Origin: Patescibacteria group bacterium
GTDB lineage: Bacteria > Patescibacteriota > Patescibacteriia > JAXHNJ01
Length of the DNA stretch: 64,000 bases
Direction: 5' to 3'
Assembly: GCA_034520665.1 (NCBI GenBank)
Contig: JAXHNJ010000001.1
Span: 258,579-322,578, forward strand
In this document: positions 1-64,000 of the stretch, one piece after another
How the letters are laid out: every line of letters begins with the position of its first letter
Position numbering within the stretch: position 1 is the stretch's first letter
Made by a program: the position numbers and the translations under genes
Notes under the pieces: model-generated
The model's database searches: none
What the model was told of the DNA's origin: nothing
What the model saw: the letters and a program-made list of their open reading frames with translations, nothing else

Positions 1-70
1 AATATAAGATCTAATAGAGTAAACCTAGATTTTCAAAATATTATATTATAATAATTAATCAGATAAAATT

Positions 71-439
71 ATGAACATTGAACAAAATCCAGAAAGAATT
101 CAGAAAAAAATGGAGGAAGCAAACGAGGGTGAGAAAAACGAGAGCGAAACCCAAGCTCTTTCGCCTGTTTTAAAGGAAATTAAAGACATGCCTTTAAATT
201 TTAGTGATGAAGAATTCAGAGAAGCGGCTCTTGAGGGCAAAAATGACACAGAAACTTCCCAAGAAGCTTTTGTAAGAACAGTTAAATCTCTTATTGAAGG
301 TAAAGAACCGACAGCTAATACTTGGGGCAGTATGCTTAGAATTTTAGACAGGCCGGCTATGAAAGAGCATCCAAAGCTAGATTTATTTAGAAATGCTATC
401 CATGAATTAGCTGAAAAATACGGAAAGAAGCTAAATTAG
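71..439 (+). CDS. hypothetical cassette-borne protein (122 aa)
   Basis: Intact ORF in the AT-rich island; acidic and hydrophilic; no recognisable motif. Confidence 0.35.
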   Translation: MNIEQNPERIQKKMEEANEGEKNESETQALSPVLKEIKDMPLNFSDEEFREAALEGKNDTETSQEAFVRTVKSLIEGKEPTANTWGSMLRILDRPAMKEHPKLDLFRNAIHELAEKYGKKLN

Positions 440-470
440 AAAAGAAAATATAAATTAATCTGGATGACGA

Positions 471-650
471 TTTTCAGGATTTTTTGAGAAAAGGGGAGTA
501 GGAGAAGAGGTTTTTTTATTGGTAAAAAAAATGGTAAACTATAAACAGTATCGGATTAATATAATGGTTTAATAAAACTTCGTATAATAAACAAATTTGA
601 GGTGATTATACGAAATCAATTCGTATAATTACGAGTTATCGGAAATAATT
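471..650 (+). promoter_or_regulatory. Conserved ~180-bp upstream module (Rep-L) copy 1, containing the perfect palindrome TTATACGAA-ATCAA-TTCGTATAA and -35/-10-like hexamers
   Basis: Near-identical copies at 471-650, 2820-2990, 5783-5925 and 9218-9395. Each lies immediately upstream of a + strand ORF (674, 3010, 5994, 9413). Confidence 0.6.
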
Positions 651-673
651 TTTTATAACTTAAACCAACTATT

Positions 674-1138
674 ATGAATAATCAACAAGATTTGACAATT
701 TTATTAGAAGAGACTTTTCTCAACATTAGAGTTGCAATATTATTAGAAACACCTAGCGGATTTGTTTTTGAGAAATCAAAAGACGGATATATATTTTTAT
801 TGGGCGGAAGAGTTAAATTAAATGAAACAACCCAAGAGGCAGCCTCAAGAGAAATGTTTGAAGAATTAAAATTGGAAAATATAGACATTGAGATGATTTC
901 GGTTATCGAGAATTTTTTTTCAACAGCTGATAATAAAAATATCCACGAAATTAACTTTGTTTATAAAGCAACTCTTCCGCAGTCCATTGATTTAAGTATT
1001 TTTACATCGGACAATGGCAATAACGGTTATTGTTATATTAAAATGGATAAATTTGACAAGCATGATATCAGACCAAAGATTATTAAGGAATTTCTCAAAA
1101 ACAAAAAATCATTTGTACATCTAATAACCCGCGAATAA
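674..1138 (+). CDS. hypothetical protein (154 aa)
   Basis: ORF directly downstream of Rep-L copy 1; no recognisable motif. Confidence 0.4.
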   Translation: MNNQQDLTILLEETFLNIRVAILLETPSGFVFEKSKDGYIFLLGGRVKLNETTQEAASREMFEELKLENIDIEMISVIENFFSTADNKNIHEINFVYKATLPQSIDLSIFTSDNGNNGYCYIKMDKFDKHDIRPKIIKEFLKNKKSFVHLITRE

Positions 1139-1146
1139 AAATTACA

Positions 1147-1292
1147 TCCGATAACAAAGGATATGAGGTTCAAGAAATTCGGCACAAAATATTACCCAAA
1201 GGATGCCAAATTTCTTTCTCTCAAATTTACAAAAATTCAAAATTAATATTCAAAGGTATTTTTGTAAACATCGCATATCCAGAAACGTTATA
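1147..1292 (+). repeat. attC-like imperfect palindromic cassette-boundary repeat
   Basis: 5' arm GATAACAAAGGATATGAGGTTC, inner inverted repeat TTTACAAAAAT/ATTTTTGTAAA, 3' arm CATATCCAGAAACGTTAT. Starts about 10 bp after the stop codon of the preceding ORF. Confidence 0.55.
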
Positions 1293-1378
1293 ATAAATTT
1301 TGAAATAAGCCAAAAAGCCAATGAAGCAAAAAGCCCCATTCGATAAATTAATAAACTTTAATTATTTTTATAAATAAT

Positions 1379-1996
1379 ATGGAAAAGAAAATTCAGATAT
1401 TTATTATTCATGGTGGAATGACTTTCAAAAACAAGACAGACTATTTGCATTATTTAAAAACCAGAAAAATTTTAATTGAGAAAAAAATCCGTTGGACTGA
1501 TGAATTTTTAAAAAAGAATTTAGATAATAATTTTGAAATTATCAAACCACGTATGCCTTTGCAAGATAATGCCAAATATGAAGAATGGAAAATTCATTTT
1601 GAAAGACATATTCCTTGTTTGAAGAATAACATTATATTAATCGGTTCATGCTTAGGAGGAATTTTTCTCGCAAAATACCTGTCTGAAAATAAATTTCCTA
1701 AGAAAATTCTTTCAATTTACTTAATAGCGACTCCCTTTGATGGTTCAAACAGAAAATATATCTCAGGAAAGTTTAATTTAAAATCGGACTTGTCTTTATT
1801 GGAGAAAAATTCCAAAAATCTATATCTAATGTTTTCTAAAGACGATGATGTTGTTCCAGTTTCTCATGCTGAAAAATTCAGAAAAAAACTAAAAAATGCA
1901 AATATAGTAATTTACGAAAGTAAAAATGGCCATTTCAATGTATCTGAATTTCCTGAAATAATAAAAATGATTAAAACAGATGTTAAAAAGAAGTAG
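1379..1996 (+). CDS. alpha/beta-fold hydrolase-like protein (205 aa)
   Basis: IIHGG oxyanion-hole-like motif and a GSCLGG nucleophile-elbow-like motif; family assignment uncertain. Confidence 0.4.
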   Translation: MEKKIQIFIIHGGMTFKNKTDYLHYLKTRKILIEKKIRWTDEFLKKNLDNNFEIIKPRMPLQDNAKYEEWKIHFERHIPCLKNNIILIGSCLGGIFLAKYLSENKFPKKILSIYLIATPFDGSNRKYISGKFNLKSDLSLLEKNSKNLYLMFSKDDDVVPVSHAEKFRKKLKNANIVIYESKNGHFNVSEFPEIIKMIKTDVKKK

Positions 1997-2049
1997 GTCT
2001 TCTTGCTGTTTCTCTATGACGGCTTATTTCAAAACTCTGAAATTTTTCT

Positions 2050-2598
2050 TTGGAACGTTGCACTAAATTTCAGCCCTTCGGGGAATATAACAAGGATTTA
2101 GAAGTTTCGTTCGGTTTCACCTCACTACAACCAAATTTTGCTTCCTCTATTGGTAAAAATAAGGAAGTCGGCAAAACTTCTCATACACGCGAACGTTGGC
2201 TGACATTCATTTTTATCAATATGCAAACACGTGAAGAAACAAAATCTTTTCTCGAAAAAAAATATCCAGAAATTATGAATTCTACTGGTAAAAATTGGGA
2301 TGTAAAAGATGATAAACTAAAAGAGCGGGTATTAGAAAGGTTGACTGATTATTTTCACCCGATAATTGTCAAAAACTTAAAGTCCATTGAAAATACTTTA
2401 GGAAGAGTGAATCAGCGTCGCGAGAATTTTACATTCTTATTTATAGGCGCACTTTTAGGTGTCGTAGGTGGCTTAGTTGCAAATATATTGCATGATTTAC
2501 TAATAAGATTTTCACTAAAATATTATATTATTATCGCTTCAATTATTTTTTTAGCGGTACTTTTGTCTAGTCTTTTATATATTAACTATAAAAAATAA
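2050..2598 (+). CDS. hypothetical membrane protein (182 aa)
   Basis: Two C-terminal hydrophobic helices; no catalytic motif seen. Confidence 0.35.
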   Translation: MERCTKFQPFGEYNKDLEVSFGFTSLQPNFASSIGKNKEVGKTSHTRERWLTFIFINMQTREETKSFLEKKYPEIMNSTGKNWDVKDDKLKERVLERLTDYFHPIIVKNLKSIENTLGRVNQRRENFTFLFIGALLGVVGGLVANILHDLLIRFSLKYYIIIASIIFLAVLLSSLLYINYKK

Positions 2599-2674
2599 CA
2601 TGTCTATACAAAATAACAAAATATTGAATGAATTTCTGGAATATATTAAAAAAAAGTGAACGGCAGCTAACAGC

Positions 2675-2990
2675 GTGTATGAGGTTCAAGAAAAAGTGCG
2701 TTAATAATTTGAAAGAAAACGCTACGAGGGACGCTGCGCTTTCGCTCCACTCCGCTTCGCTCCGCAAAACATCAGATATAGGCAAACCTTGCGCCAGGCC
2801 TCATTTCTTACCAAGAGGATTTTCAGGATTTTTTGAGAAAAGGGGAGTAGGAGAAAAGGTTTTTTTATGGGTAAAAAAAATGGTAAACTATAAACAGTGT
2901 CGGATTATATAATGGTTTAATAAAACTTCGTATAATAAACAAATTTGAGGTGATTATACGAAATCAATTCGTATAATAACTAGTTGTACG
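2675..2990 (+). repeat. attC-like repeat (AACAGCGTGTATGAGGTTC ... CAGATATAGGCAAACC) fused to Rep-L copy 2
   Basis: Sequence identity to the other boundary repeats. The ORF-track CDS 2628..2912 lies inside this repeat and is judged spurious. Confidence 0.55.
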
Positions 2991-3009
2991 AAATTGTTCT
3001 AATTTTCTA

Positions 3010-3249
3010 GTGGTACCTATAGATTTTGATGTGTCAGTAAACAGATACCTGTCAATAGGGTATTTAGCAAAAAAAGAAAGTGCGGAGTTGAAACATTCGT
3101 TGTGGGCATTACAAAGTCCCGAAAACCTAAAAAAACATCATAAAGTTTTTGAGGAGAAATTTGAGTACTTCCGAAAAGTAGGACATAAGGCAAATGTTAA
3201 CGCGGTGAAAGAGTGGTGGGATCAAAAACTTAAGGAATTAAAAAATTAG
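3010..3249 (+). CDS. hypothetical small protein (79 aa, GTG start)
   Basis: ORF downstream of Rep-L copy 2. Confidence 0.3.
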   Translation: MVPIDFDVSVNRYLSIGYLAKKESAELKHSLWALQSPENLKKHHKVFEEKFEYFRKVGHKANVNAVKEWWDQKLKELKN

Positions 3250-3489
3250 AACAACATCGCACAACACCAAATATCTGGCTTGAAAATTTTTCAGTTATTA
3301 GAAAAAACAAGGAGTGAAAAATTTCCGCGCCTAAATTTCGCACTTTTCCGTTTAGTGGTAATTTAGAGTATAATTAATTTAACAATATAATCAGAATATC
3401 AAAGTTTTTAGCACATAAACCAAAGCGCGAAACTTCAGATATTCGGATACGTTATACGCAATTCAGAATTTTATTTTCAAACAATCACA

Positions 3490-3966
3490 ATGATAAAAAT
3501 AATATATGCAACAATTGAAGATTATGATGACTTTCTTGATGTATTCAAGGAGATTGAAGAATATCATAGAGTAAATGCTTCTTGGAAATTTCAAAAACCT
3601 AAACCTGAATTATTTCCAAGAGATTATTTTCATAAAGTAATTGAAGATGAAAATGGTATATTTTTTTTAGCCAAGGATAATACTAAAATTGTTGGTTATT
3701 TAACAGCTTTTGAAGAAAAATCTCCTGATAGGTCCATGTTAAAACTGAGAAAATATATACAGATAGATGATTTATCTGTAAGAAGCGATTATAGAAAAAA
3801 AGGTATCGGTACTTTACTAATGGATAAACTTGAAGAATTGGCTAAAAAAAATAAAATCTATGAAGTGGAGCTTAATGTATGGTGTTTTAACAAAGGTGCA
3901 ATAAAGTTTTATGAAAATAAAGGATATGAATCATTTACTCAGAAAATGAGGAAAGTTTTAAAATAA
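3490..3966 (+). CDS. GNAT family N-acetyltransferase
   Basis: Motif A (R/Q-x-x-G-x-G/A) seen as RKKGIGTLLM, and an FYENKGY C-terminal motif typical of the GNAT fold. Confidence 0.65.
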   Translation: MIKIIYATIEDYDDFLDVFKEIEEYHRVNASWKFQKPKPELFPRDYFHKVIEDENGIFFLAKDNTKIVGYLTAFEEKSPDRSMLKLRKYIQIDDLSVRSDYRKKGIGTLLMDKLEELAKKNKIYEVELNVWCFNKGAIKFYENKGYESFTQKMRKVLK

Positions 3967-4121
3967 AATTTTGAACTTCTCGCTATCGCTCCGTTCGGCT
4001 CGCTTAACAGAAGTATATGCGGTTTGCTCGTTGCCCTTTGCTTTCCCAAATTCTTCACCACGTTTGAAATTTACCTTAAGCCCGATATTAGATCTAATTT
4101 ACAAAACAATTTTTAAATTAT

Positions 4122-4952
4122 ATGGAAAAAAATCTAGAACAATCACAATCTACTAAAAAAATGGAAAAGCCGGAAGATTGGCTGCCAGGGGGGACTGAGC
4201 AAGAACAATATCTCAAAGAACATAAGGAATGGCGGGGTTTAGAAAAACGATTAGGGCAACCGAGGATATTAAATAATGTTTATTTCCCGGAAATTTTAGC
4301 TTGGATTCAAGAAGAATTTAAAGATAATCCTGATGCTTTTTCTTATTTCGAGGCAGGCTGTGGCCACGGAAATGATTTTCGAACCATAAGAAAAGAGCTT
4401 AAGGCTAGAGGCCGCTATCTCGGCGTTGATATGAGTAAGGCAGAAATCATTCACGGGATGAAATTTTATAAAGACGCGGAGGAAGCAAGAAAATTATTTG
4501 CTCAAGGTGATCTTCGTAATTTAAGACATGTTAATATTTGGGATAGGGGAAAAAGAGATTTTTCTCAACCTGTGGAAATTAAAGATGGCGAATTTGATCT
4601 TATCTATATGGAGGCGGTGTTACACGGACTTGGTTATAGTAAAAAAACCTTTCAAGAGAAAAAGGAATCAGCCCAACAGATGCTTAATGAATTATATCGT
4701 ATTTGTAAAGCTGGAGGAAAATTTTTTGGACGAGCCTCCATATTTGGCTCCACCATTACAAAAGAAAAACAATTTGAACTTCTGCGCAAGACAAATAATT
4801 GGCGCTTCATTCCTGAAGCTGAAGAATTTAAAGAAATACTTAAAAAAGCAGGGTTTACAAATATTAAAGGGGCATTGACTCCACATGAAAAAGCAAAAGA
4901 GGATCCAAATAAAAAAGATATTCTGCGATTTTCTTTTTTAGCTGAAAAATAA
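4122..4952 (+). CDS. class I SAM-dependent methyltransferase
   Basis: Motif I EAGCGHGND, then an acidic residue at the end of beta-2 (LGVDMS). Confidence 0.6.
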   Translation: MEKNLEQSQSTKKMEKPEDWLPGGTEQEQYLKEHKEWRGLEKRLGQPRILNNVYFPEILAWIQEEFKDNPDAFSYFEAGCGHGNDFRTIRKELKARGRYLGVDMSKAEIIHGMKFYKDAEEARKLFAQGDLRNLRHVNIWDRGKRDFSQPVEIKDGEFDLIYMEAVLHGLGYSKKTFQEKKESAQQMLNELYRICKAGGKFFGRASIFGSTITKEKQFELLRKTNNWRFIPEAEEFKEILKKAGFTNIKGALTPHEKAKEDPNKKDILRFSFLAEK

Positions 4953-4985
4953 TTTTTTCAGATTAAAAAATGTATTTTGCAAACA

Positions 4986-5090
4986 GTACATAACAAGGTA
5001 TATCTGGTTTCGCTTCTCCTAAGGTTGTCCCTTGATATAAATTTAATACTTCAGATATACGCGAACGTTAATTGCAATTTAGTTTAGGAC
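4986..5090 (+). repeat. attC-like boundary repeat (ATAACAAGGTATATCTGG ... CAGATATACGCGAACGTTAAT)
   Basis: Outer arms are reverse-complementary. An identical copy sits at 8345-8449 inside the segmental duplication. Confidence 0.55.
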
Positions 5091-5134
5091 TTTCTGACAT
5101 AAAATTTATATAATACATAACCCATTTTTTTCTT

Positions 5135-5608
5135 ATGAAGTTTAGAAAATTTAAGAAGAGTGATATTAGACAGATTGCAAAAATTAAGAATTCTGTTTTT
5201 AGTAGTTTCAATAAATCAGAATATTTTGAAAAAGGAACCGTTTCAAAATATTTAAATTACACCAATTCAAAAAAGTCAGACAAAGAACTCCTTGAAGCAT
5301 TTAAGATAACTAAGGATTCTATTTTTTATGTTGCTGAAGAAAATGATAAAATTTTCGGATATATCAAAGGAAGAAAAAATAGAATCGGGAATTTGTTTGT
5401 TCTTGGTCAAAACCATAAAAAAGGGATTGGTAGAAAATTAGTTAATTTATTTGAAAAAGAAGCAGAAAAACAGAACTCTAAAGAAATTAAGATTCACTCT
5501 TCAATTTATGCAGTTCCTTTCTATCAAAAAAGGGGTTATAAGAAAACTACTGGAATTAGAAATCTTCATGGCTTGAAGATTCAACCAATGAAAAAAGTCC
5601 TAAACTAG
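5135..5608 (+). CDS. GNAT family N-acetyltransferase (paralog 1 of 2)
   Basis: HKKGIGRKLV motif A. 98% identical to the ORF at 8494..8967. Confidence 0.65.
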   Translation: MKFRKFKKSDIRQIAKIKNSVFSSFNKSEYFEKGTVSKYLNYTNSKKSDKELLEAFKITKDSIFYVAEENDKIFGYIKGRKNRIGNLFVLGQNHKKGIGRKLVNLFEKEAEKQNSKEIKIHSSIYAVPFYQKRGYKKTTGIRNLHGLKIQPMKKVLN

Positions 5609-5993
5609 ACTTCTTCGAAATTTTTTCAGAATTCCTCGACCCCGCTGCGCTCTCGCCTATGGCTCGGGGTAATTAACAGGATTTTAACGGAAAAATACTC
5701 GGCTCGCATTTTCCCAAATCGCCTACGGCAAAACTTCTCTAAATCCTGAAGTTGTGCAAGACCCCATTTCTTGCCAAGAGGATTTTCAGGATTTTTTGAG
5801 AAAAGGGGAGTAGGGGAAGAGGTTTTTTATTGGTAAAAAAAATGGTAAACTATAGACAGTATCGGATTATATAATGGTTTAATAAAACTTCGTATAATAA
5901 CGAGTTAAGTGAAATTGAGAATTTGTCCTATGAGATTTAAATGGGCACGATTTTTTCCGAAAACTTTATATCACTACATACTTTTATTAATTT

Positions 5994-6470
5994 ATGATGG
6001 ACATAATCAAAATAAGCGAAGATTTCGCAAAAAAAGAATATGCAAAGCATGATGAACTTCACCAATGGAATCATGTTGAAGATGTGATGAATGTGGCTTT
6101 GAAATTATCCGAGTTTCATCCAGAAGCAAATTTAGAAATTTTAAAACTTGCTGTTATCTTTCATGATATTAGTTATGAACAATATGAAACTCATGTTGAA
6201 GAGTCCATGAAAGTAGCAGAAAAATTTCTAAAAGAGCAGGATTATCCGGAAGATAGAATCAAGAAAGTTTTGCAAGTGATGATTTCTCATTCTGGCCCTC
6301 ACAGAAGAAAACTCGGTGAAGCAAAAATGATTGAGGGAAAAATCATTTATGATTCTGATAAATTCCATCTTGCAAAAACTAGAGAGGGATTTGAAAAATA
6401 TTTTGATAGATTTTATCTGGATGAAACTCGTGATATGATTAAAAAAACGTGCCCTGAATTCTTTAAATAA
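5994..6470 (+). CDS. HD-domain phosphohydrolase
   Basis: H...HD motif (HDELHQWNHVED ... IFHDISY). Confidence 0.55.
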   Translation: MMDIIKISEDFAKKEYAKHDELHQWNHVEDVMNVALKLSEFHPEANLEILKLAVIFHDISYEQYETHVEESMKVAEKFLKEQDYPEDRIKKVLQVMISHSGPHRRKLGEAKMIEGKIIYDSDKFHLAKTREGFEKYFDRFYLDETRDMIKKTCPEFFK

Positions 6471-6708
6471 ATGTAAACTTGACGGACAAATTCTCAACTT
6501 GCTCACTATCGTTCGCACCACGCTGCGCTCTCACTTCGTTCGACCCTCATTTAACAAGGGATAAAAGGAAAATTGCTCGGCTCGCAATTTTCCCAAATTT
6601 TCTCCACTACGTTCTGAAAACTTCTTTTATCCCTGATGTTATATGAAATAAATTTTGGCGCGCTAGAAAAAAACCTTAATAAACAAATTCCCCCTAAGTA
6701 TTATTAAC

Positions 6709-7368
6709 ATGAAAAAATCTAAACTTCTCTGGTATATTTTAACAATAGTCCCAATCGCATTATTAATTCTTGGATATATTTTTCCCTCATCATTCTTTGG
6801 AAGTCAAGAGGCAATTAGAGATTTTGTTTCTCAATTTGGAATTTTTGCCCCTCTTGCCTTCATTGTGCTTCAAATCCTGCAAGTTGTAGTAACGCCCCTT
6901 AGTCATTATACTGTTTCAATAGCGGGCGGATTTATTTTTGGAACATGGCAAGGTTTTATTTATAATTGGATTGGTAGAGTAATTGGAACAGCAATCGCTT
7001 TTTATCTTGCTCGAATTTTTGGAAGAAAAATTATTAAGCATCTTGTTAAAAAAGAAACTATCCAAAAATACGATTATATATTTGAAAAAGGAAAACTCTT
7101 ACTGTTCTTAGCATATTTCTTGCCATTGTTCCCAGATGATGAACTTTCATATCTTGCAGGACTTTCAGCAATTAGTCCAAGAATCTTTTTACCTTTAATG
7201 GCGATTGGGCATATTAGTGGAAGTTTAAGTTTAGCTTACATCGGCAACGGGATACAATCTTTCAAAGAGCCGATGTTTATAATACTCTCATTAATAACTT
7301 TAATTGGGGGAATTTGGTTTGCATGGCATTATCAAAAAGTTAAAAATAATGCTAATACCAAAGTGTAA
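6709..7368 (+). CDS. DedA/TVP38/TMEM64 family membrane protein
   Basis: Multi-TM protein with a G-x-x-x-FG...F-x-P...S-x-AG-like signature (GGFIFG ... LAGLS). Confidence 0.6.
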   Translation: MKKSKLLWYILTIVPIALLILGYIFPSSFFGSQEAIRDFVSQFGIFAPLAFIVLQILQVVVTPLSHYTVSIAGGFIFGTWQGFIYNWIGRVIGTAIAFYLARIFGRKIIKHLVKKETIQKYDYIFEKGKLLLFLAYFLPLFPDDELSYLAGLSAISPRIFLPLMAIGHISGSLSLAYIGNGIQSFKEPMFIILSLITLIGGIWFAWHYQKVKNNANTKV

Positions 7369-7627
7369 GATGCGCGCCAAAATTTATTTCACAAAACGGG
7401 CGGGCAAGGAGTTAGAAGAACAAGCTAGAAAAAATCTTAAAAGAGAATTAGCAATGTTGTCGTAAAAATTTTTCTTAACATCAACTAATACTGTGTATCT
7501 GGTTCCACAAATGAGAAATAATTGATTATTTTTTACATTCTTGGTTGCCCTTTTACAATTTTATAAAAGAGAAAGGCCGAGTCCCGCAAATCTGCGAAAC
7601 CCGGCCGAATGGATGGGGGCGGGGCTT

Positions 7628-7798
7628 TCAATACCAGCCCGCGTCTCCTGCTTCCTTAATTTGCTGCGCCTTGGTCTTTACTTCCTGAAGAGCCTTAAGC
7701 ACCTTTGGGTCGTCCTTGTACTTCTCATCGAGTTGGTTGAGGAGATACAGGATTTCCCCTGCTGCCGTGGATGCTCCTACTCCGCTAATCATATTCAT
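7628..7798 (-). CDS. small hypothetical protein (56 aa) with strong Shine-Dalgarno sequence, on a GC-rich insert
   Basis: Minus-strand ORF MNMISGVGASTAAGEILYLLNQLDEKYKDDPKVLKALQEVKTKAQQIKEAGDAGWY, preceded by GGAGGTG. Local GC about 50% against about 30% in flanks. The overlapping + strand ORF 7541..7903 looks like a translation artefact. Confidence 0.35.
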   Translation of the reverse strand: MNMISGVGASTAAGEILYLLNQLDEKYKDDPKVLKALQEVKTKAQQIKEAGDAGWY

Positions 7799-8095
7799 TG
7801 CGCACCTCCAATGTTCACGACATATTATCCTAGCAGATTATGCCCTGCCTGTCAAGCTAACAAATCTTTAAAAATTGTAAAAATCCCTAAAGTTAGGGTA
7901 TAATAATAAAGAATTTCTCATTTGTTCCACCTAAATTCTCATTTCGTATTGTGCTGGCGCTCTGCGCAATTTTATCACCTACATACACTCGTGACTTCGC
8001 ATACGCATGTCTGTTAGATGAAATAATAAAAAAATTCTTAACTATTGATAAATAATAAAATTTAACAATAATATTAACACTAGCAATACAAACTT

Positions 8096-8311
8096 ATGAA
8101 AAATTTTGAAAAAAACATTGGCCAAGGAGAAAGTTTATTAGAATTAGCCGCAAAAAAACTTAATTTAGATCCAAAAAACACCTCGTTAAATGAAGTAGAG
8201 GCAGTTATGCTTGGATTGCCAAAAGAAAGTTCCGTTTATGAGGTTGAAAAAGCAAAAGAGGATCCAAATAAAAAAGATATTCTGCGATTTTCTTTTTTAG
8301 CTGAAAAATAA
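8096..8311 (+). CDS. hypothetical protein; the last 20 aa are identical to the C-terminus of the methyltransferase at 4122..4952 (chimeric ORF at a duplication junction)
   Basis: C-terminus KAKEDPNKKDILRFSFLAEK is shared. The duplication breakpoint falls inside the ORF. Confidence 0.3.
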   Translation: MKNFEKNIGQGESLLELAAKKLNLDPKNTSLNEVEAVMLGLPKESSVYEVEKAKEDPNKKDILRFSFLAEK

Positions 8312-8493
8312 TTTTTTCAGATTAAAAAATGTATTTTGCAAACAGTACATAACAAGGTATATCTGGTTTCGCTTCTCCTAAGGTTGTCCCTTGATATAAA
8401 TTTAATACTTCAGATATACGCGAACGTTAATTGCAATTTAGTTTAGGACTTTCTGACATAAAATTTATATAATACATAACCCATTTTTTTCTT

Positions 8494-8967
8494 ATGAAGT
8501 TTAGAAAATTTAAGAAGAGTGATATTAGACAGATTGCAAAAATTAAGAATTCTGTTTTTAGTAGTTTCAATAAATCAGAATATTTTGAAAAAGGAACCGT
8601 TTCAAAATATTTAAATTACACCAATCCAAAAAAGTCAGACAAAGAACTCCTTGAAGCATTTAAGATAACTAAGGATTCTATTTTTTATGTTGCTGAAGAA
8701 AATGATAAAATTTTCGGATATATCAAAGGAAGAAAAAATAGAATCGGGAATTTGTTTGTTCTTGGTCAAAACCATAAAAAAGGGATTGGTAGAAAATTAG
8801 TTGATTTATTTGAAAAAGAAGCAGAAAAACAGAACTCTAAAGAAATTAAGATTAACTCTTCAATTTATGCAGTTCCTTTCTATCAAAAAAGGGGTTATAA
8901 GAAAACTACTGGAATTAGAAATCTTCATGGCTTGAAGATTCAACCAATGAAAAAAGTCCTAAACTAA
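8494..8967 (+). CDS. GNAT family N-acetyltransferase (paralog 2 of 2)
   Basis: Differs from 5135..5608 by three substitutions (S45P, N104D, H130N). Confidence 0.65.
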   Translation: MKFRKFKKSDIRQIAKIKNSVFSSFNKSEYFEKGTVSKYLNYTNPKKSDKELLEAFKITKDSIFYVAEENDKIFGYIKGRKNRIGNLFVLGQNHKKGIGRKLVDLFEKEAEKQNSKEIKINSSIYAVPFYQKRGYKKTTGIRNLHGLKIQPMKKVLN

Positions 8968-9007
8968 ACTTCTTCGAAATTTTTTCAGAATTCCTCGACC
9001 CCGCTGC

Positions 9008-9084
9008 CTGCCCGCCATAGTCTACGGCATCAGGCCTTGGCTCGCCCGCCTGAGTTGCTCAGGCAAGTCGGGCGGCAGGCGGGC
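9008..9084. repeat. 77-bp GC-rich palindromic insertion (REP/MITE-like) present in only one copy of the duplicated repeat
   Basis: CTGCCCGCC...GCCTGAGTTGCTCAGGC...GGCAGGCGGGC has terminal and internal inverted repeats. The paralogous position 5647/5648 is uninterrupted. Confidence 0.6.
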
Positions 9085-9412
9085 GCTCTCGCCTATGGCT
9101 CGGGGTAATTAACAGGATTTTAACGGAAAAATACTCGGCTCGCATTTTCCCAAATCGCCTACGGCAAAACTTCTCTAAATCCTGAAGTTGTGCCAAACCC
9201 CATTTTTTGCCAAGAGGATTTTCAGGATTTTTTGAAACAAGGGAAGTAGGAGAAGAGGTTTTTTTATTGGTAAAAAAAATGGTAAACTATAGACAGTGTT
9301 GGATTAATATAATGGTTTAATAAAAATTCGCATAATAAACAAATTTGAGGTGATTATACGAAATCAATTCGTATAATAACGAGTTATCGGAAATAAAAAT
9401 AGTAAAATTTTT

Positions 9413-9973
9413 ATGGGTAATAAAAAAATCTTCACAATCAGCTCTGATTTTGAATTAATTAAAAAACCAAAATGGTTAGATGGCTTTCGTATTAAGCACG
9501 ATAAACCTTTTCCATATCACGTAACTTTAAAAACATGTACATACTTTGATATTGATAATTTTAAAAATTTAAAAAAAGACTTAAGTGGTATTGTTAAAAA
9601 ATATAGCGAGATCAAGGTTATATTTAACAAACTTTTTATAAGTCGCTCTTCAAAGGGCGAATGTATTATGATAAAAGCAGATAATAATAAAAAGCTAAAT
9701 GAACTCCAGAAGGAAATTGTGAAAAAGTTTTCAAAATATGGGAATTATATAGCGAAAAAATACGAAAAATTCGAGAAAAGTTTTATTCCCCATATTACTA
9801 TCGCGCGACATCTTTCATCAGAACAATTGATAATTGCAAAAAAGGATTTAGGGAAAAAACTATTTTGTGAAGCTGTAGTCAAAGGGCTTTCTTTAATGAT
9901 AGTGGAAAATAATACTGATGAAGAATGGTTAAACCACAACAATAAAAGTTATTACAAGTTACAGAACAAATAG
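9413..9973 (+). CDS. 2H phosphoesterase superfamily protein (LigT/2'-5' RNA ligase-like)
   Basis: Two H-x-T/S-x motifs (YHVTLK and PHITIA) about 90 aa apart. Confidence 0.55.
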   Translation: MGNKKIFTISSDFELIKKPKWLDGFRIKHDKPFPYHVTLKTCTYFDIDNFKNLKKDLSGIVKKYSEIKVIFNKLFISRSSKGECIMIKADNNKKLNELQKEIVKKFSKYGNYIAKKYEKFEKSFIPHITIARHLSSEQLIIAKKDLGKKLFCEAVVKGLSLMIVENNTDEEWLNHNNKSYYKLQNK

Positions 9974-10157
9974 AATTTTACTATTTTTACCTTCCGATAA
10001 CAGCGTGTATGCGGTTCGGACTTTCCCTGAAAACCCTCTCCCATATTTTTGCTCCCGTTGGTCGCAAAAACATCGCATACGCTGGAACGTTAAGTGAAAT
10101 TGCGGAGGGGCGCCTAATACGATACTTTTTATAAGTGAGTGAATTTACAATACTATT

Positions 10158-10832
10158 ATGACAACAAAACTTCGCGAACCAGATGAAGAAAATTATGTCT
10201 TTACCGAGGGTATTGATTATTCAAAAACAGAAAAAAAATTTATCTGGGGAACTGGTGATAAAGACACTCTGGAGCTTCTGAATGATATTAAAATTCGAGG
10301 CAAGTGGCTAAACCTTGCCGCTGGTGATGGACGTTACAATTTGAATTTGTTGGAAAAAGTTAATTCAGTTGTTGCTTCAGATATTGATGAAGGTGCGCTT
10401 GGCAAATTGAAACAAAACACACCTAACGAACTAAGAGAAAAACTACAAACAGAAATTTTTGATATAACTAAACCATTTCCATTTGAAGATGAATCATTTG
10501 ACGGTGTGTTTTGCACTGGGACATTACATCTTTTTCCAACTGAAATTTTGCAGCAAATTATTTTAGAGATTGATAGAATTCTAAAATCCAATGGCAAACT
10601 GATTATAGACTTTGCAACTGACATCAAACGTATTCTGCCAGATGGCAAACTTTATATCAGAAAATCTGAACCTCAATACACTGCCGAAGAAGCCGCAAAA
10701 TTTCTCAGAGAATTATTGCACAATTATCAAATTCAAATTGTAGAATCAGAAGTTCCAGAGGAAGAAATTAAGACGCGAGGTTTTGTTTATAGATTTAGTT
10801 GTAAATTCATTTTACTAACAGCAGATAAATAA
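10158..10832 (+). CDS. class I SAM-dependent methyltransferase
   Basis: Motif I LNLAAGDGRYN, then VVASDID (acidic residue at the end of beta-2). Confidence 0.6.
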   Translation: MTTKLREPDEENYVFTEGIDYSKTEKKFIWGTGDKDTLELLNDIKIRGKWLNLAAGDGRYNLNLLEKVNSVVASDIDEGALGKLKQNTPNELREKLQTEIFDITKPFPFEDESFDGVFCTGTLHLFPTEILQQIILEIDRILKSNGKLIIDFATDIKRILPDGKLYIRKSEPQYTAEEAAKFLRELLHNYQIQIVESEVPEEEIKTRGFVYRFSCKFILLTADK

Positions 10833-11172
10833 TGACGGCGACCCCCACAACTCTCGCCAGCCCTTCGGGACGTTGCACTAAATTTTTGCCCTTCGGGACA
10901 TATAACAAGGGATATGAGGTTACGAAGTTTTGCAGACTTCTTTACTCAAATTCGCCTACGGCGAACTTCTCATAAGCCCGATGTTAAATGAAATTTTGCC
11001 TTGAAATGTGAAGTGAAAAATATTCGTGCTATTAAAAAAAGATAGTTCGTAATTTCAAAATTTATTTTATTTATCGGCAAAACTTCACTTAACACTGTGT
11101 ATCTGGTTCCGTAAAAGAGAAAAATTAAATAATTCTCTATTTTTAAAAGCCTTTTTTCAATTTTTTTACAAA

Positions 11173-11200
11173 GAAAAAACCAGTTGTTAGGGACAACTGG
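11173..11200 (-). terminator. Rho-independent terminator for the minus-strand gene 11217..11591
   Basis: Minus strand reads CCAGTTGTCCCTAACAACTGG followed by a T-run: an 8-bp stem plus TTTTTTT. Confidence 0.55.
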
Positions 11201-11216
11201 AAAACCCTTATTTTGT

Positions 11217-11591
11217 TTAGAGGACTGCGTAGTACGGCATTCCGCCAGGCAGGGCTGACCACATGGCACGCGGCATAAGGCATTTGGCCTTGCCGATCGC
11301 GGTGCCGAGTTGAAAGAGCTGGTCCATGCGTTGGTGCAGATCTGTCCACTGATTGCCATGCTTGTCGTTACAGGCATTCAAAAAGGACGTGCCGCCACCA
11401 CCGGACATCTTGAACTCGTCGGGTAATTCATCCAGTATTTCCTCAATCTCGGCCTTATGGCTTTCCAGTCTGTCGGTATGAAAACCAACATTCTGGGTTA
11501 TACCCTCGGCTTTGACATAATTGTTGGTTTCCTCATCTTCTTTGAACAGACAGTCTATGAAGATTGCATTTACGCGTTCGGGATCAATCAT
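11217..11591 (-). CDS. hypothetical protein (124 aa), compositionally foreign (higher GC), minus strand
   Basis: ORF has its own terminator and sits inside a split boundary repeat. GC about 47%. No motif recognised. Confidence 0.45.
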   Translation of the reverse strand: MIDPERVNAIFIDCLFKEDEETNNYVKAEGITQNVGFHTDRLESHKAEIEEILDELPDEFKMSGGGGTSFLNACNDKHGNQWTDLHQRMDQLFQLGTAIGKAKCLMPRAMWSALPGGMPYYAVL

Positions 11592-11907
11592 CTTCGTTCC
11601 TCCTTTGTTAAGGTTATCAGCAAAATTACTGATTATTAAGTATGGCAGATTTCTTATTTCATGTCAAGCTTGGCGACCAAAAAATTGAAAAAAGGGCTTT
11701 AATAGCTTTAATATAAGGTAAATTATTATTTTTTCTCTTTTACTTCACCCAAATTGTTCGTTCCTCGCAAATTCTCATAATCCTAACGTTATGTGAAATA
11801 GCCAGAAATTTCTTAATTATTTTTTAAGATTTTTTTGGCAATTTATTTCACGTCGAACATAACTTGTGGTATAATTTAGTCAGTTTAATTAATTAACCAA
11901 TAAAACT

Positions 11908-12207
11908 ATGTCAGAAAAATTCGAAGGCAATTTGCCACCTCAAGAGCAAAAAGAAGGTTATTCAGCAGATTTCGTAGCCAAGGTAAAAGAAGTATTTCCA
12001 GATTGGGATCGCATGAATCAAGCGCTGGAATCTGGTAGTGAGTGGGTCGGTCGTTATCTTGATGATTCGCGCGGTTTTTCAATGAAGCCAGATGAAATTG
12101 TCCAAGCTCTTGAAGGCGGCGATCAAGAAAAAGTTCTTGAGGCGGCAAGGAAAGCCAAAAAGATTGATGAGCTTTATAAAGAATGGTCTGAATCACGGGA
12201 AAAATAA
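11908..12207 (+). CDS. hypothetical acidic protein (99 aa)
   Basis: Preceded by an extended -10 promoter: TTCACG, 17 nt, TGgTATAAT at about 11850-11878. The + strand frame looks more protein-like than the overlapping minus-strand frame. Confidence 0.4.
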   Translation: MSEKFEGNLPPQEQKEGYSADFVAKVKEVFPDWDRMNQALESGSEWVGRYLDDSRGFSMKPDEIVQALEGGDQEKVLEAARKAKKIDELYKEWSESREK

Positions 12208-12256
12208 ATTGCCAAAAAATAATAATAAGGAATAGAAATTTCTGTCAACATCACAT

Positions 12257-12400
12257 AACAGCGTGTATCTGGTTCGGCAAATTTGACACAATTAGATTCA
12301 AAAGGAATGTCAAATCTACCTCTCCCAAATTTCGCAAAAAAATACTATTTTTAAAGGAATTTTTGCGAAACTTCAGATACACGCAAACGTTATACGCAAT
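12257..12400 (+). repeat. attC-like boundary repeat, the best-preserved copy
   Basis: Outer arms ATAACAGCGTGTATCTGGTTCGG ... CTTCAGATACACGCAAACGTTATACG. Two inner inverted repeats: AAATTTGACA/TGTCAAAT and TTTCGCAAAAA/TTTTTGCGAAA. Confidence 0.6.
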
Positions 12401-12589
12401 TCAAAAAATATTTTTTTTATAAGGAATTTTGACAGGCTTTTTAAAAAGGGGAATAAATTTGTTTTTTTATTAATTAGAAAGGGGTAAATGGTGTTTTCTC
12501 CGCTATCGCTCCGAAAACGATTTATTATTGGAAAAAGACAAAAAGTTTTATATACTTAAATTAGTTTTAACTTATTAAAGGATTAAAAT

Positions 12590-15337
12590 ATGAGTGAAGA
12601 ATTACTACAAAGAGGACTAACTAAAAAAGGAATTACATTCATAGATTATGAATTTTTTCCGTTACACTCAACGACCTTAAAACAATATAAAAAGTTAAAA
12701 ATAATTCCTAATAAAGATTATGATAAATATGAAATTAGAAAACCTGACGGGCTTTTAGTAGACAGAGGAAATAAATCAAAGCCGAAAGTTGTTACAGTTT
12801 TGGAATACAAAAAACCTTCTGAATTTCAAACAGATAAACAAAAAAGAGAAGCGATTGAACAATGCAATGATTTGTGTCAAGAGCTTGAAGCAAAAATAGG
12901 AATTATTACAGACGGAATTGTTACTTATTGGATAAATCCAAACCACGCAGATAAAAATAACAAATACAAAGATAGAACAACTGGGAAGAAGCGAAGTTTT
13001 TCTTATATCTTAAATGATGATAAGCAAAGATTACAAAAGAAGTTTTTCATTAAAGAGAACGATAAAAAAGATATTTCAAAATTGAATAATGAAACAAGAG
13101 AAACTTACAGATTAGTTAAAAGAATTTTAGAAGAAACAAATAATAAAAATTCTGTTTTGAAAGCAACAGAAAAAACAGACCCAACCCCTCTCGCGAGAAG
13201 TGTTTGGCAAAGTATTTACATAAGCACAAAAGATAATCCAACAGCTTGTCTTTATAATGTTGTTGAGATTTTTATCTTTAAGTTTCTGAGTGATTTAGGA
13301 GTTTTAAAAGGAGTTAATAGTTTTGATTATTTATTGAAACTTTACAAAACAGAAGATAGTAAAACAGTTTTAAAACACTATGCTAAAACTTGCAGAGAAG
13401 AAATAAGAAATTTATTTGAAGCGGGAGATGACGGGACAACAATAATTAATGGAACTATTTTTGTAAATAAAGACGGAAGCCCTGTTTTATCACAAGCGAC
13501 TTTATTTAAAGACACTATTGAAAAATATGCAAAGTTTGGAGATTTAAAAAATATTGACAAGGGATTTAAAACAAAATTGTTCGAAACATTTTTGAAGCAG
13601 AGTAAGGACAAAAGTAAGTTAGGACAATTTTTTACACCGAGAAAAGTTGTTAAGGGAATTGTTGAAATGGCTGATGTGGATAAAGCGGAATTTATATGCG
13701 ACCCATTTTGCGGTGTTGGTGGTTTTCTTTTAGAGCCATTTCAAATATCTCAAAATTTGAAAAATAAATTTATTCCAAAGAATAATGAAATAAATCCGCC
13801 TGTAAAACTTTTAGGATATGATACAGGAAGAGAAGATAACGACGAACAAAAGAGGACTATTATTTTAGCAAAGGCGAATATGCTTATTTATTTGTCTGAT
13901 TTAGTCGAAAAAAATTCTACATTAAACGAGGAATTTTCAAAAATAATAAATAATACTTTCCACTTTTTATCGGATAGTAATCTTGGAACACTAAAAGAAA
14001 CTGAAAGATTTGAAAGAAATGAGGATAAGCCTGATTTAATTATTACCAATCCTCCATATATCACAAGCGGAGTAACTACAATAAGAAAACAGATTGAGGA
14101 AGATGGTTTAACTGATTATTATAAAAATAGTGGAAAGGGAATGGAAGGTTTATGCTTAAAATGGATAATAAAAAATTTGAAAAGAAAAGGACAAGCATTT
14201 ATTGTTTTGCCAGATAGTATTTTTAATGTTTTTGCCAATAAAGTTTTAAGAGATGAAATAAAAAAGAATTGTTATATTAATTGTATTATATCTTTACCCG
14301 CAAAAACTTTCTTTAATACTCCAAAGAAAACTTATGTTTTAGGAATTACAAAAAAAGATTGTGATGAAGATGAATGTGAAAATCTTAAACAGGATTTTCC
14401 TGTATTCACTTATTTAGTTTCTAATATCGGGGAAACATTAGATATTAACCGATTCGAAATTCCTGAAAATGATTTGGATAATGCGAAGAATTTGTTTAAT
14501 CAATTTAAAGGAAGTCCAAATAATTTTCAAACAGATGACTCACGATGTAAATTACAACCTATTGAAAAATTTGAAAATGAGAAATATTGGATAATTGATA
14601 AATGGTGGAGTAAAAAAGAAAAAATAGAAATTGAAATTGAAGAAGAAGATGAAAGTTTAACTATTGATGAATTTAAAGATCAAATTGAAAAAACAAAGGA
14701 AAAATTAGGAGAATTAGAATGGGTGGCAGATAAAACAAAAGAGAGAAAATATAAAACCAAAATGATGTATGTAACGGATGATAAGATAAATAAAAATAGG
14801 AAAGAAGAAGGAATTTTTGAAGCAGAAAAAGGAAATGCAAAATACACAAAAAAATATATGCACGACCATAAAGGTGAGTTTCCTGTTTATTCTTCTCAAA
14901 CTTCTAATTTAGGCGAGATAGGAAGCATAGACACCTATGATTATGAAGAAGAATGTTTTACTTGGACAACCGATGGAACTTATGTTGGAACTGTTTTTTA
15001 TAGAAATGGTAAGTTTTCAATAACCACTCATTGCGGAATTTTAAGAGTTAAACCAGAATACAAAGATAAAGTTGATTTTGAATATTTGAATTTTATCTTA
15101 AATCAAACACTCCCTAATTATAAATTAGGTGAAGGTTCTAATAAAAGATTAGGGACTGAAAGAATGAAGGAAATTCAAATAGAAATCCCAATAAACAAAA
15201 ACGGAGAATTTGACTTAGATAAACAAAAAGAAATTGCTGAAAAGTATAAGAAAATAGAAGAAATCAAGGAAAAACTTAAAGACAATTATGAAAAGATGAT
15301 AAATTCAAAAGTTCAGATTATTGAAGCAGAAGAATAA
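12590..15337 (+). CDS. Type IIG (MmeI-like) single-chain restriction-modification enzyme: N-terminal PD-(D/E)xK nuclease, gamma-class N6-adenine methyltransferase, C-terminal target-recognition region
   Basis: N-terminal KPDGLLVD...VLEYKK matches PD...ExK. Methyltransferase motif I FFTPRKVV...DPFCGVGGFL. Motif IV ITNPPY. The 915-aa length matches MmeI architecture. Confidence 0.7.
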   Translation: MSEELLQRGLTKKGITFIDYEFFPLHSTTLKQYKKLKIIPNKDYDKYEIRKPDGLLVDRGNKSKPKVVTVLEYKKPSEFQTDKQKREAIEQCNDLCQELEAKIGIITDGIVTYWINPNHADKNNKYKDRTTGKKRSFSYILNDDKQRLQKKFFIKENDKKDISKLNNETRETYRLVKRILEETNNKNSVLKATEKTDPTPLARSVWQSIYISTKDNPTACLYNVVEIFIFKFLSDLGVLKGVNSFDYLLKLYKTEDSKTVLKHYAKTCREEIRNLFEAGDDGTTIINGTIFVNKDGSPVLSQATLFKDTIEKYAKFGDLKNIDKGFKTKLFETFLKQSKDKSKLGQFFTPRKVVKGIVEMADVDKAEFICDPFCGVGGFLLEPFQISQNLKNKFIPKNNEINPPVKLLGYDTGREDNDEQKRTIILAKANMLIYLSDLVEKNSTLNEEFSKIINNTFHFLSDSNLGTLKETERFERNEDKPDLIITNPPYITSGVTTIRKQIEEDGLTDYYKNSGKGMEGLCLKWIIKNLKRKGQAFIVLPDSIFNVFANKVLRDEIKKNCYINCIISLPAKTFFNTPKKTYVLGITKKDCDEDECENLKQDFPVFTYLVSNIGETLDINRFEIPENDLDNAKNLFNQFKGSPNNFQTDDSRCKLQPIEKFENEKYWIIDKWWSKKEKIEIEIEEEDESLTIDEFKDQIEKTKEKLGELEWVADKTKERKYKTKMMYVTDDKINKNRKEEGIFEAEKGNAKYTKKYMHDHKGEFPVYSSQTSNLGEIGSIDTYDYEEECFTWTTDGTYVGTVFYRNGKFSITTHCGILRVKPEYKDKVDFEYLNFILNQTLPNYKLGEGSNKRLGTERMKEIQIEIPINKNGEFDLDKQKEIAEKYKKIEEIKEKLKDNYEKMINSKVQIIEAEE

Positions 15338-15625
15338 ACTTTTGAATAAGGAGTTTTGAAAAATGGAATTCACCCCTAACCCCCGCCCGCCTCGCTACGC
15401 GAAGCGTTGCGGGCAGGCCTCTGCCCAAAATTCAAAACGGGAAAAATCAAATTTATAAGAATTAAAGAAAGTCTATCATGAAGAATAAGAACGAAAAATA
15501 TTTTTTGAACTCACTCCGCTTTGCTCCGCAAAACATCAAATATAGGCAAACCTTGTGCCAGACCTCATTTCTTGTCAAGAGGATTTCCAGGACTTTTTAA
15601 GAAAATGAAATTAATTTATTAAAAT

Positions 15626-16258
15626 ATGATCCTAAAAATATTATACAATAATAGGGCTAAAGAAGGTTTTAAAGAAGGTTGGGGATTTTCTTGCTTGATT
15701 GAATCTATTAAGGAAAATAAGAAAATCTTGTTTGACACTGGGGCTGACTTTGAAACTCTTAGTTTTAACGCTCAAAAACTAGGGGTAAATTTTAAAAATA
15801 TTGACAAGGTAGTTATTTCCCATGACCATGATGACCACACCGGCGGCTTGGCAGGAGTTTTAAAGGAAAATAATAAGGTAAAAGTTATCTGGCCGAAAAA
15901 TGAAAATAGTTTTAGAATTATTAGCGGTATTTTTTCAACCGGCTCTTTGAAAGCAGCCATAGACTTAAAAGAGCAGTCTTTGTTTTTGGCAACAAAGAAA
16001 GGTTTAGTCATTATAGTCGGTTGTTCTCATCCCGGAGTGGATAAAATTCTTCAAAGAGTAAAAGAGGTTAGGTCTTTAAAAAATAATAAAAAGATTTACG
16101 CTATTATTGGTGGTTTTCACGGCTTTAATAAATTAGATGAATTAGAAGGAATTGAAGTTATTGGCGCTTGCCATTGTACGTCACATAAACAAGAAATTAA
16201 GAAGAAATTTCCTGATCAGTTTAAAAAAATAAGAGCCGGTGATATAATAAAATTATAA
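15626..16258 (+). CDS. metallo-beta-lactamase-fold hydrolase
   Basis: HxHxDH motif (ISHDHDDHTGG), and downstream His and Asp residues (GFHG). Confidence 0.6.
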   Translation: MILKILYNNRAKEGFKEGWGFSCLIESIKENKKILFDTGADFETLSFNAQKLGVNFKNIDKVVISHDHDDHTGGLAGVLKENNKVKVIWPKNENSFRIISGIFSTGSLKAAIDLKEQSLFLATKKGLVIIVGCSHPGVDKILQRVKEVRSLKNNKKIYAIIGGFHGFNKLDELEGIEVIGACHCTSHKQEIKKKFPDQFKKIRAGDIIKL

Positions 16259-16370
16259 AAATAAATAATATATTTATGCCCGGCCAGTGGCTCAAGATTT
16301 GCCTTTTAAGAAAATGGAAAGAAAAGGGCCAGCTTTATAAAAATATTTTACCCAATGGAGAAAAAATAAA

Positions 16371-17099
16371 ATGCCTCAATTAAGTACCTTTACCTGGATA
16401 GCTATATTTGCCATTGGCTCAGCCGTGGTCAATGCTTTAGGTATTTACGCTATCTATAAAAATAAAAGATGGGCTGAGAAAACTAAGGCTTATTTAATGT
16501 GTTTTGCCGCCGGAGTTTTGATTTCTGTGCCTTTAATGCTGGCCTTTCCCGAGGCTGTGAATAAGAATTTCTACGCTGGCTTTGCCGCTTTGGCTGGTTT
16601 TTTGTTTATGTTTTTTAGCAATAAAGTAATTAAGGACCGGACCAAGCAGAAAACTTTGGCTTTTGGCATCACAGCCGCTGAAGGCATTGGTATTCACTCT
16701 TTTGTTGACGGGGTTATTTATACGGTCACTTTTTCGGTCAGTATTTTAGTCGGTTTTGTCTCAGGCTTGGGCTTGGTTATTCATGAATTTGCTGAAGGGG
16801 TAATTATTTTTTCCGTGCTTATAAAAGGGGGAGTGGCTAAAAAAAAGGCTGCTTTTTATGCTTTGTTAATATCGGCGCTAACTACCCCCTTAGGGGCCTT
16901 TGTTGCTTATCCTATTGTTAGTCGGTTAAATGACTCAATTTTAGGCCTTACTTTAGGCTTTATGGTCGGGGTTTTAATTTATATATCGGCGGCTCATCTT
17001 TTGCCAGAAGCCAGAGAGCATGAGAAAGTACACTCTTTTTGGGCCTTTTTAGTTGGTGTGGTTTTGGCTTTGTTTATTGTTTTTACAAAAATGGTTTAA
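16371..17099 (+). CDS. ZIP family metal cation transporter (ZupT-like)
   Basis: Eight-TM protein with HSFVDGV and HEFAEGV motifs, matching the ZIP signature H-x-x-x-E/D-G. Confidence 0.6.
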   Translation: MPQLSTFTWIAIFAIGSAVVNALGIYAIYKNKRWAEKTKAYLMCFAAGVLISVPLMLAFPEAVNKNFYAGFAALAGFLFMFFSNKVIKDRTKQKTLAFGITAAEGIGIHSFVDGVIYTVTFSVSILVGFVSGLGLVIHEFAEGVIIFSVLIKGGVAKKKAAFYALLISALTTPLGAFVAYPIVSRLNDSILGLTLGFMVGVLIYISAAHLLPEAREHEKVHSFWAFLVGVVLALFIVFTKMV

Positions 17100-17182
17100 A
17101 ATTTAATAAAAAGCATTTGATTTAAAGGGCCAAATGACCTAATATAAGTCTATTAGAGTTTTTAGAAATTAAATTATTTTTT

Positions 17183-19918
17183 ATGCCAATATTACACAAA
17201 AAAAGAATAGGATTAGGGTTCACTATGTTAATTATAGTTTTTCTATTTATCTTACTTAGTCAGAGCTTATCTTTAATCAGTGACTGGCTTTGGTTTTCCT
17301 CGGAAGGCTTTTTCACGGTTTTTTCTACTATTATTAAAACCAAAGTCTGGTTGGGGATTGCCAGCGGGCTGATTTTCTTTAGTCTTTTGAGTTTGAATTT
17401 TTATATTGCTTATCGTTTAAGCCGGGATTCTTCTTATGTATCAAGGATTAATTTTTTTAGTAAATTTGACTTGAGTAAACTCGGTTTGCGTATTTTACTG
17501 GGCCTCTCTTTAATTATCAGTACATTTGTCGGTCTGGTAGTTTCTGCTAGCTGGCTAAGTGTTTTAAAATATTTTCAAGGGGTTAGCTTTAATATAACCG
17601 ATCCGATTTTTAGCCGTGATATTTCTTTTTATTTCTTTTCCTTGCCTTTTATTAAAATTATTTTAGGTTTTTTGTTTTGGCTGGTTATTCTTTCCTTGAT
17701 TGGCGCCGCCCTGCAATACATCAGCCGGGGCCTTTTGAATATAAGCCAAAAAAGTTTTACCGTGACTAAAAAAGCCAAGGCTCATTTAAGTTTTTTAATA
17801 TTTTTAATTTTTTCTTTGATAGCCGCTCGTATTTATTATGTTAGTATGACAGACCTTCTATATAAGTCGGCCGAGCTTTTTACGGGTGGTAGTTATACAG
17901 ATATCACGGCCAGACTGCCCTTGCTTTGGGTTTTGTTCGGTTTGTCTTTATTTTGTGGACTAGTGGTTTTGTTAAATATATTTTTCCGCTGGCGCCGGTT
18001 TACCACTACAGTTATAGTTTTATTTTTAGCGGTTGGTATTTTAGGGGGGATGATTTATCCGCCTTTGGTCCAGCGGCTGGTGGTTTTACCTAATGAAATA
18101 GCTAAGGAAGAGCCTTATATAAAAAGAAATATTGAGGCCACCCAAAAAGCTTTTGCTTTGGATCGGGTGGTGGAAAGAGATTTATCCGGCGACAGCCAAC
18201 TGACTTATGATGATATTAAAAATAATGAAATGGTAATTAAAAATATTCGCCTTTGGGAAAGAGAGCCCTTGCTTGATACTCTGGGCCAGGTTCAGGAGAT
18301 CAGAACTTATTATGACTTTGTTTCAGTGGATAATGATCGCTACACAATTGACGGTGAATATCGCCAGACTATGATTTCTCCGAGAGAGCTCAACTCAAAC
18401 AGCGTCCCTTCAGATACATTTATTAATCAGCGCTTAGCCTATACTCATGGCTATGGGGCTGCTTTAACTCCAGTCAATGAAGTAACCGAAGAAGGATTGC
18501 CCCAGTTGTTTGTAAAAGATATTCCGCCGCAATCAAGCGTTGATTCTCTAAAAATAAAAAGGCCAGAAGTTTATTTTGGTGAGTTGACCAATAGCTATGT
18601 GTTTGCTAATACTGAAGCTCAGGAATTTGACTATCCCAGCGGCGAGGAAAATGTTTATGCTGATTATCAGGGTGCCGGCGGAGTGAGAGTGGATTCATTT
18701 TGGAAAAAAGCTCTTTTTGCCGCTAATTTTCGTTCGCTAAAAATTCTTTTATCAGATGATATTAATCAGGAAAGCCGAGTGCTTTACCATCGTAATATCA
18801 AAGAAAGAGTAAAAAAAGTAGCTCCTTTTTTAATGCTTGATTCAGACCCTTATATTGTAATTGATGATGAGGGCCGCTTAAAATGGATTTATGACACTTA
18901 TACTCATTCAGATAATTATCCTTACGCTCAGATGATGAATGTTCGCCAAGAAGGAAGTAGTGATTTTCCGACTTATAATAGTTTTAATTATATTCGTAAC
19001 GCGGTGAAAGTAGTCATTGACGCCTACGACGGCTCGATGAAGTTTTATATTGCTGACGCCAAGGATCCTTTAATAAAAACCTATGAAAAAATATTTCCGC
19101 GTTTATTTAAATCCATGGATCAAATGCCCGAAGGCTTAAAAGCCCATCTGCGCTATCCTGAAGATATTTTCAAGTTTCAAACCGAGCTTTATTCCGTTTA
19201 TCATATGGAAGAGCCCCAAATATTTTATAATAAGGAAGATAAGTGGGAAATTCCGCGTCTGGGCCAAAGCAGTCCGGACGACCCGATGATGCGTCATATT
19301 ATCACTAAATTACCGGAAGAAGAAAAAGAAGAATTTATCTTAATGTTGCCCTTTACTCCCAAAAACAAAGACAATATGTCTTCCTGGATGGTCGCTCGCT
19401 CAGACGGTGATCATTATGGTGAATTGGTAGTTTACCGTTTTCCCAAGCAAAAGTTAGTTTTTGGGCCTTCGCAAATTGTTAACCGTATCAATCAGGATAC
19501 TGAGATTTCCCAGCAGATATCGCTTTGGGACCAGCGAGGATCCGAAGTGATTCAGGGTAACCTTTTAGTTATTCCCATTGAAGAGTCTATTCTTTATGTT
19601 CGTCCGCTTTATATTAGAGCGGCCGGCGGCCAGATTCCCGAGCTTAAGCAAGTGATTGTGGCTTATGAAAAAAAGATTGTCATGAACCAGAATTTATCCA
19701 CGGCTCTAAAAGAAATTTTTACCGGGGAAGCAGAGAGTGAGCCGGCTGTTTCCGAAAGTACCGCGGAAACTGAAGAAACCACTACTTCAAATGAAGAATT
19801 AATTAACCAGGCTAATCAATACTACAGGGCCGCCTTGGAAGCCCAGAAACAGGGCGACTGGACAGCTTATGGCCAGCAGATTGAAAAGCTGGGCCAGGTT
19901 TTGTCCGAATTGGAATAA
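17183..19918 (+). CDS. UPF0182 family large membrane protein
   Basis: About 910 aa. N-terminal cluster of about 7 TM helices followed by a large soluble domain. The conserved NIRLWE-type segment is recognised from memory, which is weak evidence. Confidence 0.5.
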   Translation: MPILHKKRIGLGFTMLIIVFLFILLSQSLSLISDWLWFSSEGFFTVFSTIIKTKVWLGIASGLIFFSLLSLNFYIAYRLSRDSSYVSRINFFSKFDLSKLGLRILLGLSLIISTFVGLVVSASWLSVLKYFQGVSFNITDPIFSRDISFYFFSLPFIKIILGFLFWLVILSLIGAALQYISRGLLNISQKSFTVTKKAKAHLSFLIFLIFSLIAARIYYVSMTDLLYKSAELFTGGSYTDITARLPLLWVLFGLSLFCGLVVLLNIFFRWRRFTTTVIVLFLAVGILGGMIYPPLVQRLVVLPNEIAKEEPYIKRNIEATQKAFALDRVVERDLSGDSQLTYDDIKNNEMVIKNIRLWEREPLLDTLGQVQEIRTYYDFVSVDNDRYTIDGEYRQTMISPRELNSNSVPSDTFINQRLAYTHGYGAALTPVNEVTEEGLPQLFVKDIPPQSSVDSLKIKRPEVYFGELTNSYVFANTEAQEFDYPSGEENVYADYQGAGGVRVDSFWKKALFAANFRSLKILLSDDINQESRVLYHRNIKERVKKVAPFLMLDSDPYIVIDDEGRLKWIYDTYTHSDNYPYAQMMNVRQEGSSDFPTYNSFNYIRNAVKVVIDAYDGSMKFYIADAKDPLIKTYEKIFPRLFKSMDQMPEGLKAHLRYPEDIFKFQTELYSVYHMEEPQIFYNKEDKWEIPRLGQSSPDDPMMRHIITKLPEEEKEEFILMLPFTPKNKDNMSSWMVARSDGDHYGELVVYRFPKQKLVFGPSQIVNRINQDTEISQQISLWDQRGSEVIQGNLLVIPIEESILYVRPLYIRAAGGQIPELKQVIVAYEKKIVMNQNLSTALKEIFTGEAESEPAVSESTAETEETTTSNEELINQANQYYRAALEAQKQGDWTAYGQQIEKLGQVLSELE

Positions 19919-20043
19919 CAAAATAATTTTAACTTGACTTAATTTTAAACTTGTATTAAGATATTAATACGGTGGCTTCCTCAAAAAAAGATTATTTCTT
20001 TTGAGGGAGTTTTTATTTTTGTGATAAATTAATAAATTATATT

Positions 20044-20766
20044 ATGATAAATAAGAAAAACAGACCGCCTATGTATAGTTACTGCGATTATCGTTGTGAA
20101 AAATGCTGGTATTCTTGGTATAAAAAATATTGTCCCATTTATAAAAAAGACAAAAAAAGGGTTATTAAACATAAATTAGGAGGGGAGGATCCTTATGATC
20201 TAAAAAACATTTTTAAGGATATAAAAGAAGATTTTAAAAAATCTAAAAATTTATTATACAAAAATGCTAAGAAATGGGAAATTAATTTAAATAAAAAAGA
20301 TACTGTTAAGCAAATTCCAAAACCGAATTCGAATCATTTAAAATTATATTATAAAACAAAGAAATATTTTAATTTGGTTCATAATTATTTTGAAGAATGG
20401 GAAGATAAAATTATTAAGCCAAAATTAGCAGAGGAAATCGGGAATATATCTTGTTACCATTCTTTAATAGCAGTAAAATTATTTCGGACTTTGAATAGTT
20501 TATGGGAATCTAGGTTTGAGAATGAAGGAGAAAATGAAATTAGTTTAAAAGATGCTTATTATTCCGGAGAGATTGTGTTGAGAGGGATAAATATTTCCAT
20601 TAATTCCTGGAAGGAGATTTATAAGGTAATTAAAGATGATAGAATTATTGAATTTCTAGGTAGATTAAAGGCAATTGAAAAAGAAATAAAAGATAAATTT
20701 AAAATTAAAAGGATTTTAAGTTGTGAAGAAATGTATTTATCTTTGGAAAAATATTTTAATCATTAA
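20044..20766 (+). CDS. hypothetical Lys-rich protein with N-terminal Cys cluster C-x3-C-x2-C-x8-C
   Basis: YCDYRCEKCWYSWYKKYC, then KLGGEDP. Very AT-rich. First gene of a 3-gene unit with overlapping ends. Confidence 0.4.
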   Translation: MINKKNRPPMYSYCDYRCEKCWYSWYKKYCPIYKKDKKRVIKHKLGGEDPYDLKNIFKDIKEDFKKSKNLLYKNAKKWEINLNKKDTVKQIPKPNSNHLKLYYKTKKYFNLVHNYFEEWEDKIIKPKLAEEIGNISCYHSLIAVKLFRTLNSLWESRFENEGENEISLKDAYYSGEIVLRGINISINSWKEIYKVIKDDRIIEFLGRLKAIEKEIKDKFKIKRILSCEEMYLSLEKYFNH

Positions 20767-20776
20767 TTTGAAACTT

Positions 20777-21013
20777 ATGAAAAAATCAAAAAAAATTGAA
20801 AAAGATAAAGCAAATCACCATGATGGATATTTTGATGATTGTTCCATTTGCCAGGCCATGAAAAAAGCAGGGATAAAAATGAGAGATATTTCTGATGATG
20901 ATTTTTATGCTACTGAAGTAAAACCTGAAAATTTAAAGGAAATTAAAAAAGCTTTTAAAAAAGCTCAAGATAAAGGGGCTATAGTAGGGGGTGAGTGGTT
21001 TGAAGAAAAATAA
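20777..21013 (+). CDS. hypothetical small protein (78 aa) with CxxC
   Basis: Internal ATG at 20777 avoids overlap with the upstream gene. DDCSICQ motif. Confidence 0.35.
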   Translation: MKKSKKIEKDKANHHDGYFDDCSICQAMKKAGIKMRDISDDDFYATEVKPENLKEIKKAFKKAQDKGAIVGGEWFEEK

Positions 21014-21317
21014 TAAAATAAAAATTAATTGGTTGACTCGACTGTCGTTAAAATTTTGGCCAATGATGTGGATGAAGAGATTGGTACGCAAAGAAGGAAT
21101 TAACTCAGAGTATTTTGAAAAAGCTCATAACCTTTTTTCAAAAGTTGAACGCATTGACTTTTTTCCTCTTTCTTCCGGTTTAAGAGGTTTTATAATTGTT
21201 ATGAATCAAAGGACAGCCCTTTACTTTTATCAGGAAGATGATCATTTTATTTATGACGGCTATGAAGTAGGCCCTTATGAAAAAGGGAAAGTCACGATTT
21301 TTGATAAAATTAAGTAG
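20991..21317 (+). CDS. hypothetical protein (108 aa)
   Basis: Overlaps the upstream stop codon; no motif recognised. Confidence 0.35.
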   Translation: MSGLKKNNKIKINWLTRLSLKFWPMMWMKRLVRKEGINSEYFEKAHNLFSKVERIDFFPLSSGLRGFIIVMNQRTALYFYQEDDHFIYDGYEVGPYEKGKVTIFDKIK

Positions 21318-21421
21318 TTATATAATTCTTATTTTATATTAAAAATCTGCTTATATTTTTATTGACTTATTTTTTAATTTATTTTATGCTAATATCAGTA
21401 TTAATTCAGTAAATTAGCAAT

Positions 21422-22018
21422 ATGGCTAAATTAATGAATTGGCCTTATTTTAGTCAAAAATTAGACCAAAAAAAGATAAAAATATTCTCTCCCTTTGATT
21501 TAAAACGGTTATTTGGCGTGTCTGAAACCTCAATCAGATTTTTTTTGCATCGCTACACAAAAAAAGGCTATATAAAAAAATTAAAAAGGGGTTTGTATTG
21601 TTTGTCTAATCAACCGCCTAATGATTATTACTTAGCTAATAAACTATATGAACCTTCTTATATTTCTTTTGAGCAGGCTTTAAGCTATTATCATATAATA
21701 CCAGAAACTGTTTATACCATTACGTCAGCCACAAGTAAAGCAACAAGGGAATTTGAATGTTTAGGTAAAAGTTTTTATTATCATCGAGTAAAAAAATCAT
21801 TATTTTTTGGTTATAAACAGAAAATATTTTCTAACCAGATAATTTTAATGGCAAGAGCCGAAAAAGCTTTTGTGGACTATTTATATTTTGTTTCACTCAA
21901 AAAGAAAAAAATGCTGGATCGTTTTGACAAAAATAAAATTAATAAAGATAAAGTAATGAAGTTAGCTAGAGTTTATAAAAATAAAAAAATCAAAGAATTA
22001 ATTATTAAATATTTATGA
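21422..22018 (+). CDS. AbiEi-like antitoxin/transcriptional regulator (type IV toxin-antitoxin, COG5340-like)
   Basis: N-terminal winged-helix-like segment (FSPFDLKRLFGVSETSIRFFLHRYTKKGYIKKLKRGLY). Stop overlaps the start of the downstream nucleotidyltransferase (ATGA). Confidence 0.55.
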   Translation: MAKLMNWPYFSQKLDQKKIKIFSPFDLKRLFGVSETSIRFFLHRYTKKGYIKKLKRGLYCLSNQPPNDYYLANKLYEPSYISFEQALSYYHIIPETVYTITSATSKATREFECLGKSFYYHRVKKSLFFGYKQKIFSNQIILMARAEKAFVDYLYFVSLKKKKMLDRFDKNKINKDKVMKLARVYKNKKIKELIIKYL

Positions 22019-22743
22019 TAGATTATTCTAGTCTTCAGAATTTAGCCACCGAATACAAAACTACTAATCAAAATGCAGCTAGAGAATATTGCCAGCATAT
22101 TTTTTTGTCGAATCTTTATAAATTAAACTTAAGTGGGGTAGAGAATTTATTATTTAAAGGTGGCACAGCCTTGAAAATAGTCTATCAAAGTCCTAGATTT
22201 TCTGAAGATCTTGATTTCTCCTCATTTAGTTTGGATAAAAAAAATATTGAAGAAATATTTATTAATGTATTAGCGGAAATTGAGAAAAGCGGTTTTCAAA
22301 CAAAATTAACTGAAGCTAAAAAAACTAGCGGTGGATATTTAGGCAAGGCGTTTTTTTTATTTCTGGATTTTAATTTGGAAATAATGATTCAAGTACATTT
22401 TAAAAAGGAAGAAAAAATTAATGGTGATTTTCATCTAATTACCAGCGATTATTTACCAGCCTATAATTTATTAGTTTTACCCGAGAATATTTTGGTTAAT
22501 GAAAAAATAAAAGCAACCATTACACGCGGAAAACCCAGAGATTTTTATGACGTTTATTTTATCTTAAGAAAAAATTTATTAATTCCTGAAAATAAAGAAA
22601 ACCTTAAAAAGGTCTTGAACAGTTTAGAAAATTCCAAAATTAATTTTAAACAAGAATTAGGAATTTTTTTACCCAAGGATCAGCAGCAGATTATTGGTAA
22701 TTTTGAAAATGTTTTAAAAGCTGAAATAAAAAGACATTTGTAA
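22015..22743 (+). CDS. AbiEii/AbiGii family nucleotidyltransferase toxin (DUF1814)
   Basis: FKGGTALKIVYQSPRFSEDLDFS signature (GG[TS]AL ... RFSEDIDF). Confidence 0.7.
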   Translation: MIDYSSLQNLATEYKTTNQNAAREYCQHIFLSNLYKLNLSGVENLLFKGGTALKIVYQSPRFSEDLDFSSFSLDKKNIEEIFINVLAEIEKSGFQTKLTEAKKTSGGYLGKAFFLFLDFNLEIMIQVHFKKEEKINGDFHLITSDYLPAYNLLVLPENILVNEKIKATITRGKPRDFYDVYFILRKNLLIPENKENLKKVLNSLENSKINFKQELGIFLPKDQQQIIGNFENVLKAEIKRHL

Positions 22744-22897
22744 ATTTTATTTTTCTAATATTTTAAAAACTAGATAATATTTAGTGGAATTAAAGCGTTT
22801 GAAGATAGGCAAGGTTTTTTTAGGAGGGGCAAAGGTTTTAGGTAAGGCTTGGAAATGACTTCTCGTCATTTTGAGGTATTTTTGTTATAATATATTT

Positions 22898-24772
22898 ATG
22901 AAAAAATACTTATTATTGTCAGTTTTAATACTTTCATTTTTAATACCAGGTGGGGCTGGCCAGGCTCAGGAAAAGTCCTGGTTTTTTAATAAATGGGATG
23001 TCGGCATTCAAGTTAATCAGGACGCCAGTATTATGGTTCAGGAGGGTTTAACTTATAATTTTACCGGTGATTTTTCCTATATAAAAAGAAGATTACCTAA
23101 AACCAAAGGCATAAAATATGATAATATCAGTGTTTTAGAAACTGATGGCAGCCGTTTATCTGAAGACAAAGTAGAGATTGAAGAAACCTCTTCGGAGGTA
23201 ATTGTTACGGTACATTTTAATTTATCAAACACTACTCACACCTGGATTTTTGAATACACAGCTTATGGCGCGATTGGTTTTTTTGAAGATTATGATGAGC
23301 TTTACTGGAATGTAGTGGCTTTTGATCGGGAAGTGGAAATTAAAAAATCTCAAGCCACAGTTTATTTACCCCAGGAAATTGATCCTGATAATATTAAACA
23401 AAAAATTTATGTTGGGCGGTCTGATTCTAAGGAGGAAACACTGGATTACACGGCTGGTAGTAGGGAAATTAATTTTTTTGCCACTGATATTGCTCCTTAT
23501 GAAAATTTTACTATAGTTTTGGGCTGGCCTAAAAATATAGTAAAATATCCCGGTTATCTTAATATTACTTCCGAGCCAGAAAGCTCTAATATTTATATAG
23601 ACGGCCAGGCCTTGGCCAATAAAACGCCAGCTAATTTATTAATTGGCTATGATATTAATGCCGGTGAAAAGGATATTGCCGTAAAAAAATTCGGTCATAC
23701 CACAGCTAGCCAAAAAGTGAATATTGAAAAAGGAAAGGATAAAAAATTAGATTTTAATTTGGAAGCTAAAGCCTGGTATTTTTATGGCAAAAAAGCCTTT
23801 TATTTTTTAATGTATTTATATTTTGCTTCACCGGTTTTTGTCGGCCTTTACCTTTATCTTAAATGGAAAAAACATGGTAAAGATCCCAAAAGCAAAGGCA
23901 CGGTCATAGCCCAGTATGAGCCGCCGGACCATACCAGGCCGGCTGAGATGGGCACTTTAATTGATGAAAAAGCGGATTTGCATGATATTACCGCTACTAT
24001 CATTGACCTGGCCTTTCAGGGCTATATTCGTATTCACGAGGAAGAGGACAAATCACTATTTGGTAAAAAAACTGATTATACTTTTGAAAAAAGAAAAGAC
24101 TTTTTTGGCGATCAGACTCTTAAAGAATATGAACGCATGATTTTATCAAATTTATTTGGCTCAAAAAAAGAAGTTAAGTTGTCTGATTTAAAAAACAAAT
24201 TTTATAAAATGCTCAAAAAAATAAAATCTTCTCTTTATAAAGATGTCACGGCTTTGGGCTATTTTGAGAGAAATCCGGAAACAGTACGGCATAAATATCT
24301 GGTGGTTGGGGTGGTTTTTGTGGCCGCCGGCTGGATTTTATTTTTAGTGCCGGCAATTTGGGGTATACTGATAATTATTTTTGGCTTGGTTATGCCTAAG
24401 AAAACTAAAAAAGGCGTCCAGGCCAAGTGGCACGCTGATGGTTTTAAAAAGTATTTACACACAGCTGAAAGATTTCGCTTGGGCCAATTAACCCCAGAGA
24501 CTTTTGAAAAATATTTATCCTACGCCATGGTCTTTAAAGTAGAAAAGCAGTGGGCCCAGCGCTTTAAAGATATCTATAATCAGCCGCCGGATTGGTATGT
24601 TGGCCGTGGTGGAATAGAAGCTTTTGCGGTCACTAGTTTTGCCGCTAACCTTTCGGACAGTTTTAATTCAGTGGTGGCCAGTAATTTATCTTCTTCACCT
24701 TCTTCATCCTCTGGTTTTTCCGGCGGTTCGGCTGGCGGCGGCGGCGGTGGCGGCGGTGCCAGTGCTGGTTAG
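22898..24772 (+). CDS. DUF2207-like membrane protein with Gly-rich C-terminal tail
   Basis: Signal peptide, large extracytoplasmic domain, TM pairs, and the YEPPDHTRPAEMGTLIDEKADLHDITATIIDLAFQGYIRI segment. Ends GGSAGGGGGGGGASAG. Confidence 0.55.
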   Translation: MKKYLLLSVLILSFLIPGGAGQAQEKSWFFNKWDVGIQVNQDASIMVQEGLTYNFTGDFSYIKRRLPKTKGIKYDNISVLETDGSRLSEDKVEIEETSSEVIVTVHFNLSNTTHTWIFEYTAYGAIGFFEDYDELYWNVVAFDREVEIKKSQATVYLPQEIDPDNIKQKIYVGRSDSKEETLDYTAGSREINFFATDIAPYENFTIVLGWPKNIVKYPGYLNITSEPESSNIYIDGQALANKTPANLLIGYDINAGEKDIAVKKFGHTTASQKVNIEKGKDKKLDFNLEAKAWYFYGKKAFYFLMYLYFASPVFVGLYLYLKWKKHGKDPKSKGTVIAQYEPPDHTRPAEMGTLIDEKADLHDITATIIDLAFQGYIRIHEEEDKSLFGKKTDYTFEKRKDFFGDQTLKEYERMILSNLFGSKKEVKLSDLKNKFYKMLKKIKSSLYKDVTALGYFERNPETVRHKYLVVGVVFVAAGWILFLVPAIWGILIIIFGLVMPKKTKKGVQAKWHADGFKKYLHTAERFRLGQLTPETFEKYLSYAMVFKVEKQWAQRFKDIYNQPPDWYVGRGGIEAFAVTSFAANLSDSFNSVVASNLSSSPSSSSGFSGGSAGGGGGGGGASAG

Positions 24773-25394
24773 TTTTTTACAAATAAAAAAATCCCCGGCC
24801 CAAATAAACGAGGATTTACACGGTATTCTGCATATAGTAACAAATGGGGACTTTGATGTTCTTGATTTTAGGGGCCCCTAAAATATAGCAAGTGTGTACA
24901 GAATTTTGGTGTAATCTCGAATATTCGAGCCAGGTGATAGAAAAATGAACTATTTGTTATTTAGATATAATAAAACATTGAATTTTATTTGTCAAATATA
25001 TTATAAATTTTAACTAAAATTAGCTAAAAAAAATTATGGAAATGACAACTGGAAAATTTTTAATGATTGTTGTGGCTGCTCTTATTTTAGGAGTAGTTTA
25101 CTTAGGGGTTAAACAAAAGATGTTTTAACTTGGTTATTTTTTATTAAAAAAAAGTCTCCTCTCAAAAGACCCCTTATAAATAGGTTAAACTTTACATTAG
25201 CCCGCGTCGATGTATGCCTTTGGCCATAAATCCAGGATGTAAAGTTTTAAAGCCCATTTTAGAGATTTTGTGAGGAGACGTAAACTTAAAGAACTTGAAT
25301 TTTGAATACTATCATCGGTTTAAATTCTTGTCAAGTTTAAGTGGCACTTAATAATTTTTACTAATTAAGATTATACTAATATTAGCTTAAAAAA

Positions 25395-26093
25395 ATGTCA
25401 TTTTATTCATATTTAGCCTTTTTTGTCTGGTTTTTTATTTTAGTGGTTTTAAGTTTTCTTAATTCCTGGGTTTGGGCTAAAGTATTGCCAGGGTTGAAAT
25501 TCCGTTATTTTATAGCGCCGGGAGTGATGGTGCATGAGTTATCCCATGCCGTGATGTGCTTATTTATGTTAGCGCCGGTGAGAAAAATCAGTTTTTTCTC
25601 CCGCCAGGGCGGTTATGTCGAGCATGGACGCTCTCGTTTTGGTTTTTTAGGTAATACCTTAATTTCCATAGCCCCAATTTTTGGTATTAGCCTCGGTCTT
25701 TGGCTGATTATTTATTTATTTAATTTTTCTCTGGATATTAACTCAATCGATTTTGGCCTTGGGTTTAGTGATAATTTATGGGTACTTTTTAAAAGTGCCT
25801 GGCAGTTAATTAAAACAAACTGGTCAAGCTGGCCTTTCTGGATCTTTATTTATCTGGTTATTTCTTTAACCAGCAGCCTGGCGCCGTCCAAAAAAGATTT
25901 TCAAAACGCCTTTTGGGGCCTGGTTTTTATTTCTATTTTAGCTTATTTAGTTTTTTATCTCGGCCTTGGTAGCCATTATCTAGTGGATTTAATCGGCCAG
26001 TATTTAGGCTATGTCATTTCACTGGGAGTATTTTGGGGCTTAATTTCTTTAATCATTGGTTTGCCGGTTTATCTGATAAAAAAGGTATTATAA
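25395..26093 (+). CDS. polytopic membrane protein with intramembrane HExxH (possible metalloprotease-like)
   Basis: VMVHELSHAVM lies within a hydrophobic segment. Confidence 0.3.
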   Translation: MSFYSYLAFFVWFFILVVLSFLNSWVWAKVLPGLKFRYFIAPGVMVHELSHAVMCLFMLAPVRKISFFSRQGGYVEHGRSRFGFLGNTLISIAPIFGISLGLWLIIYLFNFSLDINSIDFGLGFSDNLWVLFKSAWQLIKTNWSSWPFWIFIYLVISLTSSLAPSKKDFQNAFWGLVFISILAYLVFYLGLGSHYLVDLIGQYLGYVISLGVFWGLISLIIGLPVYLIKKVL

Positions 26094-26129
26094 TTTAATA
26101 AATTAATTATAATATGTTATAATATAGGT

Positions 26130-27650
26130 ATGAATAAAAAAATAGCTATTATCTCTATTAGCGTTTTAATTATCTTGGTCGGCCTGATTATGGGCGGACT
26201 TTTTATTTTTCGGGGCAAAAATATACCGGTTTTAGGCCGAGTAGTGACTATTCCTTTGGTGGAAAAAGCCTCGGCTCAAGTGATGGATCAGATGATTAAT
26301 AAAATGAAGTCTATTGAATCCGGCTATCTAGCCTGGCAAATGGGGCTGAATATGAAAGCGGCTGAAGAGGACGACTCGTCGGCTGATAACGAAAATATTG
26401 GTCTTAAGCTGGGTTCAACTCCTTCAGATGTTGTATTAAATCTTAACCTTGGCTTTGACTTTCAGGGTGGGCAGGAAGTCCTAGCCCAAAAAGGACGCTT
26501 TGATTTAAAGGGCGGCTTAAACTATAATGGCATGGATTATAAGCTTGGCTTTGAAAGTATTTATCGGCCGGATAAAATTTATTTTCAGGCTACCCAGATT
26601 CCAGCCATTCCATTTTTTGATTTATCCAGTTTAGCTAATCAGTGGTATTATGAAGATTATGAGGATTTATCGGATGATGTGCCTTATGTAGATAATATTG
26701 ATGAAGTCAATCAAGTGGTTAACGATTTTAAGGATTCACTGGATAAACATAATTTTATTGAAGTTAAAAAAAGAATGGCTGATGAAAAAATTGATGATGT
26801 ACCTTGTTTTCATTATTTAGTTAATATTGACCCGGAAAAGCTAAAACTTTTTATAACCGAATCGGAAGATTTACTGAATAATCTTAACGAAAATGTAAAC
26901 TCACAGGCATTATTTGATGAAATGGATGAAACTATTAATAAATATACAGACATGATTAATCAAAAGGGGATTGAGGTTTGGATTGGCCAAAATGATATGA
27001 TGATGAGAAAAATAGCCGTTGATATAAGATATCAGGAGAAAGAAGCTTTAGCCAGTTATCAATATGCGGACATAAATATGAGTTTAACTTTGTCTAATGT
27101 TAACCAGCCAATTTCAGTTACTATACCCGAAGGAGCCAAACCCTTGGAAGAGTTAGAAAAGGCAGTTAATGACATGACTGGTATTTTTAATTCTAATACT
27201 TCATTGCCCAGTACTAGCCTTAATTTAAACTCAAACACAAATTCTTCTTATAATTTTAACTCTAATATTTCTCTTAATGAAAATTTGAATAATAATTTAA
27301 ACCAAAATACAAATACGAATATTAATATTAATACTAATTTAAATCTTAACCAGGACAGTGATAACGACGGCCTGACCGATATGGAGGAAATTATTTACGG
27401 CACTGACTCAAATGATCCGGACACTGACGGTGACGGCTATCAGGACGGAGCCGAAGTTGATTTAGGCTATGATCCCAACGGAGCCGGAAAACTGGATACA
27501 GATGCGGATGGGCTTTTGGACAATGAAGAGGAAATTTACGGTACTGATAAAAATAATAAAGACACAGATGGTGACGGCTATCTAGACGGAGAAGAGGTTT
27601 TGAATGGTTTTAACCCCAAAGGCGAGGGTAAGCTTTTAACTATTAATTAA
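26130..27650 (+). CDS. secreted protein with Asn-rich low-complexity linker and four thrombospondin-type-3-like Ca-binding repeats
   Basis: N-terminal signal anchor. Repeats DSDNDGLTDMEE, DTDGDGYQDGAEV, DTDADGLLDNEEE, DTDGDGYLDGEEV. Confidence 0.5.
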   Translation: MNKKIAIISISVLIILVGLIMGGLFIFRGKNIPVLGRVVTIPLVEKASAQVMDQMINKMKSIESGYLAWQMGLNMKAAEEDDSSADNENIGLKLGSTPSDVVLNLNLGFDFQGGQEVLAQKGRFDLKGGLNYNGMDYKLGFESIYRPDKIYFQATQIPAIPFFDLSSLANQWYYEDYEDLSDDVPYVDNIDEVNQVVNDFKDSLDKHNFIEVKKRMADEKIDDVPCFHYLVNIDPEKLKLFITESEDLLNNLNENVNSQALFDEMDETINKYTDMINQKGIEVWIGQNDMMMRKIAVDIRYQEKEALASYQYADINMSLTLSNVNQPISVTIPEGAKPLEELEKAVNDMTGIFNSNTSLPSTSLNLNSNTNSSYNFNSNISLNENLNNNLNQNTNTNININTNLNLNQDSDNDGLTDMEEIIYGTDSNDPDTDGDGYQDGAEVDLGYDPNGAGKLDTDADGLLDNEEEIYGTDKNNKDTDGDGYLDGEEVLNGFNPKGEGKLLTIN

Positions 27651-27660
27651 TAATAAGATT

Positions 27661-28005
27661 ATGTATCTAATTTTAAGATTAATTATCAATGCTTTAATTA
27701 TTTTGGGTATTGCTTACTATTTCCCTGGAATTAGTGTTAGCGGTTTTTATTCAGCTTTAATTATTGCTTTAGTTTTGGGTCTAGTTAATGCTTTAATTCG
27801 TCCGATTATTTTAGTCTTAACCCTGCCGGTTAATGTTTTGACCTTGGGTCTTTTTACTTTAATTATTAACGCTTTGCTTTTCTGGTTTGTCTCGACTATT
27901 GTTAAAGGCTTTGAAGTTGACGGTTTTGGCCCGGCTTTTTGGGGAGCGCTGGTCTTGAGTCTTGTTTCCTGGCTGACCAGCAGTTTTATTAAATCAATCA
28001 AATAG
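27661..28005 (+). CDS. Phage_holin_4_2 (DUF360) family membrane protein
   Basis: 114 aa with 4 TM. LIINALIILGIAYYFPGISVSGFYSALIIALVLGLVNALIRPII matches the family consensus as remembered. Confidence 0.6.
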   Translation: MYLILRLIINALIILGIAYYFPGISVSGFYSALIIALVLGLVNALIRPIILVLTLPVNVLTLGLFTLIINALLFWFVSTIVKGFEVDGFGPAFWGALVLSLVSWLTSSFIKSIK

Positions 28006-28021
28006 TTAGATAGTTTAATAT

Positions 28022-29629
28022 ATGAGTATCACGAAAATTATTTTTGAGTTAGCTGGCGGGCTGGCTCTTTTTTTGTATGGCATATTTTTGCTGAGCGAGG
28101 GTTTTCAGAAAATTGCTGGTGACCGTTTACAGAAAATTCTGGAAAAATTTACCAATCGGCCGATTAAAGGCATTGCTTCCGGAGCGGCCGTGACCGCTAT
28201 TATTCAAAGCTCCAGTATTACTACGGTCATCTTGCTTGGCTTTATTAATGCCGGCTTAATAAATTTATCTTCAGCGGCCGGAGTGATTATGGGCGCTAAT
28301 ATTGGCACTACTATTACCGCTCAGATAATATCTTTTGATTTAGAGACCTTATCTCTACCCATTATTGCCATTGGTTTTTTATTTTGGTTTATTAGCCGTA
28401 ATTTGAAGCTTAAATTTTGGGGCCAGGTTTTGCTGGGTTTGGGGCTTTTATTTCTTGGTATGAGTTTAATGTCACACGGAGTCGGGCCCCTAAAAGAAAA
28501 CACGGCTATTTTTGAATGGTTTCTTAATTTAAGCCGTCAGCCAATTTTGTTAGTCTTGATTGGAGCCGCTTTTACCGGTCTAATTCAAAGTTCTAGCGCT
28601 ACTACCGGCTTGGTTATAGTTTTTGCTAAAGAGGGTTTGATTGGCTTGGAGGGCGCTATACCTTTAATTTTAGGGGCTAATATTGGCACTTGTATTACCG
28701 TACTTTTAGCTTCGATTGGTTCGACCAAGAACGCCAAGCGTATGGCCTTGGTTCATTTAGCTTTTAATGTCTCAGGGGCTTTAATTTTTTACCTGATTTT
28801 AAGCTGGTTTATACCGCTGGTGGAAATGACGGCTTCTACCTTAGCTCGTCAGGTAGCCAACGCCCATACTATTTTTAATATAGTTTCCACTTTAATATTA
28901 ATCCCCCTGATTCCCTTGTTAATTAAGTTAGTCAAAAAAGTTATTCCGGGCCAGGAAATAAAAATGGATCATCGGACTAAATTTATTAGTAAATATTTGC
29001 TGGATACACCAAGCATTGCTTTAGGCGAAGCTTTTAAAGAAACCATGCGCATGGCAGATATTTCTCAGGATATGATGGAAAATAGCTACCAGGCTTTTTT
29101 GGATAACCAGCCTAAAAAAGTGGAAATGATAAAAAAGCAAGAAGAAGCGATTGATCATTTTTATGACAAGATAAATAATTATTGCCGCCAGCTTTCGGAA
29201 AGAAATCTTTCCCATGAAGAAACTGAAAAGCTTTCCATGATTGTCCATAATCTTACTGATATTGAGCGGGTGGCTGACCATGTTAATAACATTATCCATA
29301 TTACCAAACACAAATACAAAGGCGAAGTTAATTTTACCGCCACTTCAGTTAAAGAATTAAACGAAATGTTTGAAAAAGCCATTGAGATTTATCAAGACGC
29401 TATTTGTTCCTGGAAAAATAGTGATCAGGAACTGGCCAAAAAAGTTTTGCATGAAGAAGGGGAAATTGACGCTATGGAAAAAAGATTTCGTTTGGCTCAT
29501 ATTGCCCGACTGGAAAAAGGCGAGGCTGATCCGGCTTCGGGGGTTTCCTTTGAAAGTTTATTGGAAAATTTGGAAAGAATTGGCGATCATTCGGACAATA
29601 TTGCTTATTCAGTTATTCACGGCTTTTAA
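28022..29629 (+). CDS. Na/Pi cotransporter family protein with C-terminal PhoU-like domain
   Basis: Duplicated GANIGT(T/C)ITA/V motifs in the membrane part. Helical PhoU-like C-terminus. Confidence 0.7.
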   Translation: MSITKIIFELAGGLALFLYGIFLLSEGFQKIAGDRLQKILEKFTNRPIKGIASGAAVTAIIQSSSITTVILLGFINAGLINLSSAAGVIMGANIGTTITAQIISFDLETLSLPIIAIGFLFWFISRNLKLKFWGQVLLGLGLLFLGMSLMSHGVGPLKENTAIFEWFLNLSRQPILLVLIGAAFTGLIQSSSATTGLVIVFAKEGLIGLEGAIPLILGANIGTCITVLLASIGSTKNAKRMALVHLAFNVSGALIFYLILSWFIPLVEMTASTLARQVANAHTIFNIVSTLILIPLIPLLIKLVKKVIPGQEIKMDHRTKFISKYLLDTPSIALGEAFKETMRMADISQDMMENSYQAFLDNQPKKVEMIKKQEEAIDHFYDKINNYCRQLSERNLSHEETEKLSMIVHNLTDIERVADHVNNIIHITKHKYKGEVNFTATSVKELNEMFEKAIEIYQDAICSWKNSDQELAKKVLHEEGEIDAMEKRFRLAHIARLEKGEADPASGVSFESLLENLERIGDHSDNIAYSVIHGF

Positions 29630-29681
29630 ATTTTATTTAATAAGTGTTATTATAAATTAGTAATCATTAAATAATAATTTT

Positions 29682-29906
29682 ATGACTATTGATTTTAACG
29701 ACGATATTGTCGATCAAGACGGTTACATGAAACATTTTAGCTATAGTGAGCGTATGAAAAAACTTTATCCGATTATGAAAGAGGCTAAGCAAAAACACAA
29801 AAAAATGAAGGAAACTTTTAAGATTAACGGACGAACTATTCAGTTTATTGTGGATAAGGATGGCACTGGTGTGCTGCGCAAAAAACCAATGACGGGCTGG
29901 TTTTAG
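29682..29906 (+). CDS. hypothetical small protein
   Basis: ORF only. Confidence 0.25.
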   Translation: MTIDFNDDIVDQDGYMKHFSYSERMKKLYPIMKEAKQKHKKMKETFKINGRTIQFIVDKDGTGVLRKKPMTGWF

Positions 29907-30184
29907 GAGAATCTTAAAAGCCGTAATAGCCGTAGAGCCATAAAAGCCTTAAAACCTTATTGAATAGGGGATAGCCTCTTATTTTTAGGCTGTTTTTATT
30001 ATTTTTTTTGCCACTTGTTTAACTTTATTCATAATAAACTTATTTACAAGCCGAAGCTCCGAGCAAAGTGAGGAGCGAAGACTTGACGTTCGCCCGTTCG
30101 ACCAGGCTCAGGACGATTTAAATATTAGACATTTGTATTTATTTAATTAATTTGGCTGTAAAATAGGTATTTTTTTAATATCTA

Positions 30185-30213
30185 TTGACGTTCGCTTTTT
30201 GTTCGTGTATAAT
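30185..30213 (+). promoter_or_regulatory. lexA promoter (TTGACG, 17 nt, TATAAT) with an overlapping GTTC-N7-GTTC direct repeat, a candidate LexA operator
   Basis: ttGACGTTCgctttttGTTCgtgTATAAT lies 37 bp upstream of the lexA ATG. The direct-repeat box type is established for alphaproteobacterial LexA, so applying it here is inference. Confidence 0.35.
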
Positions 30214-30249
30214 GAATATGGTTGTGGATAATTATTAATTTTTAAATCT

Positions 30250-30861
30250 ATGGCGGAATTAACCAAAAAACAGCAAGATATACTAAATTACGTAGTCAAT
30301 TATATTCAAGACCATGAATACAGTCCTTCTTTTCAGGAAATTGGCCAGAATTTTGGCCTGTCTTCCAAAGCCACGGTTTCAGCCCATGTTCACGCCTTGA
30401 TAAAAAAAGGTTATTTAAGAAAGGTCAAGGGCTTAGCTCGGTCTTTAAACCTGACTAAAAAAGTTTATCAGCAGGGCCAGGCCGTGCAGCTGCCGCTTTT
30501 GGGCTTGATCGCCGCGGGTGAGCCAATTGAAGCTATTGAAGATAATGAAATGGTTTCTGTACCGGCCGGGGTGGTGCAGGACGCCAACTCTTATGTTTTA
30601 AAAGTAAAAGGGCAGTCCATGATTGAAGAAGGTATACTGGATGGTGATTATGTGGTAGTGGAAAGGAATTTTTATCCGCAAAACGGAGACGTGGTAGTGG
30701 CTTTGCTGGATAATGAATATGCCACCTTGAAAAAATATTTTCGTGAGAAAAACCGCATTCGCCTGCAGCCGGCTAATAAAACCATGAAACCAATTTTTGC
30801 CAAGAATCCGGCTATCCAGGGCATTGTCCGGGGCATTTACCGGGTCTTTTCTCATGCGTAA
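30250..30861 (+). CDS. lexA: LexA repressor (S24 peptidase)
   Basis: N-terminal winged helix-turn-helix. Cleavage-site region AAGEPIEA. Catalytic Ser within GQSM, and Lys further downstream. Confidence 0.85.
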   Translation: MAELTKKQQDILNYVVNYIQDHEYSPSFQEIGQNFGLSSKATVSAHVHALIKKGYLRKVKGLARSLNLTKKVYQQGQAVQLPLLGLIAAGEPIEAIEDNEMVSVPAGVVQDANSYVLKVKGQSMIEEGILDGDYVVVERNFYPQNGDVVVALLDNEYATLKKYFREKNRIRLQPANKTMKPIFAKNPAIQGIVRGIYRVFSHA

Positions 30862-30919
30862 AGGAAATATAAAGGAAACAGGAAGTGGCAAGACTGAAAA
30901 GTATTATTAATAATCTTTC

Positions 30920-31851
30920 ATGAAAAAATATAATCTTAAGAACCAAGTTCATTTCATCACTATTAATACATATAAAAAATACTGGCTTTTTAAGAAAGAA
31001 AATCTTTGCCAAATAGTAATTGATAATCTAAATTTTTACCGCCGTAAATTTAGTTTTAAATTATTGGGTTACGTAATTATGCCTAATCATCTACATTTAT
31101 TAATCCAATTAAATAAAAAATATAATGATATTTCAAAGGTAATGAGGGATTTTAAGAAATTTACAAGTGTTCAAATTATAAAGCAGTTAATAAAAGAAAA
31201 TGAAAAAGATTTACTTAAGAAATTTTCTATGACTGGAAAAATTTTTAATTATCCCTCTACTCTGGGTACTGCCCGATCCTCAGATCGGGCCGGCTTTCCA
31301 GCTGAAGGCCGAATCTGAGGATTCGGCCTACCCGACTAGTTTTAGAAAGAAGAGAAAATATTCAGTCTGGATGAATGATTTTTACGACTTTAACATCTAT
31401 TCCGAGAATCTTCTACTCTGGGTACTGCCCGATCCTCAGATCGGGCCGGCTTTCCAGCCGAATCTGAGGATTCGGCTTACCCGACTAGTTTTAGAAGGAA
31501 GAGAAAATATTCAGTCTGGATGAATGATTTTTACGATTTTAATATCTATTCCGAGAATTTTCTACTCTGGGTACTGCCCGATCCTCAGATCGGGCTAGTC
31601 TCTCGGCCGAATCTGAGGATTCGGACTACCCGACTAGTTTTAGAAAGAAAAGAAAATATTCAGTCTGGATGAATAATTTTTACGACTTTAATATCTATTC
31701 CGAGAATAAACTAGAGCAAAAACTTAATTATATTCATAATAATCCAGTCAAAGCCAAGATAGTTAAAAAACCTGAGGATTATAAATGGTCTTCTTACAGA
31801 AATTATTATTTGGATGATGATTCAATAATAGAAATTAATCAGTTATTTTAA
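30920..31851 (+). pseudogene. Disrupted IS200/IS605-type (REP-associated) tyrosine transposase gene, interrupted by three tandem 149-156-bp repeats that each carry a GC-rich double hairpin
   Basis: N-terminal part 30920..31318 has the HuH motif (MPNHLHLLIQ). C-terminal part 31669..31851 has the catalytic Tyr region (VWMNDFYDFNIY...YIHNNPVKAKIV...DYKWSSY). The 149-bp repeat is not a multiple of 3, so the frame is broken. Confidence 0.6.
31254..31707 (+). repeat. Three tandem copies (156, 149, 149 bp) of a unit made of a GC-rich palindromic element plus about 75 bp of transposase coding sequence
   Basis: Each unit has the hairpins GCCCGATCCTCAGATCGGGC and CCGAATCTGAGGATTCGG. A fourth partial copy sits at 31928-32143. 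Confidence 0.8.
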
Positions 31852-32160
31852 ATAATTTAAATTCTTAAAATATGGTATTACTAAATATTATTTCTGGGTA
31901 GGCGAAAGCCCTCGCTTTTGCCATACTTTGATGCTTAAAACATTTTCTATGACTGGCAAAATTTTTAATTATCTCTCTACTCTGGGTACTGCCCGATCCT
32001 CAGATTGGGCCGGCTTTCCAGCCGAATCTGAGGATTCGGCCTACCCGACTAGTTTTAGAAAGAAAAGAAAATATTCAGTCTGGATGAATGATTTTTACGA
32101 TTTTAATATCTATTCCGAGCATAAATTTAATAATAGAAATTAATAGACTATAAAAAAAAC

Positions 32161-32409
32161 ATGCACGAAAAAATTAACGAGCCAATAAAAGTTCTAGCTT
32201 CTTTTTTAAAAGGGCAGGTTAGTCCGCTTTCTTTTGTTTGGCAGGGCCGGCGCTATAATCCGACTAAAATTAATTTGGTTCATTCAGAGAGAAAAGGTAA
32301 AGGAAAAATTTATTATTTTTCGGTTTCCGATAATTCTAATTTTTACCGGCTGGCTTTTAATAATGAAAATCTTAACTGGCGCTTGATGGAAATATATTCG
32401 CAAAATTAA
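32161..32409 (+). CDS. hypothetical protein (82 aa)
   Basis: ORF only. Confidence 0.3.
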   Translation: MHEKINEPIKVLASFLKGQVSPLSFVWQGRRYNPTKINLVHSERKGKGKIYYFSVSDNSNFYRLAFNNENLNWRLMEIYSQN

Positions 32410-32420
32410 ATTTTTTAGAT

Positions 32421-32610
32421 AAAAAAAGACCCGGACAACAAACAGGTCTCATAATAATGAAAAGATTTGTCGTCCGGGTTCCCCACATCAAGAAAGAGAA
32501 AATATGAGGGGCAAATTTCCCGTGCCCAGCAGTTTATAGCTCGGCGAACGCCGGCTAAACACGGACGAAAATTCGCCCCCTAGCTCTCTTTCAATAAAAA
32601 TTATTTTAAA
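32421..32610 (-). ncRNA. candidate structured small RNA (about 180 nt) on the minus strand, with its own terminator
   Basis: Minus-strand Rho-independent terminator: 13-bp stem CCCGGACGACAAA/TTTGTTGTCCGGG followed by TCTTTTTTT. Upstream segment has nested long-range pairing (GAGGGGCAAATTTCC with GAAAATTCGCCCCC, and CCGTG with CACGG). A rc-TTGACA sits at about 32645. No ORF. Confidence 0.3.
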
Positions 32611-32880
32611 AAGGGCAAAGTAATTTTATACAAAATAATAATTTTGTCAAGTATTTTTTGGCTACCAAGCTTATTTTTGGCTAATATTAGTTTATTAATA
32701 TCTAAATTCTAAACAAATTTTAAATTACAATATTTTAAACTATAAATTATTTTGATTTTTCGAGAATAGAACCAAATACTTTCATAAGTTTTGTAGATTC
32801 GTTGATTAGTATATTTTTTTTCTCCCACTTGTTGATTTATAGGATTAGTTAACCTTTTTATTATCAACAAAAAGATATCT

Positions 32881-33183
32881 CAAAAATTATCTTACACATT
32901 GATATGAATAGCTATTTTGCTTCTTGTGAACAGCCCCGCACCACTTCTCTTCGGCGCTCAGAGTTGGATGCGGGACGAAGTTTAATTAATTTTATATTTT
33001 TATGACTTCGATTATCTTACATATTGACATGAACAGCTATTTTGCTTCCTGTGAGCAGCCCCGCACCAATTCCTCGTTTTACTCGGAACGATGCGGGACG
33101 AAGTTTAATTAATTTTATATTTTCATGACTTCGATTATCTTACACATTGATATGAACAGCTATTTTGCTTCTTGTGAACAGCA
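32881..33183 (+). repeat. Three tandem 122-bp repeats. Each holds the first ~55 nt of the dinB coding sequence plus an upstream GC-rich hairpin; the third copy is the functional gene start
   Basis: ATGACTTCGATTATCTTACA(C/T)ATTGA(T/C)ATGAACAGCTATTTTGCTTC recurs at 32886, 33003 and 33125. Hairpins CCCGCACC...GATGCGGG lie between copies. 122 is not a multiple of 3; the decoy ATG at 33003 opens a 38-codon frame. Confidence 0.8.
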
Positions 33184-34330
33184 AGCTAATCCTTTTTTAC
33201 GGGGTAGACCGGTCGGAGTTTGCGCTTATTTGTCAGAGCAGGGTTGTATTATTGCTTCGTCCATTGAAGCTAAAAAAAAAGGAGTGAAAACTGGCTGTCG
33301 CGTCAAGGAAGCCAAGCAGCTTTGTCCAGATATTTTTTTAATGGAAAACGAGCCGGCTAAATACCGCAGTATTACTAAAAAAATTTTCTCTATTCTAGCC
33401 GAATATACCGATAAACTAGAGCCTTACAGTATTGACGAGGCTTTTTTAGATCTCACTGGTTGGTCTAAAAACTTTAAACAAGCTAAAGAAAAAGCTAAAG
33501 AAATTAAAGATCGAATAAAGAACGAAGTCGGGGACTGGCTCAAAGCCTCGGTCGGTCTTTCTTACACCCGCTGGCTGGCCAAATTTGCTTCAGACCAGGC
33601 CGATAAAGATAGTATTTTAATAATAAAGAAAGATAATTTAGATAAATTTTTAAAAAGACCCTTAACCAGTGCTTGGGGTATTAATTACCGACTGGAGAGT
33701 AGACTAAAATCTTTGGGTATTTTTAATTTGCTCGATTTAAAAAAATATCCAGTAGCTAATCTAATGCAAGTTCTGGGTCGGCCTGGCTATTATCTCTGGG
33801 CTAATGTTAACGGTCTACCGACAGAAAAAGTAAAAAAACAAAAAGAGCCTAAATCAGTCGGTCATAGCTATTGTTTATACCAAAAATCAAAGGATATCGA
33901 TTATTTATCTTCAGTTTTGCTCAAGCTTTGCGAAAAAACCGGCCGCCGCCTGCGGCTTTTGGAAAAAGAGGCTCACTCAATCAGCTTTGGCTTAAGATTT
34001 AAAAACGGCGGCGGCCTTCATCAGGTAAAGAGAATTAAAAATGGTCTTTTTACCACCAAAAGTATTTTTCGAACTGCTTTAAAGATTATGTCAAAAATTC
34101 ATCTTTATGAAGAAGTTTCTTTTCTAGCCATATCAGTTTCGCACCTGTGGTCAATCAGCCGGCAAATGTCTCTTTTTAAAGATAATCTTAAAGAAAAAGA
34201 GATAAGCTTGGCTATGGACAAAATTAATGATCAATACGGCCAGTACTTGGTTTACTGGGGGAGTATGCACGGCACTGATAAAGTGGCCCGCGACCGCATT
34301 GGCTTTCGTAAAACTGTTAATACAAATTAA
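33125..34330 (+). CDS. dinB: DNA polymerase IV (Y-family, translesion synthesis)
   Basis: N-terminal ILHIDMNSYFASCEQ. Catalytic DE (SIDEAFLDLT). Length and organisation match DinB. Confidence 0.9.
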   Translation: MTSIILHIDMNSYFASCEQQANPFLRGRPVGVCAYLSEQGCIIASSIEAKKKGVKTGCRVKEAKQLCPDIFLMENEPAKYRSITKKIFSILAEYTDKLEPYSIDEAFLDLTGWSKNFKQAKEKAKEIKDRIKNEVGDWLKASVGLSYTRWLAKFASDQADKDSILIIKKDNLDKFLKRPLTSAWGINYRLESRLKSLGIFNLLDLKKYPVANLMQVLGRPGYYLWANVNGLPTEKVKKQKEPKSVGHSYCLYQKSKDIDYLSSVLLKLCEKTGRRLRLLEKEAHSISFGLRFKNGGGLHQVKRIKNGLFTTKSIFRTALKIMSKIHLYEEVSFLAISVSHLWSISRQMSLFKDNLKEKEISLAMDKINDQYGQYLVYWGSMHGTDKVARDRIGFRKTVNTN

Positions 34331-34432
34331 GAAGCGGGTAAACTTTAAATTAAAAAACTATCAAATAGGACATTTCTAAATAATTCAAAGTAGGACATTT
34401 CTAGCTCACCTTTACATGAGTATTATTTTTTC

Positions 34433-34460
34433 TTGACAAAAAACAAGGGAGTGATATAAT
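34433..34460 (+). promoter_or_regulatory. near-consensus sigma70-type promoter (TTGACA, 16 nt, TATAAT)
   Basis: cTTGACAaaaaacaagggagtgaTATAATtaag. The transcript would cover four GCCGTCGG-type repeats (34476, 34492, 34572, 34590), a 29-codon ORF and a terminator before ssb. Confidence 0.5.
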
Positions 34461-34637
34461 TAAGTGGTAATCAAGCCGTCGGTAACACAATAGCCGTCGG
34501 ATAAAAATAAAAAGAAAAATCAAAACATAAAAATTTGTCCATTAAAATCGGAGGAAAGAGAAAATTAGCTTAGCGCCGTCGGAATTAAGCGCCGTCGTGA
34601 TAAAGTGTGGATAAATTTACTTATTATTAAAAATATT

Positions 34638-34727
34638 ATGAATAACTTAAAAAAATTTATTATTTATATAATCACTGGTCTTATTAAAGACATTATATTT
34701 ATTAACCAAACACCTCTTAATTTATAA
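34638..34727 (+). CDS. possible 29-aa hydrophobic leader/small peptide (MNNLKKFIIYIITGLIKDIIFINQTPLNL)
   Basis: ATG ORF whose 3' end overlaps the left arm of a terminator hairpin, just upstream of ssb. Confidence 0.2.
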   Translation: MNNLKKFIIYIITGLIKDIIFINQTPLNL

Positions 34728-34747
34728 AAGAGGTGTTTTTGTTTTTT
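34709..34747 (+). terminator. Rho-independent terminator / attenuator hairpin upstream of ssb
   Basis: ACACCTCTT-aatttataa-AAGAGGTGT followed by TTTTGTTTTTT. Confidence 0.5.
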
Positions 34748-34784
34748 AAAACAAAGTTGGTGGCTTAGCAAAAAGGAAAAAAAT

Positions 34785-35183
34785 ATGGATGTAAACAAAG
34801 TAACCTTGCTGGGTAATCTAACCAAAGATCCCGGCGCCAAGAAACTTTCATCTGGTCAAACAATTTCATTTTTTGACCTGGCCACTAACTATTCCTGGAA
34901 AGACGTTAAAACTAAGCAGAAAAAGGATTCTGTGGAGTATCATCATGTCTTAGCCTGGGGTAAACTAGCTGAAATTATTAAAAAGTATCTGAAAAAAGGC
35001 TCTCGAGTCTATTTAGAAGGCCGTTTGCAGCATAAGTCCTGGAAAGACAAAAAAGGTAATTTTCAAAACAAGACTAATGTGGTGACTGATAACCTGATTA
35101 TGCTCGGTCATAACGGCAAGAAAGGAGCTGAAATGACTAAAGAAGACATTGATGTTGATGAAATAAAAGTGGATGAAGATTAA
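34785..35183 (+). CDS. ssb: single-stranded DNA-binding protein
   Basis: OB-fold pattern VNKVTLLGNLTKDP ... HHVLAWGKLAE ... GSRVYLEGRLQHKSW, and an acidic C-terminal tail DIDVDEIKVDED. Confidence 0.8.
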   Translation: MDVNKVTLLGNLTKDPGAKKLSSGQTISFFDLATNYSWKDVKTKQKKDSVEYHHVLAWGKLAEIIKKYLKKGSRVYLEGRLQHKSWKDKKGNFQNKTNVVTDNLIMLGHNGKKGAEMTKEDIDVDEIKVDED

Positions 35184-35433
35184 ATTTATACGGGTCTGAT
35201 GATTTATCATCGGACCTCCACTTCTGCACACATTGGGGCGATAAGCATTTTGCTCTTAAAAAATTAACAAATTAAGTTTAAGCCACCAAAATTTGTCTAT
35301 AAAAATGTTTATTTGATTTTCCGTGTGTGCGGAGGTGGGGGGACGTTAGAGACATTATACATAATCTAAAAAATAATTAGCCGGCCTATGTTTGGCCACA
35401 AATCGCTCTTTAAACCTTATAAGGAGGTGTAAA

Positions 35434-35604
35434 ATGGGAAAGAAGATAAAGCATGTTCCTGAAAATCTACTCGAGCAGGCAACTAATGATACCATGGGTG
35501 TTTCCAAAGATAACCGCGGTTATTGGAAGGGAACAAACACTGATACTGGTAAGACTGCCACTGGTAAATCAGCTGAAGAGATTAGCGATAAACTCGATGA
35601 TTAA
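35434..35604 (+). CDS. hypothetical small hydrophilic protein (56 aa)
   Basis: Strong SD AAGGAGGTG, 5 nt before the ATG at 35434. The ORF-track start at 35392 is probably too far upstream. Confidence 0.35.
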   Translation: MGKKIKHVPENLLEQATNDTMGVSKDNRGYWKGTNTDTGKTATGKSAEEISDKLDD

Positions 35605-35729
35605 TTCATTTCCTAGTTCCGGGCAGTTATTATTTTTTTAATTGCTGCTCGGACATTTTTTTAAAATAGTAATTTTAGTATTTTGTAGATTAACGTTTTT
35701 TATGCGTAATCTCTATCTTTTTTAAAAAT

Positions 35730-36239
35730 ATGACTAAAATACTATACGAACCCAAAAAAGACTTAAAAAATTGGCTAAGAATAAAAGATAAATATCCAGA
35801 AAGTTTTACAATTACAAAGCATTATCCTTTTGATAAAGATATTATTTTAAAAAAAGAAAATTTTAGGAAAATTTTATCTTCCATTAGCAAAACTAAAACA
35901 AAGTACTTTAATATTCAGGCAAAAATAATAAAAAAAACTTGGCAGACTAGAGAAGATAAAATTATTAATAAAATTACTGATTATTTAAGTTTTCCTTTTA
36001 GTAAAATTGATTTTAAAGCTAATTTAACCACAGCTTATTTAATGCCTTATGATTATAAAGATAAATGGTTTATGATTCCCACTCACAAAGGCATTGAAGA
36101 TCAGATTCTATGTTTAATTCACGAACTTTTTCATTTATATCAGGTTAAAAAAAATCCAAATATGAACGAGGTAAAAAAAGAAAAAGAAGTAAAAGATTTT
36201 TTAAAAAATATTAGAAAAAGTGATCATTTCAAAAAATAA
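35730..36239 (+). CDS. hypothetical protein (169 aa)
   Basis: ORF; contains HELFH. Confidence 0.3.
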   Translation: MTKILYEPKKDLKNWLRIKDKYPESFTITKHYPFDKDIILKKENFRKILSSISKTKTKYFNIQAKIIKKTWQTREDKIINKITDYLSFPFSKIDFKANLTTAYLMPYDYKDKWFMIPTHKGIEDQILCLIHELFHLYQVKKNPNMNEVKKEKEVKDFLKNIRKSDHFKK

Positions 36240-36624
36240 AAAAGAGGAAAGTGGCTATACAATCCTCAGCCTTTACGGCTCCACAATTCCTCAGGGGTTA
36301 TGAGCCCCTACTATTCGAGTTTTTCTCCTTATAGGAATTGTTTTAGGTGGTTAAAAATACCTATTGGGTGAGTTAGAAAGCTGTCTGCACCTTTCTAATC
36401 TAACAAAGATTTATAAGCCACTTTCCATCTGGTTGTTCAAAGTGCCATTATTAATTTATATTTTTTGACTTATGTTGTCAAGTATAATTGAGGAGGTGAT
36501 ATCTTTGAACAAAAAAGACTATCTTATATTGATAGTCAATAAATTTCCTAGCTTGGGTAAGTATCTGTCTATTTACCCAAGCCAAATCATGAACCTTAGC
36601 TCTTTGAAAAGGAGGTGAAAAAAG

Positions 36625-37194
36625 ATGAGACGCTTTATTTCACTTCTCATGGTTGGCTTGTTGTCATTTACTATGATGGCTAGTATCAGTTGCGAGCGGA
36701 GCGAGACGTCGGTGGAGGCGAAGTCAGATAAAGAGAGAAAAAAAGTTTCCATCCACTATGTAGGTAATGAAAGCCATGAAGATGTTTTAGCCAGTATTAG
36801 GAAAACAGAAAAATTGACTGGACATACTTTTTCCGATGAACAAAAAACTAAAATGCTGCAAGATTTCAGAGATTTTCAGTCAAAAAATAATCCTCAATCT
36901 TCTAAGCTTGCTACCAGTGTTATTACAGCCTACACTTGTTATTATGTCTATAATGGAGATAAAGATCTCAAACTTGAATTCAAGTGGTGGGCCGGACATC
37001 CTCGTTCTTATTACTTTACTACACCGAACTGGACTCTTTACTGGCTAATTAAAGTCTGTTATGGAGGAAATATTTTGAGCTGGACTTGGATGGAAGGTGG
37101 ATACCAGAGAGTATCAGCTATTGTTGGGTCTTGCGTCTATCTTCCTTTAGGTTCTTCTTTTGTCCGTTCTTATCTATGGCTTGTTTATTATTAG
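36625..37194 (+). CDS. secreted/lipoprotein paralog A (Trp/Tyr/Cys-rich C-terminal domain)
   Basis: Signal peptide MRRFISLLMVGLL with Cys at about 22 (SISC). The upstream 85 bp (hairpin, GGAGGTG) is identical to that of the gene at 37574. Confidence 0.45.
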   Translation: MRRFISLLMVGLLSFTMMASISCERSETSVEAKSDKERKKVSIHYVGNESHEDVLASIRKTEKLTGHTFSDEQKTKMLQDFRDFQSKNNPQSSKLATSVITAYTCYYVYNGDKDLKLEFKWWAGHPRSYYFTTPNWTLYWLIKVCYGGNILSWTWMEGGYQRVSAIVGSCVYLPLGSSFVRSYLWLVYY

Positions 37195-37260
37195 CCTTTG
37201 TGTTAGGTAGCTTCTACTTTTACAAAAGTCAGGAGCTACCTAAATTATAATTACTCTATT

Positions 37261-37485
37261 ATGTATATTATCAATATATCTCTTAAAAAATTTATAATAA
37301 TAATTGGATCGTACATTCTTATTGGTATAATATTAAGTTTTATTTTTAAAGATGATCAGGCCAATAATTATTTTGATTTGTTAATTAACCAATTGCCATC
37401 AAGTTTACCAACTCTTTTAGTATATTTATTAGCTCGCTTTTTATACATATTATTTTGGCCAATAGGTATTTTGAGTTTTATATAA
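37261..37485 (+). CDS. small two-TM membrane protein (74 aa)
   Basis: Hydrophobic ORF immediately downstream of paralog A. Confidence 0.35.
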   Translation: MYIINISLKKFIIIIGSYILIGIILSFIFKDDQANNYFDLLINQLPSSLPTLLVYLLARFLYILFWPIGILSFI

Positions 37486-37573
37486 AGAATAAATCCGCGG
37501 TTTGGGTAATTTTCTGTCTATTTACCCAAGCCAAATCATGAACCTTAGCTCTTTGAAAAGGAGGTGAAAAAAG

Positions 37574-38185
37574 ATGAGACGCTTTATTTCACTTCTCATG
37601 GTTGGCTTGTTAGTTTTTATAACTACGGCCAGTGTAAGTTGTGATCGGACGGAAACTCCAGTGAAGGCAAAAAATGATAAGACTGATATTTATCAGGACG
37701 AAGATTTTGTCTCACAGCTTGAAGAAATTCAGCTCTACATGAGTTGGGTGGATAAAGTAGAGCCTTATGTTACGCGCCATCAGGATATGACTTATTCAGT
37801 GGATTGGTCCGGATTTTACACCAGTATTAATAAAAATAACCTGACTAGTCAGGATAAAAAAATACTGGAAGATCTTGAAAAATCTGTGCCTATTGCCAAT
37901 GAAAATATTCTGAATAGCAGTAATAAAGCCCTGCCAAATTCTACGCAGTCTATTTACGAAGTTTGGTACTGGTGGGGTAAAAAGCTCTGCTTTACTGGTG
38001 ATGATGCTGTTTACTGGAGTACTGGCTTTGCTAATGCCGGCTGGGTTATTAATAAACTCGGTGTGCCTGGTGTAGTATTAGGCGCTTATATTGGCTGGGC
38101 CCAAATATTAACCTACCAGTGTGGTGGTTTTTGTCTGGTTAGTTCTTGGCTTTATCCGGCTGCTGTCTGGGTTTATTGCCCGTAA
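37574..38185 (+). CDS. secreted/lipoprotein paralog B (Trp/Gly/Cys-rich C-terminal domain)
   Basis: Same leader and signal peptide as 36625. The mature region has diverged. Confidence 0.45.
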   Translation: MRRFISLLMVGLLVFITTASVSCDRTETPVKAKNDKTDIYQDEDFVSQLEEIQLYMSWVDKVEPYVTRHQDMTYSVDWSGFYTSINKNNLTSQDKKILEDLEKSVPIANENILNSSNKALPNSTQSIYEVWYWWGKKLCFTGDDAVYWSTGFANAGWVINKLGVPGVVLGAYIGWAQILTYQCGGFCLVSSWLYPAAVWVYCP

Positions 38186-38264
38186 AACAACACGGGGGGA
38201 GAAAAAGAAAATTATTTTTCTTCCCCCAATTTTTTAAAATTTATTATTTAGATATAATAAAATT

Positions 38265-38741
38265 ATGGATTATAAAATAATTTCTCTTATTAGCTTTCTA
38301 TTTATTGCCTTAGCTTCAATTTTTTATGGTTTCTATAAAATTAAAAAGGAAAAAGTTTTAAAGAAACCAGTTTTAGCCTTTTTATATTTAATACAAATTA
38401 TAATTTTTGTTGTTTTTATCTATATAGTGACTAAGAGGTATTTGGGTGGCTCGAATTTAACTAATAATAATTTTTTCTTTAAATTTGGACCTTTATTAAT
38501 AATTATTCCAGCCGGGCTTTTTGATTTATACAAAGCTTTTAGCAAGAGTAAAAAAATATTTTATTGGCATCTGTTGGCTTATTTAGTCCTATTAGTTTTT
38601 ATGTCACTGCTTTATTTAAACTTTAATTTAGCTATCTGGCAGGTACAGGTGATGTTTTGTATTACTTTAGTTTTAATTGTTTTTGTGGCTTATAAAGCTA
38701 ATAAGGCTGAACAAGAACACAAAAAAAAGTCAAGAAAATAA
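38265..38741 (+). CDS. polytopic membrane protein (158 aa, about 5 TM)
   Basis: Hydrophobic ORF downstream of paralog B. Confidence 0.4.
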   Translation: MDYKIISLISFLFIALASIFYGFYKIKKEKVLKKPVLAFLYLIQIIIFVVFIYIVTKRYLGGSNLTNNNFFFKFGPLLIIIPAGLFDLYKAFSKSKKIFYWHLLAYLVLLVFMSLLYLNFNLAIWQVQVMFCITLVLIVFVAYKANKAEQEHKKKSRK

Positions 38742-38781
38742 ATAAATTGTTCTTTTAACTTCCAAAAAAAGGAGGTCGCCT

Positions 38782-38829
38782 ATGAAACAAAATAGGTTTG
38801 TCTGGACCACGTTAGTCGTGGCCAATTAA
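38782..38829 (+). CDS. 15-codon leader peptide ORF (MKQNRFVWTTLVVAN), followed at 38834-38898 by a 17-bp-stem hairpin
   Basis: Strong SD GGAGGTCGCC. A paralogous leader MKQNRLTRAMINMAD lies at 40488-40535. The large hairpin TTCGGTATTAAGTACAG/CTGTACTTAGTTACCGAA is conserved in both copies. Confidence 0.35.
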   Translation: MKQNRFVWTTLVVAN

Positions 38830-38935
38830 TTCGTTTCGGTATTAAGTACAGCTCATCTTAAGTTTTTACATCTGTCTGCCTGTACTTAGTTACCGAAAAA
38901 CTTGTTTGTTCTTTGAAAGAAAGAAGGTAACAAAA

Positions 38936-39697
38936 ATGTTAGGCAAGATTTCGGTTTTTACGGTATTAATTCTTTTTGCCAGTTTCTTTTTCCTGCCTGC
39001 CTGCGATACCTTTGATGGGGATTCCGAGAATCCAGTGGGGGTAAATGAGGAAGAAGGTTCTTCTGAAAATCCAAAACCAGAAACCCTGGATTTTCCGGCA
39101 AGCCAATGGAATGAAAATGTAACTCATTCTGATGGTGACTCCATTACTGTTGAAGGGTCAAAAATGGCTGAGCAAAGAAAAATGCTTACTGGAGTCGGCC
39201 AGTATAATTCTTTTCCTTGGAGTTGGCACCTGCCTTTCAGAGGTTGTTGGTATATGACCTGTGGTTATGGTTGTGGCTATCACCAAGGTAATGATTATTA
39301 TTCAACAGATTGGGCTGTAGGAGGAAATCCTTGCGGCTATGAAGTTCTGGCTCCCGGGGCTGGTTGGGTGCTTTGGGCTGGATATAAATCCGGTTATGGA
39401 TATACGGTTTTAATTGAAGCTGGTCCAACAGGCCAGAGTAACGGAAATCGTTATATCTATCGTGTAGCCCACTTGAGTCGCATTGAAGTAGTGCCTGGCT
39501 GGTGGCTTCCCCGAGGATGGAGAATTGGAAGACATGGAAATACTGGAAATTCTACAAATTGTCATATTCATTGGACTGTTTATCGCGGACGTTATGCTGG
39601 GTATGGCAATGTTTATGGGTCCAGTTTTCCGCCCAGTTGGAGTTCAGGAGTTGATGGCTTTAATGGAAATTATGGAAGGTGGTGTTCAAAACAGTAG
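38936..39697 (+). CDS. M23 family metallopeptidase lipoprotein (LytM/lysostaphin-like peptidoglycan hydrolase)
   Basis: Lipobox LPAC. HxxxD motif (YHQGNDY). HxH motif in GNTGNSTNCHIHWTV. Confidence 0.7.
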   Translation: MLGKISVFTVLILFASFFFLPACDTFDGDSENPVGVNEEEGSSENPKPETLDFPASQWNENVTHSDGDSITVEGSKMAEQRKMLTGVGQYNSFPWSWHLPFRGCWYMTCGYGCGYHQGNDYYSTDWAVGGNPCGYEVLAPGAGWVLWAGYKSGYGYTVLIEAGPTGQSNGNRYIYRVAHLSRIEVVPGWWLPRGWRIGRHGNTGNSTNCHIHWTVYRGRYAGYGNVYGSSFPPSWSSGVDGFNGNYGRWCSKQ

Positions 39698-39788
39698 AGG
39701 ACATTTTTGGGTGGAAAGAATACTTAATAAGTATTCTTTCCACCCTTTCTATTTTTTTTAATTAATTAATAAATTATATATAAATCCT

Positions 39789-40448
39789 ATGAAAAAAACA
39801 TCTATTATCTATCTAATTATTATTTTATTAGTAGCCACTATTTTTGGATACTTATTTTTTATTCGAAGTAAAACTAGTGTAAATGATGACAAAATTATTA
39901 TTACGAATAAATCAAATAATAATAATATTAATAAAGTTTTAACAAATCAAAATACATATTTTAATAAAAAACTTGGTTTTAGGGTAGCGCTTCCGAGCTC
40001 TATAAATTTTTGGCAAGAGCAAGAAGGAACTCTTTCTCATCGAAATACTCAAAAAGAAGACCGAGTTACATTTTTATTAAATAATACATCCGGGGATGAT
40101 TATTTTCTTGAGGATCCTTTTTGGGTTGTAGTTCATGTATTAAATTCTCAAGATAAAAATGCTGTTCAATGGGCTGAGTCTGGTATTGATGCTCCGAGAA
40201 TATTAGAAGGATATGGTGAGCTTTCAAAAATTGTTGAAAGTAAAACTATTAAAATAAATAGTATAGAATGTATTGAACAAATTGAAAAAAGCGGAGAAGA
40301 AGCAACTACTTCCGCCTATCAGAAAATAATTTATTGCGTTAATAATAGCAGAATTTATGTAATTGAGGGTTATTCAAAATCAAAAGATGATTTTATGCTT
40401 TATAATGAAATATTTGCTAAATTTGTAGAAAATTTTGAATTTATATAA
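39789..40448 (+). CDS. hypothetical secreted protein (signal anchor)
   Basis: N-terminal TM; no motif recognised. Confidence 0.35.
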   Translation: MKKTSIIYLIIILLVATIFGYLFFIRSKTSVNDDKIIITNKSNNNNINKVLTNQNTYFNKKLGFRVALPSSINFWQEQEGTLSHRNTQKEDRVTFLLNNTSGDDYFLEDPFWVVVHVLNSQDKNAVQWAESGIDAPRILEGYGELSKIVESKTIKINSIECIEQIEKSGEEATTSAYQKIIYCVNNSRIYVIEGYSKSKDDFMLYNEIFAKFVENFEFI

Positions 40449-40641
40449 ATATATGATTCTTCGGATATTATAAAAAGGAGGTGGCCTATGAAACAAAATA
40501 GGTTAACACGAGCCATGATAAACATGGCCGATTAATTCATTTCGGTATTAAGTACAGCTCATCTTAAGTTTTTACATCTGTCTGCCTGTATTTAGTTACC
40601 GAAAAACTTGTTTGTTCTTTGAAAGAAAGAAGGTAACTAAA

Positions 40642-40824
40642 ATGTTAGGCAAGATTTCGGTTTTTACGGTATTAATTCTTTTTGCCAGTTTCTTTTTCCT
40701 GCCTGCCTGCGATACCTTTGATGGCGATTCGGAGAATCCGGTGGGGGTGACTTCACAGGACACGGAGATTTCCCATCAAGACGATCCTGGAATCAGTGAT
40801 TCTGGGGAAGAGACGGGAGAATAA
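40642..40824 (+). CDS. truncated paralog of the M23 lipoprotein: same signal peptide and lipobox, then a short acidic tail
   Basis: First about 45 aa identical to 38936..; shares the upstream leader-peptide/hairpin module. Confidence 0.4.
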   Translation: MLGKISVFTVLILFASFFFLPACDTFDGDSENPVGVTSQDTEISHQDDPGISDSGEETGE

Positions 40825-40860
40825 GAAGTTCTTATCTCCCTCAATTTTTTTACTAAAATT

Positions 40861-41610
40861 ATGCCTTATCCCCATCTTAAATTTCGTAAGAATGCTAAAA
40901 AAGATTTTGAGAGTCTTTGTCTTTTTGTGGATGAAGCGAAATATAGTGAGGGTAGAAACTTAAACTGGGCTGTATTTGAAAAATATCCTCACTTAAAAAA
41001 ATATTTTAATATAAATAAAGACTATAAAATAAAGAATCAGAAAATGTTGCAAAATTTTATTAAACAGAATTATCAAAGTAGAGGCAAGGGTATGGATAAA
41101 GCTTTGAAAAAACATAAAAGAAACTGGCAAAAAGTAGCCCCTAATTTTTTCTTTTTGGTTGATGAGATTTTTAAAAAACGCGAATGGCCTCAAGGAAAAT
41201 ATATTGCTTATGGTACCATCTGGCATCTCTATCCTCGTTATTTAGAAGATAAAACTTTCCAAATTCCTTTTTGGCATTCTAAAGCTAAATATATCTTAGT
41301 AGTAATAGCTCATGAATTGTTGCATTTTATGTTTTATGATTATTTTTATAAGAGGTTAGCAAAATATCATTCTCGTCGATATAATTTTTTTGTTTGGCAT
41401 ATTTCTGAAGTTTTTAATAATCTAATACAAAATTCATCAGCCTGGCTGAATTGTTTTAAAATGAGGTCGCTAATTTATCCCCAGCACAAGAAAATCGTAA
41501 ACCATATTAAGTCTACTTTAGACAAAAAAAGTGAATGGAATCTTGATGATTTGGTAGATCTAATTATTAAGGAAGTAAAAAAAGAATTTAATAAAAAAAA
41601 CATAAATTAG
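40861..41610 (+). CDS. hypothetical protein with HExxH motif (possible zinc metallopeptidase)
   Basis: VIAHELLHFMFYD. Confidence 0.3.
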   Translation: MPYPHLKFRKNAKKDFESLCLFVDEAKYSEGRNLNWAVFEKYPHLKKYFNINKDYKIKNQKMLQNFIKQNYQSRGKGMDKALKKHKRNWQKVAPNFFFLVDEIFKKREWPQGKYIAYGTIWHLYPRYLEDKTFQIPFWHSKAKYILVVIAHELLHFMFYDYFYKRLAKYHSRRYNFFVWHISEVFNNLIQNSSAWLNCFKMRSLIYPQHKKIVNHIKSTLDKKSEWNLDDLVDLIIKEVKKEFNKKNIN

Positions 41611-42053
41611 TCAAAACCCCACAACTTCGTCCAAAAACCAAACAATTTACCCGACCCAACCACCAAAAACCTTCACCTATTGACCAAAAACCAAACAATC
41701 AACCCAACCTAACCACCCCCACCTCTTCCATTGTCTTTTTTCCCAATATATGCTATAATAAAGACACAAAATAAAAATAAATAAACAATATTGTGTTTTT
41801 AGTTATTAAGCTAAATTTTAATATAATTAACAGGGGCGCTTTTCATTATACCTAGCGCTTTTTTTGTTATAAATATAATTTGGAAAAAATGAGTATACAT
41901 ATTTTATCTTTAATTTAAAATTATTAACAGTAGGCTAGAGTTAAATTTTAGTTTGTATATCTTCTCTTATCTAATAGAGAAGTTAAATAAATCATCATTT
42001 TTTTTGGCTGGGGTTTACTAGTTATATTGTTTTTAAGAAATAAATAATGATAG

Positions 42054-43367
42054 ATGACATATAAATTATTACATTTTTTATTATCTCCGATATTTAAAAA
42101 TTGGATTAAATCTGTAAAGGGTATAGAAAATATTCCGAAAAGAGGTGGAGTTATAATTGCTCTAAATCATAAAAGTTTTTTTGATTTTTTGTGTTTTACT
42201 GCTATTTGTCCTAGGGAAATAAATTTTCTGGCGGCTGAAAAGTTTTTTAAAAGTAAACTATGGTTTCCTTTAATGAAATTAACCAATCAGATAAGAGTCA
42301 ACCGGGATCAAAAGGATAAAGCCGATGTTTACAAAAAAGTTCTTAGGGTTTTGGAAGAAGGAAAAATATTAGGAATATTTCCAGAAGGAACAAGATCCCG
42401 TAGTGGTAAAATTCAAAAAGCATATCCTGGAGTTGCTAAAATAGCTTTTTTGTCAAAGGTTCCCGTCATTCCAGTTGGTATAAAAGGTACTTTTAATATT
42501 TTACCTCCACATAGAAAAATTCCCAGATTGAAAAAATGTACGATTAAAATTGGTGAGCCAGTATACTTCAATAAGTTCTATAATAGAATAAAAACTGGCT
42601 CTTTATTTAGAAATATTTCGCATTTTTTGATGCATAATATAAGTGATTTGAGTAAAGAAGATTACAATCATTTTATTAGAAGAAATTTTTCTTTTTTAAA
42701 AAAAAGCTCATCTAAAAACGTAGTTTTCTTTGATGTAGATAATGTCTTAATAAAAGGCCAAAGTTATAGGCTATTTATAAATTATTTATTTAAAAATAAA
42801 TTTATTTCTTTTGCGGATTATATTTATACAAATTTTTTATTTTTTATTTATGATTTAGGTATTATAAAAAATTCTGATTGGTTTAGGGAGAAACAATTTT
42901 TCGTACTAAAAAAAATTCATATAAAAAAAATTAAAAAAAATTTAAAAAATTATTTAAAAATAATTAAAGATAGAATATTTAAAGAAGCTTTGAAAGAAAT
43001 TAAGGTACACAAAAAAAATGGCGATATTATAGTGTTGTTTTCTACAAACGTTAAGGATATTATTAAGCCATTAGTGGAGATGGTAGATGCGGATTTATTA
43101 GTTGCTACGGAGTTAAGTCTAAGGGGCGGCTATTATACAGGGAAAATTATTGGCTATTCGCCTCATGGTGACAGAAAAGTTTCAGTGGTACAAAATTTTA
43201 TTAAAAAACATGATTTTGATCTAAGAAATATTTATGCTTATGCGGATCATATTACGGATTTAGATTTATTAGAATTTGTCAGATATCCAAATGTAGTAAA
43301 TCCTGATAAAAGATTAAAAAGAATAGCTAAAAAAAGAGATTGGAATATACATAATTGGTTTAATTAA
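42054..43367 (+). CDS. 1-acyl-sn-glycerol-3-phosphate acyltransferase (PlsC-like) fused to a C-terminal HAD-IB hydrolase-like domain
   Basis: NHKSFFDF (HxxxxD) and FPEGTRS acyltransferase motifs. C-terminal VVFFDVDNVL (DxDx[TV]) HAD motif I. Confidence 0.65.
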   Translation: MTYKLLHFLLSPIFKNWIKSVKGIENIPKRGGVIIALNHKSFFDFLCFTAICPREINFLAAEKFFKSKLWFPLMKLTNQIRVNRDQKDKADVYKKVLRVLEEGKILGIFPEGTRSRSGKIQKAYPGVAKIAFLSKVPVIPVGIKGTFNILPPHRKIPRLKKCTIKIGEPVYFNKFYNRIKTGSLFRNISHFLMHNISDLSKEDYNHFIRRNFSFLKKSSSKNVVFFDVDNVLIKGQSYRLFINYLFKNKFISFADYIYTNFLFFIYDLGIIKNSDWFREKQFFVLKKIHIKKIKKNLKNYLKIIKDRIFKEALKEIKVHKKNGDIIVLFSTNVKDIIKPLVEMVDADLLVATELSLRGGYYTGKIIGYSPHGDRKVSVVQNFIKKHDFDLRNIYAYADHITDLDLLEFVRYPNVVNPDKRLKRIAKKRDWNIHNWFN

Positions 43368-43373
43368 AATATT

Positions 43374-44054
43374 ATGAATAAAAATAGAATTTTTCCGAAA
43401 AAATTAGTGGTTCTTTTTGATGTCGATAAAACATTATTTGATGAACAAACACAAAAGCTTTTTATTAAATTTTTATATAAAAAAGGTAAAATTAGTCCAT
43501 TTAAATTAATAAAATTATTATTAACCTTCTTTCTTTACAAATTACATCTTTTGCCTTTTGTGGGTAATATTAGAGAAAAAGCTTTTGAAATTACAAAAGG
43601 ATGGAATATTCAAGAAATTGAAAATTTATCAAAAGAATTTTTTAATAAAATATTACTTGATCATTTAATTAATAAATCTAAGGAAGAGATTATAAAACAT
43701 AAAAAAAAGGGTAATATCGTTGTATTATTTTCTACATCCTGGGATATGATTATTAAACCGATTAAAGAATATTTAAAAACAGATTACCAAATTTCAACGG
43801 AAATTGAATGCAAAGAAAATATTTTTACCGGTAAGATAAAAGGTAAGGCTGTATATGGTTTAGATAAAGTAAAAATAATTAAAAAGTTTTTAAAAAATAA
43901 TAATTTAGATAAAAATAAAATTATAGCATACGCCGATCATATATCTGATTATAATTTGCTCAGATTTGTTGATGTCCCTATAGTAGTTAATCCCGACTAT
44001 AAATTAAAGAAAATTGCAGAAAAAAATAATTGGTTAATAAATAATTGGAAATAA
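43374..44054 (+). CDS. HAD-IB superfamily hydrolase
   Basis: VVLFDVDKTL motif I. Paralogous to the C-terminal domain of the upstream gene (AYADHI[ST]D). Confidence 0.55.
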   Translation: MNKNRIFPKKLVVLFDVDKTLFDEQTQKLFIKFLYKKGKISPFKLIKLLLTFFLYKLHLLPFVGNIREKAFEITKGWNIQEIENLSKEFFNKILLDHLINKSKEEIIKHKKKGNIVVLFSTSWDMIIKPIKEYLKTDYQISTEIECKENIFTGKIKGKAVYGLDKVKIIKKFLKNNNLDKNKIIAYADHISDYNLLRFVDVPIVVNPDYKLKKIAEKNNWLINNWK

Positions 44055-44057
44055 ATA

Positions 44058-46808
44058 ATGAATCTTAATTTATTTGCAATCTCAACTCTTCTAACTGGTA
44101 TTCTAAGTTTAGTATTAATTATATTTATTTTTGTTTCGAGAAAACGTTCTAAATTAACGAACATATGGATTCTAGTTAGTGCATGTGTATGTTTATGGAG
44201 TTTAGGGCTATTTGTTGTTTCTTCGGTTGAGAATGAACTAATAGCAGAAATTGCTCAAATAGTATTAGATTTTTCAGCTATTTTTATACCTGTCTTCTTT
44301 TTATATTTTGTTATACATCTTGTTGGTTGGGGTGATAAATACCGAAAGTTATTTAGAATTCTATTTGTTTTTTTTACATTTTTTGGTTTATTTAGTTTAA
44401 CCCCTTGGTTTAAAATTGGGGTAGAAAACAAGCCCCCTTTTCAATATTGGGTAAAAGTTGGAGATTTCTATTTATTATTTCCAATATTTTTTATTATAAT
44501 GGCTGCTATATCTATAATAATATTATTAAAATCATATAAAAAGACCTCGGGTTTAAAGAGACAGCAAATTAAATATGTATTAATCTGTGCTCTAATAGGT
44601 TTTGTGGGTGGTGCTACTAATTTTTTACCGCAATATTTGCCATTGTATCCTTATGGAAATTTTCTGGTAGTTTCATATGTTTTCATAATTGCCTATTCTA
44701 TAATACGTCATAGGCTCCTCGATCTTCGTCTAGTTGTCTCCCGCTCCATTATCTACTTTTTCTTGGTTCTATTTGTAGCGGCTATGTTTACTGGTGTTAC
44801 TTTTTTAACTGGTCACTTATTTGAAGAAGTCTTGGGGGTTAATACCTTTTTAGTTACTTTGGGCGTTTCTATTTTTATTGTTGCTTTTCTTGATCCGATT
44901 AAGCGCTGGCTGTCTAAGGCCACTGACCGGGTCTTTTTTAAGGCTAAGATTGAATATCCTGAACTTACCCGCAAACTTTCCCAGATTTTGGCGACTGAGA
45001 TTGAAATTGATGATTTAATTGAAAAGTTTTCCAAGAAATTGGCCCAGGGACTGAAAATAGAAAAGTCTGTTTTGGTTTTAGAGGATAAAGGAATTTTTCA
45101 TGTCCGAAAAATCGGTCATCCTCATACTAAACCCCTGGAGATGGATCAGAATAATCCTCTTATTAAATATCTAAGCCGGCACGACGAGATTATTATAACT
45201 GAAGAATTGCAAAGAAAAACCGAAGACGAAGCAAAAGTTAAAAAGAAAAAAGAGCTGAAAAAATCTCTAAATGAACTGAAAAAAATTAAAGCGGCGGCTG
45301 TGGTACCGATTAAAACTCAGGAAAAGCTGAACGCGGTTTTAGTGTTGGGAGCCAAGCTCTCGGGCGATGTCTTTAACCGCGAGGAAATAAGCTTGATTGA
45401 AGTGCTTTCGCCGCAGGTAGCCAGCGCTATTGAAAAGTCAAAGCTGTATGAAGAAGTTAAGTCTTTTTCTGAAACTTTGCAGCAGAAAGTGGAAGAGGCT
45501 ACTCAGGAACTTTCCGAGCGTAACCGCTTTTTAATCTCTTTGCAAAAAGTGACTAATATGATTACCCGCTCGCTAGACTTGAAAAAAGTAACTCAGAATA
45601 TTGTTAATTCTATCTCTGAAGAGCTGGGTTATATTGGCGGGCTCTTACTCTTTTTAGACCAAAAGAAAAAAGTGATTTATCCGGCGGCCATTACCGAAGC
45701 TAAACTGACCAATCAGGCCTTAAAGCTTTTACCAAAAAAAATGCAAGCATACTCAACCCCGATTAATAAAGACAAAACTCTGGATGGAATGGCTATTAAA
45801 GAGGCTCAGATAAAGTTTGGGTCCGGTTTTCAAGAATTTATCTCCCCGCCAGTGCCTAAAGCTGCCTGTCTGGGCATGAATAAACTTTTGGGCGTAAAAA
45901 CTATTGTGGCTGTGCCGATTTTTTCGGAAGATGACGTCATCGGTGTCATTGATTTTGTTACCAAAAAAAAGAGAGAAGATATTTCTAAAAAGGAATTAGA
46001 AGCCATGAGATCTCTGGCTGACCAGACCGGTATTGTTTCCCGTAATTTACGGCTATTTGAGCAAATTCAAAAAACTAATAAAGAGCTGGAAGAAGCTAAT
46101 GAACGGCTTAAGCAGTTGGATGAAGCCAAGACCGAATTTGTTTCTATTGCTTCCCACCAACTGCGCACGCCCATGACCAGTATCAAGGGTTATTTATCTA
46201 TGTTAACGGCTGGTGACTTTGGCAAACTTAAACCTGAACATAATAAGCTTTTAAAACAGCTTCTGGATGAGTCCGAGCGAATGATTCGTCTGATTAATCA
46301 GTTTTTAAATGTTTCTAAAATTGAAGCCGGTAAGTTTGAATTATCCAAAAACAAAATTAAGCTTGAGGAGATGGTGGCTAAATTAGTTGATGAACTAAAA
46401 AAGCCAGCTGAGGAAAAAGGTCTTAAACTTATTTACAAAAAACCCAAGAAAAAAATGCCTCAGGTAATGGCTGATTCAGATAAAATAAGCGAAATAATTT
46501 TAAATCTAATTGATAACGCTATAAAATATACTGAAAAAGGTAAAATAGTGGTCAATCTGGAAAAAGAAAAAGATAATATTAAGTTTTCAGTTAAAGACAC
46601 TGGCGTTGGTATTGCTCCGAAAGAGGCTAAAAATCTTTTTGGCAAGTTTTCGCGGGGGCCGGGAATTGCTAAGATTCAGCCGGACGGTTCAGGCTTGGGT
46701 TTATTTATTTCTAAAAATGTGGTCGAAGGTCATCACGGGAAAATTTGGGTGGAAAGTGAAGGCAAAGGTAAAGGCAGTCAATTTTGCTTTCTGTTGCCGA
46801 TTAAGTAA
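44058..46808 (+). CDS. sensor histidine kinase (multi-TM N-terminus, GAF-like domains, HisKA, HATPase_c)
   Basis: H-box FVSIASHQLRTPMTSIKGY. N, G1 and G2 boxes (LIDNAIKYT, DTGVGI, GSGLGL). Confidence 0.85.
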   Translation: MNLNLFAISTLLTGILSLVLIIFIFVSRKRSKLTNIWILVSACVCLWSLGLFVVSSVENELIAEIAQIVLDFSAIFIPVFFLYFVIHLVGWGDKYRKLFRILFVFFTFFGLFSLTPWFKIGVENKPPFQYWVKVGDFYLLFPIFFIIMAAISIIILLKSYKKTSGLKRQQIKYVLICALIGFVGGATNFLPQYLPLYPYGNFLVVSYVFIIAYSIIRHRLLDLRLVVSRSIIYFFLVLFVAAMFTGVTFLTGHLFEEVLGVNTFLVTLGVSIFIVAFLDPIKRWLSKATDRVFFKAKIEYPELTRKLSQILATEIEIDDLIEKFSKKLAQGLKIEKSVLVLEDKGIFHVRKIGHPHTKPLEMDQNNPLIKYLSRHDEIIITEELQRKTEDEAKVKKKKELKKSLNELKKIKAAAVVPIKTQEKLNAVLVLGAKLSGDVFNREEISLIEVLSPQVASAIEKSKLYEEVKSFSETLQQKVEEATQELSERNRFLISLQKVTNMITRSLDLKKVTQNIVNSISEELGYIGGLLLFLDQKKKVIYPAAITEAKLTNQALKLLPKKMQAYSTPINKDKTLDGMAIKEAQIKFGSGFQEFISPPVPKAACLGMNKLLGVKTIVAVPIFSEDDVIGVIDFVTKKKREDISKKELEAMRSLADQTGIVSRNLRLFEQIQKTNKELEEANERLKQLDEAKTEFVSIASHQLRTPMTSIKGYLSMLTAGDFGKLKPEHNKLLKQLLDESERMIRLINQFLNVSKIEAGKFELSKNKIKLEEMVAKLVDELKKPAEEKGLKLIYKKPKKKMPQVMADSDKISEIILNLIDNAIKYTEKGKIVVNLEKEKDNIKFSVKDTGVGIAPKEAKNLFGKFSRGPGIAKIQPDGSGLGLFISKNVVEGHHGKIWVESEGKGKGSQFCFLLPIK

Positions 46809-46914
46809 TAAGGACATTGGACCATGGACATAAGGACAATGAGGCTGAGGACTAATGAAATTAAAACTTCTTTATGTCAGATGTCTATGGTCTAAGGTCT
46901 TTAGATCAAAAAAA

Positions 46915-47334
46915 ATGAAACAAACCAAAAAATTCCTGTTGGTTGAGGACGAAGATTTAACCAGGCAAATGTATGAAGATGCTTTTAAAAAGAAGTACTA
47001 TTATTTATATTCAGTTAAAAATAAAAAAAAAGCTTTAAAAAAAATCAAAGAAATTAAACCGGGGGTGGTTATTTTGGATCTTTTGATTCCAGAAGAAAAA
47101 GAAAAGCTGGGTCCGCTGGATCTGCGCACACCAGTCGGGTTGGATATTTTAAAAACGATTAGAAAAGATAAGGATTTACCAAAAACCAAAGTAGTCGTTT
47201 TAACGGCTCTGGATAATGAGCAAATCAAAATGACTGCTCAGGCGGCCGGAGCTGACGGTTATTTTATCAAAACTGCTATGACTCCGGACGAATTTGCTGA
47301 TAAAGTAATTAAACTGGCGGAAGCTGAAAATTAG
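46915..47334 (+). CDS. response regulator, receiver domain only
   Basis: LLVEDE acidic pocket, phospho-acceptor Asp in VVILDL, conserved T and K (VLTALD ... YFIKT). ATG at 46915 preferred to the track start. Confidence 0.7.
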   Translation: MKQTKKFLLVEDEDLTRQMYEDAFKKKYYYLYSVKNKKKALKKIKEIKPGVVILDLLIPEEKEKLGPLDLRTPVGLDILKTIRKDKDLPKTKVVVLTALDNEQIKMTAQAAGADGYFIKTAMTPDEFADKVIKLAEAEN

Positions 47335-47512
47335 GTGTCTAATTGATAATTTTTAAATAAAAAATAACTAGTATCTTTTTTTAGGATTGCTTTTATTTCA
47401 CCATTTCGACCGAGGACGCTAGGACGAGTGGAGAAATCCTTTTATATTCTATAATTAAAGGATCTCTCGATTTTGCTCGAGATGGTAATAATTTGTAAAA
47501 CCGGGCAAAATA

Positions 47513-48499
47513 TTGTATAATAAGTTTAATATGAAGCTACAAGATATATACCGGCTTATCAAGGGATTAGAGAAAAAATACCAGATTTTTGCCCCGCAGG
47601 AAATTGATAACCGTCTTTTATTTGAAGAGCTAAAAAACCCTAAAGATTTTGATTACTCCGGCAAAATTCCGGAGAATTCTTTTAAACATATTCTTTTTCC
47701 AGATGGTCATGTTTTGTATGAATATGAGGGTACTAAAATAAAGCCAGTTAAATACAAATCACCAGACCTGGCTTTATTAGGTATGACTATTTTTGATATG
47801 AAGGCACTGGATTTTCTTAAACACGCCCTGGAAAAAGACCCTTATTTTCAGGCCCGAATCAGAAAAATGGTTGTTATTGGCCAGTCATACGTGCCTGAGA
47901 AAGGAGATTTTGCTGACGAAATTGAAAAAAATTACGAAGATAATGTTTTAGAGCACATTCAGTTTGATATTTTTATAAAGAGAGTGAATAAAGACAGATT
48001 CAAGCTTTACACCGGTTCGCAGAAGGGTCAGAAAATATTGGAATTTTTAGGGCTTGAGGACTATGAACATATTCAGTATCGCAGTCTGCTTTGTCATCTT
48101 GAGCCGGCCCAAACTAATAAAGAAAATATTATTAAAACTAAAGGTAAAAAAGTTTGGCAGACATGGGGCGACAAATGCCTTGGCTGTACCAAGTGTACGG
48201 TTAGTTGCCCGACCTGTTATTGTTATCAGCTTGAGCACGTGCCGACCGGTGAAAATAAAGGCAAAGTAGTGCGCCGCTGGTCCAGTTGTTTTATGGAAGA
48301 GTTTTCTGAAATTGCCGGCGGCCAGGTTTTCTTAGAAACCACCGGCGATAAAATTTATAACTGGTATTATCATAAACATGTACGTAATCATGATGAGCTT
48401 TGTATTGTCGGCTGCACAGGCTGCGGCCGTTGTGATAAGGTCTGCCCGGCTGGTATTAAACGCCTGGATGTTTTAAATTCATTGAAAAAAAATGAATAA
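47513..48499 (+). CDS. NiFe hydrogenase group 3b-associated iron-sulfur subunit (sulfhydrogenase beta-like, two 4Fe-4S motifs)
   Basis: CLGCTKCTVSCP and CTGCGRCDKVCP. Promoter TTGTAA, 17 nt, TATAAT at about 47483-47511. Confidence 0.55.
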   Translation: MYNKFNMKLQDIYRLIKGLEKKYQIFAPQEIDNRLLFEELKNPKDFDYSGKIPENSFKHILFPDGHVLYEYEGTKIKPVKYKSPDLALLGMTIFDMKALDFLKHALEKDPYFQARIRKMVVIGQSYVPEKGDFADEIEKNYEDNVLEHIQFDIFIKRVNKDRFKLYTGSQKGQKILEFLGLEDYEHIQYRSLLCHLEPAQTNKENIIKTKGKKVWQTWGDKCLGCTKCTVSCPTCYCYQLEHVPTGENKGKVVRRWSSCFMEEFSEIAGGQVFLETTGDKIYNWYYHKHVRNHDELCIVGCTGCGRCDKVCPAGIKRLDVLNSLKKNE

Positions 48500-48884
48500 T
48501 ATTGCCGGTGTAATAATTAAAAAGAATAATAAATATTTATTAGTTCAAGAAAAAAAGAAGAAAGTTTACGGTTTATGGAATTGGCCAGCGGGGCACATTG
48601 AAGAAGGAGAGACTCCGCAAGAAACGGCTATTCGTGAAACTAAAGAGGAAACCGGATATAAAGTAAAATTGATAAAAGAGATTAAAGATATTAAAACCAA
48701 AAAGAATATTAAAGCTTATCTCTATCAAGGAAAAATAACTGGAGGAAAAGAAGATTATCCAAAAAATGAAATATTGAAAATTAAATGGTTAGACAAAAAG
48801 GATATTGAAGAGATGAAAGATAAGCTAAGGCACTCGTGGGTATTAGAAGGCCTCAATAAATTAGAAAAATCTATTGGTAATTAA
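48492..48884 (+). CDS. NUDIX hydrolase
   Basis: Nudix box GHIEEGETPQETAIRETKEETG. Confidence 0.7.
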   Translation: MNNIAGVIIKKNNKYLLVQEKKKKVYGLWNWPAGHIEEGETPQETAIRETKEETGYKVKLIKEIKDIKTKKNIKAYLYQGKITGGKEDYPKNEILKIKWLDKKDIEEMKDKLRHSWVLEGLNKLEKSIGN

Positions 48885-48913
48885 AAATAATTGTTTACAA
48901 ACAAATAATTAAT

Positions 48914-49744
48914 ATGAAGAATTTATTTATACCCCAAGAAGTGAAAGTTCTAAAAGTAGAAAAAGATTCTATTGATACTAAGTTATTTACACTAGCTTTC
49001 GCTGATAAAAAGCAGCCAAAAGACTTTTCTTTTGAGCACGGTCAGTTTATGATGTTTGGTTTGCCTGGGTCTGGCGAGGCCGCTTTTGATATTTGCTCGG
49101 GTTCCAAAAATAATGAAAAGTTTTTTCAGCTCAACGTACGTCTAGTCGGTAAAGTAACTAAAAAATTACATGAACTAAAAAAGGGTGATCGGGCTTGGGT
49201 CCGGGGACCGTTTGGTCGGGGCTTTCCGCTCAATAAAATTAAAAATAGGAATTTACTGCTCATTGGCGGCGGCTGCGGCAGTGTCACTTTGCGCTCCCTT
49301 ATTTTAGACCATCTGGACGGCCGGTTAAATCCGAAAAATAAAGTACAGGTTTTTTACGGCTGTCAGAATCAAAAGACTTTGCAGTTTACCGATGAATATA
49401 AGGATTGGCAAAAGAAAGTTGATTTAAATATTATTTTGGAAAAACCGAAAAAATCATGGTCTGGCGATAAAGGTTTGATAACCAACCTTTTTAAGAAAAA
49501 AGAGGTGGTGCCTGTTCCGGTGGCCATAATTTGTGGACCGCCGGTTATGTATAAGTTTGTTATTGCTGAGTTAAAGAAGCTGAATATTAAAGACGAAGAT
49601 ATTTATGTTTCTCTAGAACGGCGTATGTCCTGCGGCACCGGCACTTGTCAGCATTGCGCTATTGGCTCTAAGTATGTTTGCCAGGACGGACCGGTCTTTT
49701 CTTTGTCAGAAATTGGTGACAATTATATGATGGACGCTTATTAG
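48914..49744 (+). CDS. hydrogenase gamma-like FAD/NAD(P)-binding subunit with C-terminal 2Fe-2S (PyrK/HydG-like)
   Basis: GPFGRGF and LLIGGGCG nucleotide-binding motifs. C-terminal CGTGTCQHC...C cluster. Confidence 0.6.
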   Translation: MKNLFIPQEVKVLKVEKDSIDTKLFTLAFADKKQPKDFSFEHGQFMMFGLPGSGEAAFDICSGSKNNEKFFQLNVRLVGKVTKKLHELKKGDRAWVRGPFGRGFPLNKIKNRNLLLIGGGCGSVTLRSLILDHLDGRLNPKNKVQVFYGCQNQKTLQFTDEYKDWQKKVDLNIILEKPKKSWSGDKGLITNLFKKKEVVPVPVAIICGPPVMYKFVIAELKKLNIKDEDIYVSLERRMSCGTGTCQHCAIGSKYVCQDGPVFSLSEIGDNYMMDAY

Positions 49745-49834
49745 AGAATGTATAATGTAAAATCTATAATTTATAATTTTCAGAATGATAAAGATCATTA
49801 TTAATTATACATTTTAAATTGTAAATTAAAAATC

Positions 49835-50041
49835 GTGTGCTTTTCAATCCCCGGAAAAATTAAATCAAAAAAAGGAAAAAATATTTTTATTGAATACGAT
49901 TTTGGTTTGAAAAAAGTAAAAAATTCTCTATGCCCGGTAAAAAAAGGGGACTGGGTCTTAGTCCAGTCAGATATCATTGTCAAAAAAATAAAAGCTGATC
50001 AAGCTAAAGAAATATTATCTTTAATTGGCTTATCAAATTAA
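49835..50041 (+). CDS. hypC: hydrogenase maturation factor HypC/HupF
   Basis: N-terminal MCFSIPGKI (canonical MC[LI][AG][IV]P); about 70 aa. Confidence 0.7.
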   Translation: MCFSIPGKIKSKKGKNIFIEYDFGLKKVKNSLCPVKKGDWVLVQSDIIVKKIKADQAKEILSLIGLSN

Positions 50042-50103
50042 TCGAGAGGCCAAGCAATCAATATATTAAGTTATTAAGAAAATAATTAATTTAAAATAAT
50101 TTT

Positions 50104-51021
50104 ATGAAAAAAGGATATTTATTAGTCAGTTTAACCGCTTTAATTTCCGGATTTTCAATTTATTTGAGCAAATTCGGACTGAGTGTGGTAAACCCTTATA
50201 TTTTTACCACTTTTAAAAATGTAGTGGTGGCTTTTTTCCTGCTTAGTTTAATTTTACTTTTTAGAAAATGGTCAAAAATAAAGGCTTTGAATAGAAAGCA
50301 AGTATTTAAACTTATATTAGTCGGTTTGATAGGCGGTAGTTTGCCTTTTCTTTTGTTCTTTAAAGGATTGACTCTTACTTCAGCCGTTCACGGCTCTTTT
50401 ATTCATAAAACTATGTTTGTCTGGGCCGGTCTTTTAGCCGTGATATTTTTAAAAGAAAAGATCAACAAAAAATTATTTTTTGGCATTATCTTTTTGCTTT
50501 TAGGTACTGCTCTGGTGATGCAAATAAATCCCAGCCCCTTAAATCTGGGTGACGCTATGATTGGCCTGGCAGTATTATTCTGGGCTGGCGAGCAAGTTTT
50601 AGCCAAGCATTTATTAAAAAATATTTCTTCACTAATTGTTGGATGGGGCCGGATGTTTTTTGGCTCACTTTTACTCATTTTATTTTTATGGGGAAGAGGA
50701 GAAATTTCTTACTTAACCCAGATAAATTCTAGTCAATTAATCTGGACTTTAGTAACTGCTGGCTTGCTTTTGTTTTATGTTTTAAGTTGGTACGCCGGCC
50801 TAAAAAGACTGCCGGTTAGCACTGCTTGTTGCTTTTTAGCTTTGGGGGCTCCGGTGACTTTATTGCTTTCACTTATTTTTGAACAAAAAGTAATCAGTTT
50901 AGAACAAATCTTTGGACTGTCTTTAATCTTTTTAGCCTTTATATTAATTATTGATATTAGAAAAATAATTAGTTCATCAAAAATAAAAAATGTCTCAAAA
51001 AGGATTGAAACTAGCGGTTAA
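50104..51021 (+). CDS. EamA/DMT superfamily transporter
   Basis: About 10 TM in two repeated halves. Confidence 0.5.
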   Translation: MKKGYLLVSLTALISGFSIYLSKFGLSVVNPYIFTTFKNVVVAFFLLSLILLFRKWSKIKALNRKQVFKLILVGLIGGSLPFLLFFKGLTLTSAVHGSFIHKTMFVWAGLLAVIFLKEKINKKLFFGIIFLLLGTALVMQINPSPLNLGDAMIGLAVLFWAGEQVLAKHLLKNISSLIVGWGRMFFGSLLLILFLWGRGEISYLTQINSSQLIWTLVTAGLLLFYVLSWYAGLKRLPVSTACCFLALGAPVTLLLSLIFEQKVISLEQIFGLSLIFLAFILIIDIRKIISSSKIKNVSKRIETSG

Positions 51022-51727
51022 ATATTCATATCGGCCCTTTATCCTCGGCTTTTGCGGCCCGCAAAAAAATCAGTATCATAAAATTCTCACTAATTATCTT
51101 TTAGGTGCGAAAGTTAAAAATGAGGCTATTGAAGCCATATTGCATCAATTTGTCGGCGCCTTTCCTTATTATGTTTTAATTGCCTGGAAAAATAATATTA
51201 AAGATGTTTTTGATCATCGGGTAGTTGAAGCTTATTGGCTGGGTAATTCACTCTTGTATAAGGTAAAACGGCAGGATATTGGAGTCATGATAATTACTTA
51301 TTTTCTGCGCCTGGGCTGGATAGATATGAAACGAGCTAAAGAAATTATTAGCTCTATGCCCCAAGGAGTTAAACCGCATCACACTTTTCACGTCTTTTTT
51401 ATGGGTTCGGTCACTGACACGATCCAAATAAAAGGTCGGGCGATTGACCGATGCCGTATTGGCTGGGGAGAAGTGACACAAGTAAAAAAGGAAAAATTAA
51501 TGATCAAAGCTAATTCTTTAAGTAGTAAATCAAAACTGCGCCTGCAAGCTAAAGAAAAATTTCAATTACCTTATGAAACTAATTTTACCCAAAAAATTAA
51601 AAAAGGAGATAGAGTGACTTATCACTGGGGTATGGTCGTAGATAAAATTAATAAGCGTCAGAAAAAAAATTTAGAAAAATACACTAAACTTAATTTAAAA
51701 CTTTATAATGCCAGTCAAAAAAAATAA
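50990..51727 (+). CDS. hypothetical protein inside the hydrogenase cluster
   Basis: ORF only. Confidence 0.3.
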   Translation: MSQKGLKLAVKYSYRPFILGFCGPQKNQYHKILTNYLLGAKVKNEAIEAILHQFVGAFPYYVLIAWKNNIKDVFDHRVVEAYWLGNSLLYKVKRQDIGVMIITYFLRLGWIDMKRAKEIISSMPQGVKPHHTFHVFFMGSVTDTIQIKGRAIDRCRIGWGEVTQVKKEKLMIKANSLSSKSKLRLQAKEKFQLPYETNFTQKIKKGDRVTYHWGMVVDKINKRQKKNLEKYTKLNLKLYNASQKK

Positions 51728-52466
51728 AAAAATATTATCCATAATTTCTTTAACCTGCTGTGAAGGCTGTCAGTTTGCTATTTTAGATCTAGGTGAGAAA
51801 ATGTTGAAGCTTTTTAAGCACTATGATGTCAGAGAATTTCATTTGATACAAGATGATAAAAAAGCCAAAGCAGTTGATGTGATTATAGTCGAAGGCACGC
51901 CGATCACTAAAGAAAATTTTAAGAAATTAAAAAAAGCCCGTCAGAAAGCCAAGTATTTAATTGCTCTGGGCTCCTGCGCTCATTTGGGTGGTATCCAGCA
52001 GATAAAAAATTACGGGGATAAAAAAAAGCACCTGGATTACGTTTATGATAAGCCGGCCGGTATTAATAATCCTGAGATAAAGCCGATTAGTCATTTTGTG
52101 AAGGTTGATTTTACTATACCGGGCTGTCCGATTAACAATAAAGAATTTTTAAGAGTGATGTATGACTTAGCTCAGGACAAAATCCCTCACATTGAAGACA
52201 AGGCGGTTTGCTGGGAGTGTCAGCTGCGCGGCAATGAATGTCTCTTGCAAAAAGGCCTGCCTTGCTATGGTCCGGTTTCTCTGGGCGGCTGCCAAGCGGT
52301 TTGCCCGACACACGGCTTTCCCTGTTACGCCTGTAGAGGTCCCATTAAAAAGCCTAATGTTAAGTCTTTGCGCCAAATATTTAAAAAACACGGATTGGAA
52401 AAAGATTTTGAAATTTTGATGCAGGAGTTTGGCGCGGCCGATGAAATATTAAAAAAAGAAAAATAA
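51708..52466 (+). CDS. NiFe hydrogenase small subunit (group 3b delta-like)
   Basis: Proximal-cluster Cys pattern LTCCEGCQ ... GSCA ... GCP. NuoB-like fold signature. Confidence 0.7.
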   Translation: MPVKKNKKILSIISLTCCEGCQFAILDLGEKMLKLFKHYDVREFHLIQDDKKAKAVDVIIVEGTPITKENFKKLKKARQKAKYLIALGSCAHLGGIQQIKNYGDKKKHLDYVYDKPAGINNPEIKPISHFVKVDFTIPGCPINNKEFLRVMYDLAQDKIPHIEDKAVCWECQLRGNECLLQKGLPCYGPVSLGGCQAVCPTHGFPCYACRGPIKKPNVKSLRQIFKKHGLEKDFEILMQEFGAADEILKKEK

Positions 52467-52496
52467 TTGATATAATTTATTATTAAATTTAAAATT

Positions 52497-52922
52497 ATGG
52501 AAAAAAAATCACATCAGGAAATTATAAATTTCCTTAAAAGTCAAAAAAATCTTTATCTTATGTGGATGATTGTACTGGTAGCTGAAATAGCCGCTTTGCT
52601 TTACACTGTCATCAATCTGATAGCTGTATTATCGGCTGGATCAGGCGAATTTAGTCAATCAGCTATTGGTTTTTCTATGGTCATCATTTCTTTTGCTTTG
52701 GTTATTCTGCTTTCAATAGTTATAATCTGGGGGATTTATAAAGTAGAGAAGTGGGTAATTTGGCTTTGGGTAGTTTCTCTAATAATTAGTTTAGGCTCTT
52801 TTGACTGGACTTGGGTTATACATTTAGCTTTGTTTCTAATTTATTATAAAGTGGTAAAAGAAGTTAATAAATTTAAAGAAACAGAAAAAAGTCCCACATA
52901 TAAAGAGTCAGCTGTTGAATAG
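52497..52922 (+). CDS. hypothetical membrane protein (141 aa)
   Basis: Four hydrophobic helices. Confidence 0.3.
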   Translation: MEKKSHQEIINFLKSQKNLYLMWMIVLVAEIAALLYTVINLIAVLSAGSGEFSQSAIGFSMVIISFALVILLSIVIIWGIYKVEKWVIWLWVVSLIISLGSFDWTWVIHLALFLIYYKVVKEVNKFKETEKSPTYKESAVE

Positions 52923-52944
52923 ACATTTTTTTAAAGATTAATTT

Positions 52945-54195
52945 ATGCGTATAAAAATAAATCACATATCAAAAATAGAAGGACACGCCGGATTTGAAGC
53001 TGAGCTTTATTCCGGCCGGATCAAAAATGCTTTAGTCGAAACTAAAGAAGGAGCCCGTCTGGTGGAAAGTATATTGCGAGGGCGGGACTATCACGAAGCT
53101 TTTGTGGTCACGCAGAGAATCTGCGGGGTTTGTCCAGTGGTTCATAATCTGACCGCTATTAAAGCCATGGAAAATGCTTTAGGTGTGAAAATATCTGCCC
53201 CTAACAAACTTTTAAGAAAAGTGTTGGAAAACGGACAGATTATTCAAAGCCACGCCTTGCACGCTTATTTTATGGCCGTTGGCGATTATTTTGGTTTAGA
53301 CAGTGCTTTGGATCTGGTTAAAAAATTTCCGGAAATTTCTCAAAAAGCTTTAAAAGTTAGAGAGTTGGGCAATAAAAGCATTGATTATATTGGCGGACGG
53401 ACCATTCATCCTTTAAGGACTAAAGTTGGCGGTTTTACTAAGTTGCCGGATCAGGAAAAACTTGAGTGGATTATTGATAATACCAGTCAAGCTATTGAAA
53501 CTGCTTTAAAAATTGTTGAGCTTTATAAAAAAATAAAATTTCCAGAATTTGAAAGAAAGACAGAATTTCTTGCTTTAAAAAACTCCGAGGAATACGCTAT
53601 TTATGAGGGTCATATTGCCACTACTGATGGCCTAAATATTCCAGTTGAAAAGTTTGAGCATAATATTAAAGAAATACAAATTCCTTATCAGATGGCTAAG
53701 CGGGCTCAGTATAAAGGAAAGCCGTACATGGTTGGAGCCATAGCCCGGATGCATTTGTCAAAAAATAAACTGCGGCCAAAAGCTAAAAAATTAATTAAAG
53801 AATTACCTAAATTTCCCATTTATAATAATTTTTACAATCTTTTTTGCCAGGCCATTGAAATGGTACATTTGCTTGAAGATAGCCAAATTCGTCTGAAAAA
53901 ATATTTGAAAATGAAATCAGGTAAAGCTTCGGTTGATTTTAAAGTAAAAAACGGCCAGGGAGTCGGTTCAGTAGAAGCTCCGCGCGGTACTTTATACCAT
54001 TATTATGAATTAGATAAGCAGGGTAAGATAAAGAATTGTAACATTATTACCCCGACCGTACAGATGCTATCTAACCTGGAAGCGGACTTGGCTCAATGGA
54101 TACCGGCCATGAAATATAAAAAGATTGAAAAAGAAGAAAAAATAAAAATGCTAATCAGAGCCTATGATCCCTGTATTACCTGCGCTACTCATTAA
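52945..54195 (+). CDS. NiFe hydrogenase large subunit (group 3b alpha-like)
   Basis: N-terminal RICGVCPVVH (RxCGxCxxxH). C-terminal DPCITCATH (DPCxxCxxH) Ni-Fe ligands. Confidence 0.85.
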   Translation: MRIKINHISKIEGHAGFEAELYSGRIKNALVETKEGARLVESILRGRDYHEAFVVTQRICGVCPVVHNLTAIKAMENALGVKISAPNKLLRKVLENGQIIQSHALHAYFMAVGDYFGLDSALDLVKKFPEISQKALKVRELGNKSIDYIGGRTIHPLRTKVGGFTKLPDQEKLEWIIDNTSQAIETALKIVELYKKIKFPEFERKTEFLALKNSEEYAIYEGHIATTDGLNIPVEKFEHNIKEIQIPYQMAKRAQYKGKPYMVGAIARMHLSKNKLRPKAKKLIKELPKFPIYNNFYNLFCQAIEMVHLLEDSQIRLKKYLKMKSGKASVDFKVKNGQGVGSVEAPRGTLYHYYELDKQGKIKNCNIITPTVQMLSNLEADLAQWIPAMKYKKIEKEEKIKMLIRAYDPCITCATH

Positions 54196-54302
54196 TCGTC
54201 GCTATCGCTAACGCTAGTTTGATCGCTTAGCTCGTTTAAATCGTTAAAAGCGTAAATTTTTAAAAAAATAATTATAAATTATAAATTAAACATTATAGAC
54301 AC

Positions 54303-54566
54303 ATGCATGATTTAATGGTGGCTAAACAAATTTACGAACTTATTGTTCGCTATTCTCACCGCAATAAGTTTACTCAGGTCAAGAAGGTGGATATTGAAGT
54401 CGGTCAGGTCAAGCACGAAGATCATTTTGATGATATTGAACCGAAGAACTTAAAAAAGAATATTAAAATGATGGCAGAAGACCCGGAAACTAAAGGTATG
54501 GAAATTGAAGTTAAAAAAGTTAAGGGCCGTGGATACCGACTGGTCTCTATTGAAGGCGATAAATAG
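54303..54566 (+). CDS. HypA-like N-terminal (Ni-binding) domain protein lacking the Zn-ribbon
   Basis: Starts MHDLMVAKQIYELI (HypA starts MHE...). No Cys residues, so the C-terminal CxxC...CxxC zinc site of HypA is absent. Confidence 0.35.
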   Translation: MHDLMVAKQIYELIVRYSHRNKFTQVKKVDIEVGQVKHEDHFDDIEPKNLKKNIKMMAEDPETKGMEIEVKKVKGRGYRLVSIEGDK

Positions 54567-54654
54567 TATTTGACAAATAGTTAATTATTATTTAAGTTAA
54601 AATACTTAAAATTAATTTTTTGTTCTTTTAAGTTTCAGCACGAGGAGGTGTCTG

Positions 54655-55242
54655 ATGAAACGCTGTTTTGTGATAATGTTGGCGGTGATAATTTTAGTAC
54701 CGCTTTCAGTGAAAGCTGAAAAACCGGCTATGGGTCAGTGGGGCTTTACTTATGGCGTTTTCAACAACAATTTTGCCTGCCGTCAAGGGTTGAATGATTT
54801 TCACGTAATGGGAGCCCAATTCTATTTTCCAGTTAACCGGTATGTGGCTTTTGGTCCGAGCGGACTTTATAACGGTGTAGATTCTAGCTGGCCAGAGCTT
54901 TCCCATACGGATGGCTTGAATGTTGATTATTGGCAAACTAGCCTGGATATAAAAATATCCACTTTTCCCTATAAGTTGATTAATCCATTTCTTATTTTTC
55001 ATCTGGGAGCTTACGATCTGGCTCTGGAAAATGAGGGTTTATCAAATATTCAGGTTAATGAGGGCACTCATACTTTTATGGCCGGTACTTTCGGCGTTGA
55101 ATTTTCGTTGGATCAGTTTGTCTTGGGAGCCCGGGCTACGGCTATGACTTTTGAAAAAATAAAATTTGGAGTAAATCCAGGCACAGAAACAGATATAAAT
55201 GTGATTTATCAAGCTTTTCTAGGTTTTCATTATAAGCTTTGA
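54655..55242 (+). CDS. hypothetical secreted protein
   Basis: Signal peptide; Gly/aromatic-rich. SD GAGGAGGTG. Confidence 0.35.
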   Translation: MKRCFVIMLAVIILVPLSVKAEKPAMGQWGFTYGVFNNNFACRQGLNDFHVMGAQFYFPVNRYVAFGPSGLYNGVDSSWPELSHTDGLNVDYWQTSLDIKISTFPYKLINPFLIFHLGAYDLALENEGLSNIQVNEGTHTFMAGTFGVEFSLDQFVLGARATAMTFEKIKFGVNPGTETDINVIYQAFLGFHYKL

Positions 55243-55302
55243 TTTTTTCCTGCTTTCTTCTACTACCCCTGCTTTTTTGAGTAGGGGTTTTTTATTTTAA
55301 TA

Positions 55303-56400
55303 ATTATAAAACGCGGAGATAAATTTTTTACTTACGCAAAAATAAACATCTCTATCCGCGTAGCTGGAGATTTATCTCCAGATTCATCTTTTAAAGCCTA
55401 TTAATTTTTCTTTTAGTCTCATCATTCCGATAATAATTACGATAACCTGAATATTTATAATCTTTGGGGTTTTTAAAGCTTTTATAAAAGACTCTATTAT
55501 TTTATCCGCGAGAAGAACTGGTCCCCAGACCGGTTCTGACAATATATTTAATAAGCTCAGACTTCTTGGTAAATTAGAGATTTAATAATCTATTTTGCTC
55601 GAGAAGGTTGGATCTCCTGATCCAACCGAATAAGGTGACGCGGATCAGAAGATCCGCGCTTCTCGGGTAATTTTAAGGGCTTCCTTGGCAGTTTGTTTTA
55701 TACTAGGTAGTTTCCAATGGCTTTTTTATTCCAAACCCACCACCAAAACCTTACTAGCTGCTATAACCATAACCAATTAGCAAAAAAGAGGGTTTTGGGC
55801 CGAGCCGCTAGTTTGGTTATTAGGCTGAGTCAATGGTTTTTTATTCCAAACCCACAACCAAAACCTTACTAGCTGCTATAACCATAACTAATTAGCAAAA
55901 CATAAATCGCCGGATAAATCCGGCGCCAGGCTATTAAATAATATAAAATATAATTTGGTGCAACATTCATATGGCGATATTTTAAAAAAGGTTTTTTCGC
56001 GAGAAGAACTGGTCCCCAGACCGGTTCTGGCAATATATTTACTAAGCTCAGACTTCTCGGTAAATTAGAGATTTAATAATCTATTTTTCTCGAGAAGGTT
56101 GGATCTCCTGATCCAACCGAATAAGGTGACGCGGATCAGGAGATCCGCGCTTCTCGGGTAATTTTAAGGGCTTCCTTGCCAGCTTGTTTTATACTAGGTA
56201 GATGCGGTGCGGGCCATGACCCGCCTCTAGGCCTGGTTCATTAATATTAAAAATAAATTTAAACAAAAGCATAATATTTGAATATTTAATATATAGCGGA
56301 AATAAAGATTCCCGCCTAGGCGATTTTATTTAAACGCGAAAATAAATCTTTTGCCTACGCCAAAACAAACATCTTTACCACGTCGGTGGAGATTTATCTC
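55303..56400. repeat. about 1.1-kb non-coding nested direct-repeat region: R1 – A(207 bp) – B(70 bp) – B' – A' – R1'
   Basis: A 55504-55710 and A' 55996-56201 are more than 95% identical with multiple hairpins. B 55727-55795 and B' 55833-55905 are CA-rich. R1 55303-55392 and R1' 56330-56400 contain the GGAGATTTATCTCC palindrome. Confidence 0.8.
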
Positions 56401-56677
56401 TTTTTTAGGAAGAGTAAGGATTTTCACTGTAATATAGACAAAGATGGAAAGCTTGCTTGCCAAGCCTCTCTTTAGGTCACTACTTCAGAGGGTAAAATTC
56501 GCCCCAAATTATGAAAGGAAAATAGCTTACCGGCTATGATCTAAGAGCATATAAACAGAAAATCTTGCCTTCAAGCCGTAGTTTCCCGTAGGGAGGCAAG
56601 GCTTGACAGAATTAATATTTTGTGTAAAATAATAATTAATTAGTTTTTAGCGTTCTTTATAAAAAAGAGTTTTTATT

Positions 56678-57001
56678 ATGATAAAATCATCAGCAAAAAT
56701 TGGTAAAGATTGTATTGAAATAATAAATACTGATTTCGCTGGATTGGAAATTAATCTTAACCCCCAAAAAACAACAATTGGAAAATCCATTAAAAATAAT
56801 ATATGTTTAGATGATCCTTTGATTTCTGATAAACAGGCTGTTATTTTTCGGAAAAACAGAATTTTCTATTTGGAAGTTATTAATTTTGAAAATAAAGTTT
56901 TTGTTAATAATAATGTAGTTGATAAAAAATATTTATTAGCAAACGGAGATATAATTAAAATTGGTAAATTTGAATTATTATTTAAATCAATTTTTTCTTA
57001 G
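56678..57001 (+). CDS. FHA domain protein
   Basis: TIGKS ... ISDKQAVI ... GDIIKIG core FHA pattern. Confidence 0.6.
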   Translation: MIKSSAKIGKDCIEIINTDFAGLEINLNPQKTTIGKSIKNNICLDDPLISDKQAVIFRKNRIFYLEVINFENKVFVNNNVVDKKYLLANGDIIKIGKFELLFKSIFS

Positions 57002-57084
57002 TTGTTAAATTGAAAGGAGGAAGAATGATTTTTATACGGGAGACATCCCCGTAAAGGTCACACGGGCCTAATTAGTACCTTATT

Positions 57085-57119
57085 GCCCTGAAATAAATAA
57101 TTTCAGGGCAATTTTTTTA
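57085..57119 (+). terminator. Rho-independent terminator
   Basis: GCCCTGAAA-taaataa-TTTCAGGGC followed by AATTTTTTT. Confidence 0.55.
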
Positions 57120-57159
57120 TTTTTCTAATATAATAAAATATGTTATAATAAATTCTATT

Positions 57160-58320
57160 ATGAGGCTAAAAACTTTTTCAAAAGCCAAGGTAAAAAACAA
57201 AAAAGTAATACTGCGCTGCGGTTTTGATGTGCCTTTTAGCAAAAAGGGAAAAATAGAAGACGATACCCGCATTAAACAAAGCCTGCCGACGATTAAATAT
57301 TTAATTAAAAATAAAGCCAAAGTAATTATAATTAGTCATAATGGCCGTCCTGGGGGAAAGTATGTTAAAAGGTTATCTATGGATGAGATTGGGCAAAAAC
57401 TTTCAAAATTTTTAAGAAAAAAAGTAAAAAAACTGGATGATTGTGTTGGCAGTAAAGTTAAAGAAAAAGTGGCTAAAATGAAGCCGGGGTCCGTAATTTT
57501 GCTGGAAAATCTAAGGTTTCACCAAGGAGAAAAAAATAAAGACCCGAAATTTATCCAAGCTCTGGTTGATTTAGGGGAAATTTATATAAATGATGCTTTT
57601 GCTAATTCTCATCGTGATCATGCTTCTATGTTTGGCATCACTCATTATTTGCCTAGTTATGCGGGTTTGTTAGTGAAAAAAGAAATTAATTTTTTACAAA
57701 AGTTTATAAAAAAACCAAAAAAGCCGTTTGTGGCTATTGTTGGCGGAGCAAAAATTTCCAGCAAATTAAAAGCCGTGGTTAGCTTATTTAAAAAAACAGA
57801 CGCCTTGCTTTTGGGCGGGGCTTTGGCTAACACTATTTTAAAGGCTAAAGGGCTTCAGGTCGGTCAGTCTTTGATTGAGGATAATATGATCAAAAAAGTA
57901 AAAAAAATGAAATTAACTGATATCCGGCTAAAAATTCCCGTGGATGTAGTGGTAGCCAGAGGCAAAAAAGCTTATCAAAGGCCGGTCGGAGGAGTAGATG
58001 AGCAGGAAAAAATTTATGATATTGGTCAAGACACTATTACTTTGTATAAAGAAATAATAAAAAAAGCCGGGCAAGTGGTCTGGGCCGGACCAATGGGATT
58101 TTTTGAGGATAAACGTTTTCAAAAAGGCAGTTACGCCATAGCCCAGGCTATAAGTCGAAGTTCGGCGGTTTCTCTGGTCGGTGGGGGAGACACTCTGGAT
58201 GTATTAAATGAATTAAATTTAAAAAATAAAATCAGTCATATTTCTACTGGCGGCGGGGCCATGCTGGAATTTTTAACCAAAGGCACTTTGCCGGCTTTAA
58301 AACCATTAATTAAAAAATAA
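57160..58320 (+). CDS. pgk: phosphoglycerate kinase
   Basis: N-terminal substrate-binding basic patch, and C-terminal GGGDT...STGGGA signature. Confidence 0.9.
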   Translation: MRLKTFSKAKVKNKKVILRCGFDVPFSKKGKIEDDTRIKQSLPTIKYLIKNKAKVIIISHNGRPGGKYVKRLSMDEIGQKLSKFLRKKVKKLDDCVGSKVKEKVAKMKPGSVILLENLRFHQGEKNKDPKFIQALVDLGEIYINDAFANSHRDHASMFGITHYLPSYAGLLVKKEINFLQKFIKKPKKPFVAIVGGAKISSKLKAVVSLFKKTDALLLGGALANTILKAKGLQVGQSLIEDNMIKKVKKMKLTDIRLKIPVDVVVARGKKAYQRPVGGVDEQEKIYDIGQDTITLYKEIIKKAGQVVWAGPMGFFEDKRFQKGSYAIAQAISRSSAVSLVGGGDTLDVLNELNLKNKISHISTGGGAMLEFLTKGTLPALKPLIKK

Positions 58321-58321
58321 T

Positions 58322-59578
58322 ATGAACCCAATAAAAAATATCAAAGCTATAGAAATTCTTGATTCACGGGGTAATCCGACCGTGCAGACAAAAATAACTT
58401 TAAAAAACGGAGTTTCAGCTAAAGCTTCAGTGCCCTCCGGGGCTTCTACTGGCGAGCACGAAGCGCATGAATTAAGAGACCAGGATCAAGAAAGATATAA
58501 TGGTCTGGGTGTATTAAAAGCTGTTGATAATGTTAATAAAATAATGGCTAAAAAATTAAAGAACCAAGATGTCTCCAAACAAAAAGAAATTGATAAAAGA
58601 TTGATTGAGCTTGATAACACTAAAAATAAATCAAAACTGGGGGCTAACGCTATTTTGTCAGTTTCTTTGGCTTGTGCCCGGGCTGGTGCCAAAGTCAAGG
58701 GTCAGCCATTGTATAAATATATTAGAGAAACCTATAATTTTAAAAAGAAAAAGAGATTTCCCATACCCATGATGAATATTTTTAATGGCGGTAAGCACGC
58801 TGATACCAATCTGGATTTTCAGGAGTTTATGATTGTGCCGGTTTTAGAAAAAAATATCGATGATAAAATAAGAGTCGGAGCCGAGATTTTTCACGTCTTA
58901 GGCCAGATATTACGGGAAAAAGGTTATGATACTGATGTCGGTAATGAAGGCGGGTATGCTCCGGATATTGATCATACTATCGATGCCTTGGATATGATTA
59001 TGACGGCTATTAAAAGAGCTGGTTATGAACCGGGGCGTGATGTATTTTTAGCCACTGATGTTGGAGCTTCTATTTTGTATGATCAGAAAAAGAAAGAGTA
59101 TATTTTTAAGCTGGATAATTCCTCTTTAAGTTCTGATCAGCTGATTGAGCTTTACTCTACCTGGCTGAAAAAATACCCCTTTATTTCTATAGAAGACGGC
59201 TTGGATGAAGATGATTTTTCCGGCTGGCAGAAAATGAATCATGAACTGGGAGATAAGGTGATGTTGGTAGGAGACGATCTTTTTGTCACTAATATAAAGA
59301 GATTAGAAAAAGGTATTAAAGAAAAACTAGCCAATGCTATTTTAATCAAGCCTAATCAAATCGGCACTTTATCAGAAACAATTGACTGTATAAATTTAGC
59401 CCAAAAAAATAAATTTAAAATTAATGTTTCCCACCGTTCCGGTGAAACCAATGACGATTTTATTAGTGATCTGGCTTTTGCTTGTGGGGCTGATTTTATC
59501 AAAGCTGGAGCTCCTTCTCGGGGAGAGAGATTGGCTAAATATAATCGTTTACTAGAAATCTATGAACAGGAAAAATAA
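58322..59578 (+). CDS. eno: enolase
   Basis: ILDSRGNPTVQ N-terminal signature and SHRSGETNDDFISDLAF C-terminal signature. Confidence 0.95.
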   Translation: MNPIKNIKAIEILDSRGNPTVQTKITLKNGVSAKASVPSGASTGEHEAHELRDQDQERYNGLGVLKAVDNVNKIMAKKLKNQDVSKQKEIDKRLIELDNTKNKSKLGANAILSVSLACARAGAKVKGQPLYKYIRETYNFKKKKRFPIPMMNIFNGGKHADTNLDFQEFMIVPVLEKNIDDKIRVGAEIFHVLGQILREKGYDTDVGNEGGYAPDIDHTIDALDMIMTAIKRAGYEPGRDVFLATDVGASILYDQKKKEYIFKLDNSSLSSDQLIELYSTWLKKYPFISIEDGLDEDDFSGWQKMNHELGDKVMLVGDDLFVTNIKRLEKGIKEKLANAILIKPNQIGTLSETIDCINLAQKNKFKINVSHRSGETNDDFISDLAFACGADFIKAGAPSRGERLAKYNRLLEIYEQEK

Positions 59579-61127
59579 TAAAAAACCGACTCTTCTGGTA
59601 ATTTTAGACGGACTGGGTCTGGCGCCGCCAGGACCAGGTAATGCTTTTCATTTGGCTAAAACACCCTTTATCGATTCTTTGTTTAAAGAATATCCCAACA
59701 CTCAGCTCAAGGCCTCGGGTACTTCAGTCGGCCTGCCTCATGGCCAGCACGGCAATTCTGAAGCCGGGCATATGAATATTGGCTCCGGTCGGGTGGTTTT
59801 GCAGGACTCAGTTAAGATTACTAATTCTATTGAGAACAAATCATTTTTTGAAAACGCGGCCTTTTTAGAAAGTATTAAGCATGTTAAAAAGCATAACTCT
59901 TCCCTTCATATTATGGGCTTGATTTCGCGCACCCAAAGCCCTCATATGGATCCCAATCACTTAGAAGCCCTGATTAAACTTTGTCATCAAAAAAAAGTTA
60001 AAAAAGTTTATTGCCATTTTTTTACTGACGGACGTGATTCTCCGCAGTTTGCTGCTTTGGAAATAATAAAGAAAATAAAAAAGAAATTAAAACCAAATCA
60101 GAAAATAGCTACTTTAGCCGGGCGTTATTACTTAAATCGGAAAAAAGACTGGCCAGTGACGGAAAAAATTTATAACACCTTAGTATTGGGAGAAGATGAC
60201 CTGTTTGATAATTCAGTCAAAGCCATTGTTCATAATTATAATCAAAGGCACACTGATGAATTTATTCAGCCGACTATAATCGCTAAAAATAATAAAGAAA
60301 AAATGGATTCAAGAATTGATGATAATGACTCGGTAATTTTTTATAATTTGAGGTCTGACCGGGCTCGTCAACTGACCAAGCCTTTTGTTCAGGACAAATT
60401 TAGAAAAATGAATCCAGGAGCTTTCAAAAGAAAAAAAATATTAAAAAATATTCGTTTTGTGGCTATGACCAATTTTGGTCCGGATTTGCCCGGAGTTTTA
60501 ACCGCTTATCCGGCTGAATCTTTAAACATGACTTTACCCCTGACTTTAACTCATCTACAACAGCTTTATTTAACTGAGACGGAAAAATATGCTCATCTCA
60601 CTTATTTCTTCAATGGGGGTCACAATGCCCCGATCGGTGGTGAAGAAAGGGAAGTTATTAATTCACCGAGCGTGCGAAATTATAAGGAAACACCTAAAAT
60701 GAGTTCGCCTAAAATATTAAACCGTATTTTGGAAGTTTTAGAGAAAGACAAGTATCATTTTATCTCGGTTAATTTCTGTAATCCGGATATGATTGGGCAT
60801 ACTGGTAAATTAAAAGCGGGTATAAAGGCTATGGAATATCTGGACGGATGTTTGAAAAAGCTTGTGATAGCTGTTTTAAACAAGAATGGCACATTATTTA
60901 TAACAGCTGATCATGGTAATATTGAGAAAATGACCGATCTCGAAACTGGTGAAGTCAATACGGAGCACACTTCTAATCCAGTACCTTTTATTATGGTTAA
61001 TAAAAATTCCAATAAATATAAGTTTGATAAAAGTGGAGTTTTGGGTAATATTGCTCCGACCATCCTAAAATTTTTAGATATTAATAAACCTCAAGAAATG
61101 ACTAAAAAATCTCTATGCCAGTTTTAA
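59562..61127 (+). CDS. gpmI: 2,3-bisphosphoglycerate-independent phosphoglycerate mutase (copy 1)
   Basis: VILDGLGL, GNSEAGHMNIG (catalytic Ser), ADHGN. Confidence 0.9.
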   Translation: MNRKNNKKPTLLVILDGLGLAPPGPGNAFHLAKTPFIDSLFKEYPNTQLKASGTSVGLPHGQHGNSEAGHMNIGSGRVVLQDSVKITNSIENKSFFENAAFLESIKHVKKHNSSLHIMGLISRTQSPHMDPNHLEALIKLCHQKKVKKVYCHFFTDGRDSPQFAALEIIKKIKKKLKPNQKIATLAGRYYLNRKKDWPVTEKIYNTLVLGEDDLFDNSVKAIVHNYNQRHTDEFIQPTIIAKNNKEKMDSRIDDNDSVIFYNLRSDRARQLTKPFVQDKFRKMNPGAFKRKKILKNIRFVAMTNFGPDLPGVLTAYPAESLNMTLPLTLTHLQQLYLTETEKYAHLTYFFNGGHNAPIGGEEREVINSPSVRNYKETPKMSSPKILNRILEVLEKDKYHFISVNFCNPDMIGHTGKLKAGIKAMEYLDGCLKKLVIAVLNKNGTLFITADHGNIEKMTDLETGEVNTEHTSNPVPFIMVNKNSNKYKFDKSGVLGNIAPTILKFLDINKPQEMTKKSLCQF

Positions 61128-62710
61128 AAAACAGACCAGTCATGTTAGTTATTTTAGACGGCTGGGGTATAGCTCCGCCTTCAAGAGCTAATGCTATTAG
61201 CCAAGCTAAAACTCCGGTTATGGATAAAGTTTTAGCTACTTATCCGGCTTTAACTTTGCAGGCTAGTGGTGAGTCAGTTGGCTTGCCCTGGGGAGAAATG
61301 GGTAATTCAGAAGTCGGTCATATGAATATCGGGGCTGGTAAGATTATTTATCAGGATTTACCACGGATAAATAAAGCCATTATAGATAAAACTTTTTTTC
61401 AAAATAAAGCTTTTTTAAAAGCTAGTAAAAAAGTAAAAGAAAATAATTCTAAATTACATATAATGGGCTTGGTTTCTACTGGTAGTGTTCACAGTTCCTT
61501 GGACCACCTTTTTTCTTTACTGGAATTTTGCCAAAAAGAAAAAATTAATCAAGTATTTATACACTGCTTTTTAGATGGCCGTGATACACCGCCGGATTCA
61601 GGCAAAAATTTTATTAGTAAACTTCAAGCCAAGATAAAGGAACTAAAAGTAGGGAAAATTGCCAGTCTGTCCGGACGCTTTTATGCTATGGACCGTGATA
61701 ATCGCTGGGATCGTACAGCCAAAGCTTATGAGGCCATAGTCAAAGGAAAATCTGAAAAAATGGGTGCCGATCCCATGAAAATGCTGGATCAATCTTATAA
61801 AAATAGTGTTTATGATGAGGAATTTGTTCCCAGTGTGATTACTCAGTCTGGCCAACCTATAGCTACGGTTGATAATAAAGACGCGGTTATTTATTTTAAT
61901 TTCCGTTCTGATCGGGCCAGACAACTGACTAAAGCTTTTGTTTTACCGGGTTTTGAGAAGTTTAAAAGAGGAAAATATCTTAAGGATCTTTGTTTTGTCT
62001 GTATGACTGAATACGAAGATAATTTGCCTGTTGAAGTGGCTTTTCCGCCCGAAGAAATTAAAAATCCCTTGGGTAAAATTATTTCTGATCATAAATTAAA
62101 GCAATTGCACGCGGCTGAAACCGAAAAGTATGCTCATGTTACCTTTTTTATAAATGGAGAAAGAGAGGAGCCCTTTTTTGGTGAAGAAAGAATATTAATT
62201 CCTTCGCCCAAGGTATCATCTTATGACCAGAAACCGGAAATGTCCTGTGAAAAATTAACCAAGGAATTGATTAAAGCTATAGAAAGTGAAAAATATGATT
62301 TTTGTGTGGTTAATTATGCTAATCCGGATATGGTCGGCCATACTGGTAATTTTCCAGCCATAATTAAGGCTATAGAAGCTATTGACGAATGTTTAGGCCA
62401 TTTAATTGACAGCTTATTAAATGTAAACGGAGTAATGGTTATTATTGCTGATCACGGTAATGCTGAGGAAAAAATAGATTTGCAAACTGGCTTTATTATA
62501 AAAGAACACTCTACTAATCCCGTCCCCTTTATTCTTATTGGTAATGAGTGGGAAAATCATCCCACTTCATTAGCTTTAGGCCATGATTTAAGCTCACTAA
62601 CACCAAGCGGGCTTTTATCTGATGTGGCTCCGACTGTTTTAGCTTTAATTGGTCTGGAAAAACCAGATGACATGACTGGGCAGAATTTACTTAAATATAT
62701 TAAAAATTAA
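61115..62710 (+). CDS. gpmI: 2,3-bisphosphoglycerate-independent phosphoglycerate mutase (copy 2, tandem paralog)
   Basis: VILDGWGI, GNSEVGHMNIG, ADHGN. Roughly 40% identical to copy 1 by eye. Confidence 0.9.
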   Translation: MPVLKNRPVMLVILDGWGIAPPSRANAISQAKTPVMDKVLATYPALTLQASGESVGLPWGEMGNSEVGHMNIGAGKIIYQDLPRINKAIIDKTFFQNKAFLKASKKVKENNSKLHIMGLVSTGSVHSSLDHLFSLLEFCQKEKINQVFIHCFLDGRDTPPDSGKNFISKLQAKIKELKVGKIASLSGRFYAMDRDNRWDRTAKAYEAIVKGKSEKMGADPMKMLDQSYKNSVYDEEFVPSVITQSGQPIATVDNKDAVIYFNFRSDRARQLTKAFVLPGFEKFKRGKYLKDLCFVCMTEYEDNLPVEVAFPPEEIKNPLGKIISDHKLKQLHAAETEKYAHVTFFINGEREEPFFGEERILIPSPKVSSYDQKPEMSCEKLTKELIKAIESEKYDFCVVNYANPDMVGHTGNFPAIIKAIEAIDECLGHLIDSLLNVNGVMVIIADHGNAEEKIDLQTGFIIKEHSTNPVPFILIGNEWENHPTSLALGHDLSSLTPSGLLSDVAPTVLALIGLEKPDDMTGQNLLKYIKN

Positions 62711-62722
62711 AATAGCAAATTT

Positions 62723-63718
62723 ATGAAAAAATACGATGTCGTTTCCATTGGTGGAGCTACTCGTGATATAATATTTTATACTGATCAGGGTGAAGTTATT
62801 TCTACGCCGCAGGATTTAACGCGTCAGAAAATGATCAGTTTTGAATACGGCGCTAAATTAATTTCTCGGGAAGTAAGATTTGGCACTGGTGGGGGCGGTT
62901 GTAATACGGCGGTCTGCTTGTCTCGCCTGGGACTAAAGACAGCTAACTTTGTGGCCATTGGACAAGACACTGAAGGAGAAAGAATTTCAGCTACTTTAAA
63001 AGAAGAAGGGGTGGAAACTAAGTTTATTGAAACCAAAAAAGAAGTTGGCACTGGTTTTTCTCTGCTAGTGATTGATGAAAAAAGCAAGGAACATGTCGCT
63101 TTTCTTTATCGTGGAGCCAATGATAAATTAGAGTTAAAAAATGATTTAGAAAAAGTTAATACTGATTGGTTTTATATGTCTTCTCTTTCTGGCAAAAATT
63201 GGCCGATGATTTCTGATAAAGTTATCCAACGTATTAAAGGAGACGGCTGCCACTTAGCCTGGAACCCGGGAGAAACTCAGCTTCAGGCCGGTATGAAAGC
63301 CATTAAAGATTTACTGGCTTATACCAAGGTGTTAATTCTTAATAAAGATGAATCTATTGAGCTGGTTTTAGAAAATAAAGGGAAAATTAAAGATATAAAG
63401 AAACCAGAAATTTTACTCAAAGAAATACAAAGCTGGGGACCGGATATTTTTGTACTAACTGATGGACGAGAAGGATCATACGCCTATGATGGTCAAAAGA
63501 TTTATTTTTCAGAAATTTTAGATACTAAAGTTATGGACACCACTGGCGCTGGGGACTGTTTTGGTTCCAGTTTTGTAGCTGGCTTAGAAATGTTTAAAGG
63601 AGATATTGATAAATCAATTAAGCTGGGTATTTATAACACTTCATCTCTGGTTACTAAGCCCGGCGCTCAAAACGGACTCTTATACAAAAAAGATTTAAAA
63701 AAATATTATAAAAATTAA
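62723..63718 (+). CDS. PfkB family carbohydrate kinase (ribokinase-like)
   Basis: N-terminal GGA(T)RD-type motif and C-terminal DTTGAGDCF anion-hole motif. Confidence 0.8.
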   Translation: MKKYDVVSIGGATRDIIFYTDQGEVISTPQDLTRQKMISFEYGAKLISREVRFGTGGGGCNTAVCLSRLGLKTANFVAIGQDTEGERISATLKEEGVETKFIETKKEVGTGFSLLVIDEKSKEHVAFLYRGANDKLELKNDLEKVNTDWFYMSSLSGKNWPMISDKVIQRIKGDGCHLAWNPGETQLQAGMKAIKDLLAYTKVLILNKDESIELVLENKGKIKDIKKPEILLKEIQSWGPDIFVLTDGREGSYAYDGQKIYFSEILDTKVMDTTGAGDCFGSSFVAGLEMFKGDIDKSIKLGIYNTSSLVTKPGAQNGLLYKKDLKKYYKN

Positions 63719-63733
63719 AGAAAGGATATTATT

Positions 63734-64000
63734 ATGTCAAAAGATTCAAACACAGACGAGGCTACCGAAGCCTTGTTAAAAGAAGAAAAATTATACAAGC
63801 CTTCAGAAGAAGTTAAAAAGTTGGCTAATGTTAAAGATTATGAAGCAGTAGTAAAAAAAGCGTCAGAAGATTATGAGGGTTTTTGGGCCGAAGCCGCCCA
63901 AGAATTAGATTGGTATAAAGAATGGGACGAAGTTTTGGATGAAAGCAAAAAACCTTTTTATAAATGGTTTAAAGGCGGTCAGATTAATATTTTTCATAAT
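63734..64000 (+). CDS. acs: acetyl-CoA synthetase (AMP-forming), N-terminal fragment; continues past the window
   Basis: SEDYEGFWAEAAQELDWYKEWDEVLDESKKPFYKWFKGGQINIFHN matches the conserved Acs N-terminus. Confidence 0.7.
   Translation, partial: MSKDSNTDEATEALLKEEKLYKPSEEVKKLANVKDYEAVVKKASEDYEGFWAEAAQELDWYKEWDEVLDESKKPFYKWFKGGQINIFHN

Follow-up and report, generated by a model that had tools for sequence, protein, structure and literature searches.

What kind of locus opens this stretch of Patescibacteria (CPR) DNA, referred to here as the window (64,000 nt), and which enzyme would act on it? The 5' part of the window carries a series of small ORFs followed by imperfect palindromes, and the initial annotation read it as an integron-like cassette array. 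Our analysis supports attC-type sites by their fold, by covariation and by their linkage to the upstream ORF. In this Patescibacteria genome, positions 1-15,552 very probably form the distal part of a chromosomal cassette array of the integron type.

Layout and content of the array

A single family of imperfect palindromes, with 15 left and 18 right arms, was found in positions 1-15,552 (Table 1). The family was recovered by an unsupervised repeat search (repeats D6, D7, D9, D10, D12, D14 and D19), and its arms were located via conserved triplets; both approaches bear out the attC-like repeats that the initial annotation had noticed behind the ORFs. The arms lie on the + strand throughout, each directly 3' of an ORF, with 14-144 nt between the stop codon and the next R''. 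All 15 repeat coordinates listed earlier fall on or just before an arm, but the site at 2089-2195 had been overlooked. Arm profiles trained on the window's own sites gave no match at E<0.1 in the 16-64 kb region and none on the minus strand within the array; within the window, the arms are confined to the array rather than scattered. The same profiles detect arms in loci retrieved by the recombinase alone, which provides independent support for them. The sites at 2057, 2788, 4087, 10872 and 15552 are degenerate, and the L-box arms of the 11091/11788 site do not pair.

The array probably continues 5' of position 1, since a probable degenerate R' box was identified by sequence comparison at the window edge. 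No recombinase was found in the 64,000-nt window, as first noted, and the array of this window may be a CALIN.

Pfam searches assigned the cargo to NUDIX, Ser_hydrolase, three GNAT, two SAM methyltransferases, HD, 2H/LigT, VTT/DedA and the metallo-beta-lactamase fold, in agreement with the classes named earlier (GNAT, SAM methyltransferase, HD, 2H, DedA and MBL); two of the three GNAT genes are a near-exact duplicate. Almost all array ORFs are on the + strand, as claimed, but they share this orientation with every listed ORF of at least 120 aa in the 16-64 kb region, and it does not set the array apart. The proposed AT-richness holds only slightly (GC 0.319 in the array vs. 0.342). Two long-stem hairpins each enclose a self-contained minus-strand unit. 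The unit at 7575..7855 has a promoter (TTGACA-17-TAGGAT) and a terminator whose stem has 14 pairs, and that at 11180..11667 has a promoter (TTGACA-17-CATACT) plus a terminator, its 124-aa ORF belonging to a family widespread in Patescibacteria.

Table 1. Features of the array. Left arms (R''-L'') are given as the first A of AAC and right arms (L'-R') as the G of GTT.
Position	Strand	Feature	Left arm	Right arm	Evidence
1..20	+	Probable degenerate R' box, window edge; AATATAAGATCTAAT resembles R' region GATATTAGATCTAAT at 4084-4098			
71..439	+	Cassette ORF of 122 aa without a Pfam family			Pfam
466..646	+	Orphan attI-like module A, left-truncated; core 620-646, G of GTT 635			Repeats D1/D3
636..1287	+	NUDIX ORF 674-1138, attC	1153	1287	Pfam, arms
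1288..2057	+	Ser_hydrolase ORF 1379-1996, degenerate site, only R' recognisable		2057	Pfam, arms
2058..2195	+	ORF-less mini-cassette, attC	2089	2195	Repeat D16, arms
2196..2788	+	ORF 2221-2598 (125 aa, no family), attC	2669	2788 (CTT)	Pfam, arms
2789..2994	+	Orphan attI-like module B; core 2968-2994, G of GTT 2983			
2984..3451	+	ORF 3010-3249 (79 aa), attC; 90% identical to L103	3263	3451	
3452..4087	+	GNAT ORF 3490-3966, attC	4006	4087 (ATT)	Pfam, arms
4088..5067	+	SAM methyltransferase ORF 4122-4952, attC	4992	5067	Pfam, arms
5068..5751	+	GNAT ORF 5135-5608, attC	5675	5751	Pfam, arms
5752..5915	+	Orphan attI-like module C, short form; core 5889-5915, G of GTT 5904			
5905..6638	+	HD ORF 5994-6470, attC (best-folding site)	6553	6638	Pfam, arms
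6639..8013	+	DedA/VTT ORF 6709-7368; R''-like box 7372-7397, complementary to the 5' end of the same cassette; long-stem attC-like hairpin	7487	8013	Pfam, repeat I13
7575..7855	-	Unit inside the 7487-8013 hairpin; ORF 7628-7798 (56 aa), GC 0.49			
8014..8426	+	ORF 8096-8311 (71 aa), attC; 3' part an exact copy of 4886-5067	8351	8426	Repeat D2, arms
8427..9187	+	Duplicate GNAT ORF 8494-8967, 77-nt GC-rich palindromic insertion 9008-9084, attC	9111	9187	Repeats, arms
9188..9394	+	Orphan attI-like module D; core 9368-9394, G of GTT 9383			
9384..10089	+	2H/LigT phosphoesterase ORF 9413-9973, attC	9999	10089	Pfam, arms
10090..10872	+	SAM methyltransferase ORF 10158-10832, degenerate site		10872	Pfam, arms
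10873..10983	+	ORF-less mini-cassette, attC; kept in L077, L051, L004	10904	10983	
10984..11788	+	Long-stem attC-like hairpin; 11111-11166 pairs with 11679-11743	11091	11788	Repeats I3, I20; L078 match
11180..11667	-	Unit inside the 11091-11788 hairpin; ORF 11217-11591 (124 aa), GC 0.47			
11789..12389	+	Conserved 120-nt leader with TG-extended -10 element, ORF 11908-12207 (99 aa), attC; 25-nt 5' end complementary to R'' extension	12257	12389	
12390..15552	+	Conserved leader 12390-12589, ORF 12590-15337 (915-aa N6_Mtase + Methylase_S fusion), last degenerate site		15552 (CTT)	Pfam, arms
15553..16258	+	Distal end: 15553-15605, first ~50 nt of an attI-like module; MBL-fold ORF 15626-16258, no arm site 3' of it by arm profiles			Repeat D4

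Fold, covariation and inheritance of the sites

As a single strand, each site folds into a hairpin in which an outer AAC/GTT R box is followed by an asymmetric internal loop (1 nt vs. 4 nt) and a covarying L helix of 11 bp; a 2-nt bulge then separates this from an inner GTT/AAC helix, which leads to a variable loop. Across 137 distinct sites from the window and other genomes, 93.6% of the stem cells were paired, vs. 77.9% after shuffling, and 382 cells had changed on both sides, vs. 133 in shuffles, a value reached in 0 of 500 shuffles; slid controls were only 22-43% paired. Because the patterns and profiles used to gather the related sites came from this window, the apparent sequence conservation of these sites is inflated. 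The sites have a consensus of their own, as first suggested, and their surplus unpaired bases lie on the R' (R'-L') arm, opposite to that of classical attC.

Each end of a cassette carries one part of the outer stem: R'' extensions pair better with the 5' end of their own cassette (5.12/9) than with that of the next one (3.81/9; p=1.4e-4). In 161 pairs of same-loop sites from different loci, the upstream flank was common to 49 and the downstream flank to only 2 (p=6e-18). Each site is inherited with its upstream ORF, and the sites behave like integron attC sites.

Recombinase and insertion site in related genomes

Related genomes show a recombinase and an attI at the head of such arrays. The site pattern, with a chance expectation that we estimate at about 1 in 596 Gb, matched more than 120 stretches, mostly from Patescibacteria MAGs and some from DPANN archaeal MAGs. 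An IntI1-like tyrosine recombinase is encoded in 21 of 120 tiles of at most 8 kb each (E 1e-36 to 1e-46) and is divergent and array-proximal in 20 of these 21 loci; a partner recombinase exists in relatives. The enzyme is about 270 aa long. Its catalytic set is present (R, K, HxxR, H and Y), but it is missing about 42 aa of the IntI insertion and with them the additional domain specific to IntI. Its score passes the cut-off of NF040815 and falls short of that of TIGR02249, and it is equally near archaeal XerA (5hxy, E 7e-44) and IntI4 (2a3v, E 2e-43). In a reverse search from the recombinase, seven of the eight closest metagenome homologues had the site family upstream. The recombinase family is very large (>7,295 clusters), with XerD a frequent annotation, and the short enzyme may be a housekeeping Xer.

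A dif-like site, with two 11-nt arms around a 7-nt spacer, adjoins the recombinase gene, with the box upstream of its start in 17 related loci. Four orphan copies of this site stand inside the window array (modules A-D); the core of module A, TTCGTATAATTACGAG|TTATCGGAAAT, matches the recombinase-proximal site of the related loci. This Xer/XerA-like enzyme and dif-like attI agree with the earlier proposal that the family of attC-like repeats, or the system that captures the cassettes, may be new. As the comparison with related genomes proposed there has revealed, cassettes recur in other genomes among different neighbours: the DedA cassette is 82% identical in L041, and further matches were found in L096, L103 and L007.

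We interpret the system as an integron variant that combines hairpin sites, a short Xer-like recombinase and a dif-like attI. The recombinase would cut the R' box at G|TT and excise cassettes as circles, which would insert at the attI beside the recombinase gene; the array head of this genome would lie upstream of the window, and the four attI-like modules would have been carried into the array. Catalysis on these sites, the reacting strand and the presence of the recombinase in this genome are what we infer. We found no published description of such a CPR system. Integron-type arrays with a Xer-like recombinase instead of a classical integrase bear on the origin of integrons.

Alternative readings and relation to known systems

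A classical integron, with a canonical IntI (including the additional domain) just upstream and the standard bottom-strand mechanism, would be in keeping with the layout, with the crossover end and with both boxes, R'' (..TAAC) and R' (GTTA..), and archaeal integrons with canonical IntI have been published (PMC9668308). However, every related locus with the site family has the short form as its adjacent recombinase, none of the IntI-length homologues (~936-nt matches in the metagenome scan) has these sites, and the unpaired bases are on the arm opposite to T12''/G20'', which are bound by the IntI additional domain; we consider this origin very unlikely. Even more improbable, and disfavoured here, is a reading in which the repeats play no part in recombination and are instead transcription terminators or REP/MITE-like intergenic palindromes. 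They are intergenic, 3' of stop codons, and some form good hairpins, but they occupy a single strand, are absent from the other 48 kb, share out conserved AAC/GTT ends between cassette ends, show asymmetric linkage to flanking DNA and are tightly associated with a divergent recombinase; nor are terminator-like sites enriched (8 found vs. 9.5 expected).

A more serious possibility, although one we hold to be somewhat doubtful, is ordinary CPR Xer/dif dimer resolution, with the cassettes as hitch-hikers that fold to mimic dif and accumulate there without a dedicated integrase, like IMEX such as CTX phage. This would be a variant of the integron-type reading and not its denial. The recombinase family is ubiquitous and of uniform length (~270 aa) across CPR, its gene lies among core genes, and the site is retained in L206 with almost no array. 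The site is an 11-7-11 inverted repeat, with arms TTCGCATAA.. / TTATGTGAAAT close to those of E. coli dif, GCGCATAA / TTATGTTAAAT. In candidate phyla, Xer-related recombinases of a 'Cand' subgroup are also assumed to take the Xer role (PMC8138268). By contrast, the gene in L205 is 6 kb from dnaA, unlike an expected terminus site, and the arrays are integron-like in all the respects tested.

The integron-type reading places the locus close to sedentary chromosomal integrons (e.g., the Vibrio superintegron) and CALINs. Both have tandem, mostly promoterless, co-oriented ORFs with an imperfect palindrome ending in R'' (..AAC) and R' (GTT..), a G|TT crossover, a site inherited with the upstream ORF, a site consensus similar within the lineage, a divergent tyrosine recombinase with an insertion site at the array head (here, in relatives), and acetyltransferases, methyltransferases, restriction-modification genes and orphan ORFs as cargo. 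They differ in that the CPR recombinase lacks the additional domain, the well-conserved attI is an inverted repeat resembling dif and has copies inside the array, the R box extends to 9-25 bp and the sites are far more conserved in sequence. In addition, the unpaired surplus of CPR sites is a 4-vs-1 loop and a 2-nt bulge that are separated by 11 bp on the R'-L' arm, whereas in classical attC two single unpaired bases lie on the R''-L'' arm with 6 bp between them.

The integrons described in archaea by Ghaly et al. 2022 (PMC9668308) are likewise cassette arrays of uncultivated lineages with small genomes, and in most of them no IntI is detectable; our site pattern also matches archaeal MAGs, with Pacearchaeota, Woesearchaeota and Altiarchaeota among their labels. 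The IntIs reported there carry the additional domain and the attCs have the classical fold, and CPR bacteria are not mentioned in that study; in contrast, the recombinase of L052, the single archaeal locus with one here, is of the XerA type and is not in divergent position.

Single-recombinase Xer/dif systems (XerS/difSL, XerH/difH and archaeal XerA/dif) share the 11-7-11 site adjoining the gene, and the CPR enzyme is as near XerA as IntI4, but they are not known to build arrays of tens of ORF-plus-hairpin cassettes. CTX phage integrates via a folded single-stranded hairpin mimicking a double-stranded site. The CPR hairpins resemble this IMEX strategy, although IMEX are phages or islands and not single-gene cassettes. 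Finally, the pdif modules of Acinetobacter plasmids are likewise gene-sized and lie between Xer-type sites; these XerC/XerD sites are double-stranded, 28 bp long and alternate in orientation, whereas the CPR sites are long hairpins in a single orientation that are split on integration.

Paired arms and folded structure of the sites

A repeat search revealed several overlapping short direct-repeat families between 1 and 15.6 kb, and direct reading of the sequence showed them to be the two arms of a single imperfect palindrome, with a left-arm form ..TCAnnT-AAC-A-(11 nt)-GGTTC and a right-arm form AAAC(T/A)TC-nn-ATA-(5 nt)-(G/A)AAC-GTT-A-nnn-GAAAT. With these triplets as anchors, 15 left and 18 right arms were located in the window, all on the + strand. 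The left triplet was AAC in 14 arms and AAT in the other, and GTT was found in 15 of the 18 right arms; the strict GTTRRRY sequence was retained in just a few right arms, the commonest form being GTTAnnnGAAAT. The sites have the RYYYAAC/GTTRRRY-ended imperfect inverted repeat around a variable centre that is expected of integron attC sites. Thirteen pairs of arms, spaced 75-190 nt apart, correspond to ordinary sites, two further pairs were spaced 526 and 697 nt, and the right arms at 2057, 10872 and 15552 had no recognisable left partner. Every site coordinate in the initial annotation coincided with an anchored arm or site, but its list was not complete, the site at 2089-2195 having been overlooked. 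The distance from stop codon to the next left arm was 14-144 nt.

The arm profiles gave no match on the minus strand of the array and none at E<0.1 in the remaining 48 kb of the window. These profiles replaced a naive scan for AAC...GTT palindromes, in which real sites were indistinguishable from the AT-rich background. No Rfam match was obtained, either with gathering thresholds or at E<=1; tRNA and tmRNA genes were likewise not found, and promoter-like sites were not enriched overall in the array (77 found vs 65.7 +/- 8.1 expected). REP or MITE elements would be dispersed genome-wide, in either orientation and without a recombinase, whereas these repeats lie on one strand, are confined to the array within the window and are linked to a recombinase in relatives; this identity is therefore very unlikely.

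For structural analysis, 150 unique sites were taken from the window and the pattern-matched loci of other genomes (left arm 40-260 nt before the right arm), and the covariation alignment comprised 137 arm pairs and 60 columns. The arms were found with a separate sequence profile for each, not through their pairing. The proposed stem was 93.6% paired (137 pairs); shuffled alignments reached 77.9%, and controls with slid partner columns 22-43%. Changes on both sides affected 382 cells vs 133 in shuffles, none of 500 shuffles reaching the observed value, and occurred at 8 of the 14 inner-helix pairs (11-bp L helix and 3-bp inner GTT/AAC helix). The sites therefore have a single-strand stem backed by compensatory change, like attC sites, and the folding anticipated from the sequence alone was borne out. 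The AAC/GTT R box forms the outer end of the consensus hairpin. Inside it come an internal loop, in which a single A on the 5' arm faces 4 nt (nAAC) on the 3' arm, and then an 11-bp helix whose conserved centre is TAT/ATA. Next, the 3' arm bulges by 2 nt, (A/T)T, before the 3-bp GTT/AAC helix and a variable loop; individual window sites fold in line with this consensus. Many sites also carry GC-rich CGCTnCGCTC-type tracts (e.g. ACGCTGCGCTTTCGCTCCACTCCGCTTCGCTCCGC) in the loop or just ahead of R''.

The cargo of the array was confirmed by Pfam. The co-orientation of the cassette ORFs is not distinctive: every ORF of at least 120 aa listed at 16-64 kb is also on the + strand, so this feature says little. 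The array is AT-richer, as had been noted, but by a small margin (GC 0.319 vs 0.342). An R'-like, probably degenerate box opens the window, which suggests that the array runs on upstream, and short Logan fragments from the same sample break at the repeats. Two further AT-rich islands outside the array (20000-23000 and 41000-44000; GC 0.25-0.27) contain no attC arms; in the first, an AbiEi/AbiEii toxin-antitoxin pair is encoded at 21422-22743 (precomputed Pfam tags). An MBL-fold protein is encoded at the array end (15626-16258). It was assigned to PF23023 (Anti-Pycsar_Apyc1) in the precomputed Logan contig annotation, and our own Pfam scan gave Lactamase_B families only; it is possible that this is an anti-defence gene.

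Cassette behaviour and contents of the array

The 9 nt preceding the left AAC were paired with the cassette's own 5' end (after the previous GTT) at 5.12 of 9 positions, compared with 3.81 of 9 for the bases following the site's own GTT and 4.05 for random flanks (n=58, p=1.4e-4). This complementarity reaches 25 nt in some cassette families (11788 with 12233). Such a split R box characterises sites that are opened at one end and reclosed on cassette circularisation. When sites with the same loop (identity >=80%) were compared between different loci only, 49 of the 161 pairs had a common upstream flank, as against 2 with a common downstream one (p=6e-18). The site therefore belongs to the preceding ORF, with the crossover at the R' end, as in integrons, and this test ruled out a crossover at R'', which would correspond to a classical attC read on the other strand. 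The cassettes are also mobile, as in integrons, the same cassette being found in different contexts and genomes. The DedA cassette of the window has two counterparts of 82% identity in L041, a locus of another genome, each behind a different attC; the DedA, 99-aa, 79-aa and GNAT cassettes show 74-90% identity to cassettes of the loci L041, L096, L103 and L007, and an ORF-less mini-cassette matches L077, L051 and L004. Split R box, linkage to the upstream ORF and cassette recurrence are three independent tests in agreement. The array proposed in the initial annotation is real, and its interpretation as integron-like is supported.

Two attC-like hairpins, at 7487-8013 and 11091-11788, each enclose a complete minus-strand transcription unit in their loop, which additional long stems with runs of 13-15 bp close off. 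Each enclosed unit runs from a TTGACA-17-TG promoter through a small ORF, of 56 aa in one and 124 aa in the other, to an intrinsic terminator; the GC content of the units is 0.47-0.49 vs 0.32 around them. The 124-aa protein has no Pfam family; among the best 120 of its 695 homologues identities were 63-88%, and those named came from Patescibacteria or unclassified bacterial MAGs. A homologous gene-in-hairpin unit was found in the related locus L078.

An exact 300-nt duplication (4886-5185 = 8245-8544), starting inside two different ORFs, goes on as a ~98% copy of the GNAT cassette and the next attI-like module (5068-5900 ~ 8427-9337). The second copy has a 77-nt GC-rich palindromic insertion (ctgcccgcc...ggcgggcag) at 9008-9084, ahead of R'', and a related motif is found at 15383-15420. 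The DedA ORF is flanked by a 26-nt inverted repeat, 92% complementary (6638-6663 and 7372-7397), the second copy of which ends in the R''-like CACAAAAC, lacks a following L box and looks like a remnant of the original attC of the DedA cassette.

Two leaders recur in other loci. The first, ~140-200 nt long (12390-12589), precedes methylase/RM-type cassettes and is also the first-cassette leader in L120, L105, L055, L036 and L076. It holds AGAGGGG..GTGTTTTCTCCGCTATCGCTCCGAAAACGA (GTTTTC/GAAAAC hairpin) and is without a match in Rfam; a regulatory RNA is one possibility. The second, of 120 nt (11789-11910), has a TG-extended -10 element (TTCACG-17-TATAAT) and lies ahead of various small ORFs, here and in L041, L069, L062, L033, L070, L067 and L020. 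An identical 187-nt attC closes each of these units, so a single frame of leader and attC is reused with changing ORFs.

Recombinase and dif-like box of related loci

As the initial annotation had stated, the 64-kb window contains no tyrosine recombinase gene. In relatives, 120 tiles chosen by the site pattern, none longer than 8 kb, were screened with an IntI1 query, which its end-to-end match to NCBIfam PRK15417 (799.5 bits) validates. An IntI1-like protein was encoded in 21 tiles (E 1e-36 to 1e-46), and in 20 of these loci its gene was at the array head and divergent from the array, the same layout as the intI-attI-cassette arrangement of classical integrons. A reverse test, a metagenome scan started from the recombinase and independent of the attC pattern, gave eight closest homologues (43-61% identity), of which seven have arms of the site family upstream, on the opposite strand; the more distant homologues and those of IntI length had no such arms. 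The recombinase family contains more than 7,295 clusters at 90% identity, with annotations that vary between XerD, tyrosine recombinase and 'site-specific tyrosine recombinase/integron integrase'. No recombinase of the source genome was among the best 120 family matches.

The proteins of the related loci are ~270 aa long, retain the catalytic R, K, HxxR, H and Y residues and have an IntI-like C-terminus (..IKSPL). Alignment with IntI1 showed that the ~42 residues forming its additional domain, around patch III, are absent from the relatives' proteins. Scores against TIGR02249 (integron integrase) were 209-234 bits, under the 265-bit cut-off and in two stretches, whereas NF040815 ('XerA_Arch, site-specific tyrosine recombinase/integron integrase'; cut-off 220 bits) gave 218-237 bits, four of the five CPR-family proteins tested passing and the fifth (218.3 bits) falling just under. 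The CPR recombinases scored below the cut-offs of the bacterial XerC and XerD models. Among solved structures, XerA (5hxy; 7e-44) and VchIntIA/IntI4 (2a3v; 2e-43) were about equally close, and XerD was far weaker (1.5e-24). In length and in its match to the XerA model, the enzyme is like the simple two-domain tyrosine recombinases of the Xer type, which are ~270-300 aa long.

The enzyme may be a dedicated integrase or the cell's own Xer doubling as one. Several points favour a housekeeping Xer: the Xer-related recombinases of the 'Cand' subgroup, from candidate phyla, have been assumed to do the Xer job (PMC8138268); in four long contigs the recombinase gene lies amid core genes, and in the locus L206 it has kept its dif-like site with hardly any array. 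Against it, the gene in L205 is 6 kb from dnaA, away from the replication terminus at which a dimer-resolving dif site would be expected. We regard a double role of the housekeeping enzyme as possible but somewhat doubtful. In L205 (JGI Ga0378408_0000012, locus 6192-6794), the accessory genes beside the recombinase include a Y1_Tnp (IS200/IS605-type) transposase and an HNH protein, the whole platform being at this same distance from dnaA.

In 17 related loci, a conserved box was found upstream of the recombinase start, the gap, where measured, being roughly 55-130 nt. Its sequence is (A)ATTCG(T/C)ATA-n-AAAC(G/T)A followed by GTTA-nnn-GAAAT (also written TTCGYATAnAAACGA followed by GTTAnnnGAAAT), and it is built of two 11-nt arms, inverted relative to each other, around a 7-nt spacer, with the cassette junction at the boundary of spacer and right arm. 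The related loci thus have an attI, with a GTT crossover, beside the recombinase. The arms of the box closely resemble the dif arms of E. coli (GGTGCGCATAA-TGTATA-TTATGTTAAAT). The strict box occurred 12 times in 835 kb: seven times beside a recombinase, three times in the window and twice in recombinase-free tiles; a looser pattern identified a fourth window box, at 620-646.

In the window, the box closes an ORF-less module of ~190 nt that is present in four copies, each module opening directly after an R' crossover point. These modules, absent from the initial annotation, are orphan copies of attI carried into the array, where they might serve as internal promoters or as additional points of insertion. 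In the reverse-complement frame, the left part of the module reads ..FSQKILKILLARN, with a faint likeness to the recombinase consensus ..ELRLRN. It is possibly a decayed recombinase N-terminus or gene stub; we go no further, since it lacks a start codon and is too short.

Positions of attI-like modules and GC-rich tracts in the window
Feature	Position	Strand	Remarks
Orphan attI-like module	466-646	+	dif-like box at end; followed by NUDIX cassette ORF
Orphan attI-like module	2789-2994	+	dif-like box at end; followed by 79-aa ORF
Orphan attI-like module	5752-5915	+	dif-like box at end; followed by HD ORF
Orphan attI-like module	9188-9394	+	dif-like box at end; followed by 2H ORF
attI-like module stub, 50 nt	15553-15605	+	fifth, partial copy
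CGCTnCGCTC tracts	2715-2765, 3975-4005, 5635-5672, 6490-6552		also in L041

Distribution and relation to classical integrons

A search pattern of 19 fixed bases from the right arm, for which we calculated ~1 chance match in 596 Gb, matched over 120 stretches of species-representative genomes. By far the most were from Patescibacteria MAGs (Moran-, Magasanik-, Uhr-, Falkow-, Kuenen-, Peregrini-, Saccharibacteria and others); DPANN or other archaeal labels were borne by some of the rest, and other bacterial labels by some. The CPR assignment of the window itself is right, since the 124-aa product of the ORF at 11217-11591 (-) is identical to NCBI 'hypothetical protein U5L76_01410 [Patescibacteria group bacterium]'.

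What defines an integron is IntI with its additional domain; a descent of integrons from Xer-like recombinases has, to our knowledge, been inferred but never observed. The system described here, if confirmed, would be a living example of the transition from Xer/dif to integron, and its combination of Xer-like enzyme, dif-like attI and hairpin cassettes makes the Xer origin directly testable. Integron finders based on the IntI domain would then systematically miss complete integrons in much of bacterial diversity. The system would also account for the way in which CPR bacteria, with their reduced genomes, keep and trade accessory genes, such as those for restriction-modification, acetyltransferases and methyltransferases and possible anti-defence genes. 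Should the motifs in archaeal MAGs belong to real integrons, surveys reporting only CALINs (attC-only clusters without integrase) or no integrons in these lineages would be biased by the IntI-domain criterion. The archaeal integron paper stresses the additional domain in its IntIs (PMC9668308), and IntegronFinder 2.0 does not mention CPR (PMC9024848). Our search of the literature on integrons and CPR, Patescibacteria or related names, whose coverage excluded most subscription journals, found no such arrays; published surveys are without CPR integrons, but we cannot be certain that no description exists elsewhere.

As a control, the attC of aadA1 from plasmid R100 (gene strand, downstream of the gene, intI1 divergent upstream) was folded; its bulges, each of a single base, fell on the R''-L'' arm, in keeping with the names bottom-strand T12'' and G20'' given to the extrahelical bases in the literature (PMC2727003) and with their 6-bp spacing (PMC7439510). 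The CPR sites also have unpaired surplus bases, as the initial annotation expected of attC, but not in the classical arrangement (T12''/G20'' on the R''-L'' arm, ~6 bp apart, with an unpaired central spacer): they lie on the opposite, R'-L' (crossover) arm, 11 bp apart.

The additional domain of IntI is needed for attC recombination. MacDonald et al. 2006 are said to have found that it holds the extrahelical bases, so a different bulge geometry fits a recombinase lacking this domain. The suggestion of a new attC-like family or capture system agrees with the comparative data (own consensus, short Xer-like enzyme, dif-like attI). We see an even chance that a separate and widespread integron lineage exists in CPR bacteria and perhaps also in DPANN archaea, with a Xer/XerA-like integrase that never acquired the additional domain and is maybe the cell's Xer, a dif-like attI beside the recombinase gene, and hairpins that mimic attI and differ in geometry from classical attC. 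The element works like an integron, yet it lies outside the classical family, since it departs from classical integrons both in the additional domain, absent in relatives, and in the placement of the extrahelical bases.

Follow-up and report, generated by a model that had tools for sequence, protein, structure and literature searches.

A module of about 180 bp occurs four times within a 15-kb cassette array of the 64-kb window (the whole stretch of DNA analysed here), and the comparisons described below suggest that each copy is probably a complete attI-type site of an integron-like gene-capture system, multiplied fourfold. This gene-capture system is found mainly in CPR/Patescibacteria MAGs, and each module probably also includes some 100 nt of what is normally the upstream flank of an attI site of this kind. 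An IntI-like tyrosine recombinase, encoded outside the window, would bind the boxes of the module, and strand exchange between G and TT would insert incoming cassettes immediately to the right of it; this would account for the unrelated gene found after every copy. What the sequences themselves show is the homology to integrase-adjacent sites, the arrangement of the boxes, the boundaries at crossovers and the setting in an array, whereas binding by the recombinase, activity of the copies today, any promoter role and the way in which the copies multiplied are deduced. The four sites would divide the array into four sub-arrays, each with its own entry point, and the cassette content next to each copy would have diverged after the multiplication. 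The annotation of the window accordingly moves from the "promoter/operator or RNA" of the earlier note to a candidate recombination site that is concrete and testable.

The module and its cassette array

The recurrence of the module in four copies was confirmed at 469-646, 2818-2994, 5781-5900 and 9217-9396 with a repeat finder, MAFFT and blastn of the array against itself, and the copies are 92-97% identical over 121-180 nt. Copies 2-4 are homologous over some 30 nt more on the left side, starting at 2789, 5752 and 9188, and a fifth, partial copy is limited to the module's first 53 nt. The palindrome TTATACGAA-ATCAA-TTCGTATAA, described by the earlier note as a perfect 9-5-9 repeat, is indeed free of mismatches at 606-628, 2954-2976 and 9354-9376, with none expected by chance in 100 dinucleotide-preserving shuffles, and its true extent is 10-5-10 (ATTATACGAA / TTCGTATAAT). 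The loss of the palindrome from copy 3, which had also been reported, is a deletion of 41 nt located exactly between the direct repeats CTTCGTATAATAAAC and ATTCGTATAATAAC, and it left a single hybrid repeat. Each copy does have an unrelated ORF on its 3' side, with HD after copy 3 and 2H after copy 4 as previously stated, but one of the two genes taken for hypotheticals, that after copy 1, encodes a hydrolase of the NUDIX family (Pfam E=6e-8). For the other, the ORF at 3010-3249 (79 aa) after copy 2, homologues 65-75% identical are present in three CPR contigs. The whole module appears to be specific to this organism, because its exact 23-mer GGTAAAAAAAATGGTAAACTATA gave no matches in the genome or metagenome contig collections; with nhmmer and a profile of the four copies we detected no homologue of the 5' 90 nt or so, and only the attI part of the module matched other loci.

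The genes of the array encode a NUDIX protein, an alpha/beta hydrolase, two GNATs plus a duplicate, methyltransferases, HD, VTT and 2H proteins and a fused RM methylase (Pfam). All of them are small and lie on the + strand, and they are of kinds typical of integron cassettes. The left end of the array may be at copy 1 or before the window; no record was found for the ORF at 71-439. At the other end, copy 5 is followed on its 3' side by a metallo-beta-lactamase-fold gene and then by ordinary chromosomal genes, and ordinary chromosome also fills the remainder of the window (UPF0182, AbiE, Na/Pi transporter, LexA, DinB, SSB). No tRNA genes were found in the window. A G+C content of 33%, together with the taxa that have the same attC and attI types, suggests that the organism belongs to the CPR.

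Between the genes of the array there are imperfect inverted repeats that begin with (A/T)TAAC and finish with GTTAnnnGAAAT. To describe them we used an attC covariance model made from 18 sites of other genomes and 5 sites of the window, which replaced a rule-based attC finder that required R''/R' complementarity and was too strict and strand-blind. The stems of the model pair in 89% of cells, a share that falls to at most 50% on sliding the partners, and compensatory changes are seen in 6 pairs. Run with its filters off, the model identified 9 sites at E<0.01, all of them on the + strand and between 1144 and 12400, and none elsewhere in the 64 kb; four of the nine matches lie outside the training set, two of these four being near-exact duplicates of training sequences. 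The array has the cluster of attC hairpins (R''-L''...L'-R') in a single orientation that is expected of a CALIN in the IntegronFinder sense, with nine sites within 11 kb (Table 1). The attC R' box GTTATACGCAAT is present at 3450 and 12388.

Table 1. Coordinates of the array, the module copies, their boxes and the attC sites in the window
Feature	Position	Strand	Remarks
Integron-type cassette array, CALIN-like	1..15605	+	Small genes separated by attC sites and four modules
Copy 1, putative attI-type site	469..635	+	Lacks the first ~29 nt of copies 2-4; crossover G635|T636, then NUDIX cassette
Copy 2	2789..2983	+	Left edge C2788|T2789 (crossover-equivalent, degenerate attC); right crossover G2983|T2984, then ORF 3010-3249
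Copy 3	5752..5904	+	Crossovers G5751|T5752 (left) and G5904|T5905 (right); HD cassette next
Copy 4	9188..9383	+	Crossovers G9187|T9188 (left) and G9383|T9384 (right); 2H phosphoesterase cassette next
Copy 5, partial	15553..15605	+	After degenerate attC 3' half, at right end of array
Box A1, copy 1 (CTTCGTATAATAAAC)	578..592	+	Repeats the L box directly; start 41 nt upstream of the A3 start
Box A1, other copies	2926-2940, 9326-9340	+	Same box
Box A2, copy 1 (GATTATACGAAAT)	604..616	+	Inverted half-site in R-box orientation; left arm of the palindrome
Box A2, other copies	2952-2964, 9352-9364	+	Same box
Simple site, copy 1	620..646	+	A3 = L box TTCGTATAATTAC (620-632), GAG|TT, R box GTTATCGGAAAT; crossover 635/636
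attC after NUDIX cassette	1144..1298	+	27.2 bits, E=0.004; outside model training
attC	4983..5078	+	62 bits; in training; duplicate 8342-8437 outside training
attC	5666..5762	+	28.9 bits; R' box GTTGTGC bounds copy 3 on the left
attC after HD cassette	6544..6649	+	49.5 bits; in training
attC, duplicate of 5666..5762	9102-9198	+	30.6 bits; bounds copy 4
attC after 2H cassette	9990..10100	+	65.6 bits; in training; R' box GTTAAGTGAAAT equals the R box ending copy 3
attC after methyltransferase 10158-10832	10895..10994	+	52.1 bits; in training
attC, long type	12248..12400	+	61.8 bits, E=4e-10; outside model training

Putative recombination boxes, crossover boundaries and related loci

The last 70 nt or so of the module contain four box-like elements (A1, A2, A3 and the R box) that fit the recombinase arm consensus. 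In copies 1, 2 and 4 the distances of A1 and A2 to A3 are 41 nt and 14 nt, and in copy 3 A1 and A3 are fused into one box (5889-5901), A2 and the palindrome being deleted. From this arrangement the palindrome, which is made of A2 and A3, is probably a pair of recombinase-binding half-sites. The module itself does not resemble an attC, as the covariance model gave only 16 bits (E ~0.6) for the A1..A2 segment and the sequence upstream of A2 contains no R'' complementary to the R box.

The boundaries of the copies coincide with crossover points. The homology among the four copies ends at the crossover G|TT: they are identical up to ...AAC(G/T)AG and continue as TTATCGG in copies 1 and 4, TTGTACG in copy 2 and TTAAGTG in copy 3, and then as unrelated cassettes. 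The R boxes of the module also occur as R' boxes of attC sites, in this window and in other genomes, and a constant left half followed by G|TT and a variable, cassette-derived right side is a feature of attI that is present in all four copies. On the left, copies 3 and 4 begin directly after the G of the attC R' box GTTGTGC, and for copies 2 and 5 the start follows the corresponding position in another attC, which is degenerate (CCTTGYGCC) and has C in place of G at the crossover. Copies 2-4 have the form of an ORF-less cassette of about 196 nt with attI, not attC, as its attachment site; copy 1 starts 30 nt past the ORF 71-439, with no attC between them. A MITE or IS was considered and rejected, as the module shows no terminal inverted repeats and no target duplications and both of its ends are integron crossovers.

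The attC 5' arm pattern TAACAGCGTGTATNNGGTTC was found in more than 120 genome contigs, all with a full attC structure, which come mostly from CPR/Patescibacteria MAGs, together with some archaeal MAGs and some contigs labelled Gammaproteobacteria. A tblastn search of these 8-kb loci revealed a full-length IntI homologue in 19 of them, and there the attC sites are always located downstream, on the strand opposite to the integrase gene, so that the related loci have the canonical integron layout. In these loci the stretch that runs from the start codon of the integrase to the first cassette closes with the integrase-proximal junction, whose consensus is TTCGYATAnAAAC-NAG|TTRnnnGAAAT, and the module ends with ATTCGTATAATAACGAG|TTATCGGAAAT (ATTCGTATAATAACGAG|TTAT...). 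The simple site of copy 1 is identical or nearly identical to the intI-adjacent sites of loci L090, L034 and L125: the 21 nt ATTCGTATAATAACGAGTTAT are the same at 21/21 positions in L090 (a Roizmanbacteria MAG, where they lie beside its intI) and L034, and the 35 nt GGTGATTATACGAAATCAATTCGTATAATAACGAG match the L125 site at 30/35 positions. A further 16-mer common to the module and locus L186 (TTTTGAGAAAAGGGGA) was discarded, being within chance expectation for the amount of sequence compared.

In metagenomes, the 19-mer core TTCGTATAATAACGAGTTA was present in 100 contigs, with one site each, and 30 of them carry an IntI homologue that starts about 90-100 nt upstream on the opposite strand. 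The core lies too near the contig end to judge integrase adjacency in 28 of the 100 contigs, and in 42 of the 72 assessable ones it has no adjacent integrase, so the site is not always next to an integrase gene and might serve a broader role. Altogether, an attI-like site between the integrase and the first cassette was observed in at least 14 of 18 intI-bearing genome loci and in the 30 metagenome contigs. Of 103 distinct related sites, 58 have an A1-like direct repeat at 40-42 nt upstream of A3, while about 1% would be expected from random positions, and 22 have an inverted half-site at 12-14 nt upstream. Conservation of the palindrome in orthologous loci, the lack of which the earlier note named as a refutation, was found for part of the family: L125, L032, L090, L196 and L142 have palindrome plus core, and in L032, L125, L196 and L142 the same inverted half-site stands just upstream of the core.

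These observations bear on the proposal that a dimeric DNA-binding protein acts on the module. The idea of a shared cis-acting DNA module with the form of an inverted, two-subunit site is retained, but the likely effector would be a tyrosine recombinase and not a transcription regulator, because the same boxes adjoin an IntI-like gene in at least 44 contigs and the homology stops at G|TT. Among the 114 related loci that have a site, of which 42 extend for 3 kb or more downstream, no second genuine site was found; L205 looked like a second multi-site locus, and was rejected since its extra match lies inside a coding region and is spurious. The 3' half of an attC at 130-180 nt upstream of the site was found only in the window among the related loci, a qualitative result of an attC 3' half HMM of low power.

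The window itself contains no IntI homologue or remnant detectable by tblastn. The recombinases adjacent to the related sites have about 270 aa, and TIGR02249 is their best or nearly best match, with 215-244 bits against a cut-off of 265, split in two stretches, and with the XerA, XerC and XerD models scoring close behind. They lack about 45 aa that align to positions 193-250 of IntI1, a region that covers the IntI-specific additional domain. This domain is treated as defining for integron integrases according to Messier & Roy 2001, as cited in PMC9668308. We therefore use the term integron-like, because the array and the layout of the sites are those of integrons whereas the integrase lacks this domain, and its absence means that the mechanism may differ from that of textbook integrons.

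Multiplication of the module and alternative explanations

Cutting the array at the module starts results in units of 2.3, 3.0, 3.4 and 6.4 kb (U1 to U4), each headed by a module. The 3' ends of the units are common in pairs, with 70 nt at 91% identity in U1 and U4 and 763 + 134 nt at 98-99% in U2 and U3, and the parts next to the modules differ, which in U2 and U3 includes everything upstream of the common block. This block begins inside a methyltransferase ORF, indicating a rearrangement that was not site-specific, and several attC sites of the array are chimeric or degenerate. Copies 1 and 5, one at either end of the array, have only 24 nt of the module in common, which fits a tandem duplication by recombination between end repeats. 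The most likely routes of multiplication would be the tandem duplication of "attI + cassettes" units or the re-insertion of the ORF-less attI cassette of about 196 nt, and both fit equally. Given such a rearranged array with chimeric and degenerate attC sites, some or all copies of the module may be inert products of duplication.

The last point leads to a possible alternative, though not a probable one, in which the copies are true attI homologues that are now inert, having arisen as by-products of tandem duplication or unequal crossing-over in a decaying array without integrase, with no present role. The absence of intI from the window, the loss of A2 and one direct repeat from copy 3, the degenerate attC sites (C for G at the crossover) before copies 2 and 5, the start of the U2/U3 block within an ORF, and the end positions of copies 1 and 5, which are the pattern expected from recombination between end repeats, all agree with it. 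However, all boxes are intact and their spacing is exact in copies 1, 2 and 4, and after each copy a different cassette begins at the exact G|TT with an R box typical of the family, from which at least three separate exchanges at these sites can be deduced; moreover, an integrase could act in trans, as 42 of 72 related sites are also without an adjacent intI. We are doubtful about a main role as an internal promoter, or as a mobile ORF-less "promoter cassette" that restarts the transcription of distal cassettes and uses the recombination boxes merely for attachment. In favour of it are the crossovers at both ends of copies 2-4, which give the unit the form of an ORF-less cassette, and, in the family, an enrichment of sigma-70-like promoters directed toward the cassettes in the 120 nt upstream of the core, where 32% reach at least 10/12 compared with 4-5% on the opposite strand or at random, with clear cases in the relatives L135 (TTGACA-16-TATAAT) and L147 (TTGATA-16-TATAAT with an upstream TG). 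In the modules of the window, on the other hand, the best sigma-70 score is 8-9/12, which is background and similar to random positions, and the module is absent from the 77 promoter-like sites of our scan (65 expected by chance). The TATAAT-like boxes reported earlier are present, but the two in A1 and A3 belong to the recombinase-box consensus TTCGTATAAT itself; the third, at 560-565, is outside the boxes and is a perfect TATAAT shared by all four copies, yet it has no -35, although the lexA promoter of this organism is a good TTGACG-17-TATAAT, so the sigma-70 consensus applies here. By analogy with the family, a weak promoter in the module would still be plausible. Control of the module by LexA was rejected, as the lexA promoter has GTTCG repeats and the module has none. 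Finally, the unit of about 196 nt might be a self-contained mobile "attI cassette" that the recombinase excises as a circle with a complete attI and drops into any attC, seeding points of capture and possibly of expression, in an undescribed integron-like class of CPR bacteria and some archaea whose integrase lacks the additional domain and whose attI core is nearly base-identical across phyla. We regard this wider proposal as unlikely; the junction of the excised circle would read ...TAATAACGAG|TTGTGCC...

The readings put forward in the earlier note fare less well. An operator for a dimeric transcription factor that places the four cassettes under one regulatory logic is very unlikely, even though the 10-5-10 inverted repeat is perfect and upstream of genes, since its arms are those of the consensus for the array's recombination sites (compare the attC R' box GTTATACGCAAT) and the same arrangement adjoins integrase genes in other genomes. 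The regulator with a copy of the palindrome in its own promoter, which had been suggested as a target for searching, did not appear: there is no further palindrome in the 64 kb, for example before a regulator gene, and the inverted half-site is kept in no more than 22 of the 103 related sites. A cis-acting leader RNA, similar to an attenuator or riboswitch, in which the A1:A2 and A2:A3 hairpins are mutually exclusive, seems to us extremely unlikely. Both DNA and RNA folding do yield the two alternative hairpins, with z-scores of -2.3 to -3.8, but no positive evidence for the RNA came from Rfam 15, which gave no matches at gathering thresholds in the whole window and only chance-level ones (E>1) in 1-16.5 kb, with none for the element even at E up to 5, and the four nearly identical copies have no covariation power. 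The second hairpin is not followed by a U-tract, copy 3 lives without the element, the homology stops at a DNA crossover, and what the related sites conserve is the sequence and spacing of the boxes and not the pairing, A3 being constant while A2 varies. A candidate leader peptide of 17 codons after the stretch GGAGAAGAGG was also discarded, because it is out of frame in copies 2 and 3. An assembly artefact, in which a single attI with strain-variable cassettes was joined up into a tandem that does not exist, is also very unlikely. The sequence does probably come from a metagenome assembly, and in independent Logan contigs this organism's sequence is interrupted at every module; other cassette proteins were found only on short Logan contigs of run SRR26473340, broken at the module. 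The order of the array is given by one assembly, and the short contigs neither confirm nor contradict it. But the copies differ by 3-8%, indels included, and copies 2-4 are preceded by attC sites of cassettes, not by an integrase gene, with two different left junctions, which is not the product of collapsed or mis-joined repeats.

Comparison with known systems

The interpretation of the module copies as attI-type sites departs from the usual biology of integrons, in which each platform has one attI, where cassettes enter and are expressed. If it is true, one array would have several entry points and perhaps several expression points. It would also provide a base-resolution definition of attI (core TTCGYATAnAAAC-NAG|TT with a direct repeat 41 nt upstream) for a widespread and essentially unannotated integron-like family of CPR/Patescibacteria and some archaeal MAGs. 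This signature is directly searchable and would mark array starts that are missed by current tools, because attI is unmodelled outside class 1 and the associated integrase does not pass the IntI-specific test. Our literature search found no paper on the integrons of CPR bacteria.

An integron platform will "typically have one" attI site, and beyond class 1 such sites have been poorly described (PMC9024848). The paradigm, attI1, has L and R boxes, the direct repeats (DR1, DR2) and a crossover in G|TTRRRY (PMC12901181). The module is like the attI of integrons in being a double-strand site with an inverted L/R pair, extra upstream arm repeats and a crossover between G and TT, in having a constant left half and a right half that comes from the inserted cassette, and, in the related loci, in its position between the integrase gene and the first cassette. 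In contrast, it has no sequence similarity to attI1, attI2 or attI3, its long arms are almost symmetrical (in some relatives TTCGTATAA-N7-TTATACGAA), its accessory repeats are one direct and one inverted at about 41 and 14 nt, and four copies are present in one array, none of them beside an integrase.

With ORF-less integron cassettes and cassette-borne internal promoters the module has in common that it is a short non-coding unit, bounded by crossovers in copies 2-4 and placed where it could drive distal cassettes, although its recombination site is like attI and not a folded attC, and its promoter consensus is at background. The inverted arms of about 9-11 bp around a short spacer resemble the core sites of Xer/dif and Cre/loxP, the arm AACTTCGTATA being presumably similar to the arm of loxP, and the associated recombinases score nearly as well on the XerA, XerC and XerD models as on the integron integrase model. 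Different from Xer/dif and Cre/loxP, the right arm is variable and cassette-derived and the site heads an attC-bounded cassette array; different from Xer/dif, the site family adjoins a recombinase gene and not the replication terminus.

The nearest known parallel to multiple attI sites in one array is that of the delta-attI-type cassettes. These are rare attI-derived sequences within the arrays of class 1 and class 2 mobile integrons, in which a delta-attI-type sequence replaces the attC at the 3' end of the cassette (PMC12901181). They are mostly remnants of 14-18 nt in clinical mobile integrons, and the larger examples, which are recombination-proficient, include a complete attI1 of 65 bp flanking a cassette on both sides and a 244-nt fragment of attI2 (PMC12901181). 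The layout of copy 1 is alike, with the ORF 71-439 (a cassette or chromosomal flank), no attC and then the module. However, the sites described here are of full length, with all accessory boxes, and occur four times, and copies 2-4 are ORF-less units after an attC, in the chromosomal array of an uncultivated and probably CPR bacterium.

Minus-strand genes and other units of the cassette array

The integron-type array, whose small genes lie on the plus strand between attC sites, also contains two small genes on the minus strand (Table), each with its own promoter-like site and terminator. Both are flanked by a sequence resembling the 5' arm of attC (TAACACTGTGTATCTGGTTCC) and by a distant R' box, the element of the attC 3' end. 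These genes could be cassettes in reverse orientation or could have been inserted into attC sites. Behind the duplicated GNAT gene, the attC region carries an insertion of about 76 nt (9008-9082), palindromic and rich in G+C, that is missing from the twin at 5648, which is elsewhere 98-99% identical.

The 79-aa ORF at 3010-3249, which follows the second of the attI-type modules heading unrelated cassettes, has homologues with 65-75% identity in arrays of Uhrbacteria, Magasanikbacteria and Peregrinibacteria (L071, L009 and L077). Because the reading frame of these homologues seems to extend further upstream, the window's ORF may have lost its 5' end at the attI junction. A gene of type I/IIG-like restriction-modification character forms the final unit of the array, which is also its largest; it is bounded by an attC site at 12248-12400 and by a degenerate attC that precedes the partial fifth module copy.

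Features of the window and of one related locus
Feature	Position	Strand	Remark
Small gene, 56 aa	7628-7798	minus	within 7463-8020
Small gene, 124 aa	11217-11591	minus	within 11067-11800
Fused N6-methylase and specificity-subunit gene, 915 aa	12590-15337		type I/IIG-like RM
149-nt unit	31256-31707 and 31976-32122		three copies in tandem, a fourth dispersed
Two-copy repeat	36553-36731 / 37502-37680		outside array
Two-copy repeat	38766-39042 / 40472-40748		outside array
Two-copy repeat	55501-55710 / 55992-56201		outside array
attI-adjacent recombinase (example)	L090:681-1553	minus	

Repeats outside the array

The copies of the 149-nt unit, which holds two G+C-rich hairpins (CCCGATCCTCAGATCGGG and CCGAATCTGAGGATTCGG) and had no Rfam match, lie inside or adjoining an ORF whose C-terminus (YIHNNPVKAKIV...YKWSSY) looks like that of a REP-associated or IS200-type transposase. 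Just downstream of lexA, a repeat of about 2.4 copies (period about 123 nt) takes in the 5' end of dinB (impB/mucB family) and the sequence upstream of it (32842-33182). The three two-copy families are 180-280 nt long, with 84-96% identity, and are probably paralogous gene starts.

attI sites and recombinases of related loci

Among the metagenome loci L129-L221, the conserved 19-mer attI core is often not adjacent to an integrase (42 contigs). For example, such cores may be preceded by a tRNA 3' end (L135 and L174), by a recJ-like gene (L186 and L210) or by a cassette-like ORF that carries a strong predicted promoter pointing outward (L147 and L209).

Other attI sites, in the related loci L090, L017, L114, L010, L032 and others, adjoin recombinases of about 270 aa. 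The integron-integrase model matches these recombinases below cut-off and in two pieces, and the additional domain specific to IntI is absent; they nevertheless head canonical attC arrays. Together with these arrays, they may represent a distinct integron-like class of CPR (candidate phyla radiation) bacteria and archaea.

What the first reader, a model, noticed from the sequence alone, without database searches (positions are those of the whole stretch)
7487..8010. Boundary repeat split by a 380-bp GC-rich insert encoding a 56-aa protein on the opposite strand; a second case at 11085-11800 carries a 124-aa minus-strand gene with its own terminator
The 5' arm (ATACTGTGTATCTGGTTCC, 7487) and 3' arm (CTTCGCATACGCATGTCTGTTAGATGAAAT, about 7960-8010) of one boundary repeat are separated by a segment of about 50% GC. 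That segment is flanked by the 11-bp inverted repeat AAATGAGAAAT/ATTTCTCATTT and carries a minus-strand ORF (7628..7798) with a GGAGGTG SD. The 5' arm at 11085 and 3' arm at about 11765-11800 likewise flank a minus-strand gene of higher GC (11217..11591) with a canonical terminator at 11173-11200. In true integrons the central part of attC is a known target for IS1111-attC elements and group IIC introns. Small protein-coding inserts inside the recombination site would be a different kind of attC hitch-hiker, or they could be inverted cassettes that trimmed the site.
Basis: inference. Interest (0 to 1): 0.65.

Follow-up and report, generated by a model that had tools for sequence, protein, structure and literature searches.

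The report
Small genes inside attC recombination sites
Two integron-type recombination sites in this candidate-phyla-radiation (CPR) bacterium have a whole self-expressed small gene, reading backwards, in the loop of one of their hairpins; both belong to a widespread and apparently undescribed family of such gene-carrying sites, although these two copies are partly decayed.

Summary
Window 1-12400 is an integron-like cassette array of a Patescibacteria (CPR) MAG. At 7478-8024 (E1) and 11079-11799 (E2), an attC-like site is split by 0.42 and 0.63 kb.

Each insert has imperfect inverted repeats of about 56 bp, not the 11 bp reported. These enclose a terminator, a minus-strand ORF at 50% GC, an SD and a TTGACA-17-TAnnnT promoter. 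The insert sits exactly where ordinary attCs of this array have their first internal hairpin.

The same architecture recurs in 30 or more loci from many CPR lineages, with at least 18 different cargo ORFs of 54-202 aa. R boxes, L boxes and the long stem co-vary: 95.6% of cells paired, 18 of 40 pairs compensatory, 0 of 500 shuffles as high. Between independent assemblies, homology starts and stops exactly at GTT core sites. Cassettes were therefore moved with the gene-bearing site as their recombination site.

Both window copies are relics. Their 3' arms are non-cognate, and E1 has AAC mutated to AAT and a truncated partner ORF.

The 124-aa protein is usually a stand-alone CPR gene and also occurs in jumbo phages. 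The 56-aa protein is nearly always embedded in such a site. Cargo function is unknown. I rate this a new variant of integron cassettes.

The parts
6638..8013 (+). Composite E1 cassette. It runs from the TT of the preceding R' (GTT 6637-6639) to the G of the R' used by E1 (GTT 8013-8015).
   Evidence: Read from the sequence. Cassette limits follow the GTT junction rule seen.
6709..7368 (+). Forward ORF of 219 aa with a VTT/DedA-type membrane domain. It is not the original partner of the E1 site.
   Evidence: Pfam PF09335, E 2.4e-26. It is unrelated to the roughly 222-aa ORF that precedes the site in L007.
7380..7465 (+). Relic of the 3' end (about 28 codons) of the roughly 222-aa ORF that precedes E1-type sites in L007, L074 and L075.
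   Evidence: DNA alignments A3 and A4. Homology to L007 starts near 7380.
7478..7506 (+). E1 5' arm. The R'' box has its AAC triplet mutated to AAT (7487-7489). The L'' box CTGTGTATCTG is at 7491-7501.
7507..7562 (+). E1 left inverted repeat (IR-L), the left half of the expanded hairpin-1 stem.
   Evidence: the repeat finder I2 and I5. It pairs with IR-R in the DNA fold.
7575..7606 (-). Intrinsic terminator of the 56-aa gene.
   Evidence: 14-bp stem followed by a T tract.
7628..7798 (-). 56-aa cargo gene (50% GC), with SD GGAGGTG at 7803-7809.
   Evidence: It has 9 homologues at 68-100% identity.
7827..7855 (-). Promoter of the 56-aa gene, TTGACA-17-TAGGAT with a TG extension.
   Evidence: The position is conserved across the family.
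7871..7925 (+). E1 right inverted repeat (IR-R). It also holds a + strand outward promoter-like site at 7875-7904.
7926..7937 (+). Central attC motif TCCACCTAAATT (family consensus TCCACCCAAATT).
7978..7991 (+). Degenerate cognate L' (CCTACATACACTCG) with no GTT after it.
   Evidence: Comparison with L007.
7995..8024 (+). Non-cognate 3' arm CTTCGCATACGCATGTCTGTTAGATGAAAT (GTT 8013-8015).
   Evidence: The arms do not pair in the fold.
10984..11788 (+). E2 cassette of 805 bp. It has an ORF-less leader of about 100 nt followed by the gene-bearing attC.
   Evidence: the preceding R' lies 108 nt upstream of R''.
10984..11078 (+). Conserved ORF-less leader. Its ends TTTGCC and GGCAAA pair with each other.
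   Evidence: The leader ends co-vary among loci (TTTGCC/GGCAAA, AGCGAC/GTCGCT, ATTGAC/GTCAAT).
11079..11110 (+). E2 5' arm, with AAC at 11091-11093 and L'' CTGTGTATCTG at 11095-11105.
11111..11166 (+). E2 left inverted repeat (IR-L).
   Evidence: I1, I2. It pairs with IR-R in the fold.
11180..11200 (-). Intrinsic terminator of the 124-aa gene.
11217..11591 (-). 124-aa cargo gene (50% GC), with SD GGAGG at 11599-11603 and a 5'-UTR hairpin at 11616-11633.
11639..11667 (-). Promoter of the 124-aa gene, TTGACA-17-CATACT with a TG extension.
11679..11743 (+). E2 right inverted repeat (IR-R). It also holds a + strand promoter-like site at 11685-11714.
11744..11755 (+). Central motif TTCACCCAAATT, the probable junction of the hybrid site.
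11756..11799 (+). Non-cognate 3' half: a short hairpin 2 and then L'-R', CTCATAATCCTAACGTTATGTGAAAT (GTT 11788-11790).
   Evidence: It is the same type as the attC at 10897-10992.

Best explanation
E1 and E2 are members of a conserved family of integron-type cassettes found in CPR bacteria. In this family the recombination site itself carries a gene. Both window copies are partly decayed.

Ordinary attC-like sites of these arrays fold, as single strands, in this order: R box, small bulge, L box, then two internal hairpins separated by a CCCAAATT motif. In the gene-bearing version the first internal hairpin is expanded. Its stem is about 56 bp. Its loop is a complete, oppositely oriented expression unit with a sigma-70-type promoter, a 5'-UTR hairpin, an SD, a small ORF and an intrinsic terminator.

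The long stem probably acts as a clamp. It would bring the R''/L'' and L'/R' halves together despite a loop of 0.4-0.9 kb, so that the site can still be recombined by the Xer-like recombinase encoded beside such arrays. The small gene therefore travels with the cassette and is expressed from its own promoter, independent of the array promoter.

Shown here: the architecture, its conservation, the compensatory changes, the cassette-precise homology breakpoints and the adjacency to recombinase genes.

Inferred: that folding and recombination actually occur, that the promoters fire, and what the cargo does.

In this window both copies lost their cognate 3' half. The likely cause is deletion between the conserved central motifs of neighbouring sites. 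E1 also lost its R'' AAC triplet and its partner ORF. Both are therefore probably immobile relics that still encode intact small proteins.
For: 1. Anatomy of E1 and E2.

2. Ordinary attCs of the window fold as R box, L box and two hairpins. The insert lies between L'' and the CCCAAATT motif, which is the position of hairpin 1.

3. Recurrence. The 5'-junction pattern gave about 16 true CPR loci among one-genome-per-species contigs. An inner-repeat pattern gave about 20 true metagenome loci, every one next to attC arms.

4. Cargo. At least 18 different minus-strand ORFs sit at a constant offset inside a conserved frame.

5. Covariation on 17 sites. 95.6% of cells are paired, against about 45% when the partners are slid. 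18 of 40 pairs carry changes on both sides, and 0 of 500 shuffles reach that. Example: CTGTGTATCTG/CAGATACACAG versus CCGAATATCTG/CAGATATTCGG.

6. Folding. The bottom strand of the intact member L029 folds as predicted, with z = -10.9.

7. Mobility as a cassette. L007 and L074 share 1.24 kb (ORF plus gene-bearing site) at about 90% identity. The shared stretch is bounded exactly by GTT core sites, with unrelated flanks. The same E2-type leader follows five different upstream sites, always joined at GTT.

8. Recombinase. Tyrosine-recombinase genes lie divergently beside such arrays in L015, L019 and L024. In L015 (same sequence as L067) and L019 the gene-bearing cassette is in first position.

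9. Relic status of the window copies.
Against: - No experiment or read-level evidence shows excision or integration.
- Inverted repeats can be kept alike by processes other than selection for folding. Examples are gene conversion between the arms, or one protein binding both ends.
- The site is far outside the known attC size range. Published variable terminal structures (VTS) are 20-100 nt (PMC4889954).
- The L box has no obvious extrahelical bases.
- The neighbouring recombinases lack the IntI-specific domain and score below the integron-integrase cutoff. 'Integron' is therefore an analogy that has not been shown to be an identity.
- The same promoter-plus-inner-repeat module also occurs in the cassette body, in the loop of the leader hairpin (class B: L040, L041, L057). 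That is what an insertion-prone module would look like.
- Both copies in the window itself cannot fold as attC sites.
Confidence: 0.72

Rival explanations
1. The module bounded by inverted repeats (promoter, gene, terminator, with inner repeats of about 20 bp: AGCCCTTTTTCAATTTTTT / AAAAAATTGAAAAAGGGCT) is a non-autonomous mobile element. It would be MITE-like or a 'mobile insertion cassette', mobilised in trans and targeting hairpin loops of attC sites.
For: - The same inner repeats and promoter frame occur in the loops of two different hairpins. One is hairpin 1, next to the L boxes (class A). The other is the leader hairpin, next to the R boxes (class B).
- The outer repeat differs between the two classes, as if it were the stem of the local target hairpin.
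- The cargo differs while the frame is conserved.
- In L070 the C-terminus of an rve-type transposase abuts the inner right repeat.
- L021 and L031 have extra insertions at the same inner-repeat edge.
Against: - No transposase was found within any module.
- No convincing target-site duplication is present. A shared TCC is the only candidate, and it counts as one event.
- All class-A copies share one 5' arm subtype and one outer repeat. This points to a single ancestral event followed by spread as a cassette.
- All of about 20 true metagenome hits to the inner repeat are integron-associated. None lies elsewhere in a genome.
- Homology breakpoints between assemblies fall at GTT core sites, not at the repeat ends.
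- There were no hits in viral contigs.
Confidence: 0.2
2. The two arms of each site are halves of different, independently truncated attC sites that happen to flank a reversed gene cassette. On this view there is no single split site.
For: - In this window the arms are poor partners. E1 pairs CTGTGTATCTG with CGCATACGCATG. E2 pairs CTGTGTATCTG with CTCATAATCC.
- Only the long stem pairs in the folds, with z = -2.0 for E1 and -4.0 for E2.
- E1 carries AAT instead of AAC.
Against: - Relatives with the same genes (L007, L074 and L075 for the 56-aa gene; L047 for the 124-aa gene) and more than 15 other loci have cognate, co-varying arms around the same structure.
- E1 still retains a degenerate cognate L' at 7978-7991.
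- The mismatch in the window is therefore best explained as secondary damage.
Confidence: 0.04
3. The inserts are whole cassettes integrated in inverted orientation. The integration destroyed or trimmed the host attC.
For: The gene is on the opposite strand and has its own promoter. That is also true of reversed cassettes such as toxin-antitoxin cassettes in chromosomal integrons (my own knowledge, not tested here).
Against: - There is no reversed R/L box pair or GTT/AAC core at the insert edges.
- Integrase crossover is at the R' box, not between L'' and the central motif.
- The edges are a 56-bp inverted repeat continuous with the hairpin-1 position.
- Reversed modules in the normal cassette-body position do exist (class B). 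They look different at their edges.
Confidence: 0.04

Closest known systems
Integron attC sites with a variable terminal structure (VTS)
   Same: - R''/R' boxes with the AAC...GTT triplets, and an L''/L' stem.
- An asymmetric unpaired spacer and a variable distal part.
- Position at the 3' end of each cassette.
- Cassette junctions at G|TT.
- Arrays lie beside a divergent tyrosine-recombinase gene.
   Different: - The distal part is 0.42-0.9 kb, against 20-100 nt in published sites (PMC4889954).
- It contains a promoter, an ORF and a terminator, clamped by a stem of about 56 bp.
- The L box is an uninterrupted 11-bp duplex.
- The neighbouring recombinase lacks the IntI-specific domain.
IS1111-attC insertion sequences and group IIC-attC introns (known occupants of attC sites)
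   Same: - Foreign DNA sits inside an attC site in one fixed orientation.
- It may carry outward promoter-like sites, as reported for group IIC-attC introns (PMC3001079).
   Different: - There is no DEDD transposase, no intron RNA structure (Rfam gave nothing) and no reverse transcriptase.
- The cargo is a variable small gene.
- The mobile unit appears to be the cassette, not the insert.
Reverse-oriented cassettes with their own promoter in chromosomal integrons, such as toxin-antitoxin and defence cassettes (from my own knowledge)
   Same: - The gene reads against the array and has its own promoter.
- It is embedded in a cassette array.
   Different: In those cassettes the gene lies in the cassette body, upstream of an ordinary attC. 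The class-B loci here are arranged that way. In E1 and E2 the gene lies inside the attC. No toxin-antitoxin or defence family matched the cargo.
MITEs and mobile insertion cassettes (IS-like ends, passenger genes, no transposase)
   Same: - Terminal inverted repeats around a passenger gene.
- The cargo varies within a conserved frame.
- The module is seen in two kinds of location.
   Different: - No target-site duplication and no identified cognate IS.
- The module is restricted to attC hairpin loops.
- Homology breakpoints are at GTT cores.
Integrons outside classical Bacteria, such as archaeal integrons (PMC9668308)
   Same: Cassette arrays with attC-like folding sites occur in little-studied lineages known mainly from MAGs.
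   Different: Archaeal IntIs are reported to keep the IntI-specific additional domain. The CPR recombinases examined here do not.

Membership tests
Integron attC recombination site | Inverted R''/R' core boxes with the conserved AAC ... GTT triplets | tested here: met
   The family consensus is ..ATAAC.. / ..GTTAT.. and the boxes co-vary. E2 has AAC at 11091-11093 and GTT at 11788-11790. E1 has AAT at 7487-7489, which is a mutated triplet.
Integron attC recombination site | An L''/L' stem that pairs within one site, so that the single strand folds as a hairpin | tested here: met
   Met for the family: an 11-bp L stem, 97.9% paired, with 4 pairs showing compensatory change, and the L029 fold at z = -10.9. 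Not met by the two window copies, whose 3' arms are non-cognate.
Integron attC recombination site | Extrahelical bases or an unpaired spacer that give strand asymmetry | tested here: inconclusive
   There is an asymmetric internal loop between the R and L boxes (1 nt against 4 nt) and a branched distal part. No bulged bases were seen in the L stem.
Integron attC recombination site | Size of about 60-140 bp, with a variable terminal structure of 20-100 nt | tested here: not met
   The distance between the arms is 416-896 nt in family members. The published VTS range is taken from PMC4889954.
Integron attC recombination site | Cassette boundaries at the G|TT of R' | tested here: met
   Homology between L007 and L074 begins and ends at GTT. 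The same leader is joined at GTT to five different upstream sites.
Integron attC recombination site | Recombined by an integron integrase | not testable with these tools
   This needs a recombination assay or read-level evidence of excision.
Integron (platform) | IntI: a tyrosine recombinase with the IntI-specific additional domain near patch III | tested here: not met
   The recombinases beside the arrays in L015, L019 and L024 are 269-272 aa. They score 209-220 bits on TIGR02249, below its cutoff of 265, and the match is split in two stretches. No recombinase gene lies in the window, and the array runs off its left end.
Integron (platform) | A divergent recombinase gene, an attI-like site, and an array of co-oriented cassettes | tested here: met
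   Seen in L015/L067, L019 and L024. The window array 1-12400 has co-oriented ORFs separated by attC-like sites.
IS1111-attC element | Encodes a DEDD (IS110/IS1111) transposase and has subterminal inverted repeats | tested here: not met
   The only ORFs are small proteins of 54-202 aa with no transposase family match.
Group IIC-attC intron | Group II intron RNA structure and an intron-encoded reverse transcriptase | tested here: not met
   Rfam found nothing at E<=1 in 1-16000. There is no reverse-transcriptase ORF.
MITE / mobile insertion cassette | Terminal inverted repeats plus target-site duplication, with copies at many unrelated targets | tested here: inconclusive
   Inverted repeats are present and the module is seen in two kinds of hairpin loop. 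There is no clear target-site duplication, and all true copies are inside cassette arrays.

The most novel reading that the evidence does not exclude
In CPR bacteria, integron-type recombination sites have a second cargo compartment. The loop of an internal attC hairpin, closed by a long co-varying stem, carries complete self-expressed genes, and the site stays recombination-competent. If so:
- One cassette can deliver two independently expressed genes, or a gene with no forward ORF at all.
- The recombinase involved is a Xer-like enzyme without the IntI domain.
- Current integron finders, which cap attC length, would miss this class systematically.
Probability: 0.5. Interest if true: 0.8.

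Novelty: new variant of a known kind. Interest (0 to 1): 0.72.

Why it matters
Integron cassettes are normally described as one promoterless gene followed by a short folding site. This family would change that picture in several ways.

- **Site size.** A structure-specific recombination site would tolerate, and conserve, a loop of 0.4-0.9 kb if a long stem clamps it. That bears on how attC folding and strand choice work.
- **Expression.** A gene in a cassette array could be expressed regardless of its distance from the array promoter.
- **Detection.** These cassettes would probably be missed or mis-split by tools that limit attC length. As I recall it, IntegronFinder's default limit is 200 bp. 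I did not check this.
- **CPR biology.** It points to an active cassette system in CPR bacteria that uses a Xer-like recombinase without the IntI domain.
- **Cargo.** The cargo consists of small proteins of unknown function at about 50% GC, some shared with jumbo phages. This gives a defined set of candidates for phage-host or symbiosis functions in organisms that cannot be cultured.

Tried and rejected
- **Rfam.** A scan of 1-16000 at E<=1 found nothing.
- **Cargo protein families.**
  - Pfam gave nothing for the 56-aa and 124-aa proteins. The only hit among ten other cargo proteins was DUF7736.
  - PHROGs matched the 124-aa protein to phrog_26039, of unknown function.
  - PADLOC gave nothing credible.
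- **DNA upstream of the window.** One ORF was not on record. The other was found only on a 1.5-kb contig. Whether this genome has a recombinase next to the array is therefore unknown.
- **The 124-aa gene in other genomes.** I looked for long inverted repeats around it in other CPR genomes and found none. The gene is not always embedded.
- **Viral contigs.** Scans with both family patterns gave only chance hits, or none.
- **The transposase fragment in L070.** The 38-aa query was below the 40-aa minimum, and no relatives were found in the held loci.
- **tRNA genes.** None were found in the variant loci L018, L030, L031 and L070.
- **Rejected explanations.**
  - An assembly artefact is ruled out because an independent Logan assembly (L011) reproduces E1.
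  - An inverted whole cassette and a chance juxtaposition of half-sites are dealt with under the rival explanations.
Full report
**Setting**

The window is 33.6% GC. Its first 12.4 kb is a run of co-oriented + strand ORFs separated by imperfect palindromes of 90-145 bp. Each palindrome starts ..ACATCnnATAAC-nnn-GTGTATCTGG.. and ends ..CTTCAGATACAC-nnnn-GTTATnnGAAAT.

The exact 124-aa protein is on record from a Patescibacteria (CPR) MAG, on a contig of 455,760 bp.

**Checking the observation**

Both described loci exist as stated. Exact coordinates are in the parts list.

E1 has a 5' arm at 7478-7506 and a 3' arm at 7995-8024. E2 has a 5' arm at 11079-11110 and a 3' arm at 11766-11799. The two 5' arms share 17 identical bases, ACTGTGTATCTGGTTCC.

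Between the arms of each locus lie the following:
- A minus-strand ORF of 56 aa (E1, 7628-7798) or 124 aa (E2, 11217-11591), each at 50% GC. Forward cassette ORFs are 26-42% GC and the flanking repeats are 16-23%.
- An SD.
- A minus-strand TTGACA-17-TAnnnT promoter with a TG extension, and a canonical intrinsic terminator.

In E1 it spans 7507-7562 / 7871-7925. In E2 it spans 11111-11166 / 11679-11743. The repeats of E1 and E2 are homologous to each other.

Directly after the right repeat comes TCCACCTAAATT (E1) or TTCACCCAAATT (E2). This is the conserved central motif of ordinary attCs. The insert therefore occupies exactly the position of internal hairpin 1.

**Relatives elsewhere: the two proteins**

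The 124-aa protein has 695 homologues at 63-88% identity, apparently all from CPR bacteria and with no Pfam domain. In the six other loci looked up (L001-L006) it is a stand-alone gene with its own promoter and terminator. It sits among housekeeping genes, with no attC arms and no long repeats. It matches phrog_26039 and occurs in large and jumbo phages of Proteobacteria, up to 64% identity. A confident AlphaFold2 model (pLDDT 81) has no structural neighbour in the PDB.

The 56-aa protein has only nine homologues. In L007-L009, L074 and L075, which are independent groundwater and other assemblies, it lies in the same structure. There the arms are perfectly complementary: 5' CTGTGTATCTG, 3' CAGATACACAG-AAAC-GTTAT. 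In L010 it is not embedded, and only a promoter-side remnant of the repeat survives.

**Relatives elsewhere: DNA pattern scans**

A scan with the 5'-junction pattern over one genome per species found 20 loci. About 16 are true relatives. They come from Moranii-, Falkow-, Harrison-, Parcu- and Saccharibacteria, and some sit in bins labelled as other phyla.

A second scan used a pattern from the inner repeat, which does not include the arms. It found about 20 true metagenome loci plus about 18 chance coding matches. Every true hit lies next to attC arms.

The family architecture, in order along the + strand, is:
1. ..ATAAC-A-CTGTGTATCTG-GTTCC (5' arm).
2. GTAAAAGAGAAAAATTAAATAATTCTCTATTTTTAAAAGCCCTTTTTCAATTTTTT (left repeat).
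3. A variable terminator and a variable minus-strand ORF.
4. A conserved SD, a 5'-UTR hairpin, a -10 TATACT and a -35 TTGACA.
5. The right repeat.
6. TCCACCCAAATT.
7. Hairpin 2, in a 47-nt or an 80-nt version.
8. CTTCAGATACACAG-AAAC-GTTA.. (3' arm).

The distance between the arms is 416-896 nt. Among 21 elements there are at least 18 different cargo ORFs of 54-202 aa, several of them membrane proteins or lipoproteins. L047 carries a homologue of the window's 124-aa protein in another such site, but behind a different 5' UTR. The E2 UTR resembles those of elements with other cargo. ORFs have therefore been exchanged within a conserved frame.

**Do the two halves belong together?**

I removed the cargo and hairpin 2 from 17 sites and counted pairs on a structure I named: R box, L box and 24 bp of the long stem.
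- 95.6% of cells form standard pairs, against 37-54% when the partners are slid by 1-3 columns.
- 18 of 40 pairs show changes on both sides.
- None of 500 shuffles reached the observed pairing or covariation.

Examples of compensatory change:
- L'' / L' is CTGTGTATCTG / CAGATACACAG in most sites. It is CCGAATATCTG / CAGATATTCGG in L017 and L060, and CCAAATATCTG / CAGATATTTGG in L045.
- Stem ends are GTAAAAG / CTTTTAC in some sites and GCAAAAG / CTTTTGC in others.

The bottom strand of an intact member (L029, 574 nt) folds as predicted: R box, bulge, L box, hairpin 2, a stem of about 50 bp and the cargo loop. Its z-score is -10.9.

**Evidence that the whole thing moves as a cassette**

L007 and L074 share a 1.24-kb unit at about 90% identity. 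It comprises a roughly 222-aa forward ORF and the complete gene-bearing site. Homology begins exactly at the GTT of the preceding site and ends just after the site's own GTTATATGAAAT. The flanks are unrelated.

Most E2-type cassettes have no forward ORF. A conserved leader of about 100 nt lies between the previous R' and the R'' box, 107-109 nt apart. The two ends of the leader pair and co-vary: TTTGCC/GGCAAA, AGCGAC/GTCGCT, ATTGAC/GTCAAT. The same leader follows five different upstream sites, always joined at GTT.

In L015/L067 and L019 the gene-bearing cassette comes directly after a divergent tyrosine-recombinase gene and an attI-like ..ACGA|GTT.. or ..ACCA|GTT.. site. L014, L026, L030 and L047 show the same kind of attI-like junction.

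**The recombinase**

The recombinases beside these arrays are 269-272 aa.
- Their best NCBIfam model is the integron integrase TIGR02249, at 209-220 bits. That is below the cutoff of 265, and the match is split in two stretches.
- They score 196-223 bits on the XerA/integron-integrase model NF040815, whose cutoff is 220.

The platform therefore works like an integron. By the defining IntI feature it is not shown to be one.

**State of the two window copies**

Both are damaged.

E1:
- The AAC triplet of R'' is AAT (7487-7489).
- Only the last 28 or so codons of the usual partner ORF remain (7380-7465). They begin 12 nt after the stop of an unrelated VTT-domain ORF.
- A degenerate cognate L' without GTT (7978-7991) is followed by a 3' arm of another type.

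E2:
- After TTCACCCAAATT comes the 3' half of an 'ATGAG-type' site, like the one at 10897-10992.

Only the long stem forms in the folds, with z = -2.0 for E1 and -4.0 for E2. A deletion between the conserved central motifs of neighbouring sites would produce such hybrids. This is my inference. The cargo genes, promoters and terminators are intact.

**A second arrangement and the main rival**

In L040, L041 (the same sequence as L043 and L058) and L057, the same promoter frame and inner repeats of about 20 bp enclose a reversed gene in the cassette body. The module sits inside the loop of the leader hairpin, next to the R boxes, and is followed by an ordinary attC. The module therefore occurs at either end of the folded rod. 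The outer repeat is different in each case, as if it were the stem of the local hairpin.

That is what an insertion-prone, MITE-like module would look like. L070 adds a hint, because the C-terminus of an rve-type transposase abuts the inner right repeat there. The contig edge prevented follow-up.

Against this rival:
- No module contains a transposase.
- There is no clear target-site duplication.
- Every class-A copy has one arm subtype and one outer repeat.
- No true copy was found outside a cassette array.
- Homology breakpoints fall at GTT cores rather than at the repeat ends.

I consider an insertion a plausible origin. I do not consider it the present mode of movement.

**Literature**

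Full-text searches found no description of integrons or attC sites in Patescibacteria or CPR bacteria. They also found no description of genes inside attC sites. The published VTS range is 20-100 nt (PMC4889954). The known occupants of attC sites are IS1111-attC elements and group IIC-attC introns. The introns carry outward promoters (PMC3001079). The right repeats of E1 and E2 also contain + strand promoter-like sites that point at the next cassette. These are only consensus matches.

**Verdict**

The best-supported reading is a conserved class of cassettes whose recombination site carries a self-expressed gene. The two window copies are decayed members of that class. What the cargo proteins do is unknown.

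Noticed in passing
window 466-648, 2814-2996, 5792-5915, 9214-9396: A repeat of about 183 bp occurs four times within the array. It ends in ACGAGTTATCGGAAAT, ACTAGTTGTACGAAAT or ACGAGTTAAGTGAAAT. The same sequence lies between the recombinase gene and the first cassette in L015 and L019, so it is attI-like. The repeat also has a promoter-like TTGGTA..TAAACT. It looks like attI/promoter modules reiterated inside an array.
   Followed up: partly
window 4886-5842 and 8245-9278; insertion about 9006-9082: There is a near-identical duplication of about 0.95 kb. It covers the end of one ORF, an attC, a 157-aa GNAT cassette and the next element. The second copy carries an extra GC-rich palindromic segment of about 77 bp that is absent from the first.
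   Followed up: partly
window 2048-2109 and 10863-10924: Two 'empty' mini-cassettes: an R' (ACGTTGCACTAAATTT) is followed within about 35 nt by the R'' (ATATAAC) of the next attC. The two copies are 81% alike.
   Followed up: no
L015 4760-5569, L019 6887-7705, L024 1938-2750: The tyrosine recombinases beside these CPR cassette arrays are 269-272 aa. They score below the integron-integrase cutoff and appear to lack the IntI-specific additional domain. They score about as well on the XerA/integron-integrase model.
   Followed up: partly
L002 3868-3894 and 4653-4679: In another CPR genome the stand-alone 124-aa gene module (about 785 bp) is flanked by a 27-bp direct repeat of the 3' end of ychF. 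This looks like an insertion by some other route.
   Followed up: no
L070 1-134: The C-terminus of an rve-type (DDE) transposase (..YNNLEHCGLNGKTPNEM..) lies on the + strand. It sits directly against the inner right repeat inside a gene-bearing attC, at a contig edge.
   Followed up: partly
L022 2795-2925: This is a short version of the E2-type site. It has 15 nt of the left repeat, a loop of about 25 nt and the right repeat, and no gene. It keeps part of the right end of the module, so it looks like a deletion derivative rather than a virgin site.
   Followed up: partly
L007 4066-4731, L074 620-1291, L075 866-1501: A conserved ORF of about 222 aa with no Pfam match always precedes the site that carries the 54-56-aa gene, with the two genes arranged convergently. 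This may be a two-gene unit. In the window only its last 28 or so codons remain.
   Followed up: partly
window 12590-15337: Directly after the array lies a 915-aa fusion of an N6-adenine DNA methylase domain and a type I specificity (S) domain. It may be a type IIG or type I-like restriction-modification gene.
   Followed up: no
phage records PV558790.1, NC_042082.1, AP018399.1, NC_070950.1 and MZ574430.2, among others: Homologues of the 124-aa CPR protein (34-64% identity, full length) are encoded by large and jumbo phages of Variovorax, Stenotrophomonas, Xanthomonas, Klebsiella and Caulobacter. The annotated records call it a hypothetical protein (PV558790.1 has no annotation).
   Followed up: partly

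Follow-up and report, generated by a model that had tools for sequence, protein, structure and literature searches.

Proteobacteria and Rickettsia are well known to carry small palindromic repeats. The Rickettsia palindromic elements (RPEs) insert in frame into housekeeping genes of small AT-rich genomes; they are 100–150 bp long and are not especially GC-rich. Hairpin MITEs derived from IS200/IS605 elements (PATEs) carry subterminal hairpins and have neither terminal inverted repeats nor target duplications. GC clusters and double-hairpin elements of fungal mitochondria form GC-rich nested hairpins in very AT-rich DNA, and sometimes lie in coding sequence.

RAYTs have been described as single-copy, vertically inherited genes (Bertels 2017, PMC5581495). 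REPtrons in species lacking REP families, as well as intragenic REP dimers, were described by Di Nocera 2013 (PMC3733652). A search of the literature on Saccharibacteria, Patescibacteria and CPR repeats, MITEs and RAYT/REPIN systems found nothing comparable for reduced CPR genomes.

The subject of this study is a 77-bp segment at positions 9008–9084 of a 64-kb stretch of DNA, here called the window, from a Patescibacteria genome of 34% GC. The window has a GC content of 33.6% and carries nearly all of its genes on the + strand. The segment is 70.1% GC, in keeping with the original prediction that GC-rich hairpins stand out from an AT-rich background. On balance, and with moderate confidence, we read the 77 bp as a small, non-autonomous, hairpin-forming mobile element that is low-copy, REP/MITE-like and untagged.

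Like REPs, the 77-bp element is a short GC-rich imperfect palindrome found usually 3' of genes and sometimes in frame within ORFs, and terminal repeats and target duplications are absent. It differs from REPs in having no GTAG/CGTC tag, in its apparently low copy number, with one copy in the 64-kb window, and in being unlike the RAYT-linked hairpins. With CGTC-type or transposase-less REPs (PMC3733652) it shares 8–9 bp stems, the lack of an associated transposase gene and some intragenic copies, but there is no consistent CGTC tag, as TCGTCG follows the stem in only one copy of a Candidatus Saccharibacteria MAG that also carries the element. That MAG has a copy in pth which adds 33 residues, and in-frame palindromic mini-elements of this kind resemble RPEs (PMC3733652); there is no sequence relation to RPEs, however, and the window copy is extragenic. 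In its subterminal hairpins and its lack of terminal inverted repeats and target duplication the element is reminiscent of PATEs, and the Y1 HUH family is present in the genome, but no conserved target tetranucleotide (from one datable insertion of known empty site and the left flanks of the MAG copies), related left and right hairpins or parent IS was found. GC-rich nested hairpins scattered through an AT-rich genome also recall the GC clusters of fungal mitochondria, which belong to another domain of life and have no sequence relation to the element.

An insertion with its empty site, together with a repeat family in a second genome, offers a handle on element movement where transposases are few. 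The copies of its core hairpin also bear on the question of whether such elements reshape proteins in frame.

The insertion in a cassette array

Positions 1 to ~15,600 are an integron-type cassette array. At least 14 small + strand ORFs were recognized there, including NUDIX, GNAT, methyltransferase, HD, VTT and 2'-5' ligase-like genes, and imperfect inverted repeats with attC-like ends (TAACA...GTTA) lie between them. No integrase was found in the 64-kb window; it would sit upstream of position 1 or be absent. Some of the attC-like pairs passed a script scan. The pair of the GNAT cassette was not among the scan's reports at the -9 kcal/mol cut-off, and was read by eye. The features around the insertion are as follows.

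4988–5073, 6549–6644, 8347–8432, 10900–10989 and 12253–12395: examples of attC-like pairs that passed the script scan
5638–5670, + strand: empty target site, a small GC-rich stem CCCCG...CGGGG whose loop holds 5647|5648, identified by paralogue comparison
8494–8967, + strand: GNAT acetyltransferase cassette gene with the insertion in its 3' untranslated region (paralogue 5135–5608)
8997–9007, + strand: left half of the split host stem (GACCCCGCTGC)
9008–9084, + strand: 77-bp insert with predicted nested hairpins, absent from the paralogue
9039–9077, + strand: core hairpin, CGCCCGCC-TGAG-TTG-CTCA-GGC-AAGT-CGGGCGG (63.7 bits with covariance model R1)
9085–9106, + strand: right half of the split host stem (GCTCTCGCCTATGGCTCGGGGT)
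9107–9193, + strand: attC-like site of the GNAT cassette (AATTAACAGGATTT ... AATCCTGAAGTTGTGC; paralogue 5671–5757)

The block that begins at 4886 has a second copy from 8245 onward. The paralogous site 5647/5648 is without exactly these 77 bp, and the offset between the copies changes from 3359 to 3436, a register shift across the insertion of exactly 77. The left flank matches the paralogue over 762 nt with 4 mismatches and the right flank over 110 nt with none. This clean 77-bp difference within ~870 bp of 99.5% identical paralogous sequence was counted in favor of the mobile-element reading. The insertion junction is ambiguous by 2 nt (GC), therefore any target duplication is at most 2 bp.

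The direction of the change was read from CGCTGCGCTYTC, which has a chance expectation of 0.11. Three cassettes carry it uninterrupted in their 3' regions, at 2732, 5643 and 6521, and the filled copy is the one place where it is split (9003/9085). The empty state is therefore ancestral and the filled one derived. A deletion in copy 1 instead of an insertion in copy 2 is ruled out by the contiguous CGCTGCGCTYTC elsewhere. The prediction that the 77 bp had been inserted into one copy of a repeat is thus upheld, both by the uninterrupted paralogue and by this polarity.

The insertion lies in the 3' untranslated region, 40 nt downstream of the stop codon of the GNAT gene and 23 nt upstream of the attC-like site, and the distance from the stop codon to the core hairpin is 72 nt. 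The flanks of the window insertion pair with each other better than shuffled sequences do (p=0.034). Targeting of pre-existing palindrome loops was considered as a general rule and rejected, as pairing of the flanks of the MAG copies reached only p=0.07–0.5.

The source is a MAG with duplicated blocks that are 99.5% identical, and the duplicated cassette, the insertion or both might have arisen by chimeric joining of variants from different strains. Another assembly of run SRR26473340 does break at a repeat of this window: a Logan contig that is 100% identical to 33094–34374 ends exactly at the dinB repeat described below. We consider an assembly artefact extremely unlikely. If the copies were strain alleles, a presence/absence polymorphism of 77 bp would remain; the core was found independently in another genome; and the upstream junctions of the two blocks differ in a gene-like manner (ORF 8096–8311 vs ORF 4122–4952).

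Several other features of the array were noted. The duplicated block begins within a gene: ORF 8096–8311 and a 276-aa methyltransferase (ORF 4122–4952) share their last 21 residues only. The block is therefore not cassette-precise, which suggests duplication by homologous or illegitimate recombination and not by integrase action. A repeat of ~250 bp follows some attC sites (466–648, 2748–2996, 5711–5900, 9147–9396 and 15512–15605) and contains a promoter-like TTGAGA...TGGTAAACT and hairpins based on TTCGTATAAT/ATTATACGAA. On the minus strand, the array segment 7541–7903 is of higher GC and contains a short ORF (MNMISGVGAST...GWY) with a GC hairpin after it; the segment may be a foreign cassette in reversed orientation.

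Structure and classification of the insert

Two hairpins, a small one on the left (GCCATAGTCTACGGC) and the core hairpin, are nested in the 77-bp insert within an outer stem of 7 bp, GCCCGCC/GGCGGGC. The predicted DNA fold has a free energy of -32 kcal/mol (z=-2.8). The 39-nt core is asymmetric: its two stems are 8 bp and 6 bp long, its loop is TTG and its bulge is CAAGT. The heptamer GCCCGCC is found seven times in the window, vs 2.2 expected, and three of these occurrences fall within the insert. No second full-length copy of the 77 bp is known. Positions 36–68 of the insert alone recur, and the left 35 bp had no match by blastn-short.

Known classes of element were then compared with the insert. 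It has no DDE-type terminal inverted repeats, and a classical DDE-type MITE was rejected on this ground together with the absence of a fixed target-site duplication and of a parent IS; no transposase other than RAYT was found in the 64-kb window. Neither a GGGTAS nor a GTAG tag stands directly next to the core or to the outer stem. Although attC-like sites lie nearby, an attC or cassette origin was rejected: the insert has no attC motifs (RYYYAAC...GTTRRRY), and the junction is GCTGC|GCTCTC, not G|TT. An intrinsic terminator was rejected as well, since the window hairpin is followed by GCTCTCGCC and the MAG copies by non-T sequence, with no T-run. The copies are solitary and form no array, which eliminated a CRISPR repeat. 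Rfam 15 gave no match in the window at the gathering threshold, and the best sub-threshold score was 16.5 bits (E=0.1).

Relatives of the core hairpin in a second genome

Scanning 185,579 species genomes with the pattern GCCCGCCTGAGNNNCTCAGGC generated at least 80 loci. Among the matches listed, 76/80 were chance or terminator-like, nearly all in GC-rich genomes, and agreed with the core at no more than 14 of the 30 unspecified flanking and loop positions. The other four, again among the matches listed, agree at 18–20 of 30 positions, TTG loop and CAAGT bulge included. All four are in one Candidatus Saccharibacteria MAG (CAZDFQ01, GCA_964505005.1) of 44–51% GC. By BLAST, copies L039, L063a and L063b are identical to the core over 31–33 nt, and L006 matches over 33 nt with one mismatch. 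The flanks of the four copies are related neither to one another nor to the window, which was counted for the mobile-element reading.

R1, a covariance model of the core hairpin, identified a fifth copy in the MAG (L103:293–331) that has one G.T change and was missed by the exact scan. The element is therefore not confined to this window, as its core is present at five loci of the Saccharibacteria MAG. Within the 64-kb window R1 finds one copy, which was counted against the mobile-element reading, and 58.6 kb of sequence of other Patescibacteria contained none. No match to the core or the 77 bp was found in viral contigs, plasmids or phages. A protein search with four open translations of the core, insensitive with peptides of 12 residues, returned 2 candidates, none of which scored.

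Three of the MAG copies belong to a three-hairpin unit of ~118 bp that is present at least three times and whose flanks diverge abruptly. Comparison of these three copies revealed no terminal repeats and no shared target duplication, and the left flanks of the MAG copies have no common motif and no common target motif. One copy of the unit lies antisense inside pth and adds 33 in-frame residues, which are missing from 8 homologues (54–62% identical). The comparison of empty and filled sites thus comprised the window paralogues and these distant pth homologues. Upstream, the likeness of the window insert to the MAG unit extends ~10 nt past the core (TTGGYTCG).

The insertion, its polarity and the recurrence of the core in unrelated contexts of a second genome are established by these comparisons. 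In the mobile-element reading, the portable or functional module would be the 39-nt asymmetric core hairpin. The element would have entered a GNAT integron cassette within its 3' untranslated region, at the loop of a short GC-rich stem, and the same core would have been built into other composite elements in the Saccharibacteria MAG, such as the ~118-bp three-hairpin repeat. Movement may occur as single-stranded DNA through a putative hairpin-recognizing enzyme acting in trans, of HUH/Y1 type or other. Copies located 47–80 nt past codirectional stops are perhaps tolerated there or act as RNA 3' hairpins.

The main rival, which we regard as possible though not probable, is that the core is not a transposon but has a function as a hairpin module of 3' UTRs or of DNA, e.g. 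as an RNA stabilizer or protein-binding site. It would be spread by recombination, gene conversion or horizontal cassette exchange, and the 77 bp would have entered via conversion from an unsampled allele or templated repair synthesis. A stretch of 28 nt, loop and bulge included, is invariant between genomes of 34% and 44–50% GC; judged from these alignments, such invariance could reflect functional constraint or horizontal transfer and not transposition. The position is recurrent too, as 3–4 of the first 5 core copies examined are 47–80 nt downstream of the stop of a codirectional ORF. The window site is in a cassette array, where alleles are exchanged, and the triplication of GCCCGCC inside the insert suggests some local templating. 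Such a module does not readily account for the copy that is antisense within the pth coding sequence or for the recurrence of the ~118-bp unit between unrelated flanks. The break in the window is precise and its flanks show no divergence, and the T-run of a terminator is absent. We therefore retain the mobile-element reading as the preferred one.

Three side observations were made in the Saccharibacteria MAG. Motifs of the ATTCGCAT type, which resemble the ~250-bp repeat of the window, flank copies L039 and L063b. Further perfect GC palindromes (GTCCCTGCCTGCCGGCAGGCAGGGC) lie near a core-hairpin copy, at L006 3311–3338. The C-terminus of pth has RINAD/ISINQR-type segments with the look of a translated repeat, and these are also present in several homologues.

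The RAYT locus and its REP doublets

The original prediction placed a disrupted RAYT-type gene with REP-like hairpins at 30920–31851 and proposed that it mobilizes the GC-rich hairpins of the window. The features of this locus are listed here.

30920–31851, + strand: RAYT-type Y1 transposase pseudogene (PF01797; homologues named RayT)
31264–31631, + strand: three tandem REP doublets (GGGTAC plus hairpin ... hairpin plus TACCC), each followed by 74 bp of gene sequence
31264–31333, 31420–31482, 31569–31631 and 31984–32046: the four REP doublet copies
31896–31927, + strand: single GGGTAG-tagged REP hairpin just 3' of RAYT (-7.9 kcal/mol)
L095 10345–10476, L099 1329–1390, L096 597–662, L098 991–1053, L100 ~3880–3970 and L101 ~6400–6440: in-frame doublet or long hairpin of the homologues

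ORF 30920–31318 encodes a Y1_Tnp (PF01797) fragment (E=2.6e-10). Among the >2,000 homologues of the reconstructed RAYT, many bear the name 'REP element-mobilizing transposase RayT', and the truncated transposase ORF is identical to protein P0004, 'MAG: transposase [Patescibacteria group bacterium]', the reconstructed part aside. Its HUH and C-terminal Tyr motifs, NHLHLL and NYIHNNP, align with those of RayT homologues, and the window copy is frameshifted. The domain match, the homologues and the frameshift bear out the presence of the disrupted gene and its hairpins. The gene is broken by the tandem triplication of a 149-bp unit, the first copy of which also has a 7-bp indel. Each unit is made up of one doublet and 74 bp of coding sequence, and 149 is not a multiple of 3.

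A doublet is laid out as GGGTAC, hairpin, spacer, hairpin and TACCC; the stem of the first hairpin is 8 bp long and that of the second 9 bp, and both loops are of 4 nt. The fourth doublet (31984–32046) is in a gene fragment at 31934–32122. All tagged hairpins of the window are found at 31265–32045, and tagged hairpins are likewise located downstream of the L095 homologue, at 10728 and 10825. GGGTA[C/G]-tagged hairpins away from RAYT loci were absent from the 64-kb window and from L095, L099 and L100. A metagenome exact-match scan for GCCCGATCCTCAGATCGGGC gave 13 matches, all on contigs of 60–70% GC, which were judged to be chance.

The closest RAYT homologues (62–66% identity) encode the doublet peptide in frame, sometimes twice. 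A doublet or a single long hairpin was identified at the same position at five homologue loci (L095, L096/97, L098, L099 and L100), and the L101 homologue has one long hairpin. When 9 doublets were aligned, 97% of cells were paired and 6/17 pairs had changed on both sides, a result matched by 0/500 shuffles. The doublet has thus been kept by compensatory substitutions throughout the RAYT clade, and in some cases it has been tandemly duplicated. Going by these alignments, the doublets are native to the RAYT clade and are not insertions that broke the gene. Double hairpins had been predicted inside the transposase gene; they are present in four copies, but their status as inserted elements did not hold, given that they are native and in frame.

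The window locus resembles REP/REPIN-RAYT systems in its Y1_Tnp gene, in the GGGTAG/GGGTAC hairpins beside and inside that gene and in its inverted doublets. It differs in that the doublets are not dispersed and are conserved inside the RAYT reading frame. It matches the REPtrons of species lacking REP families and the intragenic dimers described previously (PMC3733652), and it also agrees with the description of RAYTs as single-copy genes passed on vertically (PMC5581495).

The gene order lexA - RAYT - 82-aa ORF - dinB - ssb is common to the window (30250–35183) and GCA_043812155.1 (L099 407–5402). In L099, lexA, RAYT and orf82 are spaced by 4–7 bp and are operon-like. Linkage of lexA and RAYT was rejected as a general feature, as it was seen in 2/5 contexts only and three other RAYT homologues are not beside lexA. 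A doublet inside the RAYT frame, beside lexA and dinB, could inform the role of domesticated RAYTs for their hosts.

A candidate ncRNA was noted between orf82 and dinB, at 32420–32640 on the minus strand of the window and at ~1900–2250 of L099. Its promoter, TTGACA-17-TATAAAAT, is conserved in L099, and GC-rich AGGGGGCGAA is located at its start. The window copy ends in a terminator hairpin and T-run. Rfam had no match for this candidate.

Relationship among the GC-rich hairpins of the window

Two further sites had been grouped with the 77-bp element.

15378–15425, + strand: GC-rich hairpin in the 3' region of another cassette (R1 11.3 bits, E=2.7)
32935–33097, + strand: two dinB hairpins, 32935–32974 and 33060–33097, in the gaps of a threefold repeat of the first 49 bp of dinB

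The hairpin at 15378–15425 could not be shown to be a relative of the 77-bp element. R1 scored it at 11.3 bits (E=2.7), the heptamer GCCCGCC is all that 15380–15418 has in common with the element, and blastn-short matches were 9–12 nt long.

The first 49 bp of dinB are present at 32886, 33011 and 33134 (span 32886–33182). Between consecutive copies stand a hairpin (CCCGCACC...GATGCGGG, with loops that differ) and a 36-bp leader giving a new ATG. Four synonymous changes distinguish the middle copy from the functional one. The start of the first copy looks ancestral, except that ATG has become ATC relative to the uninterrupted orthologue in L099. A diversity-generating retroelement was rejected for these repeats, as the differences are not adenine-specific. 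Hairpins do occur in the dinB repeats, as predicted, but not as members of the family of the 77-bp element, to which blastn-short found no similarity. The CTGAG/CTCAG core said to be shared by several elements likewise occurs, although it forms a stem in the 77-bp element vs a loop in the doublets.

These comparisons bear on the proposal that the 77-bp element, the 15378 hairpin, the double hairpins and the dinB hairpins make up one REP family, all mobilized by the RAYT at 30920–31851. A RAYT-type gene is indeed present, the same contig carries a second RAYT (P0046), all of the elements are GC-rich hairpins in an AT-rich genome, and RAYTs are thought to mobilize REPs (PMC3733652, PMC5581495). 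Even so, we consider one such family very unlikely. The classes are without sequence or model similarity, and blastn-short between hairpin classes found none. The RAYT-linked hairpins have GGGTA[C/G] tags, 8–9 bp stems and 4-nt loops and are confined to RAYT loci; the tag is missing in the 77-bp element; and the window RAYT is a pseudogene. By R1 and blastn-short there are at least three unrelated classes plus GC-rich cassette 3' regions, which contradicts a single family. A mobilizing link from RAYT to the 77-bp element is likewise unsupported, as the element has no tag and no similarity to the RAYT hairpins. The RAYT locus (30920–32046) and the 77-bp element are separate systems, and no link between them was found. 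For annotation, the warning is that GC-rich islands of AT-rich genomes are a mix of unrelated things.

A bolder reading, which we regard as unlikely, is that two previously undescribed hairpin systems are present in Patescibacteria, namely a portable 39-nt core moved by an unrecognized ssDNA enzyme and an SOS-linked RAYT clade with an in-ORF REP doublet. In that case copies of the core may pass from one site or genome to an unrelated one and may even enter essential genes in frame, as in pth. The co-location of the RAYT with lexA/dinB in two genomes would point to a REP nuclease that is SOS-controlled, self-targeting or autoregulated. Its activity would have left footprints in the form of the 149-bp tandem amplifications and perhaps of the 5' repeats of dinB.

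Two other observations were made in the window. Two ~210-nt units, 55501–55710 and 55992–56201, are 96% identical and rich in GC hairpins and lie inside a 1.4-kb ORF-free stretch; Rfam contained no family for them, and they may be a duplicated structured RNA. An AbiEi/AbiEii type IV toxin-antitoxin pair is encoded at 21422–22743.
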